DNA of 64,000 nt from Callorhinchus milii (lineage: Eukaryota). Each line of letters begins with the position of its first letter. Position 1 is the stretch's first letter. The notes under the pieces were generated by a model, which was not told where the DNA came from, searched no databases, and saw only the letters and a list, made by a program, of their open reading frames with translations. Below, one piece after another: positions 1 through 64,000 of the stretch. The DNA is taken from contig NW_024704743.1 of the NCBI RefSeq assembly GCF_018977255.1, positions 78,368,001 to 78,432,000 on the forward strand, written 5' to 3'. A program made the translations under genes and the position numbers.

Positions 1-390
1 CTTCTCTTTTCAAATAGTGCCATGGTACCTTCAAATCCATCTGAACTGCCACAATTGGTTTAATGATTAAATCATCATTAATTTATTTACAGGCTAATGT
101 TAAGGCTGAAGAAGGTTATTAAGAATCTTCTCCAAAACTACTAGCAGAGGCTAAAGATTCCCAACAGTTTCTGAATTATGACAGTCATTTTGTTATAATG
201 ATGGATCTTCAACTTTCCATGTTTTAACATTTCAGTTTTATATGTGATAAAAATATTGATACTGCAGAAATAAGATGTCCTAACATCATTTGCTTTACTT
301 CAAACTTTAAGTGAAATTCATTGCAATCCCAAATCTCCAGTTATTGTTAAGTATCTGATGTGATTGTGTTTTTTGGATCTCTGATACTTT

Positions 391-1525
391 ACAACAACAA
401 CAACAAGATTACATTTGTATAGTGCCTTTCACGTCAGGAGGACGTCCCAAGGCACTGAACAGAGTACAGCATTTCAGACCCGAGCTGGGTTGGGGGAGTA
501 AGGGAGGGGAGGGGAAGGGGGGTGGCCGATGGCATGGTCGAAGAGGAGGGTCTTGAGACGGAACTTGAAGGAGGCTAAGGAGGGGGCGAGGCAGAGTGAC
601 TGGGGGAGGGAATTCCAGAGATTGGGGGCAAAGTGGCTGAAGGCTCTCCCGCCAATGGTGGGGCGGGTGGGTCGGGGGACATGAAGCAGGCCAGAGTCGG
701 CTGAGCGGAGGGAACGGGCGGTTGGTAGGGGCTTAGAAGGTCACAGAGGTAGGGTGGGGCGAGGCCATGGATGGCTTTGTACGTGAGGACCAAAATCTTG
801 AACTGGATCCTCTGAAGGATAGGGAGCCAATGGAGTCAGGCGAGAGTGGGGGAGAGGGGGTCGTGGAGTTTGGTGTGGGAGAGGACACGGGCTGCAGTGT
901 TCTGGATTATCTGCAGCCTGTGGAGGGAGGAATTGGGAAGGCCGACAAGCAGTGAGTTTGCATAGTCAAGCCTGGAGGTGATGAAGGCATGAACAAGAGT
1001 TTCAGCGGCCTGAGGGGTGAGGTAATGGCGGAGTCGGGCAATGTTACGGAGGTGAAGGAAGGCAGAGCGGGTCATGGCTTGAATGTGGGGAAGAAAAGAC
1101 AATTGAGGGTCGAACAAGACACCGAGGTGCCTGACTGACTTAATGAGTTGATGTGTGCAACCATGGAGGTTGATGTTGCCAGAGCCTGAGGTGCTTAGGC
1201 GCTGACGTGAGCCAATCAGGAGGGCCTCAGTCTTGTTCACATTCAACTGTAGGAAATTTGCACTCATCCAGGACTTGATGTCCGACATCCGACAAGTCCT
1301 GGGGGACGGCAGACGTGACAGTGCGGGGGCTGGAGGAGAAACCGTTAGAGGCAACGAAGTGGAGACGGTGAGAGAGATAGGAATCGAACCAGGCAAGGGC
1401 AGGTCCATAAAGATTGAGTAAAGCAGAGAGGCGGTGTATGTGGATGGAGTGGTCGACAGTGTCGAAGGCGGCAGAGAGGTCGAGGAGGACAAGGAGGCAG
1501 AGGGAGCCCTGATCACAGATGTTCT
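391..1525 (-). mobile_element. L2-clade LINE 3' fragment with internal deletion
   Basis: RT remnants [41 protein letters not shown]; ends in a (TTG)n tail. Confidence 0.9.
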
Positions 1526-2317
1526 CTGAATGCACAGAAGTAGAACTGGAACCATGATATCCATAAGGCAAAGTTCCTGAATTCAGCCATGCCATTTGCA
1601 GGAAGCATGGGGCACTATGCAAGCACTTTCCCTCTGGAAGAGAGGGGAAAATTATCTGAACGTCAATTACCCCAGGCCTCTCAATTCCTATTTTCTAGCA
1701 GTGAGATGTAAAGTAGAAAAGGAGGTGTGGAAGCAAAAGATAATAATACTAAACCATTTGACATAACACCTTATCACGTTGTCAAATTGCCTCAAAGTGC
1801 AGCTATATTGTTTTCCTATGAAATTATTGCTGCACCTTTTATTATTTGTTACATATCAATTGATGTTTACTTCAAATTTCACCATATGCTGAATTAAGTC
1901 TGTGGGATGCCAAATTCCAACAGAACTGAATATGTCTGCAATTTTCCTTACTTTAATAATATCAAGATTTTGAACTCTTAAAATGTGCCATTTTACTACT
2001 GTTTGTGTAATATCCAAAAAAAATACTATTAGTGCAAAAGTAAAATCCTTTCATTTCCCACAAATATCCCACAATGTGAATACATCAGCCTTGTGTGGTT
2101 TGACTGACAGGGTGTTGTATCAGCACATAAGTGAACACGGGACAGACTACATTAAATATAATTACTGAATTCATTGAATTTGTATTCATAAAATGCATGC
2201 ACTGCTGAATCCACATTAACTAAAACATGCATTACTTGAGCTCTGGCTCAGTAGCATTTGCATTTGAAATTATTGTTGGATTTTAAAATTTCTAATGTTG
2301 ACTTTTTGTCTTCACTT

Positions 2318-2745
2318 TATAATAATAAAAATAATCCTGGCATTTCATACAGCACTTTTCATGTTGTTGAGATGTATCAAAGTGCCTCACAGGAGACATA
2401 CTGCAAAGTGTAGTGACTGCATGTTTTGTGGGCAAATGCAGCAGACAATTTTGCACACAGCAATGCCCCACAAACAACCATGAAGTGAATGATCAATCTT
2501 ATTTGGAGGATTGTTAGTCATGACATCGGGAGAAACTCCCTTCTCTTTTCAAACAGTGTCATGGGATCTTTAACTTGGACAGGCAGATGGGACCTTTATT
2601 AAAGGACCTCACCTCTGGCAATGCAGCGCACCCTCAGCTCTACATTGGAGTGTCATCATAGACTATATGGTTTCCAAGTCCTGATTCGGGACTTGATTCC
2701 ATAACTTTCTGACTCAGAGCCGAGAGTTCTACCAACTGAGCCGGG
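2318..2745 (-). mobile_element. Deu-type tRNA-derived SINE
   Basis: gctcagttggta head, aagatcccatgacactgtttgaaaag core, L2-like tail. Confidence 0.75.
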
Positions 2746-3586
2746 CTGAAAAATTGCAAGCAACATCTTCTGGCAAAGGGCATCAAATAAATAGCCCAAA
2801 ATCTGGAAGAATAGGCATCTAACCACAAAACTGGCAAGTAAAATAATGAATAGTATACCTGTTAACTGCTCATTAACCGCTCATAATAAAACTAAAATAC
2901 CAACTGCTTTTTAAAATGGACTCAATCCATCAAATTTGTAGATATTTCTGGTCACCAATCTACCCAAACAACACTCTTAGAATCCTCCAATAAACAGGCA
3001 TTTTAGCCCATACTTAGCTACAATAAAAGTGTCCTTCACCGCAGTCGTGTGCTGTTTTATCCTCGTTTATGTAACGTCCTAAACCTGAACCCTCCCAGTC
3101 CTGCAGGAGTGTGTCAGTACCTAACATTGCCAGCCTTGTGTGGCTCGGTGAAGGGAAACTGAAAGGGTTTTGCAGCAGCAAGTGACCACAGGACAAAACC
3201 TTATTATTATTATTATTATTATTATTATAAAACCTGACACGCATTTCATTCATTGAATTTGCACTTACAAATTGTGAGAACTGTTTTAACACATTAACCG
3301 TCGATATACTTTGCCTGAGTTGTGAGTCGGCAGCAGTGGTGTTCTCCTGAGTCCCCGCTCCCTGTCTGTCAGCATTCACTAACCCTCTGGTCGCTGTCCT
3401 TGGTCTCTGGTCGCTCGGAGACTGGAGGGTTATGTTTCTGCATCTGCAGCTTCGTCGGGTTTGTTTGTGGAGCTGCTGCACAACCTGTGTCTGTTCGCTT
3501 GTCACACGCTATTTTCCGACTGCGGGCTCTCTGCACTGATCCTGTGCAGTCCCTCGATCACTCTCCTCTTTACTGCTGGTCAGTGC

Positions 3587-4372
3587 AGTCTCTCTCCCTG
3601 TGCACACTCTCTCACTCTGTCCAGTGTCCCTCTCCCTGTGCACACACTCTCACTCTGTCCAGTGTCCCTCTCCCTGTGCACACACTCTCACTCTGTCCAG
3701 TGTCCCTCTCCCTGTGCACACTCTCACTCTGTCCAGTGTCCCTCTCCCTGTGCACACTCTCACTCTGTCCAGTGTCCCTCTCCCTGTGCACACTCTCACT
3801 CTGTCCAGTGTCTCTCTCCCTGTGCACACTCTCACTCTGTCCAGTGTCTCTCTCCCTGTGCACACACTCTCACTCTGTCCAGTGTCTCTCTCCCTGTGCA
3901 CACACTCTCACTCTGTCCAGTGTCTCTCTCCCTGTGCACACTCTCTCACTCTGTCCAGTGTCTCTCTCCCTGTGCACACACTCTCACTCTGTCCAGTGTC
4001 CCTCTCCCTGTGCACACTCTCTCACTCTGTCCAGTGTCCCTCTCCCTGTGCACACACTCTCACTCTGTCCAGTGTCCCTCTCCCTGTGCACACACTCTCC
4101 CTCTGTCCAGTTTCTGTCTCCCTGTGCACACTCCCCCTCTCTCTCTATGCCCAGTCTCTCTCCCCTGTGCACACTCTCTCTCCCTCTCTCTCTGTGACCA
4201 GCCTCTCTCCCTGTGCACACTCCCCCTCTCTCTCTATGCCCAGTCTCTCCCCTGTGCACACTCTCTCTCCCTCTCTCTGTGACCAGCCTCTCTCCCTGTG
4301 CACACTCTCCCTCTCTCTGTGACCAGCCTCTCTCCCTGTGCACACTCTCCCTCTCTCTATGTCAAGTCTCTC
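3587..4372. repeat. Minisatellite, 36/38-bp unit CTCTCCCTGTGCACAC(AC)TCTCACTCTGTCCAGTGTCY, degenerating into variant units
   Basis: About 20 direct tandem copies; followed by CT-rich low-complexity DNA to ~4740. Confidence 0.95.
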
Positions 4373-5242
4373 TACCCACACACATTATCTCTCTTCTCTT
4401 TCTATGTACATGCAATCTCTTAGCCTTTCCTTTTCTTCACTGCTCTACATGTAATTAGATGTGTTTGACCGCCTCCCCTATGTTGTTCTGTCTCTCGATG
4501 CCCAGACACTCTGCAATCTCTTGCTCTCCTTGTTCTCTCTTCTCTCTTTCACCCTTTATCCCTTCTCCCTGTCTCTCTCTGCTCTCCTACCTTCTCGTTC
4601 TTTCTCGCTAATACACTCGCTTCTCTTTCCCCACACAATCTATCTATGTTCTCTGCCCTGTCCCTCTCACATACTTTTTCTCCACTCTCCTTGTCTCTCT
4701 TTCACACATAATCTTTCTTTGCTTTCTGTCTCTCTCCAGGGTTGGTCTTGTACAAGAGAAGTTCCCACATTTGCCTCACCCTTTATACACCAGCCTTCAC
4801 CCCCCCCCCACTCACCCACAACTCACAAGTTCACTGAATCTTGAACCTTCTCCAATACCTGCAATGACACATTTAACTGTAGGCTCATAACATTATAACT
4901 AGCATTTATTCCTGAATCTGAAAAAGAAAACACTTGGAAATTGAAATTGGAAAACACATGATATGTGCTCTTTCTGGGCCCACTGAACATATAATTTACT
5001 TTTGTCACTTGATAACTGGCATCTCAGAATAGATGCAGAAGACTGAGGATTTGCATTGGGTATTAGAATTAGTATTTGGTATTAGTATTAGCATTGCTCG
5101 TGTTTCAACTGAGTGAAGAATTATCATATTGTACATTAATTTATGGTGAAATGTTGTAGGGAGATTGTTGCACACTGAAAACAATGGTGTCAATAATGAA
5201 AAATCAGTCACCCTTTGACCTTCAGCATCGGTATTTAATCAT

Positions 5243-5510
5243 TAATAATAATAATAATAATAATAAGCCTTGCATTTGATACAGCAGATCACCACACCTT
5301 TGAGACACCTGAAAGTGCTTCACATAATATGTGGGACACTGCTGTGCGCAATTGGCTGCTGCGTTTCACCCACAAAAAAACAGTCAATTCACTTTACAGT
5401 ATATTCTGTGAAGCCTTTGAGACGTCTCAAAGACATGATAAGGTGCTATATCAAATGCAAGGATTATAATACACTGTAAAGTGAATTGACTATATCTTGT
5501 GGGCAAAATA
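5243..5510. mobile_element. Cluster of SINE 3'-tail fragments in opposite orientations
   Basis: ccttgcatttgatacagc (minus tail) followed by gtgggacactgctgtgcgcaattggctg...atcaaatgcaaggatta (plus tail). Confidence 0.75.
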
Positions 5511-7044
5511 AAGTTGGATATTTCGGTTGAATGATGACTCTCTTTTTCAGAGGATCTAGATCTTGAGCTTTCTAACAGGCGGCATCAACGAATAACACAT
5601 AAAAGCATCTCCAGCTGCAAAGGACCCTTTTGCAACCTTGTCAGACAAGTGGTGACATGTGGAGTTAGTTGAGAGGCAAATGTGTCATGAATAACTCATT
5701 CATTGTTTATTCTTTGTGTCACTGTAAGGAAGTGTGTTACACCAGTGATGTGGCTTAGGGGTCAGTTATCCACTTTAATATGAGTTGTTATATATATATA
5801 CTGTATATATGAATACATTTTTCTCTCTGACTTGTGCCAACCTTCATAGGTACAGATGATGAAAACACAGACTTGGAGTGTACAAATATGTCCTGGGGAC
5901 ACGTAAAGCAAGCTGCTCACTGCTGGGACCCAGCCTCAGTGCCTGTCACTCCCAAACAACAACTGAGCTGAGCCCAGATTCCATTAATTATGGGTTCTCC
6001 GCATTACGTCTGTTTTACCTTTCGGACATGAGATGTGCAGACAAATGTTTTGTCTTCCGTGTGAGCGTTGCAGGAAATGGAAGAGACAAGTTTGTAGCTG
6101 ATCAAAATGATTACCATCATCTGTATCAATTTCTGTAGCTCACTGCTCGAATTTCACTTATGATCTGGGATAAATTCACCACAGAGTGAAGCACTTGTTC
6201 TGTGATGTAGAGCTACCCTCTCTTGAAAGTTGAAGAGACTACATCTTATTACACCGACATATAATGATTTAACTAAAAGCATGCAAAAATGCACTAACAA
6301 ACTGTGCAGAACCATACAATTTTACTTTAATTTTACCAATCCAAAACCAACCGGCATAGCTGATATCTATATACTGTACTTTGTCTGCTTATGAAGGGAG
6401 GCACTCTACAGAGAGGTAATTCCACAAGCTTTTTAATGTAATCCGTATGATACAATGTCTTGACTTTCTATTAAAAATTTTCTTTCTCACACAGATGGTT
6501 GTGGATCACTTGAGAAATAATAATAATAATCCTTGCATTTGATATAGAGCTTTGTCACGTCTTCGAGACGTCTCAAAGGGCTTCACAGAATATACTGTAA
6601 ATTGAATTGACCTGTATATTTGTGCCGAAAATCCTTATGAGGTGAAAAATTGGAAGGAATGCATTTTCATGATCTGATAAAATGTATCCAGTTTGAATGG
6701 AGGAGGAGGGAAGAGATGGAAATGTGACTGAAAGGTTTAGCATAACAAATCTTTTGTAGGTCACTTTGGCTGATGTATTCCACAGCAGATACACATTAGG
6801 TATGTATGTTTGATCCTGCTTTGCAGACTGGAGACCGTCCGGAGTGGAGTGCGCTATATAAATCCAAGTTGTTGTTGTTAAGTTGTTGTTGCAGCTGTTC
6901 ACATTTTGAATTCATGCTATCGAGTGAGACAGAAGATAAAGCTGATAAACACAATGTGGGCCGTGCAGATCATATTCAGATATTTCACTGCACTACCTCA
7001 GAGCAGTCAACTTATTTTTAAATACCAATCTCTCTGATGAACAA

Positions 7045-7445
7045 TAATAAAGTATAAATCTTGCACATCAGGAGAACGTCTCAAAACGCTTCACAGGATT
7101 CACTGTAAAGTGTAGTGACTGTATCTTGTAGGCAAATGCGGCAATCAATTTGCACACAGCAATATCCCACAAACAAATAAATAATTTTATCTGGGGGATT
7201 GTTAGCCAGGACACCAGGAAATACTCCCTTTTCTTTTCAAACAGTGTCGTAGCTCCTTTAAAGTTCACCTGAACAGGCAGGCGGAACCTTGGTTTAACAT
7301 CTCATCCGAAAGACGGCATCTCCAGTAACGCACTATATTGAATTGCCAACTTCACCTCCATGCTCAAAGTCCCAGTGTGGGGCTTGAACCAAGAGCCTTT
7401 TGACTCAGAGGCAAAAATGCTACCAACTGAGCCAGACTGACACTG
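7045..7445 (-). mobile_element. Deu-type SINE, near full length
   Basis: Same head/core/tail as the other copies. Confidence 0.8.
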
Positions 7446-8489
7446 AACGGCCTACTGGTGCTGCATTTGTCCTGTTTTATCTATTTATTTTGCACAATTG
7501 TATGTACAGCTGATGCAATAAAATACTTTATGTAAAATATACACCTGTATAGCAGTGTTGATTGTTATATTCTTAAAGCAGCCTCATCAGGAAAAAAACA
7601 TATGAAGTCCTCCCCCACCCCCCAAGTCAAAATCTATGCAGTAGTTATGATAGCAGTAGAAATTATCTGCATTGACCTATACCATCCCAAAAGATTTGAG
7701 CCACATAGCATCCATCAACAAACCAAGTAAACATACAGCATAATCAGAACACTTACAATGTTATTTGTGAAGGTCTCAGCCTTGTCACATGCATCTAGTG
7801 TATAGTTTTTAGCTGCAGTAACTTCAGGCACATGTGTCATGTGTCCAAACCTGCCTGAGAAGTTGAACTTTCAGTTATTACATTGCACCCCAACCTCTGG
7901 AACTCCTATCCTCTAGCCCTCTGCCTGGCGTCCTTTTCATCTTTGAATCCCAACTGTTTGCTCACAAAATATTGCTCACTGCACTTTATAGTATATCCTG
8001 TCAAACGATTTGAGGCATCCTCTCAACATGAAAGGCACCGTATCAAGTGTAAGGATTATTATTTGGATTAACAAATGTAAGGGTTATTATTTTGGATTAT
8101 TATTACCTCTTTGACCAGACTTATCATTTCTTCCAGCCCTTTCGCCTTGCTCAGCATCCAACCCTTTCACAGTGAAGCGCTCCAAGACATTTTCTTAAAA
8201 TGAAGTGCTGCTCCTGTAATATATTCCCTCCCCACTCCAGTAATTACCAAGTGGAGATTTATTAGCCACAAATCCTGAACAAACAAATCACAATCATTTT
8301 ACAGAGTTATTCCTTACAACGAACTAATCAAGGGACATGAATTGTATACAACTCAGAATTAATTTAAATCGACCCATTAATAATCCAGAGAGAATTAAAT
8401 TTGCTTTCATCTCAAAAACATGTGAAAGCTTTCAAACTTAACAGTTCAGTTAAGAAAAAAATGTTATTTCTGCAAGATAGTCTCATATT

Positions 8490-8690
8490 GGTGTCAACCT
8501 GGCTCAGTTGGTAATACTCTCACCCTGAATCAGAAGGTTATTGAACTCATAGTCAAGTCTGACTCTCCAATGCAGTGGTGGGAGTGTACTGCATTATTGG
8601 AAGTACTGTCCTTCAGATGAGACATTTAACCAAAGGTCCCCTCTACCTGTTCAGGTGGACATTAAGGATCCCATGTCACCATTTGACTAC
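8490..8690 (+). mobile_element. Deu-type SINE 5' part
   Basis: ggtgtcaacctggctcagttggta...gatgagacattt...caggtggacattaaggatcccatg. Confidence 0.7.
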
Positions 8691-9269
8691 TTTTTCCCTT
8701 ATATTCCTTTCTTTTATGTACATTTTTTTAAAAAATTAAAATTGCCCTATCCATTTCTATAGCTTCGCATTTTATGTGAACAGAAGGCAGGGGAAATCTT
8801 CCAGTTTGTACCCCACACCTCTATTATTAGGAGAGCATTCAAATAAGATCCCATTGTACTTACAGTATTTAATTGGGTTCAACCAGTACCTCAGCGAAAG
8901 ATTAACAAGAGGTGAACAGAAATTGTGACCATGTATGAAAGATTACCCTACAACTCATCTAGCTTCCCATTGTGTCATGAAAAGCGATAGGAGAATGAGA
9001 AAGTCACATTATTTTCTTACTTCTAAATAGTCTTTCTCCTTTAATTGCCTTGCCCATAAAATCTAATAGGTTTTGGTGAGGTGGGAGTGAGGCTTGGGGG
9101 TAGATGAAAGGAGCAATGACCAGGTTCCAAGAGGAAAGAACAGTGTAACACTTGAATCTATCCCAGAAACTTGTTTTTTTTCTCTATGTAAATGAAGAAT
9201 TGTAGACAGTGTTTTGAAAAATCATTGCCCAAATAACCATTCTTAATATGTGAGACTGGACAGTAAATG

Positions 9270-9727
9270 TAACAGAATGGTACCAGGAATGAGGGACTTT
9301 AGTTATGTGGAAAGACAAGAGAGGCTGTGGTTGTTTTTCTTCAAGCAGAGACGGTCAAGGGGAGATTTAATAGAGATGTTCAAAATTATGAGGGGTTTTG
9401 ATAGAGTAATTAAGGAGAAACTGTTTCTCTGTGGTAACTAGAGGACACAGATTTAAAATAATTGGTAAAAGAACCAGTGGGGAGACCAGGAGAAATTGAT
9501 TTACCCAGAGACTTGTTACGGTCTGGAATGCCATGAAAGGGTGGTGGAAGGAGATTTGATAGTAGCTTTCAAAGGGGAATTTGATATGTACTTGAAAAGG
9601 AAACATCTGCAGGGATATGGGGTAAGAGCAGGGGAGTTGGACTAATTGAGTAGCTCTTTCAAAGAGCTGGCACAGGCATGATGGGTTGAATGGCCTCATT
9701 CTGTCCGGTAATATTCTATTATTCTAC
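9270..9727 (+). mobile_element. CR1 LINE 3' end
   Basis: RRSRGDLIEMFKIMRGFD peptide; gatgggttgaatggcct...attctattattcta terminus. Confidence 0.88.
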
Positions 9728-9919
9728 AATTATGGACGTGACTTCAGCTGCCATACACAACAGACACTTTCCAGGATGGGTTACTCGACAGGAGCAGGAA
9801 TCATTAGCGCAAACATTATTAATGGCAACAAGGACTGACTGAATCTTCCAGATATTTTATCTGTTTAATGAATTGCAGTCACAAGCAAATTGAAGCAAAA
9901 CTGGTGGCTTTCCTTGATT

Positions 9920-10380
9920 ATGACACCTTTCACTTCAAAAGGATGTCTCAAATTTGTTACAGGATATACTCTAATGTGTGACTGTGTATTTTGTAAGCAA
10001 ACGCAGAAGCTAATTTACACACATCAATGTCTCATGACTTCCACAAAGTCAATGACTGATTTTATTTGAGGATTTTTGACCAGGAAACCAAGAGAAACTT
10101 CTCTTTTTGAATAGTGCCATGGGTCCCTTAACATCCAGCTAAACCGACAAACAGGAATATCTCATCTCATCCGAAGGACAGCACCTCCAACAATGGAGCA
10201 CACCCCCAGCACTGCACTGGGGTGTCAGGCTGCCCTAGACTATATGACAAGCGCTCCGGGACTCTACCATGCCTGAGGAGCGCTATATAAATGCAAGTTG
10301 TTGTTGTTGTGATCAAATCCCGACGTGGGGCTTTGATCTTTCCAGAGGTGACAGTATTACCAATTGAGCCAGACTGATAC
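9920..10380 (-). mobile_element. Degenerate Deu-type SINE with an inserted L2 tail
   Basis: Core/head motifs; gcgctatataaatgcaagttgttgttg insert at ~10250-10310. Confidence 0.65.
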
Positions 10381-10546
10381 CTTACAGACAGAGTCAACTG
10401 AAGAGCTAGGTTAGTTGACAAGAGAGGAGGAGAGAGACAATGTTGAAAGGTGGTCAAACAGTAAAACACGTTAAGAGAGGAAGTTTTTTAGGTTTGTGCC
10501 TGGCTGCAGTCGGTGCCCAATTCATGATGAAACAGTTTTGAATATT

Positions 10547-10565
10547 CAGCGCCATCTTGTGGCCA
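10547..10565 (-). promoter_or_regulatory. Candidate CTCF (overlapping YY1-like) site
   Basis: tggCCACAAGATGGCGCtg closely fits the CTCF core consensus in non-repetitive AT-rich DNA. Confidence 0.5.
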
Positions 10566-10887
10566 AGTTATTGTATCCATTTTGTCCATCCTAAATCAGT
10601 TTGGGGTGTCAAATTGTTTAAACAAAAGCCACATAACTTCCTCCAAGAGTGGTGTAAAGTGCTACCCATGGAGCCAATAGACACTTTCTTGTTCTTCTTT
10701 AGAGTATCACATCTTAAATTGCACATTTAGTTCATAAATAATTCTATTCAGTCATAAAATATCACTTTCTGCTCTGCAAACATATTTTCCCTATTAACGG
10801 TATTGTTTGTAATCAGTTATTGTACAAGAATCTTTATACAGTTCAGTCACTTTCTTAGATGTAGTTTGACTAACAGCCTGCTCATAA

Positions 10888-11395
10888 GGGTTTGTGTTGG
10901 CCTGGCTCAGTTGATAGCACTCTTGCCTCGAACTCAGAATGTTGTGGGTTTAAAAGCCCCAAGCTGGGACTTTGAACTCATATAGATGACACTCCAATCC
11001 TGGGAGTGTGTTGAATTGACGGAGATACTCTCCCTCGGATGAGACATTAAACCAAGGTCCCATCTGCCTGTTGAGGTGGATATTAAAGATCCCCGGGCAC
11101 TATTTGAAAGGGTACGGGAGTTTCTCCTGGTGTCCTGACCAACAATTCCCCAACATAAAATTGGTCATTCGCTCCATGGATGTTTGAGGGACATTGCTGT
11201 GTAAAACCTGGCTGCTGTGTTTGTCCACAAAATTACAGTCAATTTACTTTACAGTTTATCCTGTAAAGTGCTTTGAGACGTCCAGAAGACGTGATAAGGT
11301 GCTATATCAAATGCAAGGATTATTATTATCCTGTAAAGCACTTTGAGACATCTTGAGGACGTGATATACCAAATGCAAGGATTATTATCATTATA
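10888..11395 (+). mobile_element. Full-length Deu-type SINE with tandemly duplicated tail
   Basis: Head, core and two copies of tatcctgtaaag...caaatgcaaggattatta. Confidence 0.85.
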
Positions 11396-11634
11396 ATTAC
11401 CTCGCATACTCACACTGAGGCTGCTATCATTGATACTGTGAAGAATAATAAACTGGTAATAATTGTTGATGGCAAACATTGTTCTTCACAACTGTGACCT
11501 TCAGTAATTCAGCAATGTGTCAAGTGAAAGAAAAATGGACTTTCCAATTTGCAATACAACAGCTATTCACAAGACAAAATGACATTGACTGTAGTAGATA
11601 ATGTGTTAATATTTAACAAAAAGTTTCTAAATAA

Positions 11635-12129
11635 CTAGCTGTACCTGTTGCAACCAGTTTAATTTAAGCGGCCTTCTCTCTTTCATCCAGCATTTGTATT
11701 TGTCTTTGAAAGGCTTGATCTTTGCTTCTTAGGCATCTCTATCCCTTAAGATTAAGAAAATGTGCTATTGAATTCATTAGCATCACTTGTTTACCTATTT
11801 GCACACATATCCTTTTGGGGGCGCTCCTGTGGAAGGACTCCTGTTGGGAGGACTCAGTGGGAGGACTCCTGTTGGGAAGATTCAGTGGGAGGACTCCTGT
11901 GGGAGAACTTCTGTTGGGAGGACTCCTGTTGGTGGGACTCCTTATTAGAGTTCATACATGTGTAATGAGCTTGTTTAGCTCACAATAGGAGATCCCCGAA
12001 GAAAAATATGCCCATGACACTCCCCAATGAAAGTCCTTTCCGATGAAGTATAAATCATGCTTCTACATCAATTGGTTATTGACAAACAGACAGACACACG
12101 GGCAGACATTTTGTCTTTATTAGTGCAGA
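11635..12129 (-). mobile_element. Non-autonomous Helitron with internal ~15-bp tandem repeat
   Basis: Minus strand A|TCTGCACTAATAAAG ... GTACAGCTAG|T, subterminal palindrome gttgcaac, (GACA)n tract, no TSD. Confidence 0.72.
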
Positions 12130-12229
12130 TGTATCTCTCTAGAAGGGTGTGTGATTTCTTCTATCATTATTTTGTTGCAGAACACTCTGCATACCTTTTT
12201 TGGGGCTTAATTAAACATTTTTTAATATA

Positions 12230-12461
12230 GCTCATCAATGATAGGAGATACCCCAAAAATATGCCCATGACATTCCCCCATACAAGACCTTTACGATGAG
12301 GTATAAATCATATCTCTACATCAATTGGTTATTGTGTTCTTGGCGGACAGATAGACAGATAGTTACACAACAACAACAACAAGATTCCATTTATAAAGCG
12401 CCTTTCACGTCAGGAGGACGTCCCAAGGCGCTGAACAGACATTTTGTCTTTATTAGTTAGA
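12230..12461 (-). mobile_element. Second Helitron 5' end, interrupted by a short L2/SINE tail (~12370-12435)
   Basis: Diverged copy of 11978-12129; A|TCTAACTAATAAAGACAAAATGTCTG terminus. Confidence 0.68.
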
Positions 12462-12462
12462 T

Positions 12463-13070
12463 AATAAGCCTTGCATTTGATATAGAACTTTATAACGCCA
12501 ACAAAACATCTCAAAACGTTTCACAGGATCTACTGGAACATGCAATGACTGTATGTTTGGCAAATACAGCAATCAATTTGCAAACAGCAATGATCCACAA
12601 AAAATTGTGCATTTATATAGCGTCCTTCATATAGGATATTGTCCAAGAGCACTTTGTCAACATGATAAAGTGCAGTATTAAATGCAGGGATTATTATTAT
12701 TATTAATCCATGAAGTGAATGACCATTTTTTAACTGGAGGATTGCTGGCAAAGATATTGGGAGAAACATACTTCTCTTTGTCTTCAACAACCATCTAAAC
12801 AGACAGATCTTCATCGACCAACTAAGTAGACAGATGGGACTTCACTTTAACGGCTCACCCAAACGTTGGCACCTCTGACATTCCTCCTATAACAACAACT
12901 TGCATGTGTATAGCACCATTCATGTGGATAGCATCTTGGAGCACTTAACAATGATGTAGTTTGACAGCACTGCAATGGAGTATCAGCCCAGACTGTGAGC
13001 TCAAAAACCCAACACAGGGCATGAACCCACAACTTTGTGACTCAGAGGCGAGAGTGTTACCAACAGAAAT
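12463..13070 (-). mobile_element. Deu-type SINE with nested small insertions
   Basis: Tail, core and head motifs interrupted by L2-tail fragments. Confidence 0.65.
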
Positions 13071-14214
13071 AGTCTTAAAAGATTCATCATGTTTATCAAG
13101 GAAAAAGACTCATCATGTTTATCAACAATTTGCACTTCTTGTACCAAGTTTAAGCAATCATGCACTGAATGCAGAGTGGACTAGATTTACTGCACAGTAA
13201 ATCTTCTTCCACAAGAATTGTAATTCCAAGATCTAAAGAGGTTCCTTACTGCACGAGTGCTAGATTTTAACTTTCCCCAACGTCTATCCTTCTCGCCTCT
13301 CTGAGTGAGATTAGCAATTTAGTCCAATTTACTCTTTGGTTATGAACAATGCTATTGTTTATGGGCCCACTATGACCATTATATTGTAGAATTTTCATTT
13401 TACATAGCACCCTTACAGCAAGGCCTTCCCTCGCCCCAACAACACCCTCCTCCCACACACACACAAACACACACACGATTCATTAAGATGACAGACAATA
13501 ACATTGGGGAAGGAACATTTCCTAACTTGTTAATTATTTATGTAGTATTAGGGTTAAACACTTGTATCTGATCCAACTTGAGTTACATGGTAGTAAAGCT
13601 TTTTCTGTTCTTCCCAATGGTGTGCTTTAACCTCAAACTCAGAAAGCTATTCTGTACTGCACACTGTAACAATTCCATTTCTAACACTAGGGAGACTAAC
13701 TAGTCAATTTTATTGTTGAATCACAGGCAGTTGTGTGCTGTTCATTCATGCCAGTAGCATTAAATTGACACTGCAGTCAATCCTCACGGACAATTTAATG
13801 TTCAAAAACACTTAACTGTAAATATTCTGACCTGTTCACTATAAAAATTAAACAATGTGACAACAAATATTTCCGATTGGTGGCAATTTACTGTCAAAGG
13901 TGAAATTATGTTTCCACAAGTCTTCACATCTTTTCAGACAATTTCTGCCCTAGAGATATGATGATTCACAGCGTGATCGTTTCTGACAGACTTAATGCTA
14001 AAACGTTCCCAAAGGGATTACACAATTGGCCATTATAGAGGAGCAATATACCTGAACTCAAGGGTTGAGCAAATTACAACACACCTTAGGGTCATTTTGA
14101 AACTTTGTGGTATGTGCCATTAAAAGAAAACAAAGGTAATGCCTTTCAGTCAGGAGGACATCTCAAAGCAGTTCAAAGGGTTTTACAATAAAGGCAGTGA
14201 CTATTTTGTAGGTC

Positions 14215-14810
14215 GAATGTACCCAAGTGCAGCCGAAACCCTCGTGCATGCATTCGTCACCTCCCACCGGGATTACTCCAACGCACTCCTCGCTAGTCTC
14301 CCCTACTCCACTATTCAAAAGATCCAGCTCATTCAGAACTCTGCTGCCCGCATACTGACCCTGGACCAAACTCCATACACACATCTCACCAGTTCTGGCC
14401 AGGTTCTACTGGCTCCCCACAACTAAATGGATCGACTTCAAGATCCTCACTCTTGTGTTCAAATCCATTCACTCCCAAGCACCTCCCTACCTCTCCGACC
14501 TCCTTACTCCCCAATCCACCACCCGGTTCCTCCACTCCACTGGCACCAGCCTCCTGCTCGTTCCTCGCACCCATTGGAGGTCACGCTCTCAGCCACTAAG
14601 CTCCAAAACTCTGGAACACTCTCCCTCAATCCCTCCGCCTTGCCCCCACTCTCCCCTTTTTCAAGTCCCATCTGAAAACCTTCCTCTTCGACCATGCTTA
14701 CGGCCACCACCCCCCCACCCCCAGCTCAGAGTCAGGCTCCGCCATTGTTAAACGCTCTTAGATGCTACCCTGCATGCAGGGCACTATATCAGTACAAATT
14801 GTTGTTGAAG
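14215..14810 (+). mobile_element. L2 LINE 3' fragment
   Basis: AAETLVHAFVTSHRDYSNALL...[10 protein letters not shown]; gttgttg tail. Confidence 0.88.
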
Positions 14811-16356
14811 ATGAACGAGGTACCTAACTTGTACAAAGCACTGTCCCACAAACAACCATGAATGACTACATTTTTAATGGACACTTAAGTAAGCAGATTG
14901 GACCTCGGTTTAATGCCTCATCTGTAGGAATGGCATCACCAACAATGCAACAGTTCCCCAGCAGCATATTGGAGTGTCAGCCTAAACTTTGAGCTCAGAA
15001 ATGTTGTGTATAAATGATATATGGACAGACAATATGTTTTATTATTCCATTTAGTTACTCTCCTCTGTTCAAGCACACCCTTGGGTAGCTTACATATTAC
15101 TAGTCTTTGTTGGGACTATGATGACCAAAAGACACTCCTGACTGCTCACCAAGGGCATTGTCTCTACTGTTATAGTGAGAGCAAAAGTCATCAGGTAATG
15201 AATGGGTTGCAGTATCTCTTGAGTGCTTGTTTTTGTAAATCAAAAGCATGACACAGCTCTTTTGCATCTTATAACATTCTAGCCAAATGCTGCTGAAAGT
15301 TGTGACCAAGATTGTATTACAATAATGATTATTCACTCAACTGTGTGATTGAGATCTTTCCATTTAAGTAATACAGGCACTACCCTGTATCCCATCACTT
15401 TGTAGCAGTTTGCTGGAGAGTTGACAGTCCTATACCAACACAATGTAGTAGGATATATACATCTCACCCTAGCTAACAATTCCACTGAAGATTATATGAG
15501 ACTCAGTTTAAAACATTGCACAATGCATACCTGATCACATGTAACTTGCATAAGATAGAGCATAAATAGGCTTGCACTTGCTCGTTACGTGAAGAGTTGG
15601 AACGTTTTCCTATATACTCTTTGACATTGCTGAGGTTTTGTACCTTCCCCAGGTTTGTAACAGACATTATTTCATGTGTAGCAAAATAAAGGTAACTCTG
15701 AGACCATTGAATTTGTCAGAACCAGTGATCATGAGCACTGTATAAATGATACTATGATCTGGCAAGTTAGTGACTAATTGCACTTGGTTTCAGAAACTAG
15801 GAAGTTTCTTCATGGGTTCACTGGAAGAATCTATAATAAGAATAATAATTTGAAATGACTTGCATGTAGATACAAAAGAAAACTAAATCTCTTTAATAGT
15901 ATTTAGTAGCAGAGCAACCTTGGCAGAAATATAGGAAAATAACATTATTTGAAACTAAAGACTAGTTTTCTTTTTGCCTGGCAAGGAGGAGGAGGAACAT
16001 GTGTGGGACACTGCTGTGTACAATTGGCTGCCAAGTTTCGCCCTCAAATATACAGTCAATTCACTTTACAGTATATTCTGTGACGCGCTTTGAGACATCT
16101 AGAAGGCATGAAAAGTATTATATTAAATTAAAGGATTATGATTATTATGTAGAAACTGGACTCTCATATGCTATTGTTACTGTGGAAATAGACAATAATT
16201 TACAGCAAATGCAAGGATTATTTATCAATATATTATAGTTCCGGATCCAATTGTCATTTAGAGACGTGTAATGTACAATAATAGAACACTGCTTTACCGT
16301 TATGTGACTAACACAGTAGAACAAGTGAAACATAAAAATAATTATGTGGTGCTTTT

Positions 16357-16672
16357 GGAGTCCTGTAGCTCAGTGGTTAGAGCACTCGCTTTGCAAGCGA
16401 GACATCTGGGTTCAATTCCAGGCAGGGCGAAACCTTAGACAAGTTTCCTTTTCCACACACCTAATAATAAACCCTCCAAAAAACAAAACAATAATAAATT
16501 GGTCATTTTCAATCCACGACTGTTTGTGGGACACTGCTGTACGCAATTGGCTGCCGCATTTTGCCCACAAATATACAGTCAATTCATTTTACAGCATATT
16601 CTGTGAAGTGCTTTGAGATGTCTCAAAGACGTGAAAAGTGCTATATCAAATGCAAGCATTATGATTATTATT
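16357..16672 (+). mobile_element. tRNA-Ala-like-headed SINE (short subfamily)
   Basis: ggagtcctgtagctcagtggttagagc (A box)...ggttcaattcc (B box); (TTA)n tail. Confidence 0.88.
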
Positions 16673-18394
16673 ATAATATATGATTGTAGCAGAAAGATGA
16701 AAAATGTCCTTATGAGATGGTACAATATGCAATATTTATTGAATAAAATTACATATCAGTGGAGATTTTAAATTTTCCTTTAAAGGGAAATTATATGAGA
16801 CGTATTGTACATAGTTAACAGCAGCTGAACTGTTAGCAGAATATACTAAGGGACAGAATGAAAACTAAATTACTCATTAAGCACTGGAACAGTTGAATGA
16901 AGAAATTATATTAAATACTTAAAGGAGCTGAAATTCTGCAATGGAAATGTTTGTGTCATCTGCAATTTAATATTAGAGATAAACAAGATAAAATAATAGC
17001 AGCAGTATTTATGGCTAAGTTTTATTTAAATAAACTATGAATAGGACCATCCCAGGCTCTAGCCCAAGTATTTACTGTGAATAGTTTCAATTGTGTGATA
17101 CAGGTACTGTACTTTTGGTTTGACTATCACAAGCTATTTTGATATAAGACCCTTTATAGTGAAATCCTGTTAGCTGTGAAAGAGTTTGATTAGGCAAGCA
17201 GCTTCACTTTATTAAGAGCTGGTAAATTGAACTATAAATGAAATAAAGGTTACATATTAAACAAGATTAATAACTTCAAAATTACGGGAACAAAAAGGAA
17301 ACCGTTAAAGTGTGATCAGCATGAGGAACAAACTACTAGCACATGAAGAAGAAATTGCACAGAATTACAAAAAGGAACAGCTAAACCGATTCAGGCTTAT
17401 GAGATTTAGAGATAAATACATAGAAGGAGGGGTAGACCAAGTCGACCAATCTACTCCTGCCCAAAATTGCTACTATGTCCTCCACCATGAAATGACATAG
17501 GTGTATTGTACTGTGAAATACTGAACGTGCCTTGCCTCAGCAAACCAAACGTCCTGAAGAAAATACTGAACAGCCATAAAAGTGACATTTTATATTCAGC
17601 ATATGCTCTTTCAACACGGTTGAAAATACACTATCTTGGTTCACGGATCGTGATTCTCTGAGTTGCAAGTAGTGATCCTGAAATCTGTCTCGTTGACCCC
17701 ATGGAATTCTGCTGTAAAGCAATCCTCTGCAGGTTTCTACCCGGGACCTACTTCTGGTTACCAGCAGGAGTCACTATTAATCTATGTAGTGACTACATTT
17801 TGAATCCCATTGTCTCTCTTTATCGAGTCACTCCATACAAAATTTGTGTTGCTCCTTCAGAAAAAGGTCACTTTTGATAAAACTTCACCCAAATATGAAA
17901 AACATGTCAGCTAATGCTTCTTCTGCATTTCAATTCCCAGTTGAATTATTTGCATTTATTTAGTTGTTAATTCTAAAAAAGGTGAATTAAATAGAACCAC
18001 TAACAAAAGAACAGGAGTTCACAACCATTCAGAAGTCAGAAGTATAACTAGTCAAGGTTGTTTTTTTGTTTGCTATGTTTGTTATCAGACAGCTTACACA
18101 GTAACAGATAAAAAAAAGTTAGCAACAATTTTATAGGAAGAATCTTTGACTATTTACATAAATACATAATTTCAAGAACAAAGCACCATTCTAATAAGAA
18201 ATGGACTATTTCAAAAACAACGAGGAAATACATACATTTTTCATCCTGAATATTACTTGATTTACTATGGGACTTAGGGTCATCAAATGTTATATTCTGA
18301 TCAGTAGTACTTGGCTTCATCACCAGCTCGTAATAATGATAATCCTTGTATTGGATATACACCTGTAGCTCCTATAACTTTCAAAGTACGGTGG

Positions 18395-18400
18395 TTTATT
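18395..18400 (-). terminator. Candidate poly(A) signal of the collagen gene
   Basis: AATAAA ~36 nt after the stop codon; other hexamers lie further downstream, so usage is unknown. Confidence 0.3.
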
Positions 18401-18436
18401 TTGTACTCTAAAATGACCTTTGTCACCGGCTGAATG

Positions 18437-18633
18437 TTAATAACCCGGCCCTTTCAAGAGTCCTTGTTGAGCCTGAAGGGCAGCTGCATGAATTCCACAG
18501 TCTCTGGCTTCACAAATCCCAGGAATCCCTGGATTACCAGGCAATCCTAGCTGGCCAGGAGCCCCAGTGTACCCCACTGGGCCCCGTGGACCTGGCTTTC
18601 CTTCTTTGTCAACACCAGGATACCCAGGATACC
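18437..18633 (-). CDS. Collagen exon 29, end of COL1 and NC1 (...[30 protein letters not shown])
   Basis: Second imperfection (GVDKEG), C-x4-C FACIT signature, stop TAA. Confidence 0.95.
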
Positions 18634-21600
18634 CTACAGGACACAGAAAGATAAAGTAGCTTTGAAATAGGGGTCACCTGAGCAGTACATTTCTCATTTG
18701 TTCAACCCAGGCAAACAAAGAAAGTGCTTGAGTTAAGAGAATATATGAAATCGGTGTCTCTCATGAGGATCTATCAACACATGAAGTTTAATTTGCCTTT
18801 TAACCTTCTCACCATCCAGTTATATATTCAACCACAAGTTCAATTCAAACATACTGCTCCCCCTTAGTAGCATTGTTTTGAAATGAGGTTTTGTGGAGGT
18901 CTGAATGCTTTCCATGGTGTCTCCTGTTCCCAGATATAAAATATTGTCTGAGGAGAAAGTACAGCTCTATTCTGAATTTTAATTATATTAAGTTATGGTG
19001 GCTGTGAAACAGCCTTAAACAGCAGTTCTGTTCCTGGGAAGAAGGTACCCAGAAGGGGAGAAAATCTATCCTATGGTATGGTCACGACTGGTCATGGAAA
19101 TCTTATGTCTACACATACGTTTAAATGAATGGGGGAAAATTCATATCTTGGAAATTCTTTAATGTCAGGAATGTATGTGTGCATAAGGGTGTCTGTCTAG
19201 TATGTGTGTGTGTGTATGTATGTATGTATTTGAGCGAGCGAGCGAGTAATTGTATATAAATGTTTAAATGGATGGTGCAATTATACTAAAATAGATGGTA
19301 CTATCTTCCTGAAAACATGTTTAGAAAACCTTTCATTGGTTTACGAGCATGTGAAACAATGATCAAAACTCATCTTTATTCATCACACAAAACTCATCAC
19401 TTATGTATGTGATATTCTGATGATGACAATGAAGCAAACGACTTCTGTCTCTCCTCCCTCTGGGCAAGAAAAGAGTGTTTGCCATTAAATCATTAAGCCA
19501 ATCTTTCTTTCATTCTGATCGAACATGAAGCCCTGAAATTGACTTGTTTGACTTTGAGCATATCAAGCTACCTACCTCTAGGGCCTTGAAACCCTTCTGG
19601 ACCAGGAAGACCAACTCCCTGAGCTCCCTTTTCACCCTTGTCACCTTGATCTCCTATAAAATGATAAAAATATGGTTCTTTAAACATCACCAAAGATAGT
19701 TCTAGACAGGAAATCTTTTTAAGTTAAGCACCAACCTGAATAAATATTACCTTTAGCACCAGGAGCTCCTTGTGATCCAGCAAATCCAATTCTACCCCTT
19801 GGGCCACGTTCACCCTCCAATCCATCAAGACCAGGTTTACCCTTTCAAAAAATTATTATTTTTAAAGAAAATAAAACAAAATATTCTTAAAATCGCCATA
19901 TTTTTAAGAACAACTAACTTGGGTATGTGTATTTTCCGCATCAACTTTAAATTTAAAGCTGCAATTTATGATTTAGCCTGAAGCATTTCAGAAAATAAGG
20001 CCAATAAACAAAAGAAAAGAATCAGCCCACGATGTCCTGGAGACACCACTGTTTTTTACAGTTTTTCCAAAAACTCAATAAAGAGAAAGCCAAGGTGAGA
20101 GAGACACTGCTCATCATAATTATAAAGCATAAAAATATATAATCATATCAAATATAAATAGGGAAATAAAACAACTAATCCAATTTTTGGTCAACATTGG
20201 TTGATCTTTGATCAATATAGAGTAATAAATAGTGACTTACTTGCTCTCCTGGTTTCCCTGGCAACCCAGAAGGACCAGGAGGTCCCATCAGTGTTACATT
20301 GTTGGTTGGACAAGCTGTCATACATGTCCGTCTGATTGCTGATGCATAGATTGCTATCTGCTCATTTATCACACTTTTACATAACTCATATACTTGTTCA
20401 TCAGGCATTCCTGGACCCTGGTGGTAACACAAAAATCTTTTAAACAGTTGATCCAAAAAATTGATGATTTTACCACGCTATAACTGAACATAGAACTTCT
20501 TCCACCCTATATCTATTACTGGAAAGCAAGGTAATATTGCTTTGCAATGCAGAGCAGAGAATCATAGACTGTACAGAAACAGGTCATTTCGGCCATCAAG
20601 CTCCTACTCCTCATCAGATTATCAGGTGTTCTTAAAAATATAGCAATTGTGCAACCATCTCTAACAATAGTAAAAAATCGTCCTTTTTTGAAGAATTGAG
20701 AAAGAAGCCTGAATCGATTCATACTTATTGTGTTTATAAAACATTGAGGTGAATCAAAGTATTGCTAAAACCACCTCCTGAAGAATTCCACCTATCTTTG
20801 GAATAAGCAACTCCACTGGCTTCCCATCACACAGAGGATCCTGGTCCTCATCTTCAAAGCCTTCAATGGCTTTACTCCCCCCTACTCCTTTGACATGCTA
20901 ACGCCCTACCAACTTGCCCACTCCGTCAGCTTCACGTCCCCTGGCTCGCCCACCCCACCATTCAGCCACTCTGCCCTACCCTCTGGAACTCAATCCCTCA
21001 GTCCATCCACCTCGTCCCCTCCCTTGCCTCCTTCAAGTCCCATCTCAAGACCCTCCTCCTTGACCATGCCTTAGATCACCCTCCTTCCCCCCCTGCCCTC
21101 CACCCTCCCCAATCCCAAACCGCAGCTTGGGTCCGAAACACAGATTATCCAGCACCTTGGAATGTCCTCCTGAATAGTGCTAATGGGATCTTTAATGTCT
21201 CCCTGAAAAGAGAGATAGGATCTTGGTTTAACTTGACACCTGAAGGATGACACCTCCAACAATGCACCCCTCCCGCAGCACTGTACTGGAGTATCAGTTC
21301 AAAATCCCAACATTAGGTTTGAACCCACTGACTGAAAGGGGAGCGTGCTACCAACTGAGCCAGGCTGACACCTGAGAAGTAATATTTGGGGATTGTTTGA
21401 ACATACCTGAGAGCCCTCAGATCCCGGTTCTCCTGCTGGCCCAGGTTCACCCGACTCTCCCATGGAACCAGGAAAACCACGTGGTCCAGGGATTCCAGGA
21501 ACGCCTCTTCTGCCATCTATTCCAAACAAACCAGGGGTCCCACGCTGTCCTTGCTACATAAATGGCATTAAGTTAAAAACCAACAAAATTATTTGCATAT

Positions 21601-24600
21601 CAATTACCGTTCTGACATTCAAATATAAAACATTATTATTTTATCTAATGAAGCAAAAGTGTGGCGCAGTCATTTTCTTTGTGTTTAATGGAATATGCTT
21701 AAAGAGAACAGAAAGTATGGCAAAGCAATTTCCAGTAAAGCAACTTCAATATCTCAATTCCAAATATTGTGCTGGTGTGATGAAATTACTGAGCAGCCCT
21801 GCTATTGATATCCACTCAAGGTGATAAGGTCTATTAACATGTGCAGGAAACTGTCTCAATCTCTCTTTGATCATTTTCAAATTTTGTCATCCTTTTTGGA
21901 ATGTTTGCTGCCTAAATGGAGTCCTGTAGCGTATTGGTTAGAGCATTCGCCTCGCAAGCAGGTTCAATTCGGAGACAAGGCGAAATATTAGGCAAGTTTC
22001 CTTACTCCACACGCCTCTGTTTACCTAGCAGTAAGTAGGAACCCGATTATTAGTCGATTGGCGGATCGCTTTCCCAGGGGTAATAATCCCTACGAAAATA
22101 AATAAAACATTTTTAAAAATTTAGTCAGTCAATCCACGACTGTTTTTGGAACACTGCTGTGTAGAATTGGTTGCCACGTTTCAGCCACAAAATATAGTCA
22201 AGTCACTTTACAAATGTAATTTTGCTGTTTTTGTTTATAGTATATTCTGTGAAGCGCTTTGAGACGTCTCAATGACGTGATAAGGCACTATATCAAATGC
22301 AACAGTTATTATTATTATTATCTCAACTGTTTCTCCTCAGTTTTCTCCAGTTCTTCATGTTCTTCAGAGGAAAATTTTTATTCAATTTCCATTACATTCA
22401 AATCATTTTTCTATTGCCTCTTCATATAGTATAACTTAATGAATCACAGGAATACAACAAACATATGGATAAACAAAGCCCTGCTGCCCTTTTGATCTCA
22501 TCCTTCCAGAATAGCCTTCCTACAATCTTGCTATTACCGCTTAAAGCTGATTCTTAAATAGTTCCAGTGGCCTCAATTGCCCTTCCTGGTATCTCATCCT
22601 GACTATTGATTGATCCACTGAAATACTTTCTGGGCTCTGTCCTAAAATCAGCTTCACAACCATTACCTTGTGTCCTTTTGTTCTACTACCTTGATGTATC
22701 TGACATTTTTGTTCTGGAAGTATAACCATGAATTATTTTAGTTGGTAAGAATTTATCTAGTTCCTTTTTGAAAACTTTTTATAGTTTCTTTTTCCACTAC
22801 CTATGCTGGTTGTTTTCTCTTCACTATCACATTTTTCTTTTTCTTAAAAAAAGGTATTTCTTCTGTTATGTTCTTATGCTCTCTTTTGCCCTTATTTTGA
22901 AGGTATGACTAATTTAATGTATGTCCTTTATTTCACTTATAGTCCAACTCTTAATACAGTCAAACTAGTTGCCAATGAATATTTTAACTGAAATGGGATT
23001 TCACTAAAAGGTGAATTATACTTGTTTTATATTCATAAATGCCCTTTGCATTTAAATAAAAAGTAACAGTGCCATGTATACAGTGTAGAAATATTCTTGT
23101 TAAATACTTAGGCAAGAGATTCTCCATTTATTAATAATAATCCGTGTTTTTGATGTGGTGCCTTTCATGTCTGGAGGATGTTTGAAAGCGCTTCAGAGGA
23201 TATCTTGTAAAGTGGCGTGACTGTATTTGTAGCCAAACACGGCAGCCAATTTGTGCAGCAAATTCCAAAAATAGCCATGAATTGAAAGACCAATTTTATT
23301 TTGGGAGATTGTTGGTCAGAACACCAGGAGAAATTCCCTTCTCTGCCACTGGATCTTTAATGCCCACCTCAACAGGCTGATGGGACCTCAATTTAATGTC
23401 TCATCTGAAGAATGGCACTTCCAGCATTGTAACTCGCTCTCCCCACCCCCAGCACTGCACTGGAGTATCAGCTTAGACTATGTGAGTTCAAAGACCCTGT
23501 CTTAGGTCTTAAACCTACAACATTCTGACTTAAAGGCTAGAGTGCTACCAACCGAGCCAGGCTGACACATATAGACTGACAAATAATGTAAATAATGTGC
23601 ATTATTTATTTTGTATCTAATGGAATTTGTTTCAAAAAATTACAAACCTGGCCTTCATCACCTATGTCACCTTCGTCACCCTACATAGAGGAAAAAAAAG
23701 AGATGACATGTGGGGATATTTGTGAAAAAACACTGGCATTTGATTCAAGACTGAAACATATGAATACCTGAGACCCTTGTTTGCCTTCTAAACCAACTTT
23801 GCCGGTCTCACCCTAGAAAAAGATTTGAATTGTAAATTAGCATTTTTACAAATAACAAATATCTTCACCTGATCTCAACTTACACAAAATAACAACAATA
23901 ATTTGTATTTATATAACGTCCTTCACACGGGTAGTGTCTCGGAGCGCTTAAATATGATTATGAAAGCTATATAATCATCCTTACATTTGACATAAAGTGC
24001 TCTGAGATGCTACCCTGCATAAGTGCAAGCTGTTGTTGTACAGTGCCTTTTACGTCAGAGAGACGTCCTAGATCGCTTCACAGGATATACTGAGAGCCAG
24101 TGGAGGGGATCGGTTGGGGACAAGGAAGGGGGTTCATGATACCCTAATCACTTTGACCTCAGTAAATTTCATTGAGTCTGACACGAAACAAAGGCAGAGA
24201 AATATTGGGAGGTGGCAGAAGGGTGGAGCTGCTCACAGATGGCACTTCTTATAGGCTTTGAGGTCACAATGTTAGTCGTCTGATGACCCCAGATCCCTCG
24301 GCTCAATTTAGCCAAGTCAGCCAAATCTGTTTCAGATTTCACGTTGCAACTACAAAGTCACAAAAGATATTGCTGTATATTTTGTGTGCATAGTTTAAAG
24401 GGCCCTCAAACGTGATCTGCCTTAGTGCTCCTGGATCCTGAATCTGGTGTGGAGTATGAATACAGGCAGAGTCTAGTTAGGCTAAATGGCCTGTTCCCGT
24501 GTGTAACTTTCTATGTAAAAAGCTTCAATTAAAAATAATTAAAATAAACATTTAGATAGTTGGGTGACATTTGCTGTACTTTAATTGAAATATTGATCCA

Positions 24601-27600
24601 AATGAGGCACAACAAGTGAATTAAAGAAGTACTGCATTCAGTGAAAAAAGTAATGGATAAACAGTTTTTGGGGATAACAGTCATGTGATATTTTTGTCCT
24701 TGTCATTGCACACTGCACACTAACAAAGGGTCACGTGTCATGTGAGTTTACAACTTCAGGTGGAAGGATTGCTTTCATTTGATAATAATATCATGAGACC
24801 TATATGTGTAATTTAACCTCACCTTAACCTTTCAATTTTATTGAGCCACTGAGACAGGAGCTTACAAAGAAGTGTACTGTGTAATTTCTTATATGGTTTC
24901 CCTTGTTGACCCGCTTATTGTATATTGCTGAAGAAATGCTCACCTTTTGACCATCGGGACCAGTTTCACCTTGTGGACCCTATTACAAAGCAAACACAAC
25001 GTGTAGTAAAATATATTTTTGGAAGTCAAGTTTACAAAAAAAACATTGGCATGGTTTTGTTGTGAAATCTACTCACAGGTAAACCTTTTATTCCTTGAGC
25101 ACCTGGCTTTCCTGGTATTCCAGGTTCCCCTGCATTGCCTTTAGGTCCCTGTAGTCAAACAAAAAAAAATGTGTGATTCTCAGACATTTCCCCGATAATC
25201 CCTCAAAAAAAATTTGGTCACTCAATGCACGACTGTTTGTGGTGTGCAATTAGCTGCCATGTTTCACCCACAACGTTAAGTCACTTTACAGTATATTCTT
25301 GAAGCGCTTTGAGTCATCTAGAAGACATGATAAGGCGCTATATCAAATACAAAGATTATTTAAAAGGGCCAATTGAGGTTAAGTTAAATCATATTTGAAA
25401 TAAAAAAACCTTTAAAAATGGCACTGTTTATCTAATTTATACAAATAATGATCCTTTCATTTGATACAATTCCTGATGGTGTCTTTCGCAGGGTTTTCTG
25501 TGAAGTGTAGTAACTGTATTTGTAGGTGATTGCGGCAGCAAATTTGCACACACCAATTTCCTACAACCAGCCACGAAGTGAATAGCTAATTTTATTTGGG
25601 AGATTCTTGACCAGGTGACCCTCCTCTTTTCAAATAGTGCCATGGTATCTCTAACATCTACCCCTGACAATGCAGCATTCTCCAAGTACTGCATTAATGT
25701 GTCATACTAGACTACGACTTCAAAGTCCCGATTTGGGGCCCACACTCTTCTGACACTGAAATTCCTACCATCTGAGTTACGCTGACACCGGTTCATACTT
25801 TTCAGTTGTTAGCTAAATATGACAGCTTTGAAAAATAAAAACATTTCAGAATTTATCTAATTCGGTTTTCAAACCAATCCTTAGCCTGGTACATCCTTCC
25901 CTTGTCTGTTTTTACACTGTGGAGCAATAAGATGCAAGATTACACTTGACATCTTCCATGCCCTTGTAGCAGGCACCAGAGACAATTGAAGAATAGGGTC
26001 TGCCAGGCCACTCTCTTCTACCTTCTTGTGGCCAGTTTCAGAACAACAAATAACAACAGAAGCCTGCAAACAAGTTGCCAACAATTCTCTTAGCCAGGGG
26101 TGCATTCATTTAAAAACAAAGTCTTCTTCTGGAAAGAAGTTAAAAAGAGTAGCAAGCATGGTGACTGTATTTTGCTGCTCCACCTCATCCTTGATGTCAC
26201 TCACCATCCTCCATTTTATATATAATATATATCTACATAATATATAAAATATATTATGTACTTTTTTGTCTATTATAATCTATTTTATAAGAAAGGAAAA
26301 GTTCAATTCACAGAATTCTTCATGATCTTCCAATGGGTAGATAGCATGCATGAAATTCTTATTTCGGTTTGGATACTCTTAACCATGGTGATAAGTTTCC
26401 ACCTGCATCAGACACCTGGCTGACAAGTAGTCAAGAGTAACCTTTCACTATCAAAACGCAAGGATATTGCGTTTGGAAAGAAGCAATCTGATCGGTGTTA
26501 AGATTTCACTTTTACAACATTATTCATTGAATTCAAGGTAAATAAACTTGAGTGACAGGCAACCCTGGGAGGAGTTCTCACAACTTTTTGGTTTGGTGCT
26601 CAATACGCTACTATTTGAGTGATCCACACTACATCTGCAGTTTTTTTAATAGGCTGATATCCCAGTCTCTGTAAGAGGGGAAAGAGATACTGGTGATAGT
26701 ACTCTTGAGATCAGAATGGTAAGCAAAATGATTCAAGAATTACTTTACAGAATTCCCTCAAAATATGTTTCTATTTCCTTCTGAAGATACTCTATAATGT
26801 ATTTTTGCTGTTGTTATTTCTCATTTACCCTATCTTTGTCAGTATGAGAAATAAAATAAATAGTAGCGACTTCATGTCATTTAACAGAACAGAAATTACA
26901 GAAGTGAAATTATTACTTCACCAAATACAAAGAGCAAGATCTCATATTTTTCTCCTCCCATGACCATTTCCCTTCTCTTGTGCATTTATAAAGAATCTTG
27001 GTTAGGGTTTTCTGATGTATTATAGATTGGGAGTGATTTTCTGAGCAATGTGGATCCTCTGGTTTCTTTATTTCATGGAAAATTAAGAAATGGTACATTA
27101 ATATAGTTCCCCTTCTGCTGAAATAATTGCAAGAGGGCTCTCCAATGAGAGTAAAATTTTTCATGTGACTTTCCACGTGTAGGTGGCATGCATACGTGAT
27201 ATTCTCAGTTTGGTTTGGATACTCCTAAGCAGGGTGATGCATTTCTGTATGTGTCAGACACCAGGCTGACCAAAATATACACTTCCAGAATACTGATTAC
27301 CTACTATCATCTTCCCATAATAGTAAACAGTTTCTTAAACAAGTCCAGCATTCTGGCCTCAACTACACTTCCTCCAGTTGTTAATTATCCTCTGTGTGAA
27401 CAATAATTTTGTGGTTTCTTCAAGCAGTTTATCACTGGACTCCCAAGTGTACGCATGAGTCACTGAATTTTATTTTGTCAGTCACTGCATAAAGAAATCA
27501 AGAAATGCATAGAATCAAGTCATTCCATTTCACTTCTGGGGGAGGCAGAAAGATGTCCTTCTCCATTTCATTCTGTTTGAGTTGTGCATCTTTCTGAAAT

Positions 27601-30600
27601 AATCTGAAAGCAAGATTGATGACAGTGAAGTCCAGAAACAGGACCATCCTAGCCTTCCACTAGAGCAGGGCAAGTGGAGGTGAAAGGTTTCCAGTAGAGT
27701 ACACATACAGTTACAAAATAAATATGGTAGAAACCAAACTTGTGGAGGAGTTCATGACCCATTCGCACTCCTCTGTGAAATGATCCTGCATAATGGGGGA
27801 TGAATATAAAATTGGAAAATTATTTCATAAATGAATGTAAAAGCTACATTTTCTCTTCCAGCTCAGTAACTTAAATTGGAAAATAACAAGAAACTTACTT
27901 GCAAACCACGCAGCCCTTGTGGCCCTCTTGGCCCTGGGTCCCCTCTGTTTCCCTACATAGGTATTAACATAATATTAATATTTACATGGTTAAATAGAAG
28001 CCATCCTTCATTAGGTAAATTATTCACATGCATGGTCTAAGAGTAACAATGAATTAATAGCATAACAAATTAGTGTGGAATAAAAAGTACCTTTGCTCCT
28101 ATTTGTCCTGTTTCACCTGCTAAACCTGGAACTCCCAGTAGACCCTGAAGTCAGATCACATAATATGTTTTGAACACTTTCCATCAGAACTTTCTTTGTA
28201 ACAAAAGATGATAAAATGATTTAAAACATTTTACTTAATTAATTTCAATTTACATCTTTGCCTGGCTCCCCATCTATACCAGAGATTCCACTGAGTCCAA
28301 CAGCACCCTGAAGGGAAGAGAGATCTAAAATTAGATTTAAATCCACAATATACAACTATTAATGATAACAGTAAAGAAATGTCTGTTTGATTTCACCTTT
28401 CTGCCCTGTGGTCCCCTCTGTCCTATTAATCCTGGATATCCCTTCAACAGGAATGGGAAATAAAAGACAAACAGTAAAATGATGTTGCATTTACCAATAA
28501 AATTAATGTCATAAGAGACACATCACCAATGATAGCACACAATAAAATCTAATATATACACTCACCACAACTATGGTCCAAAACTGCTATTGCTAATCCA
28601 TAGTTCATTGTCTAAAATCCTACTACTAAATAGTTAATAATCAATAAGAAAGTAATACATTCTGCATACAAATTAACCCCATAGTTTTTCTTTAATATCC
28701 TTGAGAGGCCACAAGTAAAATCATTGTTTAGCTTATTTTCATATGGCAATATGTCTAGTGTTAGAGGGATGAATTCTAGGATTGACTGAACAAGCTAAGG
28801 TTATTCAGCTTTGAAACTAAACATCTCAGAGAAGATGTTCTAGGGGTACATAAGATGCTAAAAGGATATAAATAAATATAAAATAATAAATCCAATACTT
28901 TCAGATATACCAAAAAATACATATAATAATAATTTGGTCACTCAATCCACGACTATGTGTGGACACTGCTGTGTGCAAATGGCTGCCATGTTTCGCCAAA
29001 ATATACAGTCAATTCACTTTACAGTATATTCTGTGAAGGGCTTTGAGACATCTCAAAGATATGATAAGGCACTATGTCAACTGGAAGGATTATTATTATT
29101 ATTACTACCAAGCAATAATAACTTGCATTTATTTAGCACCTTTCAAATAATAGATCAACTTAAAGTGCTTGAAGCAGCAATAAAAGAGGCCATAAGCTTC
29201 GGGTTATGAAGGTTAATTTTGGAATCAATACATTTCTGTACACAGACGGCATTCAAAAGCTGAAATGGTGGGGATGGGAGTTTATTCCAAGACAATGTAG
29301 TGATTTAAGACATGGCGTGATGCCAAAATGGGAAGACAGTAGAATTGGTACTCTGGCAAAAGATGAAAGTAGAGATGGGCCAAACCAGCATCTACATCCA
29401 AGCCTTCCTTATAATTTTCCAATGTTTTTGTTTTAAAACAAAATCACATTATTAACTTCTTCAGGAAAATTAATATCTTCAGATAATTAACATTTTGAAC
29501 TAAATCTATCATAAGAAACCAGCCTGAACTCTGCAAACGTACCATATAGCCGTGGTCTCCTGCATCTCCTGAGAATCCAAGCTCACCAGGGAAGCCCTGT
29601 CATATTCGCATATACATAGAAAAGATAATAATCCAGTGTGAACAATTATTTTGTGCAGATTGCATTATTAAGAATCCTGTTCAAACATTAAGCAGAACAA
29701 TAATAAATACGTAGTAAACCTTTGGTCCCATGGCACCAGGAGATCCAATTGCACCTGGTTTGCCTCGAGAGCCCTGTTATAAAGAGCAAATAAAATTGAT
29801 TTAATCATGGCAATGTCTTCTTACTGCCCACAGCAATAAGTGAAAACTGTGGAGTTTTTAATAAGTAAACATAGTAACTTTTTATTTTCGCCTGCAGCTG
29901 TTGTTGATTATCGGCCACTCGCTCCCCGAAGAAACACTTACCTTTTCACCCGAGGGACCGGGTCTGCCTTCTTCACCAACTATTCCGATATCACCCTGAG
30001 AATAAATGCAACATTTATTGCAATCTGTCTGAAACATTGCAACATCAAGACACAGCAATAAAATAGTGCACACTGGAATACTTACATTTTCACCTTTGGA
30101 TCCTGGTTCCCCTCGTGGGCCTGGAAGTCCAACTGAACCCTACAGTTAGGAGTTGTTAAAATGATTATCTGAACGTAGTACACAGTTCACTGTTTAAATT
30201 TTGGTTGTGGATGACAGACTCACAAGCAAGACTTGAGGCAGGGATTCTTCCACTGCAAACACAAAGCTTTAATGGGTAGAATGGCTCTAACTGGACAAAC
30301 AGTAGGACACTTTGTCAAAGTGAAAATTGTTCTCTGCTCTTCCCAAAATAACTCTCTTATAGATCACATGCAGGACTACTTTTAAAACAAAAGCCAATTT
30401 ATTTTATTAATAATAATAATCCTTGCATTTTATGTAAGGAGAATGTCAGGAGAATGTCTCAAAGCACTTCACAGGATTTGTTGTAAAATTTGTTTTGTAA
30501 AGTGGAGTGACTGTGTTTTGTAGGCTAACCAACAGCGAATTTATGCACAGCAGTGTTCCACAAATAGCCATGAAGTGAATAACCAATTTTATTCGTGTGA

Positions 30601-33600
30601 TTTTCACTAAAAGATTACTATTAAAGCAAACCTAAGAATATTTGAAGTTTTGTGCCTGATCTGTCTCAATCTAGTTAGGAAGTTTGAAAACTATTGCGCT
30701 TACATAACAATTTGCAAGATAATAATAATAATAATAATCCTTGCATTTGATATAGCGCTTTTCACGTCGGGAGGACGTCCCAAAGCGCTTCACAGAAGAC
30801 ACTGTAAAGTGAATTGACTGTATATTTGTGGGCGAACGCGGCAGCTAATTGCGCACAGCAATGTCCCACAAACAGTCGTAGATTGAAAATGACCAATTTA
30901 ATTATTGTTTTTTTTGGAGGGATTATTATTAGGCTCTGTGTGGAGTAAGGAAACTTGCCCAAGGTTTCGCTCTGCCTGGAATTGAACTCAGGTCTCTCAC
31001 TTGCAAAGCGAGTGCTCTAACCACTGAGCTACAGGACTCCACAAAGATAATGGCAAGTACGCTGTTTGTGCAAGACTTTACATAAAATTACATAGAATAT
31101 TTCAGCGCAGACACAGGCCATTGGCCCAAGTAATCCAGGCCAGTGTTTATACACCACATGAGCCTCCAACCCTCTTAATTGCCTTTTCCATATCCATTCC
31201 CTTCATGCATGTGACTTTAGAGGTGCTTATGTTCATATCTTTACATTCATTAAGTTACTTCAAACTGGAAGGAACAGTGGGGATTTTGCAAAAAATGAAC
31301 TAGTTCATGCAACTGTACTTTCAATTACTTAATATTTCTTAACATAAAGTTGACTTAGTTTTATCTGAAAACATACATCGTTTGAACACACTACAAAAGA
31401 CATTCAGGTTGGTGGCAACAATTGGAAGGATAAGAACAGTATTTAATTCCTGCAAATTTGTTTTCTTGTCTTTTTAACAATATATACATAAACCATTTAG
31501 ATAATTGAGGTTCTTCACTGAATATCTTAAAAGATTCCCAAAAAAGACAAACTGTCTTTTTAATCCTTTCAGGGCATAAAATATATACCAAATAAACTGG
31601 TGAATGGGTTTAATTTGTCTGCCTCCTGTATTGTTGAAGAGATTACAACAGCTTCTTCCCCACCATCTTAAATGAAATGCATTTTAAAGGAAATTAGAGA
31701 CAACGTCGTTTGAGGGAGTTTATTTGAAATTATGTAAATGGATAAATTGAGCTTTGGGGGGGGGGGGGTGAGAGTTAACAATGAATCTGTACTAACTGAA
31801 ACACGCAGAACACCTGACTTTTGGCAGTGACTGGTCAACTTTCCATGCTAAAAATGGCTAGCTTCTGGGTTGTCAGGTCACTGCCGACATCACTTCCTGT
31901 GCATTGAACAAGCAGAGAGCGTCGTGATGTAATTTCCTGCTTGTGCACAGACACACTATGTGCAGGAAATGATATCAGCAACTACCTAGTGACCCAGAAA
32001 CTGCCAATGTGGTGAATAACCAAATAATCTGGAGAATTGTTGAGCAAAATATTGGGATAAGCCTTTTATCTTTTTGAATAATATCACCATATTTTTAATA
32101 TCCACCTGAAGAACAGGCATTTAGGAACTCTGGTTAACTCAGTAATGTTTCACAAACAGTTGCTATTCTCATGAGTGAATATATTTAGCAAATTTCACCG
32201 CTGTTCCTGGCCTAGTCCATTCACTCTTAAAACCAGTATTTAAGTCAACAGTTATCGGTGCAAAATCACATCTCATCTTCACCCATAAGTCAGTTCCTTT
32301 TAAGAAACAATGATTTCCAAATCAAGTCTAAATTTAAGAATTTTCCACAATTCTGCGCAACCTTACATTTTAAAACAAAATGTTTTTACAAGATACATGA
32401 GATTCGGGCTTTATGTACTCACGAAATTACAAGATTAAATGTCAGGAAATTATCTCAGTAGTCTCCAGGCTACACTTAGCAAATGAAAATTATTGATGCA
32501 GGGTTGCAGAGTTTATCCCAACCACAAGTAACCCTTCACTACTTATTCAGGAATCTTTCAGACTATCTTCAGTCTTTGAATACAGTGCACATACCCACTG
32601 TTCCACATTATGTATACTCTATAAATCCATTGGTGAGAAGAAGATGAATTGATACAAAGTATATGTACATGAGGTGTAGATTCTCTTATCCATTTGCAAA
32701 CTTCAGTTTATGCACAAAAAATTTGCTGTACCTTTTGCCCAGGTTCTCCAGCAACACCATTCTCTCCAGGGAGACCAGGGAGTCCCTGGGATGCAAAGCA
32801 ATCTTAGTTTAAGTGTTTCACACATTAGAAATAGTAAAGCATTCTTCAAGGATTTTAAATATCTTTCAGCAAAGGTGGGTTCATACTTACTATGGCTCCT
32901 GAGTAACCAGGATCCCCTTCAGATCCTTCTATTCCTTCCTCGCCCTAAGAAAAGCATAATAAAATAAACCTATTGTATATTGCAGAAATACATGTGCTGT
33001 AAACATAATAAATATGAACTAACAAATTATTCCTTGCTTTTAGATAATAAATGCTCAATTTAATCAAGTTTCACTAACATCAGTTCACAACAATGCTACT
33101 TTCCAAATCTTATTAATGCGCCATTTATACAGTATATTTGGCAACAAATCACTTCCAAACATTTAAGCGTGAAGGCACATAGGCTGTTCCAATCATACTG
33201 GAGCACTGCTCCCAACAACACGTTGTAAAAATGGTTTCAGAAGCAGCACGGTTCACACTTGCACAGTATAAATGTGGTGGGTGTAACTCACACCGGATTT
33301 ACTCTGCCATGTTCCATTCCTAGCCTTGAACAATTCATCAGCTTTGAAATGACTTATTTTTAATGCTATTAAAGAGCTGGTTGTGCTAAAATCTCTATGC
33401 TCACAACATTAAAATTATATTATTGGGTATTTCTGACACCTCAGGACAAACCTGGCTTCTTTCTTTCCATTGCTGCACTGCAGTATTTGTCCTGAGTTAA
33501 ATGCAGAATTAATATCAACATCTAAATAAAAAGGATAAGGAAGATAATAAATAATAAAAATTAAGGAAAGTGTCTAAAGACAAAGTCGAGAAGAAGCACA

Positions 33601-36600
33601 GAAAAGAAAGGGAAGAGACAGGGAATTGAAGATTGTTTTCACTTTGAGTGTCTTTGTCTTTAGGTCTTTTACGTTTCACTATTTATCATCTTCCTTTGTT
33701 CCTTTATTTATACATTCATAATTTTCCCTTTTTATTGATACAAATTTCTGTAAATCTCTGGAATCAATAATAAAATACTAGTTTGTCATTAAAATAATCC
33801 AAATTCAGGTTTAAAATCTATTTATAGATTGGTAGTTCTCTGTGGTACGATATATAGAGATTTGCTCAACACAGTGATACACAGACTGATAATTTCTGGT
33901 GCAAAAACCATAGAATGCAATCGCTATAATAAACCTAGAAAGATCAACTCAACTGGTATCTAACTAATCTCTACAGAGAAGTTATTGTTATAGGAATGAA
34001 AATGAGCAAATCTAATTAAGTATTAAATATTTAATAACTGATAACAAATAGTTTAGTTTTATTACATTATAACAAAATAAACTGTATTAGTGGTAATGAA
34101 AACACAACTCCTAAATTCCAGTTAACCTAAAAAGTGTAAATCCTTTCAGGTCACAAATAGATGAGGAATCCTCCCTGGAAGTTTTTAACTTCTGACAAAT
34201 AGTATCTAACTGCACATATCAGACACGTAATGTGCGCATTCTATATATGGATATATATGTAATATATCTATTGTTAATGAAACTTACCCTTTCCCCTTGA
34301 TCACCCCTTCTCCCCTGGGCACCTTTAAAACCTTGGTAACCCTACAACAAAATAAATTCATTTAGGGTTTGCTTCAAACATGTATATATAGGTGGCATTT
34401 CCCTCATTTGAGTGAGCTCATGGAGAAGACCGTACTTGCGAATAGCATAACACTAAGCCACAGAAACCATAAGGTTGGATTCCTTGCACTGTGCTGAAGT
34501 GCCTGATCTAACCAGCTCTGATGCCCATTCCCATTTTCCAGTGCTACTTGCTGGAAAATAGATGCAAAAGAATAGAAATTGGATTATTTGCAAGAAATTG
34601 GATTATATTCAATTCCACAGAACCATCAACAGATGGACTTTCAGCTATTCTGCTCTGGCTCTCGCTAGTCTTGCCCCCTCTCTCCCCTTTTTCTAGTCCC
34701 GCCTGAAAACCTTCCTCTTCGACCATGCATACGGCCACCTCCCCCCCCCAACCCCCATGCCCCACCTCTCCCCCCGGCTCAGAGTCAGGCTCCACCACTG
34801 TTAAGTGCTCTGAGATGCTACCCTGCGTCAAGGGCGCTATATAAGTGTAACTTTTTGTTGTAGAAACAGGAGTAGGCCTTCAGCCCCTGGAACCCATTCC
34901 ACCATTTTATAAGATCTTGGCTGGTCAGTACACCAAGTCCAATTACCTGCCCTTACCCCTTATCCCTTAATACTCTGACCTAACATGATGTGGTTTTACA
35001 TACCTTTCTGCCCTGAGGTCCAGGAAATCCATTGGTACCTTCCTCACCTTCATAACCCTATAACAAAGACATATACCTCAATACGTCAGACAAAAGCATT
35101 ATTGATTTGTGCATACCAACTCCGGAAAGATTCTTCAAGTGGTGGAAGTATATTACCTTTGAACCAGGGAAACCGGGGAAACCAGACATAGCAGCCACAC
35201 AGTCACATTCTGCTGAGGCGGTTTCAATTCCTAGAGCGTCACACTGCATTGAATAACAATTAATGAATCAAACGATCCAAAACGAAACAAAAGCAAATTG
35301 CATTTATATAGTGCCTTTCATGTCAGGAGCACATCCCAAGGTGCTGAATTATAGAATTTTTTTTTCAAGATTTTTATTTCTGTGAAAGTTCAAAAACAAT
35401 TATGAAATGTAAAAGAACATTTCGCCATGAAATATATAATAGGGTTAGCAACAATTAGCAACAAGCGGAATTAATAGCAACTCCATGTCCCAAACTAGGG
35501 TACCCTGCTGGTATAATGAAGTGTATCACAGTCAGAGCAGATTATCCGTCAGTGGGCACGACACACTTACATTTATCAGCCAGATCCTTCATTTATTACT
35601 TGTGGCTGCAATATTAACAATTCCTGTTATGAATTGCCATAATAGAACCCAATCCCTCTGTACTACTATGTGTTCCAACGTTGTTATGGAGAGTCATGCA
35701 ATGATGTGTGCAGGTCTGATTCCAGCCTTCTCCCCTCTACACTGAGTTCTTGATCTCAACTAGACTGGTGCAAAAGGCACCTTGCAAAGGCTATGATACA
35801 CATCTTGCACAGGTGAGAAATAATCTGATCGATGCTCTTTTCTGGGTGAATCTCGCATGCCTCCTAGTAGTTGTTCAAGAGCATGCTTGGCAGTAGCAGG
35901 AGAACAGCAGTCAGTCTTAGATGCTACAACAACAATAACTTGCACAATATAGTGCCCTCCAAGACGGCTGGGGTCTCAGAGAGCTTAGCGATGGTGGAGC
36001 CCAAGGCTGAGCCTGGGGGAAGGGGACCGAAGGTGCAGTCAAAAAGGAAGGTCTTCAGGTGCGACCTGAAGATGGGGAAGGAAGGGGCAAGGCAAAGGGG
36101 TTGAGGGGGGGAGTTCCAAGGTTTCGGGGCGTAGTAGCTGAAGGCATGGCCACCGATGGTGGAGCGGAGGATTCGGGGAACTCGGAGGAGACGTGGAGTT
36201 TGGCAAGGACTGGAGTAATCGGGCTACGAAGTTGGTGCGAATGAAAATGCGGGCGGCAGAGTTTTGAATGAGCTGGATTTTGTGAATAGTGGAGGAGAGG
36301 AGACCAGCGAGGAGGGCATTAGAGTAGTCCATCCAAGAGGTGAAAAAGGCGGGTGGACAAGGGTTTCGGCAGCTTTTGGGGTAAGGTATTGTCAGAGATG
36401 GGCAATGTGGCGGAGGTGGAAGAAAGCAGTGCTGGTCAGGGACCAGATGTGGGGGAGGAAGGATAACTGTGGATCGAACCTGATGCCTAAGTTGCGCAGA
36501 GGTTCAGAGAGTATTAAAGATAGGTCGGGTAGGTTGAGGAGGTCGGAACCATGGGACGGAAGACGTCGGCGGGAGCCAAAGAGTATGGCTTCCGTCTTGT

Positions 36601-39600
36601 TGACGTTCAACTGCAGGAAATTTGCGCTCATCCAGTTCCTGATGTCCGACAGACAAGCTCATGACAGAAACTAATTCAGGTAAAAAGAGAGCAGTAAATC
36701 CTCCAAAAAAAAGGTGCAATTCATGAAGAAATTAAAAGAAAATTAAAGCAAATGTTAGTCTCTTATTCTAATAAATAATAACTTGCATTGATATAAGGAA
36801 ACACAACAAATGGGAAAGAAAATATATAATAGGAAGATTTTCCTTTCTCAGGCATTTTGCACAGTACTTACAATTCCTGGAATTTCACAGCACCTTTCAT
36901 CAGCTGCTTTATTTGGATTACTATAAATCTTGAACTGTTGTAGATCCACCTGAAGCAGAAACAATATTGTAGGGTGAATGGAGGTACATTTCAGTGGGTT
37001 AGTGAACTATTGCTTCAAATCAAGGTTTCATATCCAGACCAAACTGATGGCATGAAAATCTCCTCTCCCAGACATCTGTGAATCAAATGGTTATGGCCAG
37101 TCTCAATCTGGCTCTTTGTGAGTGTGAAAACTAAAGAAGAAGCTGTTTTATTGATTCATTGCACTGTTATTATCATTAAATTTGTCATTTCACACATTTC
37201 CTCCAATGCCACTCAGCTCTCTAGGATGTTACCCTGATGGAGGTTGTGAGCTAAAATAATGTCACCTCTACATTTACATTATATTACTGCAGACCCACCT
37301 GATTTTCTGAGGCATCTCCCCCAAGCAGACCCTGCTTACTTCTCCTCAAGAGGGGGCATTTTTGATATGATACAAATTTTGTCAGGCTCCAAAGAATAAA
37401 GGGTTGAGTGGAAACAGTAAGAATCCTACCCCTTGCTGAACCAACCGAGCTACCAGAATAGCTCTCCTATATATTTAACAGTTAATAAAATGAATAGACT
37501 TCATATACGGAAAAAGACTTACTAGTAGTGTAGAATCAGCCTTTGCTGCTGTAGCTAGAGAGGTAAATCCATCAGTAGTAATAGATCCATACTGTCTAAT
37601 GGGGGCTGTGCCAACCTGCTGACAGTCAACAAGCAAAGTTAACTGGTTCCTTTTGGCGCTTAATGACAGCTTGTGCCAGGCCCCATCAAACAGCTGTCCT
37701 ATGTTCTCAAAGATGGTGATCTCCTCTCCCACAGCTGCCACATTGTAGACTTCAACTGCATTCGTCTCTCCATACAGGCGAAGTCGGAGCTGCTCATCCC
37801 CGTTTCTATCGGTCACTTCCCATAGATTCCACACCATCTCAGGAGTGTCTTCTCTCATTCTGAAGGTCGAGACCAATGAGAATTCTTTGGGGAATCCATA
37901 TGGATGAACAAATCTGTAAAATGTAAATAATATTTTTGCTGAACAATTGAAAACATATTTTAAAGGTGAATGTGAAGCTTTTTCAAACTTGTCAATGAAA
38001 TAATAAATTCCATTCTGGTGGCACACTGATATGGCACTATACAAATGTAATTTGTTGTTGTCTCATACCTCCCACTCCTCCCCTCTTCCTGTCACTCTAC
38101 GTACTGCCTCATACCTGGTCCCATTGCTCTACCCGCTGCCTCATACCTCCCGTTCTGCCTCTCTTTATGTTGCTCTTCACGTTGCTTCATGCCTCATACC
38201 AATCTCTTGAGAGGCAGCATGGAGAGCGACAGGAAGAGAGCCAGAGTGGGAAGCATGAAGCAGCTTAGAGAGCAACAAGAAAGTGGCTTCACTAATGACA
38301 TCCCGCCCAGCAACCACAATTGTAAACCCTGGCTTGGCCCCTGGATGAGAATGCAGGATTTGGTGCGGGTGAGGGTACAGCCAGTGGAGTTTTGTATTAG
38401 CTGGATTTAGGAATATATTTAAAAAGTCTAGTCAGGAGATAACAAAGACATGAATGAGGGTTTCTACAGATTTGATGTGAGATAGGATAAAGATGGATAA
38501 TGCAGAGGTTGAAGAAATGTAGTATTGGTTTGGGAATGAATGTCAGCTGAAGATCAAACTGAATATCAATGTTGCACACTCGTTTGTTGAGTTTGAAGGA
38601 AGCCAAGGAGGTCAAACCTGGAGGTGAGAAGGCAAATGATGGAAATACAGAGATCTGTTCTCTTTTTTGTGGAAATTACAGTCCAACTGTAGTTGCTAAG
38701 TCGATGTTTCCAGTTTCATTATACATTTTCTCAACAGCACCAAGCATTGTACCATCATTGTTCTCATGGCAGTAATAAAATGAGCTCAACGTTTTTGCTT
38801 CTAGTTAAAAAGGTGTGTGTTCAAACTCTATGTTGAAGCTTGATGGCTCCTAATGCTGATAGGCACTCCAGTGCAATGTTGGTGCAACACAATAGTGTAA
38901 GCGGTGCCATCCTTTCGATAAGATGTTAAACCAGGGTCACATCTGTTGTTCAAGTGTATGTTAAAAATCCCAGAATATTATTCAAAATGAGAAGGATGTT
39001 TCTCCCAATGTTCTGGTCGACAATCCTTCAGATAAATTGTTCATTCCCTTCACAGGGACCTTGCTTTGTTTAAAATGGCTCCTGGATTATCTACAAACAC
39101 ATGGTAACTACATTTCACAGGAATTCACCATGGAGTGTGATGTCTTGCCAGGCTGTATAAAATACAAGAATTATTAAAATGTTGCTCCTGATTTCTTGTA
39201 AGCAATGTATGCATTTTAAGTAGGTAATTGGGAAACACTCATCTTAAAAACTGGTAAATAAAATAATGTTAGTGAATGTTGGAAACTAAACATTGGAGAA
39301 TGTGCTGTGCACTAAATCCTGTGAAGTCTTTCTGATATAAGAGGTCCTATGCTAAATAGAAGGGAATGAATAAAAAAAGCAAACACACTATATTACAAAT
39401 CTCTCAACCTTTAAATGATAGCCCTTTCATACATCACATACCTTGTTTCTTTCCCAATCTGTATACTTCTTTCTAGGCGATAGGCTGTTAGGCCTATTTT
39501 GGATCCTTCCACTACATTAATTCCTGGTATGCTCAATATTTTTAATGTATCTAGCACATCAGTAACTGGAACAGAGGGTAAATGTGTCTATTAACAAAAT

Positions 39601-42600
39601 CACGATTCTCTTTTAAATTCCATCAACCAGTATTTTAATGTAAACAAAATTGACAGATGGATATTATTTAGTACTCTGAGTATATCACTGTGCGCAATTG
39701 CCTACCGCACTTCATCCACAAAATGTGCAGTTAATTCACTTTACAGTATATTCTGTGAAGCGCTTTGATACACCTCAAACATTATATGCCGCTACATCAA
39801 ATGCAAGGATAATTATTATTATTATATTGAAATATCAGGCAGAACACAGCTTATAGTTAGGAAATGCACAATTGTTATGGAAGGTCTTGATTTTGGATGT
39901 CTAAATCCTTTGATGGCTGCAAGGTTATTTCAGTTTTTAAAGACAGTCTTAAAATATAACATAATAACATCTATTATAAATAACAAAAAAAATCTTAATA
40001 TAGTCTGTTCTGGGAATAAAAGATAATTCAATATTTTAAATGCATCATTCACTGTTCTAATCAGCATTTTCTGGTACTGAACAGTGAACAATGTCTGCAA
40101 TGAGCAATGGGCAGTACTTACAGGCTGTGAGCAAGAAGCTGTTGCAAATTCAAATGAAAACTAACAAAAAAAAGCAACAATCATAATGATCAGTTAAAAA
40201 TATGATATATGAGTGACGATGATGCAATGAGCTAAGTGTTAATGGTGAGTATGAATGAATGATAATACAGTGTATCGCTTTTAAGGTGAAAGTGAACTCG
40301 GTTTTCTTTTACTGTAAACTTTAAATAGTTTACTCACAAATACAATCCTCTGGCAAGTGTTCTGAACCACATGTTGCTGTGCTATGAAGAAATCCAGCTT
40401 GGAACATTGCACCTGGACAGCTCCAATCCTGCAGTGTATTTTAGGTAAGGTGATATCTCAGTGAACTGACTGCACATGGATCAGTTTTCGCTTTGTAATG
40501 TTTGACAGAATTGTGCCTCACAATACGTGTTTTTATATATAAATATATGGAAATATTATAATATATAGAAATAAACGGTTCTAATTTTGAAATTCCATAT
40601 TTATGTATTTTTTAGGTTAGAAATGTGTTTGCTTTTCCTGAGTACTGTGAATGTTCAGTTTCAAGTCCTTTGGGGCTTATTTAACTTTCTGATTATCAAT
40701 AAATTACTACCTCTTCCCATCTAATGTTGGCATTTAAAAACACATTTTGTGTTTTTTTTCATATTTTGACATTATTCCATCCAAAACAAGAGTTCAGTTG
40801 TCCTTAGGGATTTTCCACAGCAGTTTGTCAGGACCAACAGGAGAATGTATCAGATTCATCACCTATTCCTGCAATATTCACAAGTCTTTTGTAATCCTAG
40901 GAACTTCAGAATGTTTGAACATTGTTGTTAGAGTTGAAACTGTCAGAAATAATTTGTGATCGAACTGATTGTGGCAATGTGCCCTTCAATGTGAATCCTG
41001 GGTTTTAGTAAAGTAGTTCAAATCAATGTGTAAAGGCATATTGTTCCAAATTTTTCAAAGAACAAAAAATTATAGGTTCAAAGGTTTTTAAAATCAGGTG
41101 TAAATGTTTATGTTTCCACACAAGCAAGTATAGAGCATCACTGGCAATTTAAAATGAACATTAGTCTTAATTGATGAGAAAAATCAAAGGGTTGAAATTC
41201 AACCATTAAGTCTCTACTACAATTATTTAATCAGTTTAACATTCCAGATGTTGTTCAATGGTGGTCATCTATTCTGAATTGGTCTTAAATAAGTTTCAAT
41301 GTTAGCTCAAGAATAGTTTAAATATGAAGTGCATTTTCTTTTCGATGTGCCAAACAGATTTGAGCATTAAGAAATATATCTTCACTCCTCCTGAAGAGTA
41401 GCAAAGAGAAGATGGTGTAGAAGAGCAATGTGTTGATGGTCATGTATGTTGAACTGCATAATGATGAGGGGCCCATGGGTTCCTAAACCAAGTCATATTA
41501 TCACAAGGCAAGGTGAGCATTGGTGAAGTGTCAAAATTTGGTGGGTGGGTTTGTCTTGGGCTTTTCTTGATAGGCCTAGCAATTGGATCAAGAGGCAACT
41601 GGTAGTGCACGACTCACAGATTATCCATCTGTCTCTTAATGAGAATGGTGTGTGGCACAAGACACAAAGTCAAATAAAATTACCAAAGGGAGAACAGAAG
41701 AGAAACATGGGATCATTGAAATTATGCCTTTCTCCTGCTCCTTGTCCCTCCATATCTAAAAGCTGTTGATTACAGAACACATTAAAATATTAGGCGACTG
41801 AATTATTTTCGGCTGCAAGGTGTGTTTGGTTTGAAGACCAAGGTTCATTCCAACGCTTCCTTCTTCATTTTACTAACGCAAACACATATTTTCTGTTTTA
41901 TTGCATGCACTGGTGGCAGCCCCTGTCAGCCTTGTCACGTACCTTCCTTCTGTCCCACATCAGGGACTGGCAGCAACTCCTCCTCCACCTGCGGCATTTC
42001 TCTGGAATAGCTGAATGGGAATATTCTTGTGCTGGTGATGACCTCTTTGGCAGTAGTATAAGAAACTGTCGGGGTAGTGTAAGGATAGCCTTTATTTGTG
42101 CTCATCTCTACCGCGGGCCCAGTGGAACCAGTTTCTGAAATGTCTGGATATCCAGAAGCGATGGCGTAAACGTCATCAGGATCTGGTACTAACATTTCAG
42201 GATAAAGTCCTGATCCACTTTCAGTAATATCTGGGATATGTGTTGCTGTGATTACAAAGTCATCGCCAGACATTTCTTCCTCAAAGGGAACGCTTCCTGA
42301 CTCGATGAATTCTGATGGCTCTCTGTGTAAGTCTCCAGCTACTGACCCTTCAAAGGCATGCTTGTCACCATCTCCTAAAGGAAAAATAGTTAACTTCAGC
42401 AGCAACCTTGAGTAAAGCTGGGTTTGAGGAGTTACAGGGCATTTAATGAGGATATTTAAAATGGAGTTCAACCAGAGGCAACTGTATTGAGGCCGGAAGT
42501 CTCAGGAACTTCACCCCGATGGTTTGTTAAAGTGTGAAAGGCCAAGAGAGTTCATGCTGGCCACTGTTCACTCCAACAATACAAATTAAGCAGATAGTGA

Positions 42601-45600
42601 TTATAACTGAATTAGCCTAGTACTCTACATACAAAGGTGACGATTTGGGTGGCAACATTGCCTGCCAGGGGAAGCGCTGTGTAAAGCTTCACTGCCGATA
42701 TGCAGTAGTGATTTTCAATTGATGCAACAGGCTGGGATTCAAATGCAATAGCTCTTGTGTTCCTAGTAGCGGTCTAGCATAAGTGCTAGCAACTCATGCG
42801 ATGTTACTCCAATCTGTGAGTCCTGTAAAAGGCTGGCAGGCCGGATTCCAGGATTACAGAATATAGGCTCTGGTAATGAGTAGGTTAATCTTATCCAATC
42901 CAATGGTCTTTATGGTTTTGGATTGACTGCACGTAGTCCAGAAGCAAGAGATGAGGCTTCTCTGCAGTCCAAACAGCAATGTAATATTCCATTACAGAAT
43001 AATCTTTGTACAACATTGATGCCAAAGGAGACCAGCAACATTAAGGTTTCTCAAAATCTCCAACTTTTCTGTCTGTTTTTCCAGTTGTCATTTTCAATAA
43101 ACGTTTAACATATTCACACAGCCTCTAATGGTTTACCAATTGTCCACATTTTGATTTAGATACTTGTTTTTACTCCAAGTTTGAATATTATGAATATTAC
43201 ATTGGTCATTATATTAAAGATTTCAGTACCAAACTATACCTCATATTTTTATAGTAATCTCAAAGAAAAATAACTGCATGATGACCTACTACTGTGACAA
43301 TAAATCCCTTCAGCTATCAATCTAAACCTGCAGGACACAAATCTAATGATATTTGGCATTAGAAAAATCCCCTTTTTATCCTTACCACATTCCACTCCCA
43401 TCTGTATGATTTTGCTCAAACGTTTTAAAAATATATTTTAAAAATAGAAAACATACTCAGTAATATGTTTTTGATAGGAAAAATGTTAATGAAGGATCTA
43501 ATTATTCATAAGATCTACACATCACTTTCAAAATATATTACATCTTCTGTCATTTCTCTAACTTCTATTACGCAGGAAGCTGTTTGATATAGACAAACAG
43601 AATAAATGTTTCCCTTGAAATTCACATGTATTATCAGGATGTTTGCACTGTGGACTGGTTAGTTATGAGAAGCCCAGCCAACCCAAGACAGCAATCTAAA
43701 ATGAGCGTAAAAGCATTTCTGAATTATACTGTACAGGATATGTGGGTGTACTTGTGAATTTTTCACAAGTTCAGCTCAATGGAAAGAAATGAGAAAATGA
43801 GATGTTGAAAAATAAATGAACACAGACAACCTCAGTACTGTACCACAAAAATCTTCAACATTGACCATCTACCAGAGAATGCCTTCAGGCAGACTGCAAG
43901 TATTTTTCCACCATCTGTCTTCCAGTTTCTTAATGGACCAATATGATGCAACAGTCTTGATGTTAAGCAATATGTGTGTTTGATATAGACTGAGCTAGAA
44001 ACTTAATAAAATTATAAAACAATATCTCCTACAATAAACTGCAAAACATCAGAAAAATATCATTAAATATAATGCAAAACACTTTCTATGCATTTAACAT
44101 GCTCTATATTATCTCCACGTGATCATAAAACAAATATCAATACATTTGTTATAGCTTTACCTGATTTAGCAAAATAGAAAACATTTAGAGAAAATCTGGA
44201 AATTGGGCTGTTAGTTGCATGCTGCAGGCATTAAATTGAACACAGTTAAATTTAAGTACTTAAAATCTTTAGGCTTAATATTTAAATCAATTGTTTTGTA
44301 ACCACCTAATTGTGACATTAGCAGAAAGATAAATTCCGTCATTCGCCTCCACATGCATTTGAGTGGAAAACAAAGGTATCATTGATATTAGGAAGACAGG
44401 GTTGTCAAAAGTAGCCACATTTCTGCAAAATAGATCACCAAAATAGTGTGTTAATGCTTTATATGTGTTAGATAATAAAAATCTTTCAGGTTTCAGACAT
44501 GGAAAAGTTGCCCCAGTAATGATTGGGTATGTGCTCAGGTGATCAATCTCAAGTGATTTCGAATTACTATATTTTAATAGAAATAAAATGTAATTCCAGG
44601 GAACAATAAAAACAAATAGGACACATAAGAGAAACAACGAACTTTAAATTAATTGATAATAAATGTAAGCTGTTCAATCTTTACTCACCAGAAACATAGC
44701 CGGAATACTCTTCACAACTAACATGAAGTGAATGCAGAACAATGAGGAAATAAATAATTAGACACAGTTCACGTATCCTCCCAGGTATGGTAAAAATCTG
44801 CAAGTTTGGGTTAAAAACGATATAAGAATTAGATAATTGGTTTGACACACTAAATTATAATATTGTGCTTCCATCTCTGGGACATGGTTGCATTTTGTAA
44901 TTTGCCCAACTTCCACAAGCCTGGTCAGTGAATCATCCAGCCTTTCTTTCAATCTAGCATGACTACATTCAATTATAATATTGAAATCAACTGATCAATA
45001 ATATATCTTAGTTAATGACAACGAATCAAACAGCTTCTTTGAAGGGTGTCTGGATAATATGGATGAAATAATAACCATTGGCAATCAACAAGGCGCTGAA
45101 CAAACAGTTGGTTCAAAAACATCCATAATTTACGTGTTCAGCACATATATCTTTTGTGTGTAATTGAATGGATTGGCATAATTGATCACAATTACAGGTG
45201 TTTTGTATTGTTTTAAGATAAAGGAAGAGCTAGGTTTGAGATTGATTCTTGCACAAATTTTCTTTTAAAGAGCAAAGTGCTCTTCCATCCTCAAGTCATT
45301 TGTGAACTAATCATTTTCTCTATTGACGAGAGATATTTTAATTATACATTTCTTGATGCCAGATTGAGAATTATTACAGTTGTAAATTATTTATCATCAT
45401 AAAAACCTTTTTTTAAACCTATGAATAATATGAAATCCTACATTACTGAGTTTCTTAAGGGATGCAACAGAAAGAAAATTGTGAAATTCTTCCTGACTAT
45501 GAATGCAATCAAGTGAAGCTGAGGACAGCAATCTAACATTATTCAATCTATTGCATTTGACAGGTAGCATTCCTTTGCTCAGCAGTGGATCAAAGTGTAG

Positions 45601-48600
45601 TGTTTTCTTACAAACATCCCTAAACTTTCCATCTGTTTTATGACTTGGAATCACAAGCTCCTTTTTTTAAAATAGTCACCAAGGAACAACATTACTGTAA
45701 TGGTGGAGCATATCTTCCATATTATACTGGAGTTACTGAACTCAAATGTACTCTAATGGGAAGAAACCAAGTGAATGCCCAGCACTCACAAAAGGGTGAG
45801 AAAAGTACTACCACCAGCTGTTCTTCCATATCTCCTAGCTGCCAGTTACAGTGGCAGTCTGATGGGAGGAACTTGTCTGCCCTCCCATTTAGCTATAGAT
45901 AGTGCAGAACATAGGGAGACGCAGGAGTTTCTATTAGGTGTAAAACAAAACATTTAAAATGTGTGAATCTGAACAGCTTGCTGGAGACAGGCCGGAAAAT
46001 AACCATCCTGATACAGCAGCAGTGATATCTTAAAATTAATGTGTTAACATTAATAATATTGTTTTTATTCTCTTACAGCTAACTAACTCCGTGCCTGGAA
46101 TCCACCTTGACTGGGCTGCAGCGAGGCAAGCAGCTGTTGCTTAAACTCCGCACCTACAATTGGTGGAACCATTTCTCAATGGGAAGGCATGGGTGCCCGA
46201 GTTGCAGACATGAAGATAGTGGCAATGCTCATTTCATGCTGAGCTGTGTTGCTCACTGGGAAGCTCGCAGGGAGTTCCTTGTACCTACCACCCACCTAGT
46301 GAGGGCTCAAACCCACGCTTGTCAGATGTCGAATGACCAACGGGGTCTCCTTGGAACTGAATTCGCTCCAAGGTGACATTCTTGGCAATGGGATGTTAGA
46401 TTCGAGCCAGCCCTCTGTGGCTGGCTTGGTAGTCCAGTTCCTGAGTCAGGCGGGTTCACAGTACAGCCAGCCTGGCTCATCAGCAGGACCTGGAAGGGCA
46501 GACCAGTCAAGGTAGGGAGTCATCCTCAGCTCCTATTAACCCTGCAAGCCAAAGCCCTAATGTGTAGGGTGGTCCTAGCTAGACAAGCAGCAGGAAAGCT
46601 TGCCAGACAGCAGTATCAATGGCAAACTATGCAGTTTAGCTGGTTAGATTCCAATGCACGCTCTGGTGTCCCCAGGTCTTGGCTCTTGTCAACCTGCGCC
46701 CAATACTTTCTGAATTAGGTTAGCAGGATGCGTCCCTCCAGGGAGAGATTGCGCATTCCATTCCAACAATCTATCTCTGGAATTTCCTTGTGTAGGTGGG
46801 ATATATGGAAATCTCAGTTTGGTTTGGATACTCTTAAGCATGATGATAGGTTTCTGCATGTGCCAGATACCCGGCTGACCAAACAAAAATCATCCAAAGG
46901 AAATTTTGGGTGTTTACACTTGTTTACATACCATCTTAAAAGTTGAAAATAGGAAATTCTCTCAATTGTATATAATTTTGCTAATTCGGCTGAAATTTTC
47001 ATTTTTGACACATTTCACTGAGTTTTAATTTTTTTTAAATATTTCTAGATGCCCTTTTTGTATAAAACAAAATTAGACTGTCAAAGAGGGAATTTTTTTT
47101 GTGTTCACAAGGAAGACCTTTTAAAGTCAGTGATGACAATATGGGACAGTTTACCACTCTATTAATTCTGGATAGAGCTTGCATTTTATAGGTATTATCA
47201 TGTTGAAACATCTTTAGTACTTAACAAATCATTACGATTTTTACAGGTTAACATGATAGGAATTTGTTCCAGAATGATCCAACAACAGGAATGAGATGAA
47301 TAGCCAATTAATTTGATTGCCAGGACACCAAATGATATTCCCTTCTCTTTTGACAGTATGCTATCACATAGTGACCTGGGATCTTTAGTGTCTACTTGAA
47401 CAGATAGAACAGTGTTTAGTTTGAAGTCTCATCCAAAATAAGCCACCTCCAACACACAGGTCCAATACTTCTATATTGTAGTGTTCTTCTGGGGGATTTC
47501 TCACAGAATTGAAAGAACATGGCAGTGAATAAGATATTCTGGGAGGAAATAGTTTTGTATAAATTGACATTAAATCCTATAGGGAAAACAAACCTCCTTT
47601 TTTTGGTTTGGGGATTTTTATTCCCACTCAGCAAAATAGATGTGACAATATTACAATCTGGATGTACATTCTACATATCTTTTCATTGGCATGCAGGGTC
47701 CATTCACCTGAATAAAAAAAATAACTTTCTTTCAGTATATGTAATCGATTACAAGACTTTTTAAAAAACATTTCTGCTGTTTGGCAACAATATAAGTATT
47801 TGTGTTAATCATAAGTAAAATTGCTATTCAGATGCTTACCCAGCAATATCAATCATAGCATTTGATATAGGCTTTTCATGCCATCCGAACTCTTCACAGG
47901 ATTTACTGTGAAATATGTGGCCATGTATTTTAGGCAAACATGGCAACCAATTTGCACACAGCAATGTCCCACATACAGCCACAAAGTGATTGTCGAATAT
48001 TTTTTCTCTGAATACTTGTCAGCACAATGGGAGAAATTCCCTTCTGTTTTGAATTGTGCCATGGCTAAATGTCCACAGGAACAGGCAGATGCAAACTTGG
48101 TTTAACATCTTATCCGACAGACAGCACCTCCAACAACTTGCAGGGTAGTGTCTCAGAGCGCTTAACAGTGGCGGAGCCTGACTCTGAGCCGGGGAGAGGT
48201 GGCCGTAAGCACGGATGAAGGAGAACGTTTTCAGGCAGGACTTGAAAGAGGGGAGAGGGGGCAAGGCGGAGGGATTGAGGGTGAGTGTTCCAGTGTTTCG
48301 TGGTGTAATGGCTGAAAGCATGACTTCCAATGGTGGGGCCGTGGGTGCGAGGGACGAGCAGGAGACCAGTGCCAGTCAAGTGATTGGTGCCAGTTGAGGG
48401 GAGTGAGGAGGTTGAAGAGGTAGGGAGGTGCCAGGGAGTGAATGGATTTGAACATGAAAACAATGCAGCACACCCGGAATGTCAGTCTAGAAAAAGTCAT
48501 TGTCTTCAAATACTATAGTTATTCATTCAACTATTTTCATATCTATACTTTTTATTGTAACTGTACAATGCATGTACTTCTCTTTCTATGTTGCTACTAA

Positions 48601-51600
48601 ATTACTATGCATTTTACATGATTCCAAATGATTCAATTGAAAGCACCATGCAGATGTGCCATGGCGTCATTTGTATAGCTCCTTTCACTTTGTGAAGTCC
48701 TAAAGCGCTGGACAGTCAGTGTTTTGGACCTGACCTCGGGGTCGAGAATAGGGAGGATCGGGGGGGGGGGGGGGGGGGGGTAAGGAGGGTGACTGAAGGC
48801 ATGGCCGAAGAGGAGGGTCTTGAGATGGTTCTTGAAGGAGGCAAGGTAGGAGTCGATGCGGAGGGACTGCGGGATGGAGTTCCAGAGTTGGGCAAGTGGC
48901 AGAAGGCCCACTCGCCAATGGTGGGGCAGGCAAGGTGGGGGACGTGACGCAGGCTGGAGCTCACTGAGCAGAGGATGCCAATGGTTTGGGGTTAGGAGGT
49001 CGCAGGGGTAGGTGGGAGCAAGGCCATGGAGGTCTTTGAAGGTGAAAACCAGGATCTGGAAGTGTATTTTCTGTGTGATGGGAAGCCAGTGGAGTCGGGC
49101 GGGGATGGGGGTTCCAGATTGGCTTAGTAAGGTGGAGTGTGCAACCAAGGATAATGATGCTGTCAGCGCCTAAGGTGAGGAGGCGCTGACAGGAGCCAAT
49201 CAGGAGAGCCTCGGTCTTGTTGACGTTCAACTGAAGAAAGTTGGCTCTCGGGACAACAGTGGTCCTGGAGTCGAGGATGGAGGCGGAGAGGTAAGTTGGG
49301 TGTCATCCGCATACATGTGGAAATTGATCCCATGTCTGCGGATAATGTCACCAAGAGGGAGCATAGAGATATTGAAAAGGAGGGGACCAAGGACAGAGCC
49401 CTGAGGAACTCCACATGAGACAGTGTGGTGGCTATAGGAGAAGTACATTTTTAAATTCTCAAAACCGACCAAATACATGCTAGAAGGGCAAACAACTACT
49501 TAAATCACAGCCATAGGGAGTGATATTGTATGAGTTCAAGATTGCAAACCCACTGCAATACATTGTGTTGATGTCAAACCAAAATGAAAAATGATCACTT
49601 CCACTGACAGTTCTTAATGCTCCTTCTTACAGCTTTTAAAACTAGAGAAACCTCAATCAATATTCCTTCATGAAAACAAATGCTGTATAACTTAACTAGA
49701 TGAATGAAAGATTTTAGGTATTTGTAAATGTTTGCAGGTGACTTGGGTGGAAAGCTGCAAATGGAATTCTTTATCATTCAGTTTAAGCAATAATGGCAAA
49801 ACTTGTACCACTGGAAACATTTCACATGCAGGATTAACATTTCACACTTAACAAAAATTGACCTTCATCGATGAGGACCAAAGAAGCTGTTTCAGCATTG
49901 CTTTGACTGTTTAGGTTAAAGTTTGCTCACTCCACCTTGTGAAACAAACAAAGCCTCTATTAGTTCCAATATAGACAGGTCTTTCTTCTATGGACTCCAC
50001 ACCCAATTTAAAATTGTGGTTAAATGTCACAAAGCACATTCTTTGTTAGGGTAACGGTCTAACTTTCCCTATATTAACATAAATTTCCATGCATGTATTC
50101 AAATAACACTGTCCATCAAGATATCCTGAATATATGACAATAGAAACTGGAAAAACTTATTTACAAACTCAATACCTAAATACAAAATCTCTAATTTGAC
50201 TCAGATATTACCAATAAACCTCCTTAGGATTTTTTAAAGTTAAATAGCTTATATAAAGATCTTATATATATTATAGCTTTTTTGAAAGTTATAAATAATA
50301 TAAACCTAGACTCATTATAGAAAAATATTCATAAACTTTTAGTACAAAAAAAAAGAAACATGTTTGTCGCTGAATGAAGACCAAATTGTTCGCTTTGCTT
50401 CTTAACATCTCTCCTGTACTAAAACACTTTGGTTTTCAATAAACCAACAATCTGACAAACATCCTTAAGATTTTAACAATACAGACAGGAAGATTTGTGA
50501 AACGAGAATATTCAAGCTCTTCTCTTCCAATTTCATTCATTTTTATTAAAATTTCATAATGGTGAAAGTACTCTATATATATATATACAATAGATATATA
50601 TATACACATAGATATATATATATATACACACACACACATACATAGTATATATTTTTAAAAATCACTCCCCCCAAGAAATTGACTGCTAGAAATAGTATTA
50701 TAAAAACCTACAAATTCATACTATGCTCAATATCAGTCACAAAGAACATTTTGATCGTCCTAAATAGTTAAAAGCCTTTTATTTTCACATCATTACGAGC
50801 TTCAAAGTAAACAAAAGATTTTAAAACTTTTATCTTCTCATTTGATATTCAACAAAATATTTATGGTTTTAAAATATCAATGCTAATATTAACCAAAACT
50901 GCTGAGACGTAAACATATTCTTCTAAATAGAGCTATATAAGTTGACTTTACTGGAAAGATTTTAGCCATGGAATACATAAATATACATGTACACATATTG
51001 TTCAATTAATTTGGAGCTATGCTTGGATACTGTTAAGTATGGTGATGGGTATCAGTGTATCAAGACATCTGGCTTCCCAAAAACAAATGCATTCATATTT
51101 TTTGTGATATATTCTATATATTTTAATAAGATACATTAACATTCATAATATGCCACAATACATTACCAAACTCCCACTTGTAATTTTATAAAGAATATAA
51201 TATGGGTCTCTTCACCAAAGTGATTGGGTGAGCTCAGACAATCTGGAATCTTTTCTTCCATATGTAGTTTTCTGCATTTGGAAATTGTAGGTTCTATCAC
51301 TAAAAATTGTGCTCATCTCAATTCATTTACTTTAATTCATTGTACTGTCAAATAATGGAAAAAAAGCTTAACTCTATTCCACATCGCTATGTTGCGGGCC
51401 AGCCTTGGCTGTTATGTACAACAATTGATCTAGGACCTATGATGATATTGTTTATTGCATTTAATGCCAAGTACATATAATACAAGCTGTGGTGTTCTTC
51501 ATAAGCTAAACATACTCTTGTCCATAAACACAAACAGGCACTTTAAAGGAAACAAGTATTTTAATTGTCAGGAAGGTGGTCTTAATCCAACATTTTAACT

Positions 51601-51672
51601 AAGAAATCTCAAGACTTGGCACTGTTAAATATCAGTAAATGTCATTCTTACCTTTGCTTTTGAAGCTGCCAT
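18437..51672 (-). CDS. Complete FACIT collagen gene (COL21A1/COL9A1-related; Ser-Gly-rich N-terminal domain + TSPN + COL2 + COL1), 29 coding exons, 2829 nt, ~942 aa
   Basis: 29 GT-AG exons join in one open frame from ATG (51672) to TAA (18437). Contains Gly-X-Y exons of 54/45/72/36 nt, a TSPN domain, the FACIT C-x4-C motif (CEARDC) and a KGP-type C-terminus. Confidence 0.9.
19576..19653 (-). CDS. Collagen exon 28 with GX imperfection ([26 protein letters not shown])
   Basis: 78 nt, phase 1->1; FACIT COL1 imperfection. Confidence 0.93.
19751..19841 (-). CDS. Collagen exon 27 ([30 protein letters not shown])
   Basis: 91 nt, phase 0->1. Confidence 0.92.
20241..20417 (-). CDS. Collagen exon 26, NC2 and start of COL1 ([48 protein letters not shown]...)
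   Basis: 177 nt; amphipathic FACIT NC2 helix with Cys. Confidence 0.93.
20815..21150 (+). mobile_element. L2 LINE 3' fragment
   Basis: ctccactggcttcccatc...ctctggaactc...tccttcaagtcccatctcaagacc. Confidence 0.75.
21170..21372 (-). mobile_element. Deu-type SINE 5' part, just downstream of collagen exon 25
   Basis: ggtgtcagcctggctcagttggtagcac head on the minus strand. Confidence 0.75.
21407..21553 (-). CDS. Collagen exon 25, end of COL2 ([20 protein letters not shown]...GSEGSQ)
   Basis: 147-nt Gly-X-Y exon, canonical sites. Confidence 0.95.
21918..22322 (+). mobile_element. tRNA-headed SINE (long subfamily with extra central segment)
   Basis: Same head and tail as 16357 plus gcctctgtttacctagcagtaagtagg...gatcgctttcccagggg. 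Confidence 0.85.
23130..23568 (-). mobile_element. Full-length Deu-type SINE
   Basis: Head, core and tail all present. Confidence 0.82.
23648..23680 (-). CDS. Collagen exon 24 ([11 protein letters not shown])
   Basis: 33-nt exon; the split triplet GQ|Q is completed by the next exon. Confidence 0.9.
23768..23812 (-). CDS. Collagen exon 23 ([15 protein letters not shown])
   Basis: 45-nt Gly-X-Y exon. Confidence 0.92.
24944..24979 (-). CDS. Collagen exon 22 ([12 protein letters not shown])
   Basis: 36-nt Gly-X-Y exon. Confidence 0.92.
25077..25148 (-). CDS. Collagen exon 21 ([24 protein letters not shown])
   Basis: 72-nt Gly-X-Y exon. Confidence 0.93.
25190..25790. mobile_element. SINE 3' half (+, 25190-25360) and degenerate Deu SINE (-, 25440-25790)
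   Basis: Shared tail motifs in opposite orientation. Confidence 0.7.
27899..27952 (-). CDS. Collagen exon 20 ([18 protein letters not shown])
   Basis: 54-nt Gly-X-Y exon. Confidence 0.93.
28091..28144 (-). CDS. Collagen exon 19 ([18 protein letters not shown])
   Basis: 54-nt Gly-X-Y exon. Confidence 0.93.
28254..28307 (-). CDS. Collagen exon 18 ([18 protein letters not shown])
   Basis: 54-nt Gly-X-Y exon. Confidence 0.93.
28397..28441 (-). CDS. Collagen exon 17 ([15 protein letters not shown])
   Basis: 45-nt Gly-X-Y exon; AAG acceptor. Confidence 0.9.
28925..29105 (+). mobile_element. SINE 3' half
   Basis: ggtcactcaatccacgact...acagtcaattcactttacagtatattctgtgaag...(TTA)n. Confidence 0.8.
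29543..29596 (-). CDS. Collagen exon 16 ([18 protein letters not shown])
   Basis: 54-nt Gly-X-Y exon. Confidence 0.93.
29720..29773 (-). CDS. Collagen exon 15 ([18 protein letters not shown])
   Basis: 54-nt Gly-X-Y exon. Confidence 0.93.
29942..29995 (-). CDS. Collagen exon 14 ([18 protein letters not shown])
   Basis: 54-nt Gly-X-Y exon. Confidence 0.93.
30086..30139 (-). CDS. Collagen exon 13 ([18 protein letters not shown])
   Basis: 54-nt Gly-X-Y exon. Confidence 0.93.
30722..31040 (-). mobile_element. Young tRNA-headed SINE (short subfamily)
   Basis: Nearly identical to the 53262 and 54311 copies. Confidence 0.9.
31853..32008. repeat. Imperfect inverted repeat / MITE-like palindrome
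   Basis: gcttctgggt...gacatcacttcctgtgcat pairs with atgtgcaggaaatgatatc...acccagaaac. Confidence 0.65.
32732..32785 (-). CDS. Collagen exon 12 ([18 protein letters not shown])
   Basis: 54-nt Gly-X-Y exon. Confidence 0.93.
32891..32944 (-). CDS. Collagen exon 11 ([18 protein letters not shown])
   Basis: 54-nt Gly-X-Y exon. Confidence 0.93.
34288..34341 (-). CDS. Collagen exon 10 ([18 protein letters not shown])
   Basis: 54-nt Gly-X-Y exon. Confidence 0.93.
34665..34985. mobile_element. L2 3' end (+) abutting a CR1 3' end (-)
   Basis: Matches 14630-14810 and the reverse complement of 56750-56860. Confidence 0.75.
35004..35057 (-). CDS. Collagen exon 9 ([18 protein letters not shown])
   Basis: 54-nt Gly-X-Y exon, AG/GT. 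Confidence 0.93.
35157..35243 (-). CDS. Collagen exon 8, CxC linker and start of COL2 ([29 protein letters not shown])
   Basis: 87 nt, canonical sites, Gly-X-Y begins. Confidence 0.9.
35925..36657 (-). mobile_element. L2 LINE 3' fragment
   Basis: [16 protein letters not shown]...FDPQLSF...[10 protein letters not shown]...LIQNSAARI. Confidence 0.88.
36872..36949 (-). CDS. Collagen exon 7 ([26 protein letters not shown])
   Basis: End-of-TSPN CCEIP motif; 78 nt; canonical sites. Confidence 0.92.
37523..37913 (-). CDS. Collagen exon 6, TSPN/LamG core ([17 protein letters not shown]...WNLWEV...[11 protein letters not shown]...LLVDC)
   Basis: ORF 37475..38044 with characteristic TSPN motifs; 391 nt, phase 2->0. 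Confidence 0.95.
38770..39175 (+). mobile_element. Old degenerate Deu-type SINE
   Basis: ggtgccatcctttcgataagatgttaaacc...aaaatcccagaatattattcaaa core. Confidence 0.55.
39442..39565 (-). CDS. Collagen exon 5, TSPN N-part ([41 protein letters not shown])
   Basis: VxGS...AYRL motif typical of FACIT TSPN domains; canonical splice sites, phase 1->2. Confidence 0.9.
41684..41755 (-). CDS. Collagen exon 4 ([24 protein letters not shown])
   Basis: cttttag acceptor, gtaatt donor, 72 nt, phase 1->1. Confidence 0.7.
41943..42374 (-). CDS. Collagen exon 3, acidic Ser/Thr/Pro-rich Ser-Gly domain (432 nt)
   Basis: tttcctttag acceptor, G|gtacgt donor, open frame (ORF 41935..42471), phase 1->1. Confidence 0.85.
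44689..44797 (-). CDS. Collagen exon 2, signal peptide ([36 protein letters not shown])
   Basis: ttgcag acceptor, gtgagt donor, hydrophobic core, phase 0->1. Confidence 0.8.
46092..46885 (+). repeat. Unclassified ~790-bp interspersed repeat, copy A (collagen intron 1)
   Basis: Aligns block by block with the reverse complement of 52450-53238. Confidence 0.75.
47850..48455 (-). mobile_element. Deu SINE fragment joined to an L2 3' end
   Basis: SINE tail/core to ~48135, then L2 sequence matching 14450-14780. Confidence 0.75.
48660..49430 (-). mobile_element. Rearranged L2 LINE RT fragment
   Basis: [13 protein letters not shown]...[12 protein letters not shown] motifs and [12 protein letters not shown], frameshifted. 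Confidence 0.9.
50574..50642. repeat. (TA)n/(CA)n microsatellite
   Basis: Directly visible. Confidence 0.85.
51652..51672 (-). CDS. Collagen exon 1 coding part (MAASKAK)
   Basis: ataATGG start and AAG|gtaaga donor; phase 0 matches exon 2. Confidence 0.7.
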
Positions 51673-51975
51673 TATTTCAAATGTGCAGGATACGTTTGTC
51701 GACACAAAAAACACTGACTTCCACGTTAAAAGTTTAAAAGTTCTCTTTCATAATTAATCAAAATCTTCTTTCTGTCAAACCTCCATTCAAGACCAACCAT
51801 CAGCCAGGTTTCTGGTGTGCCAGTGATTCAATGCAAGTTTTATCTGCCTTTTACTATGTCATTCCACACAGACTCATTTCAGAGGGCCATCGATCAAGAC
51901 GTGTGAAATACTTCAGCTCTTAAATGCAAACATTCAGCTTGCGTCATTTTTAACTTCCAATGTTTAAAGTCATGA

Positions 51976-51981
51976 TTTATA
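51976..51981 (-). promoter_or_regulatory. Candidate TATA box of the collagen gene
   Basis: cTATAAAt about 300 nt upstream of the ATG; motif only. Confidence 0.3.
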
Positions 51982-52449
51982 GGTTCACTACCACATAAGC
52001 GTTTAAAAATTCCAAACCATTCCTTCGATTCAAAAGGATAAAACTTTCAAACTTGGTTTAAGAAAATTCTAGCTGCTTCTTCTAGTTATATTTAGATAAT
52101 CTTGAATTCACAAACATTAATTATTTTGTTTGGTCAATTAGTATTTTGTGTCCTTCACAACCAATTATATTCATTTTAATTTGGATTCAAGTATCTTTAT
52201 GTATGTTTGGACATTAATTCGAATAATTAGAAACTAAATAATTTATAAACTCATTTTATAATTTATATTAATGGATATAGTACATAGGTAGTTTGGGATA
52301 TATGTGCATGCAAACACCAGGAAGGTGGAAGGTGAACTAGATGGACCTTGTCTTTTTTCATTTGGCATTTCTTTTGTTCTTACAAACCAAAAATGTAAAA
52401 TGTGAGAAGTATGTTCTGAAGGTTTTTTTTGTTTCTTTAATTAATCTAT

Positions 52450-53238
52450 TTTGTGGTCAGGCAAGTGTCTGACACATGCATAAACCTAGCGCCAAGCTTA
52501 GGAGCATTCAAACCAAGTATGAGTTCTACGCATGCCACCTACAGATGGAAATCCCCGGGTTTGGAGTGGAATATTCCCCAGAAGACTCACCCTGCTTACC
52601 CAGTTCTGGAGAGTATTTGGTTCAGGTTGGCAAGAGCCAAGGCTTGGGGACCCCAGTGTGGTTGGGGTCTGCTGCAGTTTAACCAGCTAAAACTGTATAG
52701 CTTGCCATTGAAAACAATGTCCTGCTTGGCCAGCTGGGATACCTGTTAGGGCTTTGGCTTGCAGGGTTAACAGGAAGAGTTGAAAAAATCCCTGCCCCAA
52801 ATCCCTCTCCAGGTCCTGCCAATGTCCAGCAATGGCTGGTCTGCCTTCAACAAAAACAAAATTACATTTATACAGCACCTTTCATGTCAGAAAGATGTCC
52901 CAAGGAGCTGACATTCAGCGGTGCCCTGGAATACTGCAGACCCCACTGACTCAAGAACCAGATTACTAAGATTGCCACAGAGGACTGATCCAATTCCAAT
53001 GCCAAACACATTATCTTGGAGCTAGTTCAGCGCAGTTTGACCTCTCACTAGGTGAGAGGCAAATACCAGGAATTCCCTGAGAGCATAAAGGTGAACAGGA
53101 AAACTCAGCATGAAATGCATTGGAGTGTTCCATTATTTTCCTGCCCACAGCTCAGATACGCATCCCTACCTATTAAGCAAGTTGCACCAGTTAGAAGTAC
53201 AGCAACTCCACACACCAATCAAGGTGGATTCCAAGCCC
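52450..53238 (-). repeat. Unclassified interspersed repeat, copy B (upstream of collagen exon 1), with a short L2-tail insert
   Basis: Inverted relative to 46092-46885. Confidence 0.75.
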
Positions 53239-53261
53239 TAGATATAAACTTGTAAACCCAT

Positions 53262-53577
53262 AATAATAATAATAATCCTTGCAGTTGATATAGCGCTTTT
53301 CACGTCTTCTAGACGTCTCAAAGTGCTTCACAGAATACACTGTAAAGTGAATTGACTGTACATTTGTGGGCGAACGCAGCAGCCAATTGCGCACAGCAGT
53401 GTCCCACAAACAGTCGTAGATTGAAAATGACCAATTTATTATTGTTTTTTGGAGGGATTATTATTAGGCTCTGTGTGGAGTAAGGATACTTGCCCACAGT
53501 TTCGCCCTCTGCCTGGAATTGAACTCAGGTCTCTCACTTGCAAAGCGAGTGCTCTAACCACTGAGCTACAGGACTCC
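53262..53577 (-). mobile_element. Young tRNA-headed SINE
   Basis: Full head, body and (TTA)n tail. Confidence 0.9.
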
Positions 53578-54310
53578 ACAATATATGAAATATAGTGAAG
53601 ATTCTTAAATCAAAATAGATAGTTGGTTCAAACCGAGGCAGTCAAATATTGGAAGGTAAAAACAAAGGCGAGTGCAGCAAAAAGTAGGGATAGAAAAATA
53701 CTGTAATTATCCCTCTAACATAATAGTGTGTTTAATGCAAGAGCAGCTTATCTTAATAATAATCCTTGCATTTGATATGACACTTTTCACATCTGCTCGA
53801 CTTCTCAAAGCACTTCACAGAATAGACTGTAAAGTGAATTGACTGTATATTTGTGAGCAAAATGCAGCAACCAATTGCGCACAGCAGTGTCCCACAAACA
53901 GTCATGGATTGAAATGACCAATTTATTATGTTTGCTTTTTGAGATTACAGTACATATGTAGTTAAAAGGTCAATCTCTGAATGGAATGCAATACATCTAC
54001 AAGCTACTGCAATGCAGATAATGAACATTCATGTTCATCTCAAATGAAGACACAATTTCCTTTTTTCGGGTCACAAACTTAACATTTATGTTTTCTGCTA
54101 ATGCTCGTGTTTAAACCAAACCATTCAAAATCTGTGTCAGTTTTTATCCTCATGCAAAATTTATGGTTCAACTAGTGGCTCAGGGAGAGGGGAGGCAATG
54201 ACAAAACCACAAACCAGTAGAAATACTATTAAGAACTAAAGGAATTACAATATGATAGCCAGAAGCAATAATATCAAGGTCCTCAGATGAGGCAACAGAG
54301 AATAAGAATG

Positions 54311-54625
54311 ATAATAATAATAATCCTTGCATTTGATACAGCGCTTTTCACGTCGGGAGGACGTCCCAAAGCGCTTCACAGAACACACTGTAAAGTGAAT
54401 TGACTGTATATTTGTGGGCGAACGCAGCAGCCAATTGCACACAGCAATGTCCCACAAACAGTCGTAGATTGAAAATGACCAATTTATTATTGTTTTGGTT
54501 TTTGGAGGGATTATTATTAGGCGTGTGGAGTAAGGAAACTTGTCCAAGGTTTCGCCCTGCCTGGAATTGAACTCGGGTCTCTCGCTTGCAAAGCGAGTGC
54601 TCTAACCACTGAGCTGCAGGACTCC
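54311..54625 (-). mobile_element. Young tRNA-headed SINE downstream of the SNRNP48 stop
   Basis: Full-length copy. Confidence 0.9.
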
Positions 54626-54980
54626 GTAATTGCAAGTGTCAGAGGAACATCCAGTCTACTCTGCAGTAATGCTCAAGTCAGTGCTAAGACTGAGGATTCC
54701 GAGGCTCAGACAGAGACTGTTGGTGCGTTAGTTATTGTAAAGCATATGATAGAGGCAACAGAGAATAAGAATGATACAGGCAGATTGTATACATTATTTG
54801 AAGCCCAAGATAAGATTACTGCCTTAGAATTGTGCCATGTATTCCAGTTGATGCTTGACAAGTTAATAGCCAGGTTTAAATACTACAAATTTAAAGAATA
54901 CTTGTTTGAGACAGTCATCACATTATATGCAAAACACTTTTTTCCATAACTTTTACTTCAGTTATCCATTCCATTGTACT

Positions 54981-55035
54981 TCATTTCCGTCGTTTATGAC
55001 TGTGATTCCGATCTTCATCTCGAGAGTGATGCTTC
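54981..55035 (-). CDS. SNRNP48: SNRNP48 last coding exon ([17 protein letters not shown])
   Basis: tttcag acceptor; HSHKRRK conserved; TGA stop. Confidence 0.9.
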
Positions 55036-58000
55036 CTGAAATTGCGCATGAAAAATACTTTACTGTTTTTAATTGAATGAGAATTCCATTGTTAGAAAAA
55101 ATTTAAAGTAATCCAAAAGCTAAGTGATTCCTCCATTAAATATACCTCTCTCGTTTTTTTCGTCCATCTCTTTCTCTCCCCCGTTCTGGATTTCTCTGAT
55201 CATGTGGACTTCTGCTTCGATTTTTTCTGCGGGTGACACGATCTACAGCTTTACTGCTCCCAGTAGACAGTCGAGATTCCACTGACGGCGACCTTCGATC
55301 GTCAGATCTTTTTCTAGAAAAAAGAAAAATATTTCCAGAAAAACATTGCAAAATAATGGCTATTCTCCTATCAGGCCAATTTGTGGGCTTGTGTAGCAGA
55401 GTAGCCCATCTCTTCAATCCACAGCTACCATTTAAGATTCCAATTTATATATTAAGCAAGTTACATTACTCTTATACTGCATTACTGGTATCAGTGTGGT
55501 GCCCTTGAGCACACACATCACCAAAAATACAATAAAAAAACAATAATTTGGTCACTCAATCCACGACTGTTTGTGGGACACTGCTGTGCGCAATTGGCTG
55601 CCGCATTTCCAACTGTACTAATGCTCACAATTTAATGAATGAAGAAAGTGTTTTTTTGTTCAATATTGGATTGGCAATGAGTGGGTTGCTCAGTAAAAAG
55701 CGCTTTGTATGTGCAAGGTGCTGTTTTAGTCAACTTCACTAAGCTTCCAGTCACTTTAAATGTCAATTTTGACTGGAGCAAAACAGAAAACCTTAAAAGG
55801 TTAGAGCGGCCAAATGTCTCAATTTCCTTCTACTCTGAAATTTACCGTAAACTACCTGGATTTCACCTGCGATTTCTCGGCCAAATCCAGATAGTGATAT
55901 TAGTAGCATGCCTACCGTCGAGAAGTTGAAGTTTTTGATGATATGGAAGGGCTGGGTTCTTCATGTTCTTCAGAGTGATCAGATTCATTCTGGTTTTTCC
56001 AGTATTTGGAGAGTTCGTCCATATGTACATTAATAACATCCCTAATAATCTGTAAATTATTTGGGCACAGTAAAACAGGGCATAATTTAAAAAGAACACT
56101 ATACCTATACAATTCTAAAATGTAAACCACAAATCAAAAAATAATTTAAATCACATCAAGTACTGGAAGGGAACAAGGTTCCTTATAGAGATCAGTTTTT
56201 ATGAAGACAAGGAAAAGGCAACTGATTTTTTTTAAATAGTGCATAGTAGAACTCTGTTACTGTACTTAATTGTAAGAAAATTTCTTATATTGAATAGAAT
56301 CAGAAAGTGCAAATTCATTCAAGACAAAAATAGAAGAACTATAGAAAACAAATTAAAGAATTTGATGTAAAGACAAGTAAAAGAAATGGGTGCTCTATTC
56401 CCACCTAAATCTTGTGCAACTCCATTCTGACCTAATCCACTGGTGTGGCTAAAATTCCCATTTATGACTCAAACCCATTTTAGTAAAAAGGCTCTACTGG
56501 AGTAGTGTAGAGTGAATCAGTTTACACCACACCTATTTACAGGTTTCTGCTTGTTTTTTGCAGGCTACACTAATTATCTACTGAAACCAAGTGAACTGCT
56601 CATTCAATGAATAACCCACAATAGCTCAGTTAAATTTAGGTTAGTGGTATTTTCGTTACTTAGTAGAAATTTGGAACTCTCTCCCCCAAAAGGCTGTGGA
56701 TGCTGGATCTATTCACATTTAAAGAGTGAGGTGGATAGATATTTGTTAAGTCAGGGTATCAAGGGATAAGGGTTATGGGCAGGTAATTGGAGTTAATCAG
56801 CCATGATCTTATAGAATGGTGGAATAAGCTCGAGGGGCTGAACAGCCTACTCCTGTTTGTATACAGTGGCTGAAAGTGCAGCCGCCAATAATGGAGCAGA
56901 GGAGGCAAAGGACAAACAGGCGGCCAGATCCAGCTGGGAGGAGGCAGTGGGTAGTGCAGTGGGGAGAAAGCAGGTCAGAAAGGTAGGGAGGTGACAGGGC
57001 ACAAAGGGATTGGTAGATGAGTGAGTGGATCTTGAAATCGATCCGTTCAGTGATAGGGAGCCTGTGGCGAGGTCTGCTGTGATGGGGGAACAAGGTTTAG
57101 TATCGGTGAGAATACAGCTGGTGGAATTCTGAATCATTTGTAGATTGTGGGCACTGGGCCTGGAATGACTGGTGAGGAAGGTATTAAAGTAGCATCAATT
57201 AAAGGTATTGCATAATAGTCTATGTAGAGAAAAAGGCTATGATCAGAGATGTTCATTTGCTGGAGAGAATACTGTGTAGCAGATCCCTAAAATATACATT
57301 TATAAGCTTCCACATAGGAGGGTATGAAGTTGGGATGAAAGTACATCATGAAGGAAGACTTATCCTGTATACAACCCATGCTACACCAGACTTGAAAGCA
57401 CTTGTACATTTACAAGCTTGGCCAAACACATCAATATACAGCTTTACGAAAGAAAGAATAATGAAAGTTTGGGGAGGGGCTCCTGCCAAAATATTTCTAT
57501 CAAACTGGGCACAATATTCAAAACAAATAAAGCACAGCAGTTTTAAACAGTGCAGTATCACAATATAACTTGGTTGAATTAATCACCTCTGTGTACGATT
57601 TCTTTGTTATATGAACATTTTTGGCTCTGTAAGATTGGCGACGACGTTTGTAATCTCTCATTTCAGCAAGAATTTCCAGGTGAGACTTAGGCTCCTTCTG
57701 TTCTTCATCTGCAGGTTACGGTGAGAAAAGAGAGATAATGGTCAGAATGTTGGAAATATGATGAGATTAAGGGTTATATTTCACTAGTATAGAGATTGCT
57801 AATGCTCTCAAAATCTTTCACCGAATATTATTAATAACAATCCTTGCATTTGATATAGCATCTTAACATGTCGTTGAGATATCTTAAAGCACTTTGCAGA
57901 ATATATTGTAAAGTGAATTGACTGTATATTTTGTGGGCGAAACATGGCAGCCAACTGTCCACAGCAGTGTCCCACAAACAGTCGTGGATTCAGTGACCAA

Positions 58001-61000
58001 ATAATTTTATGTATTCATTTATTTGAAAGGATTATTACCCCCGGAAAGCGATCCACCAATCAACTACTTACTGCTATGTAGAGGCGTGTGGAGTAAGGAA
58101 ACTTTACTAAAAGTTCGCCCTGCCTGGAAATCAAACCTAGGTCCTCTCGCTTGCGAGGCGAGTGCTCTAATTTATACTCTACAGGACTCAATATTAAAGT
58201 TGTAACACACTAACATGTGGTGCAGTGATCCAAACAATTTTGTCCCAAGTAAAACACAAATTTCAATACAAACCTCGACTGAGTTTTGCAGCTAGGTCCA
58301 CGTACAAATCACTGTCATTTTCAACAGAGCAAGCTCGAGTTTTCTGCTGATTGGTTTCTTGCACAACATATTCATAGATAGCGAGACGATCCGCTGGAGT
58401 TAGGTCACAGACGAAACGCTTATGATTCTGAGGAACCTCACAAGGTGCTGATGAATAATCACCTAAATATATTAACAGTTTGTTCAGTTATTTGTGAATA
58501 ATTTAAAATCGTAGTGCAATGGTCCTATTCCCAGTTAAGTATAGGAAAATGAACCATCATATGCATTTTCTCCAAGAAAATAAAAAGCATTCATGCCTGT
58601 TTTCTTTCTCAATGCATTTCTTCATAAGGAAAGACTGGACAGTTTAGTTTGTGCACACCAACCAGTAACACATTTTCAAATAAGAGTTCAACAGATTTGC
58701 ATGTTAGCACTTGTAAGCAGTTCATTGTTATAACTATACGAGTAGTGAATTCACAATCCACACAGCACTGTTCCAATCTGCCAGCCTTGATGATGAAGGT
58801 TGTCATTTATTTGCCAGACCACTCGGTGAAGCTCTTGTGATACTGTACCTTCTCGAACACTGTTACTGAAGCCTCTTCTACCTTACTCCACAACAAATGT
58901 CTTACATTACATACTGACACACTGAAATGCTTGTGAAGTCAGCAGTGTTTACTGATCTATCCCACCAACTGGCGGAATGGGCTAACGGCAAGGGGAAATT
59001 ATGGAGAACAACGTGATTGTTTGCAAACCATATACCAAGCTTTCCTCTAACAAAAATAAACTTCTTTTGATTTATAGATCACAAAAGTGTATTATACAGA
59101 GTTAAAAAAACTCAATTAATTGTTTCAGTCTGAAAAAACAGGAACATGAGAATTTCTTGAGGATATTCATATTGCAGGTTCGGTTATAGCACTAAGCAGA
59201 AGAGCAGCAAACAAAGTAAATCACCCAAAATAGGAGGTATTTTCATCTCAATTAATAATTCTCCCCCTCTTCCTCACCCAAAAAAAGTCGCAGAACACCT
59301 TTAGCTGAAGCAACCATACCAGCCAGAGGTTGTACACCATATGCAGCAGCTGACAATGTGTTACAAATAAGACAAGTGAAGATTTACATCTTACACCAGG
59401 TGCTGAATTTACAGCACCAATAAACCAGTAAAAATTAAACAAAGACAGGAAGGAATTCCTCTAATTTACAATTCCTTTTGATGTTTTCATGACTAGTTAA
59501 ATAGGATAATGTTCTCTTCATTACTATCGCATTTCTTCCCAGAATGCAAATGAGTTTTTAGACATTAATCCAAAATCTATATTTGTAGTTTTGATTAATG
59601 CTGCATTTATGCATTAGTCTCAGCCATAAAGCATTACGGAGTTGGAACTTAAGTTTATTCAGTAGAGCCTCATAACAGGGTTGCTAAAATCTCATACTGT
59701 ATAGTGAGGCGTGATAGCTGGTTTCAATGTGCATGTAGTCAGCTGGCTGGACAGTTGCCTTGTTCCCTGCCGGCTTGTTCCCACACTAAAAAAAACCTCA
59801 CTCCAGGTCATAAGATCCCTAGGAAGTAATGTCAAGGGTGATCTAATGATGTAGAATGTGGTCATTTTAGCGCAAAAGATGGCTGGCAAGTAGGAAACGG
59901 CCAGCTATGCAAATTCACAGTGAATAGGGTCCACAGTGCAGTGCAACCCTGTAATAACTAAATCAAATAGATGCACATTATAACATAGCTACACTGTTCA
60001 GTGTTGAATCGGAGTAGTATAAACACAAACTATTTCAGAATTCTGCACCTCAGATATTAATTTTTCAATAACATTAAGGAATCAATCTCCCATCCGGCTC
60101 TTTAATCGCATTAGAAATCAGCCTGTTGAAGGTTATTAGGGCAGCCATTAGGTCCAAACTCCGTCCAGTGTATATCCACCATCTACAAATTGCAGTAGGT
60201 GAGAATCAACACTCCCGAATGCCCTCCTTCAGGTGTCAGGAAGTAACCACTACCTATATTGAATATTTGTGCATATCACTTCCTAAGGTGTCATATAAAT
60301 GCAGCACAAGTGGGTAAATGTAATTGTCAGAGACATCTGCTACCCCAGAAAATAAAACCTCAATTATATTTCAGACCCGCAAGTAACTGTCCATATATTA
60401 ATCTGGCAATAGGTCTACTTAGTAGAAATCAAGCACAGATCTTCAATTTCAGAATTGAAAGGAATTTTATTAAGATAGTTAACCATTCCATTATTTTGAG
60501 GTTCATATTTAAAGGATATAATTTTGAAAGGATACTGTATTTCAGACATCAAGTAAAAGTCTGTGCAAATCTGTACATGAGGAGAACATTCTTTCATGTT
60601 CATCATTCCTCTGTCAAATATACTCACCCCTGTTACTGAAAAAGAAAAACCAAAGTTTAAATTATCACATTCAAAAGAAATTTAATACTGAGTGAAATCT
60701 GCACCAACACAATTTAAATTATGTAAAGATTGATTGTTTCTGAAAATCTGTTCAAAAGCATCAGGTGAATTTACCTTTGTTAAGTAAGATTTCAGAAAGT
60801 ACTCCAAAACAATCACAAGCTGATGATAAATAAGTAAAGTTCAGATCTTTTACATTCTATGTAGAAATACAAGATGAAATTACACCTGGAGTTTGTAGTA
60901 AATATCTATGGAAAATAATAATATGAATCACTTCTACTGAATTTCATTGGAACAATTCTCCCCTCCATCCAAACTGATTTCAGTGACAATACTATTTCCA

Positions 61001-63160
61001 TTTAAGAAATAATTAAATGCACACACACAAAAATAGTTGATATCTAAACAAACAGAATGACCAGCTGCCTGTAAATAACAAGACTGCAGCCTTCAGAGTT
61101 TAGCTTGCTACATTTCACAAAGTCACCAACTTTATTTGACCAGGCAAAGTTATAATCTCATGTATTTCTTCTAAATAGCTTTTCTGATTTTTTTAAAATA
61201 GACCACCATGTCTAGTTGTGCAGCAATCTAGTAATGACAGGGATTAATTAGAATGAGGTAGCAATTCTCCTGTTCATTACCATCGCTGAACCACAAACAA
61301 TATATATAACAATTATTTCCAAAATAATATCAGAAAATGTACACAAAGCCCCATTAAAATCTGAATGATAGTGTATGTGTGTGCGCACAAGAATGACAAC
61401 GATTTTTTTTTCAGAATCTTGCTGGAGAGGTTCAAGAAAGAGCATTTCAAATGCAGGATCTATATTTCGCTTTCATATGCTGAATGACTTTCTGGGTACT
61501 TCAAGCATTCATATTTTTTTTCTCTCTCAACAATTATTGCCAGTTGTTTTAGCTATTTCTGTACTAGAAGGGCGTTTTCATCTGATACCTTTCAGGTACA
61601 ACCACCTTTTTAATACTGCTCTTTCTACCTGTCCATCGGCTGTCTACCTCTACTACTGGGAAGCAAGAACAAAGTTCCACAATTGGACAAAAAGATAATT
61701 TGCACTGCATCACGAGGAAAACTGGTACCCAGAATATTTAACTCATGTCAAAGCTTTTTAATAGCAACACGGGGGTATAAAGTACTAAAGCTTTAAGAAT
61801 CACTGTAATTAAAAAAAAGTAAATTCTAAACTTTCAATTCCAATTAGACTTTACATTTTAACTTTTGTGGTGAGTTGTCACTAAAACCACTCCCTAAGCA
61901 AGTAGGTGAATCATAGATCCAATTAGAGCACATCATTACTGGCACTGTATAAGCTTTTCAGCTACCTCATCAAAGAGGTAAACAGATATTGGGGTAGTAG
62001 AAGCTTTAAGGTATATTGGAAAATGAAGAGATATTGTGATTAAAAGTCTATCCAGATCTAATAAACAGGTGGAATAAGCTTCATTGGTTAAACAGCTTAC
62101 TCCTGTTCTATGTAATTATAATAGTTTCATCTGTATTTATCTACCATGCTATTATTGTTATACATACGCTAACTTAAGTGGCTCTTACAGAACATATAGA
62201 TGTTATAAAGATATAGTAAAGGTATAACCAATGCCTCAGATGTATTAATGAACACTGATAACATTGTTATTGTAAAATAGGAAACACAGATATGAATAGT
62301 CAGCCAATGTTAGCTCCTTGTATTAAATTCTATTTACACATATAATCCGACTTAAAAGTAATATAAATTCTAATTTGGATTTTACTCACTTTGGCAGAAC
62401 AGCCTTTCCTCTTTTCCAACTGGAGCATCATTTCTAGCCTTCTGAATTATCTGAGCCTGTAGTTCTTTATCTAAACAAAATAAACTGTCAGTTTCAAATA
62501 CTTCCAAATTAGTCTCATAATCTTAAACAATAGTACACAACCTGTGGCTCTTGTCTCAGCAACATGTAGTTGTGACATGATGGGTCACTGGGACAAAAAT
62601 ATTAAAAGTTTTAAGGAATGCTGTACAAAAAACAACTTAATTAGTTTCAACAAGCAATCACTGTATTCATCATTGAGAAATAAGCATGATAAATTATAAT
62701 ACACACATGTGAGCTGGAAAATGTATTCAAAATAATTCAAGTTTTAAGTTTTGGGCAATTTAGTTGTAACACAGTGACACTTAATAACAGGGTCACCTTC
62801 CAATATATTTAGTGCTAATAGAACATTTACTGTGTTTTGCTATTAAAACAGTTATTGTCATAAGTTAATGGCCTTGGAAAAATAATACATTTGACTCATT
62901 GGGTATTTTGGGGGATCCGTTTGAGAAATTACTCGATGTGATTGATTGGTTTAAAATAGTAATTTGCTTCATACTTCAAATTGTTACTCACACTAAACAA
63001 ATGTCAATAATCTCTAATGTTAAACTAATTTAGGAAAATATGAAATGTCCCTTTCCAAAGCTGTAATTTCAGTGAATGGTTCAGATACAATGAACTTACC
63101 AACTTTCAGAGTGGGCAGCAGAAATTTCTCGTAGAAAAATGAGGAATCGTACATTTTATC
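54981..63160 (-). CDS. SNRNP48: U11/U12 small nuclear ribonucleoprotein 48 kDa protein, last 7 coding exons (probably exons 3-9; the 5' exons lie beyond the window)
   Basis: Spliced translation contains [78 protein letters not shown] and a basic C-terminus ...HSHKRRK*, all matching vertebrate SNRNP48. Confidence 0.96.
55146..55313 (-). CDS. SNRNP48: SNRNP48 exon ([11 protein letters not shown]...RSRSPH...RKKRER)
   Basis: 168 nt, RS-rich, phase 2->2. Confidence 0.92.
55916..56049 (-). CDS. SNRNP48: SNRNP48 exon ([17 protein letters not shown]...)
   Basis: 134 nt, phase 0->2. Confidence 0.93.
56640..57190. mobile_element. CR1 3' end (+, ~56640-56860) and L2 fragment (-, ~56865-57190)
   Basis: CR1 tail gaggggctgaacagcctactcctg; L2 peptide [11 protein letters not shown]...[10 protein letters not shown]. 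Confidence 0.78.
57587..57708 (-). CDS. SNRNP48: SNRNP48 exon ([40 protein letters not shown])
   Basis: 122 nt, near-invariant motif. Confidence 0.96.
57830..58189 (-). mobile_element. tRNA-headed SINE (long subfamily)
   Basis: Carries the same central segment as the 21918 copy. Confidence 0.82.
58274..58462 (-). CDS. SNRNP48: SNRNP48 exon ([36 protein letters not shown]...[14 protein letters not shown])
   Basis: 189 nt, highly conserved motifs. Confidence 0.95.
60511..60535 (-). promoter_or_regulatory. USSE: U11 snRNP-binding splicing enhancer (tandem U12-type 5' splice-site motifs)
   Basis: Minus strand reads GTATCCTTT-caaaatt-ATATCCTTT inside the SNRNP48 intron that follows the 81-nt exon. 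Confidence 0.9.
60628..60635 (-). other. 8-nt NMD-inducing poison microexon of SNRNP48 (exon 4i-like)
   Basis: ttggtttttctttttcag|TAACAGGG|gtgagt; inclusion frameshifts the next exon to a premature TAA. Confidence 0.82.
62390..62470 (-). CDS. SNRNP48: SNRNP48 exon ([27 protein letters not shown])
   Basis: 81 nt, phase 1->1. Confidence 0.9.
63100..63160 (-). CDS. SNRNP48: SNRNP48 exon ([20 protein letters not shown])
   Basis: 61 nt, canonical sites, similar to human DEMYNPEFFYEN. Confidence 0.88.
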
Positions 63161-64000
63161 CTAAAAGGGCATGAAAATGTATGATAATTATTTTAAAAAA
63201 TCTATTAACATTTCTTTTAAAAACCCTTCCCTACTACCCAGAATTTACATTTCAAATTTTTTTTAAAAAAATGTATTGAGCTTCTTCACAGATCACTAAA
63301 TGCTATCAATTTCATAATATTTTGCATGCACGGAGAGAGAACTAAAATATAAGATTTTGGGGGGGATTAAACAAACATTTCACTATAACATCAATATTAT
63401 GCAATTCAAATGCTCCAAGTGTCTGAATATTAGTCAGCATACTATACCAGAACCATGAAAGTATGATTTTCAAATGCACAATTATAAACTAAAATATATT
63501 TGGATAATCAATGGGTAAATATTTACATGCTCAAGAATTTTTTCCCTCTTGGCATATTGAGATATGCTTTACTTATGACCTACGTGATATTCATCAAGAA
63601 GCCTGAGCCATATTAAATGAACTTCAACAAAATAATATAAATTGCTATTGTCCCAAAATAGAAATAGGTCTTTGAAAAGCACACTAAGGTTTGTCACGAG
63701 GGAGAGAGAAATAGATGGTGTGAAGGAATAAGGAGGAATGGAGGCTTATGTGGAATATGAACATAGGTTCAGACTAATTGGGCTGAATAGCCTGTTTTCG
63801 TGTTATATCATTCTACGTAATTCTTTGTAAGACTGAGTCTCAATTTTTGTGTGAGGTGCTCCGAGACATCTTGCCAATGTGATAAGGCGCTATATCAAAT
63901 GCAAAGATTGTCTTTGTCATATATCTACATTCTTTTTCTCAGAAAGTGAACACATGTCTAACTGTGTACATCAGAATAGCCGTTTGTGGTCATGATACAG

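Follow-up and report, generated by a model that had tools for sequence, protein, structure and literature searches.

FACITs end in a short C-terminal helix, COL1, that carries two imperfections, and the two cysteines of their COL1/NC1 pair are spaced four residues apart. Reviews put the number of collagen types in vertebrates at 28, eight of them FACITs, in a list based on mammals, and FACITs bind fibril surfaces and form no fibrils themselves (PMC8172798). Two papers describe the FACIT NC2 region as a coiled coil that trimerises (PMC7824840, PMC7034273) and the COL1/NC1 cysteines as forming disulfides (PMC7034273). The NC2 of collagen IX selects three different chains (PMC7824840), and COL21 is tabulated as a homotrimer in reviews (PMC13467375).

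We analyzed a window of 64,000 nucleotides of the Callorhinchus milii genome containing a FACIT collagen gene (18437..51672, minus strand), here named X1. Its sister gene is named X2, and the second COL21 gene, which adjoins X1, is named COL21b. X1 resembled COL21A1 in its TSPN, CxC linker, two helical domains, 72-36-45-33-147 exons, cysteine pairs in NC2 and NC1 and KGPxY-type end, and the two kinds of gene adjoin each other at both the X1 and X2 loci. It differed in that it had no vWA domain but an acidic Ser-Gly arm in its place, encoded its TSPN core and its NC2 by a single exon each (177 nt for NC2), and formed a separate clade. Like COL9A1 and col9a1c, X1 had a TSPN without vWA, the same TSPN exon layout (also found in X2), and a similar COL1 and NC2 helix. 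Unlike COL9A1, it had no COL3 and different NC2 exons, and a one-clade grouping of the two was rejected. X1 shared with X2 (zmp:0000000760; XP_007892258.2, annotated COL21A1) the 3' exon series, the NC2 motif and the position upstream of a COL21 gene, whereas X2 had a Ser/Thr-rich, mucin-like N-terminus in chondrichthyans, kept vWA in the chimaera and was present in teleosts.

The X1 gene is intact and spliced and encodes a FACIT collagen of 918 aa. Its coding sequence of 2757 nt falls into 28 exons and is colinear with the orthologues; all 27 introns are GT-AG, and the frame is open across all 28 exons. Exon 1 (51652..51672, 21 nt) contains the start codon at 51672 and agrees with orthologue N-termini. 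Exon 2 (44689..44797, 109 nt) encodes the signal peptide, with a hydrophobic core at aa 18-28 and probable cleavage after about aa 35. Exon 3 (41943..42374, 432 nt) encodes the acidic Ser-Gly arm (aa 36-188 region). The TSPN starts in exon 4 (39442..39565, 124 nt), has its laminin-G core in the single exon 5 (37523..37913, 391 nt) and ends in exon 6 (36872..36949, 78 nt) with a Cys-Cys pair; the preceding Cys of other FACITs is missing. This domain, N-terminal to the helices, matched PDB 2UUR (E=2e-40), and Pfam LamG matches were below cut-off. Exon 7 (35157..35243, 87 nt) encodes the CxC linker and the COL2 start.

Exons 8-24 (21407..35057) encode COL2 (aa 406-738), 111 triplets without interruption. 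Their sizes are 8x54, 45, 3x54, 72, 36, 45, 33 and 147 nt, and they start at 35057, 34341, 32944, 32785, 30139, 29995, 29773, 29596, 28441, 28307, 28144, 27952, 25148, 24979, 23812, 23680 and 21553 on the minus strand. Exon 25 (20241..20417, 177 nt) encodes NC2, a predicted coiled coil for trimerisation that carries a C-x18-C-x3-CP motif, together with the COL1 start. COL1 continues in exon 26 (19751..19841, 91 nt; size identical in X2) and exon 27 (19576..19653, 78 nt), which holds the first imperfection. Exon 28 (18437..18633, 197 nt coding) holds the second imperfection, the CEARDC cysteine pair (C894-x4-C899), NC1 and the stop at 18437. The COL1 helix runs are 60, 18 and 30 aa, equal to those of col9a1c and X2. 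The nearest candidate polyadenylation-signal hexamer past the stop lies at 18395..18400 (minus strand). The initial annotation was right about the ATG, stop, strand and domain order (signal peptide, acidic arm, TSPN, COL2, NC2, COL1, NC1), the 333-aa COL2, the two COL1 imperfections, the CEARDC...KGPGY end and the 72-36-45-33-147...78 exon series. The acidic region that it put at about 175 aa was present, but its length was 153 aa.

The vWA domain was searched with a vWA profile in six frames of 264 kb, and no vWA-coding sequence was found in the window. The sole match was an exon of the neighbouring gene (294 bits, plus an overlapping partial match); the rest scored at most 3.4 bits. Missed vWA exons, a concern raised earlier, are not present. 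Pfam analysis of three full-length X1 orthologues returned collagen and LamG only, and vWA was absent in 65/65 X1 records, a set that includes isoforms and fragments. The absence of COL3 and of FN3/vWA arrays, as first described, also held, with two helices only. Collagens XII, XIV and XX were rejected as identities on the same Pfam and profile results. In contrast to X1, lamprey S4RWH0, P0079 and chimaera X2 contained vWA. The ancestral vWA of the subfamily is kept in lamprey and chimaera X2 proteins and lost in X1.

In place of its relatives' vWA domain, X1 has an arm with a net charge of -23 and a pI of 4.05. The proteoglycan attachment consensus is Ser-Gly with acidic neighbours, and Ser43 and Ser79 of the arm were predicted glycosaminoglycan sites. 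Ser-Gly-Asp/Glu occurred in the arms of 30/30 X1 orthologues against 5.7 expected from shuffles, these arms being related and not independent events. The arm is thus predicted to bear glycosaminoglycan. The collagen-proteoglycans alpha2(IX), XII and the multiplexins XV/XVIII likewise carry Ser-Gly sites in acidic context on the collagen chain; the predicted sites of X1 differ in lying N-terminal to the TSPN in a two-helix FACIT.

The upstream neighbour of X1 is SNRNP48, as previously noted; its 3' part occupies 54980..64000 (minus strand), and its U11-48K zinc finger lies just past the window. Downstream of X1, at a distance of 23 kb, comes a COL21-type vWA exon. X1 and X2 are each directly upstream of a COL21 copy and co-oriented with it at both loci, in the matching blocks DSP-SNRNP48-X1-COL21b-BMP6 and plakin-X2-COL21A1-BMP. 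The cross-species comparison consisted of two fused sturgeon gene models, SNRNP48+X1 and X2+COL21+BMP. A third collagen copy was looked for in the plakin-BMP block on G000:C10, where 100 kb contained no TSPN, vWA or collagen exon.

X1 orthologues, annotated "collagen IX-like", were found in sharks, rays, sturgeon, coelacanth, amphibians, turtles, crocodilians and geckos. No teleost, bird or mammal was named among the X1 orthologues that protein searches returned. Within bony fish, X1 was present in sturgeon, and teleost matches included COL21b-type proteins and, in place of X1, only X2. The proposal that X1 was kept in this lineage and lost in mammals was correct as to its being kept, but X1 extends up to reptiles. 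Its loss in mammals is likely, given its absence from the protein searches and the human gene order, in which SNRNP48 presumably lies between DSP and BMP6 with no collagen there. Of these genes, mammals are known to keep COL21A1 alone. Since X1 was also missing from teleost matches that contained X2 and COL21b-type proteins, the partners appear to have been lost independently.

The C-x18-C-x3-CP motif was found in the NC2 of 31/31 X1, 20/22 X2 and 3/3 lamprey-type proteins, and in 0/5 other FACITs of the C. milii genome. An NC2 search of that genome returned only X1, X2 and one weak match with a stop. The X1 NC2 homotrimer model scored 0.35 against 0.01 for the best control, with a segment that includes 15 Gly-X-Y residues, which trimerise anyway, and a possible contribution from likeness to the solved collagen IX NC2. 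The mark was 0.32, reached by 17/29 eukaryote homo-pairs and 0/30 single chains. The runs had at least 85% contact agreement and pLDDT of at least 68. Most likely, X1 forms homotrimers that sit on the surface of fibrils and bear glycosaminoglycan. By analogy with other FACITs, the NC2 coiled coil would align three X1 chains after secretion, the helix would zip both ways from NC2, and the COL1/NC1 cysteines would lock the C-terminus. COL1 and COL2 would bind the fibril surface, and the TSPN and polyanionic arm would face outward, spacing and hydrating fibrils. We consider it probable that X1 is a FACIT of an unnamed subfamily without vWA, likely homotrimeric on fibrils, with a predicted glycosaminoglycan arm; for the specific homotrimer-with-glycan mechanism, the chances appear about even.

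With the same history, X1 might instead work only as a heterotrimer with COL21b and/or X2, forming a second collagen-IX-like system. The X-COL21 pair is still adjacent and co-oriented at both loci and in sturgeon, the COL1 segments hardly differ in length (60-18-30 in X1/X2, 57-18-30 in COL21A1), and collagen IX offers a precedent for an NC2 that picks three different chains. The homotrimer score of X1, the apparently independent losses of the partners (judged from the teleost matches and the mammalian gene set) and the listing of COL21 as a homotrimer argue against it, and we regard the heterotrimer as unlikely.

In the careful TSPN tree, X1 formed one clade (100/100). X1, X2, lamprey and P0084 grouped at 92/90 (unstarred), apart from COL21 (100/100) and COL9A1 (95/86). 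The C-terminal tree did not resolve the X1+X2 grouping, and a 135-row tree was made by a quick method. AU tests rejected X1+COL9A1 (p=0.003) and the whole subfamily+COL9A1 (p=0.016). A reading of X1 as one more chain of collagen IX, in which a COL9A1 paralogue that has lost COL3 takes the place of alpha1 in the type IX trimers, would fit the name 'collagen IX-like' in most databases, the single TSPN core exon of about 390 nt, as in COL9A1, and the best solved matches of X1 (COL9A1 NC4; COL9A2 NC2, E=0.004). Besides the AU results, the C. milii genome has its own COL9A1, with extra (COL3) exons, and a col9a1c-type gene, as well as two COL21 genes, all separate from X1; the NC2 motif and exon pattern of X1 differ, its 3' exons being 147-177-91-78, as in X2, against 147-55-(183 to 201) in COL9A1, col9a1c and COL21A1. 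The vWA-bearing relatives of X1 are also unlike collagen IX, and this reading is very improbable. X1 was not col9a1c itself: the col9a1c primers of PMC10119692 correspond to P0073, and P0073 clusters with another gene, at G000:C2:2.94 Mb.

X1 as a COL21 copy that arose by tandem duplication in gnathostomes, then diverged and lost its vWA, with no separate subfamily, would agree with the nearby COL21-type vWA exon (downstream of X1), the common two-helix layout, a marginal AU rejection of X1+COL21 (p=0.043, on 27/45 rows) and the absence of a rejection when the subfamily was placed next to COL21 as its sister (p=0.25). However, the TSPN of X1 was about 30% identical to COL21 exons versus 40% to X2, COL21 genes divide the TSPN core into more exons, and lamprey already carries the subfamily NC2 motif, leaving this reading little credibility. 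Collagens XVI, XIX and XXII have many helical domains. The C. milii genes that we take to be XIX- and XXII-type have 180-67 exons at the COL2/NC2 end, and X1, with two helices and no 180-67 exons, is none of these three. Judged from sequence comparison, X1, X2 and the lamprey proteins form their own FACIT subfamily, marked by the NC2 motif and the 177-91 exon pair, which may be sister to COL21. The first description as an ancient COL21/COL9-family paralogue thus stood as to separateness, as the trees do not nest X1 in COL21A1 or COL9A1; it is refined to a subfamily with X2 as sister gene, and COL9A1 sistership falls.

Splicing was seen in public contigs at 5/6 X1 junctions between exons 3 and 9, in runs that we guess to be RNA, two of the three being one sample and the second study covering junction 4-5 only. 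Transcription, a check proposed with the initial annotation, was thereby supported. Junctions 7-8 and 8-9 were present, and exon 3 was joined directly to exon 4, skipping a 29th candidate exon in intron 3 (41755-41684, 72 nt). The first model had 29 exons and about 942 aa, instead of the 28 exons and 918 aa found here (27/27 GT-AG, colinear with catshark, 1-918 against 1-910); its 24-aa surplus fits this open stretch, which we guess to be its extra exon. Two 72-nt candidates in intron 1 were rejected, as they would come before the signal peptide, and a 12-nt micro-exon, placed between exons 6 and 7 in some frog and turtle models, was not found in X1. The idea that the ORF is a product of hand-picking exons, or that X1 is a silent relic, deserves almost no credence, for although no protein record of the exact X1 was returned for C. 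milii, the frame is open over 28 canonical exons, contigs are spliced, and identity is 65% to the catshark and 52% to the turtle orthologue.

Sister genes beside COL21 copies in matching plakin-collagen-COL21-BMP blocks point to tandem and then genome duplication. A vWA-TSPN FACIT would have duplicated in tandem before the lamprey-gnathostome split, giving the X1/X2 subfamily and COL21. The X-COL21 pair would then have been copied together with its plakin and BMP neighbours into two blocks. Later, the vWA exon would have disappeared from X1, and in mammals all three of X1, X2 and COL21b were likely lost. Based on trees, exon patterns and synteny, we hold this identity and history of X1 with high confidence.

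Literature searches found no paper on the X1/X2 subfamily; matrisome tables could list the genes. None was found describing X2 (zmp:0000000760), where unrelated matches dominated the name search, and atlas searches gave generic collagen clusters only. Paralogue loss is common, and X1 gene models are already in databases. The locus reveals one more FACIT subfamily, comprising two genes, and a second COL21 gene, which go by the labels "collagen IX-like" and "collagen XXI"; the RefSeq "COL21A1" XP_007892258.2 is actually X2. X1 is a clean case of domain loss, in which the vWA exon and one TSPN cysteine are both gone. X1 occurs in Xenopus and X2 in teleosts, so both genes are open to knock-out. 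Tentatively, the subfamily may be a further vertebrate collagen type that predates the lamprey split, with X1 as a true collagen-proteoglycan whose vWA was swapped for a glycosaminoglycan arm; it would shape cartilage, notochord or fin-fibre matrices and would have been given up in mammals with the loss of X1, X2 and COL21b.

Joining 28 exons by coordinate gave the minus-strand FACIT collagen gene (renamed as X1) an open frame of 2757 nt, from the ATG at 51672 to the stop at 18437, encoding 918 aa. All 27 introns had GT–AG borders. A six-frame scan of the window placed every Gly-X-Y run in minus-strand collagen exons within 35057–18512. The initial annotation had counted 29 exons and ~942 aa, one 72-nt exon in excess. 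Its domain order was confirmed in the joined-exon translation: a signal peptide (hydrophobic core at aa 18–28), an acidic arm (aa 36–188, net charge −23, pI 4.05), TSPN (aa 189–385) followed by a CxC linker, COL2 (aa 406–738, 111 triplets without interruption), NC2 (44 aa), COL1 (111 aa with two imperfections), and NC1 (25 aa, CEARDC...KGPGY). COL2 contains two RGD triplets (aa 444–446 and 612–614), and Gly-Pro-Pro is absent among all of its 111 triplets. Elsewhere in the window, a minisatellite at 3588–4373 (38-bp unit, ~20 copies) grades into related CT-rich units; LINE reverse-transcriptase-like remnants and recurring SINE-like repeats were seen by eye at 35900–36680, 48100–49500, 14200–14780, and 400–1500.

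X1 had also been described as lacking a vWA, and this held: no vWA remnant was found in the window, and a vWA was likewise absent from all 65 X1 records, a set that includes isoforms and fragments. A vWA precedes TSPN in lamprey S4RWH0, in the unnamed protein P0079, and in X2 of this chimaera, X2 being the sister gene of X1 (zmp:0000000760 in teleosts). Only 2 of 25 X2 records have a vWA; shark, skate, teleost, and turtle X2 models have none. A cysteine near the TSPN end was missing in 16 of 16 X1 proteins, whereas the other FACITs of this genome have it without exception (7 of 7). In the collagen IX NC4 structure, it reportedly pairs with a cysteine just ahead of TSPN. Shark and skate X2 have also lost it, but vWA-less teleost and turtle X2 retain it, so the link between vWA loss and cysteine loss is not strict. 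The X2 of the chimaera has a Ser/Thr-rich, mucin-like exon. P0079 and another unnamed protein, P0084, jointly contain a signal peptide, a short acidic Ser-Gly stretch, vWA, TSPN, the NC2 motif described below, and a CEARDCG end identical to that of X1; they are possibly a cyclostome X1 with its vWA kept. A FACIT-type collagen of 1960 aa (P0054, JGI/IMG record) has six TSPN domains in tandem and ends in KGP.

Searching the genome with X1 exon 5 gave 17 matches, including distinct COL9A1-, col9a1c-, and COL21-type genes and genes presumably of COL22, COL19, COL16, and COL12/14/20 type. The first three labels were based on structure 2UUR (COL9A1), published primers (col9a1c; PMC10119692), and a named Lates protein (COL21A1). 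A careful TSPN tree (45 rows) recovered separate clades of X1 (100/100), X2 (100/99), COL21 (100/100), and COL9A1 with col9a1c (95/86). X1, X2, lamprey S4RWH4, and P0084 formed one group (92/90), here called the subfamily, which a quick tree of 135 rows also recovered (SH-aLRT 97). The C-terminal tree also recovered X1 (99/97) and X2 (98/97), without resolving how the two are related. In AU tests with 27 of the 45 rows, joining X1 to COL9A1 was rejected (p = 0.003), and joining it to COL21 was rejected marginally (p = 0.043). With the separate clades, these results agreed with the earlier view that X1 is not a 1:1 orthologue of COL21A1 or COL9A1. The proposed COL21/COL9-family paralogy was supported with a refinement: the subfamily as sister to COL21 was compatible with the data (p = 0.25), whereas a sister position to COL9A1 was rejected (p = 0.016).

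The NC2 motif C-x18-C-x3-CP was present in 31/31 X1, 20/22 X2, and 3/3 lamprey-type proteins, and in 0/5 other FACITs of this genome. X1 and X2 share the 3' exon series 72-36-45-33-147-177-91-78 nt. In COL9A1, col9a1c, and COL21A1 the pattern is 147-55-(183 to 201); in the XIX- and XXII-type genes of this genome it is 180-67. The motif and the exon series are two independent marks of the subfamily.

As a query, X1 exon 5 picked out 21 proteins from 385 candidates, and the turtle TSPN picked out 20 from 950. Sturgeon, gharial, and gecko X1 came in addition from a profile search that covered 1.84 billion representatives. Named sources were sharks, skates, rays, sturgeon, coelacanth, frogs, a caecilian, turtles, crocodilians, and geckos; the sturgeon and coelacanth records are both partial. 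No named X1 from a teleost, bird, or mammal was among the protein-search matches, the profile search included. The same search reached P0081, a COL9A1 close by eye to human structure 2UUR, so mammalian-type TSPN collagens were within range. Whole-length identity to X1 was 65% in catshark, 52% in turtle, and 49% in frogs. In the 45-row tree, X1 of the window branched first among the orthologues of chondrichthyans. Three unnamed Logan records (P0160, P0173, and P0242) are X1-like TSPN fragments ~60% identical to gharial, with conserved positions altered and one fragment leaving the reading frame. Some amniote may thus have an X1 copy in decay. Nearly all orthologues are labeled collagen IX-like, XXII-like, or uncharacterised. 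No paper on X1 or the subfamily was found in literature searches that covered few subscription journals. X1 is a real, conserved gene of an apparently undescribed FACIT subfamily, annotated in databases yet misnamed.

The window corresponds to G000:C2:78368001-78432000. On this contig (C2), desmoplakin (best PDB match 1LM5), SNRNP48, X1, a second COL21-type gene (COL21b), and BMP6 follow each other on the minus strand; the vWA exon of COL21b begins 23 kb past the X1 stop. On contig C3, a plakin (presumably DST), X2, COL21A1, and a BMP5/6/7-type gene (presumably BMP5) lie on the plus strand. Callorhinchus protein P0063 agrees with C3 exon by exon; this match and the basal place of X1 among chondrichthyans mark the genome as that of a chimaera. 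A third plakin–BMP block, on C10, had no collagen within 100 kb. Fused sturgeon models echo both neighborhoods (SNRNP48+X1, P0202; X2+COL21+BMP, P0225). These matching blocks and models suggest that a tandem duplication came first and that the entire gene block was duplicated later. With the human orders DSP–SNRNP48–BMP6 and DST–COL21A1–BMP5, mammals would have kept one of four collagens. We hold this identity and history of X1 with high confidence.

COL21b (G000:C2:78292700-78363200, minus strand) lies in tandem behind X1, its vWA exon ~4.8 kb before window base 1. Its vWA and TSPN exons are open; it has a GPNF end and 15 distinct Gly-X-Y exons among those listed, and it groups with teleost proteins in a separate clade. 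Neither the first exon nor the 55-nt NC2 exon of COL21b was found; the former may lie within window 1–18000. X2 (G000:C3:7156782-7186450) is annotated as collagen alpha-1(XXI) (XP_007892258.2), and the real COL21A1 follows ~39 kb later. A col9a1c-type gene (G000:C2:2939555-2954400) is tail-to-tail with the COL22-type gene, mirroring COL9A1 and the COL19-type gene (G000:C3:4017639-4071900); col9a1c is therefore older than bony fish. In zebrafish, col9a1c is linked to fin actinotrichia; the chimaera copy has a far shorter COL2.

Exon 5 of X1 was present in seven public sequencing runs, none recorded as RNA. Four of 13 listed runs were compared with window 33100–43300. Contigs of runs X1 and X3 (one sample; run names are distinct from gene names) were spliced at junctions 3-4, 4-5, 6-7, 7-8, and 8-9, five of the six in this interval, and a contig of run X2, from a different study, at junction 4-5. 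Run X4 had long unspliced pieces, with no joints of the interval among the rows listed. This splice evidence concerns junctions between exons 3 and 9. A skate-type orthologue of 875 aa on a 2,942-nt contig (unnamed record) shows that a full-length spliced vWA-less form exists in a relative.

FACITs associate with fibril surfaces (PMC8172798), and NC2 trimerises collagen types IX and XIX (PMC7824840 and PMC7034273). A model of three X1 exon 25 copies scored 0.35 versus 0.01 for the best control, just over a mark calibrated on two copies only. At least 85% of contacts were shared between runs, pLDDT was 68 or higher, and the contacts tracked a helical repeat and the Gly-X-Y tail. This pass may be a reflection of the solved collagen IX NC2. 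Ser-Gly-Asp/Glu occurred in 30 of 30 X1 arms, against an expectation of 5.7. Most of these sites align at Ser43 or Ser79 in an otherwise divergent arm; P0079 also has sites of this type. Such sites suggest that the arm would carry glycosaminoglycan. Three X1 chains would be joined through NC2, and the product would sit on the fibril surface and display the polyanionic arm. We give an even chance to X1 being such a homotrimeric fibril-surface collagen.

Follow-up and report, generated by a model that had tools for sequence, protein, structure and literature searches.

A FACIT-type collagen gene of Callorhinchus milii with an acidic, Ser-Gly-rich N-terminal segment as a candidate glycosaminoglycan-attachment domain

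A 64,000-nucleotide stretch of the Callorhinchus milii genome (contig NW_024704743.1, positions 78,368,001 to 78,432,000; hereafter the window, in which positions are counted from the first letter) contains a collagen gene in which the signal peptide is followed by an acidic segment rich in Ser-Gly (SG) dipeptides. This arrangement raises the question of whether the segment serves for attachment of glycosaminoglycan (GAG) chains, and whether it came to occupy this position by replacing a vWA domain, as was originally predicted.

The gene lies on the minus strand, as do all the features given below, and comprises 28 exons encoding about 918 aa, with the order signal peptide, acidic segment, TSPN, COL2, NC2, COL1 and NC1. 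Coding exon 1 is predicted at 51652..51672 (7 codons, 21 nt, phase 0 donor); it was picked among 14 ATG-donor candidates by its match to the starts of sevengill-shark and sturgeon homologues, and was not seen in RNA. This coding start falls outside the range 41943..44797 to which the original prediction was assigned. Exon 2 (44689..44797, phase 0-1) encodes the signal peptide, called by eye from hydrophobicity and homologue alignment, together with SG site 32 and the first residue (Ser) of SG site 36. The symmetric exon of the original prediction was confirmed as exon 3 (41943..42374; 432 nt, phase 1-1), which is flanked by AG and GT, is open in the frame first proposed, occurs as a single copy in the genome, and encodes the acidic Ser/Gly/Thr/Pro segment. 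TSPN begins in exon 4 (39442..39565, phase 1-2), and its main, laminin-G-like part is encoded by exon 5 (37523..37913, phase 2-0), for which the top PDB match is collagen IX alpha1 NC4 (E 4e-25). Exons 6-7 (35157..36949) encode the end of TSPN, a Cys-rich linker and the start of COL2, which continues through exons 8-24 (21407..35057) and consists of 112 unbroken Gly-X-Y triplets, with the last part of exon 7 and the first part of exon 25 included. NC2, with three Cys, and the start of COL1 are encoded by exon 25 (20241..20417), followed in exons 26-28 (18437..19841) by COL1, Cys-x4-Cys, NC1 and the stop codon. COL1 contains 20+6+10 triplets with two imperfections, and its junction with NC1 is marked by the Cys-x4-Cys motif (Cys887, Cys892) and a 24-residue tail.

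Splicing of exon 3 to the TSPN exons, as proposed earlier, was borne out by two RNA-like contigs (X3 and X5), in which exons 3-4 and 4-5 are joined at the predicted GT-AG ends, including the joints of exon 4, with the exon 5-6 joint present in X3 as well. These contigs come from one sample, whose run type is a guess, no record labelling it RNA; contig X1 covers introns and is DNA-like, and contig X4 contains no joint. Two records extend beyond the acceptor of exon 3 by 119 and 106 letters, as would be expected for exon 2 (109 nt). None of the 24 loose ends listed, out of 114, lies at the acceptor of exon 4; the stretch compared excluded exon 2, so that a joint of exons 2 and 4 had no chance of showing up. 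The in-frame isoform lacking most SG sites, which had been put forward on the basis of exon symmetry, is compatible with the reading frame: skipping of exon 3 keeps the frame, leaving 768 codons with one terminal stop, and would delete six of the seven sites, including site 36, which spans the exon 2/3 junction. One database isoform of the sea-lamprey orthologue is without the equivalent segment, in frame.

The architecture is that of a FACIT, a class whose definition includes a C-terminal COL1 with two Gly-X-Y imperfections: TSPN precedes the collagenous part, NC2 is short, COL1 is imperfect, and Cys-x4-Cys leads into a short NC1. The TSPN is nearest to that of alpha1(IX) NC4, and its single large exon is shared with COL9A1-like genes, of which the genome holds two further members (names inferred). 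Identity with COL9A1 was rejected, since a clade with COL9A1-like TSPN received a p-AU of 0.015 and the gene has only COL2 and COL1. Collagen IX has three collagenous domains, and the GAG site of alpha2(IX) is a single Ser in the NC3 hinge, whereas the present gene has two collagenous domains, no NC3, and candidate GAG sites at the N-terminal tip. Collagens XXI and XXII share the order TSPN-COL2-NC2-COL1-NC1, and the domain lengths of collagen XXI are similar to those of the gene; however, COL21- and COL22-like genes fall into other clades and have TSPN split elsewhere, and the gene is without a vWA. A COL21A1 with its vWA swapped out was also rejected as an identity, separate COL21-like genes being located at C3:7.22 Mb and C2:78.36 Mb. 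Databases tag the homologues as 'collagen IX-like', 'XXII-like' or 'uncharacterized', and Pfam annotation of three of them contains only Collagen and Laminin_G. TSPN rows of the COL12/14/20 type group in a clade of their own. Collagen XII is nevertheless the closest working analogue of the proposed exon skipping, being a FACIT whose long form carries a GAG-bearing N-terminal part that is removed by alternative splicing; its N-terminus is a very large FN3/vWA region, whereas the gene has one small low-complexity exon. The multiplexins XV and XVIII are likewise TSPN collagens bearing CS or HS, with GAG sites located after TSPN, while the candidate sites of the gene precede it; the gene also has no endostatin or many-times interrupted helix, and ends in a FACIT C-terminus with a 24-residue NC1. 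Collagen-proteoglycans are thus already known in XV and XVIII, and the gene is a new version of such a design. Three Ser-Gly sites are given for collagen XVIII in a passage of PMC4859157.

As originally described, seven Ser-Gly dipeptides in an acidic context follow the signal peptide, at model residues 32, 36, 62, 72, 89, 91 and 110 (full-protein numbering is obtained by adding 7). Shuffling gave an expectation of 1.58, with none of 3000 shuffles reaching seven, and all seven sites have at least three Asp or Glu within 6 residues. The internal repeat and the Thr-rich stretch reported with them are both real, the repeat having an ungapped score of 44 that was equalled in 1 of 500 shuffles. The mature N-terminal segment has a net charge of -23 over 152 aa and, from composition only, is probably disordered. 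Among 21 sequences, the SG excess was significant (p<0.05) in 17 and non-significant in four (83 dipeptides in total, 21 expected). As a control, the low-complexity segment of the paralogue described below showed no SG excess in any of seven proteins (0-2 observed, 0.7-2.5 expected). Ser-Gly with neighbouring acidic residues is described in a passage of PMC8418075 as the usual xylosylation context, with the caution that motifs by themselves do not identify proteoglycans.

Conservation was assessed in 20 homologues from sharks to turtles, of which 15 retain SG at site 36, 18 at site 72 and 18 at site 110; owing to the relatedness of these sequences, 10 of them from frogs, the counts are not independent, and aligners tend to pair SG with SG in low-complexity sequence. 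Site 72 (SGDD; 42265..42270) is the best conserved, its Ser being present in 20/20, while site 110 (42151..42156) is missing in coelacanth and is aligned across gaps in tetrapods. Site 62 (42295..42300) is found in all seven cartilaginous fish and in none of 13 lobe-finned vertebrates, site 91 in cartilaginous fish only, and site 32 in 9/20; site 89 occurs in none of the 20, and the doublet SGSG shows partial lineage specificity. Averaged over alignment columns, identity amounts to 33% in the acidic segment and 60% in TSPN. Conservation in 75% or more of the homologues was reached by three of seven SG and by two of 144 other dipeptides, both of which overlap SG sites. The SG counts were nearly equal under three alignment modes in a 19-homologue set, a re-alignment that left out six species without an anchor; the 20-homologue alignment left out P0004, a duplicate of P0003. 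The expectation that SG sites would be conserved despite divergent flanks therefore held for three sites, while the other four are poorly kept and the number seven was overstated. Since only three sites are widely conserved, the sequences suggest that the GAG load is likely to be two to three chains per polypeptide, not seven. Conserved Ser-Gly in an acidic context, a criterion for a proteoglycan core protein, is present in this segment.

The gene belongs to a paralogue pair, found on two chromosomes within the order plakin-[gene]-COL21-like-BMP5/6/7 class, a COL21-like gene being the direct downstream neighbour of both members. The paralogue, 'A' (P0022; called zmp:0000000760 in a salmon UniRef entry), matches the gene exon for exon, has the same COL1 register, forms its sister clade (96/94), and provides the sole other NC2 match in the genome. 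Its signal exon is followed by an 825-nt phase 1-1 S/T/P exon, a vWA exon and then TSPN, the S/T/P exon being mucin-like, with about 30% Ser+Thr, whereas that of the gene is SG-rich. The paralogue vWA is present in chimaera and missing in eight shark and ray models. A passage of PMC10793473 presents zebrafish zmp:0000000760 as previously uncharacterised and co-expressed in the notochord with col2a1a, col9a2 and col11a2. The lamprey protein P0124 has a signal peptide, an acidic segment (3 SG), a vWA and TSPN. In a tree without outgroup, one lamprey gene groups with the gene and a second with the paralogue (98/96), and a single clade of lamprey genes was rejected (p-AU 0.029). Both lamprey genes carry a vWA of paralogue type (63% and 55% identity, vs 38-43% to the COL21-type vWA), from which the COL21-like vWA differs in type. 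Best-hit sorting had placed P0115, P0124, P0159 and the unrelated P0164 under the gene by narrow margins; the tree test among these covered the lamprey gene only. For the lamprey isoforms and for the paralogue vWA exon, the evidence consists of database models.

The acidic segment could instead be a polyanionic, tyrosine-sulfated domain acting as a protein heparin mimic, with its Ser-Gly sites little used, which we consider unlikely. Tyrosine-sulfated, heparin-mimicking N-termini occur in fibromodulin and osteoadherin, the net charge of the segment would suit such a role, Tyr adjoins several SG sites, and tetrapod homologues contain 10-16 Tyr in segments of 111-127 aa, at least three acidic residues neighbouring each of 4-9 of these. 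However, only two of nine Tyr in the gene and neither of two in skate have this context, and the top conserved columns are the Ser and Gly of SG sites, not Tyr; the two modifications can, moreover, coexist. A mucin-type O-GalNAc spacer, extending the tip without GAG as the paralogue's exon in that slot may do, is a somewhat weaker candidate still. It would accord with the composition of the paralogue exon, which has no SG excess, with the lack of Cys or a Pfam match in exon 3, and with a Pro/Thr stretch (P138-T139, Y135) among the better conserved columns, but Ser+Thr is only about 20% in the gene, and its acidity is above that of the paralogue (D+E 0.19 vs 0.07-0.15). O-GalNAc would also leave the SG conservation unexplained, because it needs no Gly after Ser.

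The proposed replacement of vWA was upheld only as far as the absence of that domain is concerned. The gene model contains no vWA, none of 21 homologues has a VWA Pfam match, and no relic was detected in the introns or the window (best tblastn E 1.2). Derivation of the SG exon from a decayed vWA was rejected, because comparison with three vWA exons revealed no similarity (best E 3.0). In its literal form, in which a COL21/22-like gene received a new Ser-Gly exon in place of its vWA and all seven sites carry chains, the replacement is very improbable and is largely refuted. The SG and vWA exons share phase 1-1 and a location between the exons for the signal peptide and TSPN, and the lack of a relic would fit a swap, as would the lack of significant similarity between the acidic segment and either the mucin exon of the paralogue (E 2.6 at best) or the segment in lamprey (E 0.38 at best), position being the only basis for homology among them. 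Yet a vWA coexists with an acidic or low-complexity segment in the lamprey orthologue as well as in the paralogue of chimaera, the gene lies outside the COL21-like clade with its TSPN split differently, and conservation is poor at four of the seven sites. Given this coexistence, the vWA was likely lost beside an older segment, rather than swapped for one. The paralogue pair also offers a clear example of a probable vWA loss through deletion of a symmetric exon, apparently on more than one occasion.

We therefore favour, as the probable account, a spliced and conserved FACIT-type gene whose acidic segment is likely a GAG-attachment domain with two to three sites per chain, and which likely lost its vWA in early jawed vertebrates beside an existing segment. 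In this pathway, xylosyltransferase would prime the conserved serines, on which chondroitin/dermatan sulfate would be built. By analogy with other FACITs, NC2 would trimerise the chains, COL1/NC1 would lie along a fibril of fibrillar collagen, and COL2 would keep TSPN and the sugar-bearing tip off the fibril surface, where the sugar chains may supply fixed charge, hydration and spacing. A putative in-frame skip of exon 3 would yield a form almost without sugar chains.

The gene lineage is kept in lamprey, sharks, rays, chimaera, sturgeon, coelacanth, amphibians, turtles, crocodilians and a gecko. No mammal, bird or teleost orthologue was found among the named rows (of 459 representative hits, the top 150 were listed and 20 looked up), and a wider homologue search, covering proteins longer than 964 aa, added one orthologue. 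Among the listings of openly accessible full texts, no paper on the gene was found. A broader view, which we regard as doubtful, is that the gene represents an ancient collagen type beyond the 28 named: a multi-chain proteoglycan FACIT with up to nine chains per homotrimer tip, which would have had an exon-skip switch between a sugar-coated and a bare form since the lamprey split, shed its vWA in jawed vertebrates, been lost in mammals, and, with its mucin-tipped paralogue, form a missing class of fibril-surface regulators of non-mammalian notochord and cartilage. The gene is a distinct lineage known by borrowed names only, and its presence in Xenopus makes direct knockout and glycan tests possible. 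If GAG-bearing, it would add a collagen-proteoglycan design in which a FACIT arm bears the chains at its tip, and would be a candidate for the spacing and hydration of fibrils in non-mammalian cartilage or notochord.

Fitting of the collagen gene in this cartilaginous fish gave 27 exons on the minus strand, from window position 44797 to 18437, all with AG-GT boundaries and together encoding 911 residues with a single terminal stop; a coding exon 1 of 21 nt (51672-51652, minus strand) was inferred from homologue starts. The protein comprises, in order, a signal peptide, an acidic Ser-Gly segment, TSPN, COL2, NC2, COL1, a Cys-x4-Cys motif and a short tail, and this order is a FACIT layout. The segment has 152 residues and a net charge of -23, COL2 has 112 triplets without a break, NC2 has 41 residues and COL1 has 20+6+10 triplets, while the best PDB match of the TSPN is collagen IX alpha1 NC4. 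Most of the segment lies on exon 3 (41943-42374, minus strand), which was fitted as the symmetric phase 1-1 exon of 432 nt originally described. Contigs of sequencing runs X3 and X5, which derive from one sample whose RNA nature is guessed, contain the exon 3-4 and exon 4-5 joints at the predicted ends, and X3 contigs contain the exon 5-6 joint; exon 3 is thus spliced to the TSPN exons, on which the original prediction depended. At window position 39465, in exon 4, X1, X3 and X5, the three runs for which depth is listed at that site, all show A>T, likely an allele or assembly difference. Inspection of ORF lists and sequence by eye located LINE-like reverse-transcriptase fragments (window 836-1694, 48633-49499 and 36660-35990) and many tRNA-like SINE copies of 200-300 nt in introns and flanks (for example 53200-54620). 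A tandem repeat lies at window ~3300-4400.

The mature segment contains seven Ser-Gly dipeptides against 1.58 expected, a number reached in none of 3000 shuffles, and all seven have at least three acidic residues within six positions. Of 500 shuffles, one scored as high as its internal repeat. Both features first read from the sequence are borne out. A search with the TSPN exon retrieved 21 proteins from sharks, skate, coelacanth, turtles, caecilian and frogs, none of the 21 carrying a VWA Pfam domain, and a profile search added homologues in sturgeon, stingrays, crocodilians and gecko. Mean column identity across 20 aligned homologues is 33% in the segment versus 60% in the TSPN. The expectation that Ser-Gly sites persist despite divergent flanks holds for sites 36, 72 and 110 (15, 18 and 18 of 20), but not for site 32 (9/20) or 89 (0/20), and sites 62 and 91 are confined to cartilaginous fish (7/7 and 6/7, versus 0/13 others for both); these counts come from rows related to one another and from aligners that prefer pairing SG with SG, with site 110 aligned across gaps. 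Among other dipeptides, 2 of 144 are kept at 75% or more, both overlapping SG sites. An SG excess is present in 17 of 21 sequences, and the segment of a related collagen, the paralogue on contig C3, used as a control, has none in 7/7 proteins. A chondroitin sulfate glycoproteomics review gives an acidic cluster with SG as the typical site and notes that motifs alone are ambiguous (PMC8418075). The segment likely corresponds to a predicted load of two to three GAG chains per polypeptide.

The gene is preceded by desmoplakin and SNRNP48; after it come a COL21-like gene of the vWA-TSPN type and a gene of the BMP5/6/7 class. Contig C3 repeats this order with a GAR-domain plakin, the paralogue, another COL21-like gene and another BMP5/6/7-class gene. 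Names given to the other collagens in the genome are inferred from sequence and position. The paralogue matches exon for exon from the TSPN onward, including exons of 45, 72, 36, 45, 33, 147, 177, 91 and 78 nt, and is the sole other match in the genome to the NC2. In a 40-row TSPN tree it is the sister clade of the gene (96/94), with COL21-like rows separate; grouping of the gene with COL9A1-like genes was rejected (p-AU 0.015). A fused sturgeon model joins the paralogue, COL21 and BMP, and a second appears to link SNRNP48 with the gene.

The 3' exons of SNRNP48 (U11/U12 48K protein) occupy window 55000-58500 on the minus strand, one exon matching PDB 8r7n (E 4e-18), and stop ~3 kb before the first coding exon of the collagen. 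The COL21-like gene that directly follows the collagen gene (C2:78354000-78363134, minus strand), with a vWA exon and COL21-type TSPN exons, lies 5 kb past the low end of the window; it is paralogous to the C3 COL21-like gene and has a long tree branch. A second COL9A1-like TSPN gene opposite a COL22-like gene (C2:2939552-2942000) mirrors a COL9A1-like/COL19-like pair on C3. A third plakin-GAR and TGF-beta-family pair, 27 kb apart (C10:12917267-12944144), has no TSPN or vWA between its members among the matches listed, and is possibly a paralogon copy without its former collagens.

The original prediction had the segment replacing a vWA domain. In the paralogue (C3:7156782-7186447), the signal exon is followed by a phase 1-1 exon of 825 nt, rich in Ser/Thr/Pro and encoding 275 mucin-like residues, then by an intact vWA exon and TSPN. 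By position, the SG exon corresponds to the mucin-like exon, and the vWA is an additional exon; there was no literal replacement. The vWA exon of the paralogue has two possible phase-1 donors, 7161359 and 7161413. In a cluster of lamprey proteins (P0124; Lethenteron, Lampetra and Petromyzon), the signal is followed by an acidic segment that holds three SG, and then by vWA and TSPN; P0127, an overlapping model, supplies the C-terminus. In a TSPN plus NC2-NC1 tree of 14 rows and no outgroup, P0127 falls with the gene, and P0060, from Petromyzon, with the paralogue (98/96), in line with NC2-NC1 identities of 31-39% versus 22-27%; a single lamprey clade of the two was rejected (p-AU 0.029). Both lamprey genes carry a paralogue-type vWA, and the paralogue and lamprey proteins are database models. 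Since segment and vWA occur together in lamprey, the direction of change would be vWA loss beside the segment: in the simplest history, an ancestor had both, and the symmetric vWA exon was lost from the gene before the chimaera/bony fish split. Against this history, the segment has no significant sequence similarity to those of the paralogue or lamprey; the lack of an outgroup and the use of database models also weigh against it. vWA is likewise absent from all eight models of the paralogue in sharks and rays, which suggests a second, independent loss or an annotation gap. Petromyzon isoform X2 lacks exactly the 74 residues, between signal peptide and vWA, that form the acidic segment and hold all three SG (P0183 versus P0184); this database model fits, in an orthologue, the exon skipping originally proposed. 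Hagfish P0115, P0159 and P0196 are vWA-TSPN collagens near the gene/paralogue pair, without the acidic segment.

No description of the gene was found in full-text literature, mostly non-subscription papers and their main text, and of the paralogue only the symbol is listed, in PMC6212880. A zebrafish gene sharing its name, zmp:0000000760, a link that runs through a salmon UniRef entry, is co-expressed in notochord with col2a1a, col9a2 and col11a2 and called uncharacterised (PMC10793473); this is the sole tissue hint. Mammal, bird and teleost orthologues were absent among named rows, which is not proof of loss. Collagens IX and XII are GAG-bearing. Several GAG chains on one collagen are known from XV and XVIII (PMC4859157). 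The Ser-Gly collagen gene is real, conserved and modestly novel.

In FACITs, NC2 trimerises the chains, COL1/NC1 lies on the fibril and COL2 projects the N-terminal part. Tyrosine sulfation of the segment is a rival to GAG attachment, and tetrapod segments are Tyr-rich; a plain mucin spacer is another. We consider a FACIT-like working scheme with a GAG-bearing acidic tip moderately probable, by analogy. NC2 of the gene would trimerise the chains, COL1/NC1 would sit on the fibril, and COL2 would project the TSPN and acidic tip, where putative GAG chains on the conserved serines would make the surface of the fibril more charged and more hydrated.
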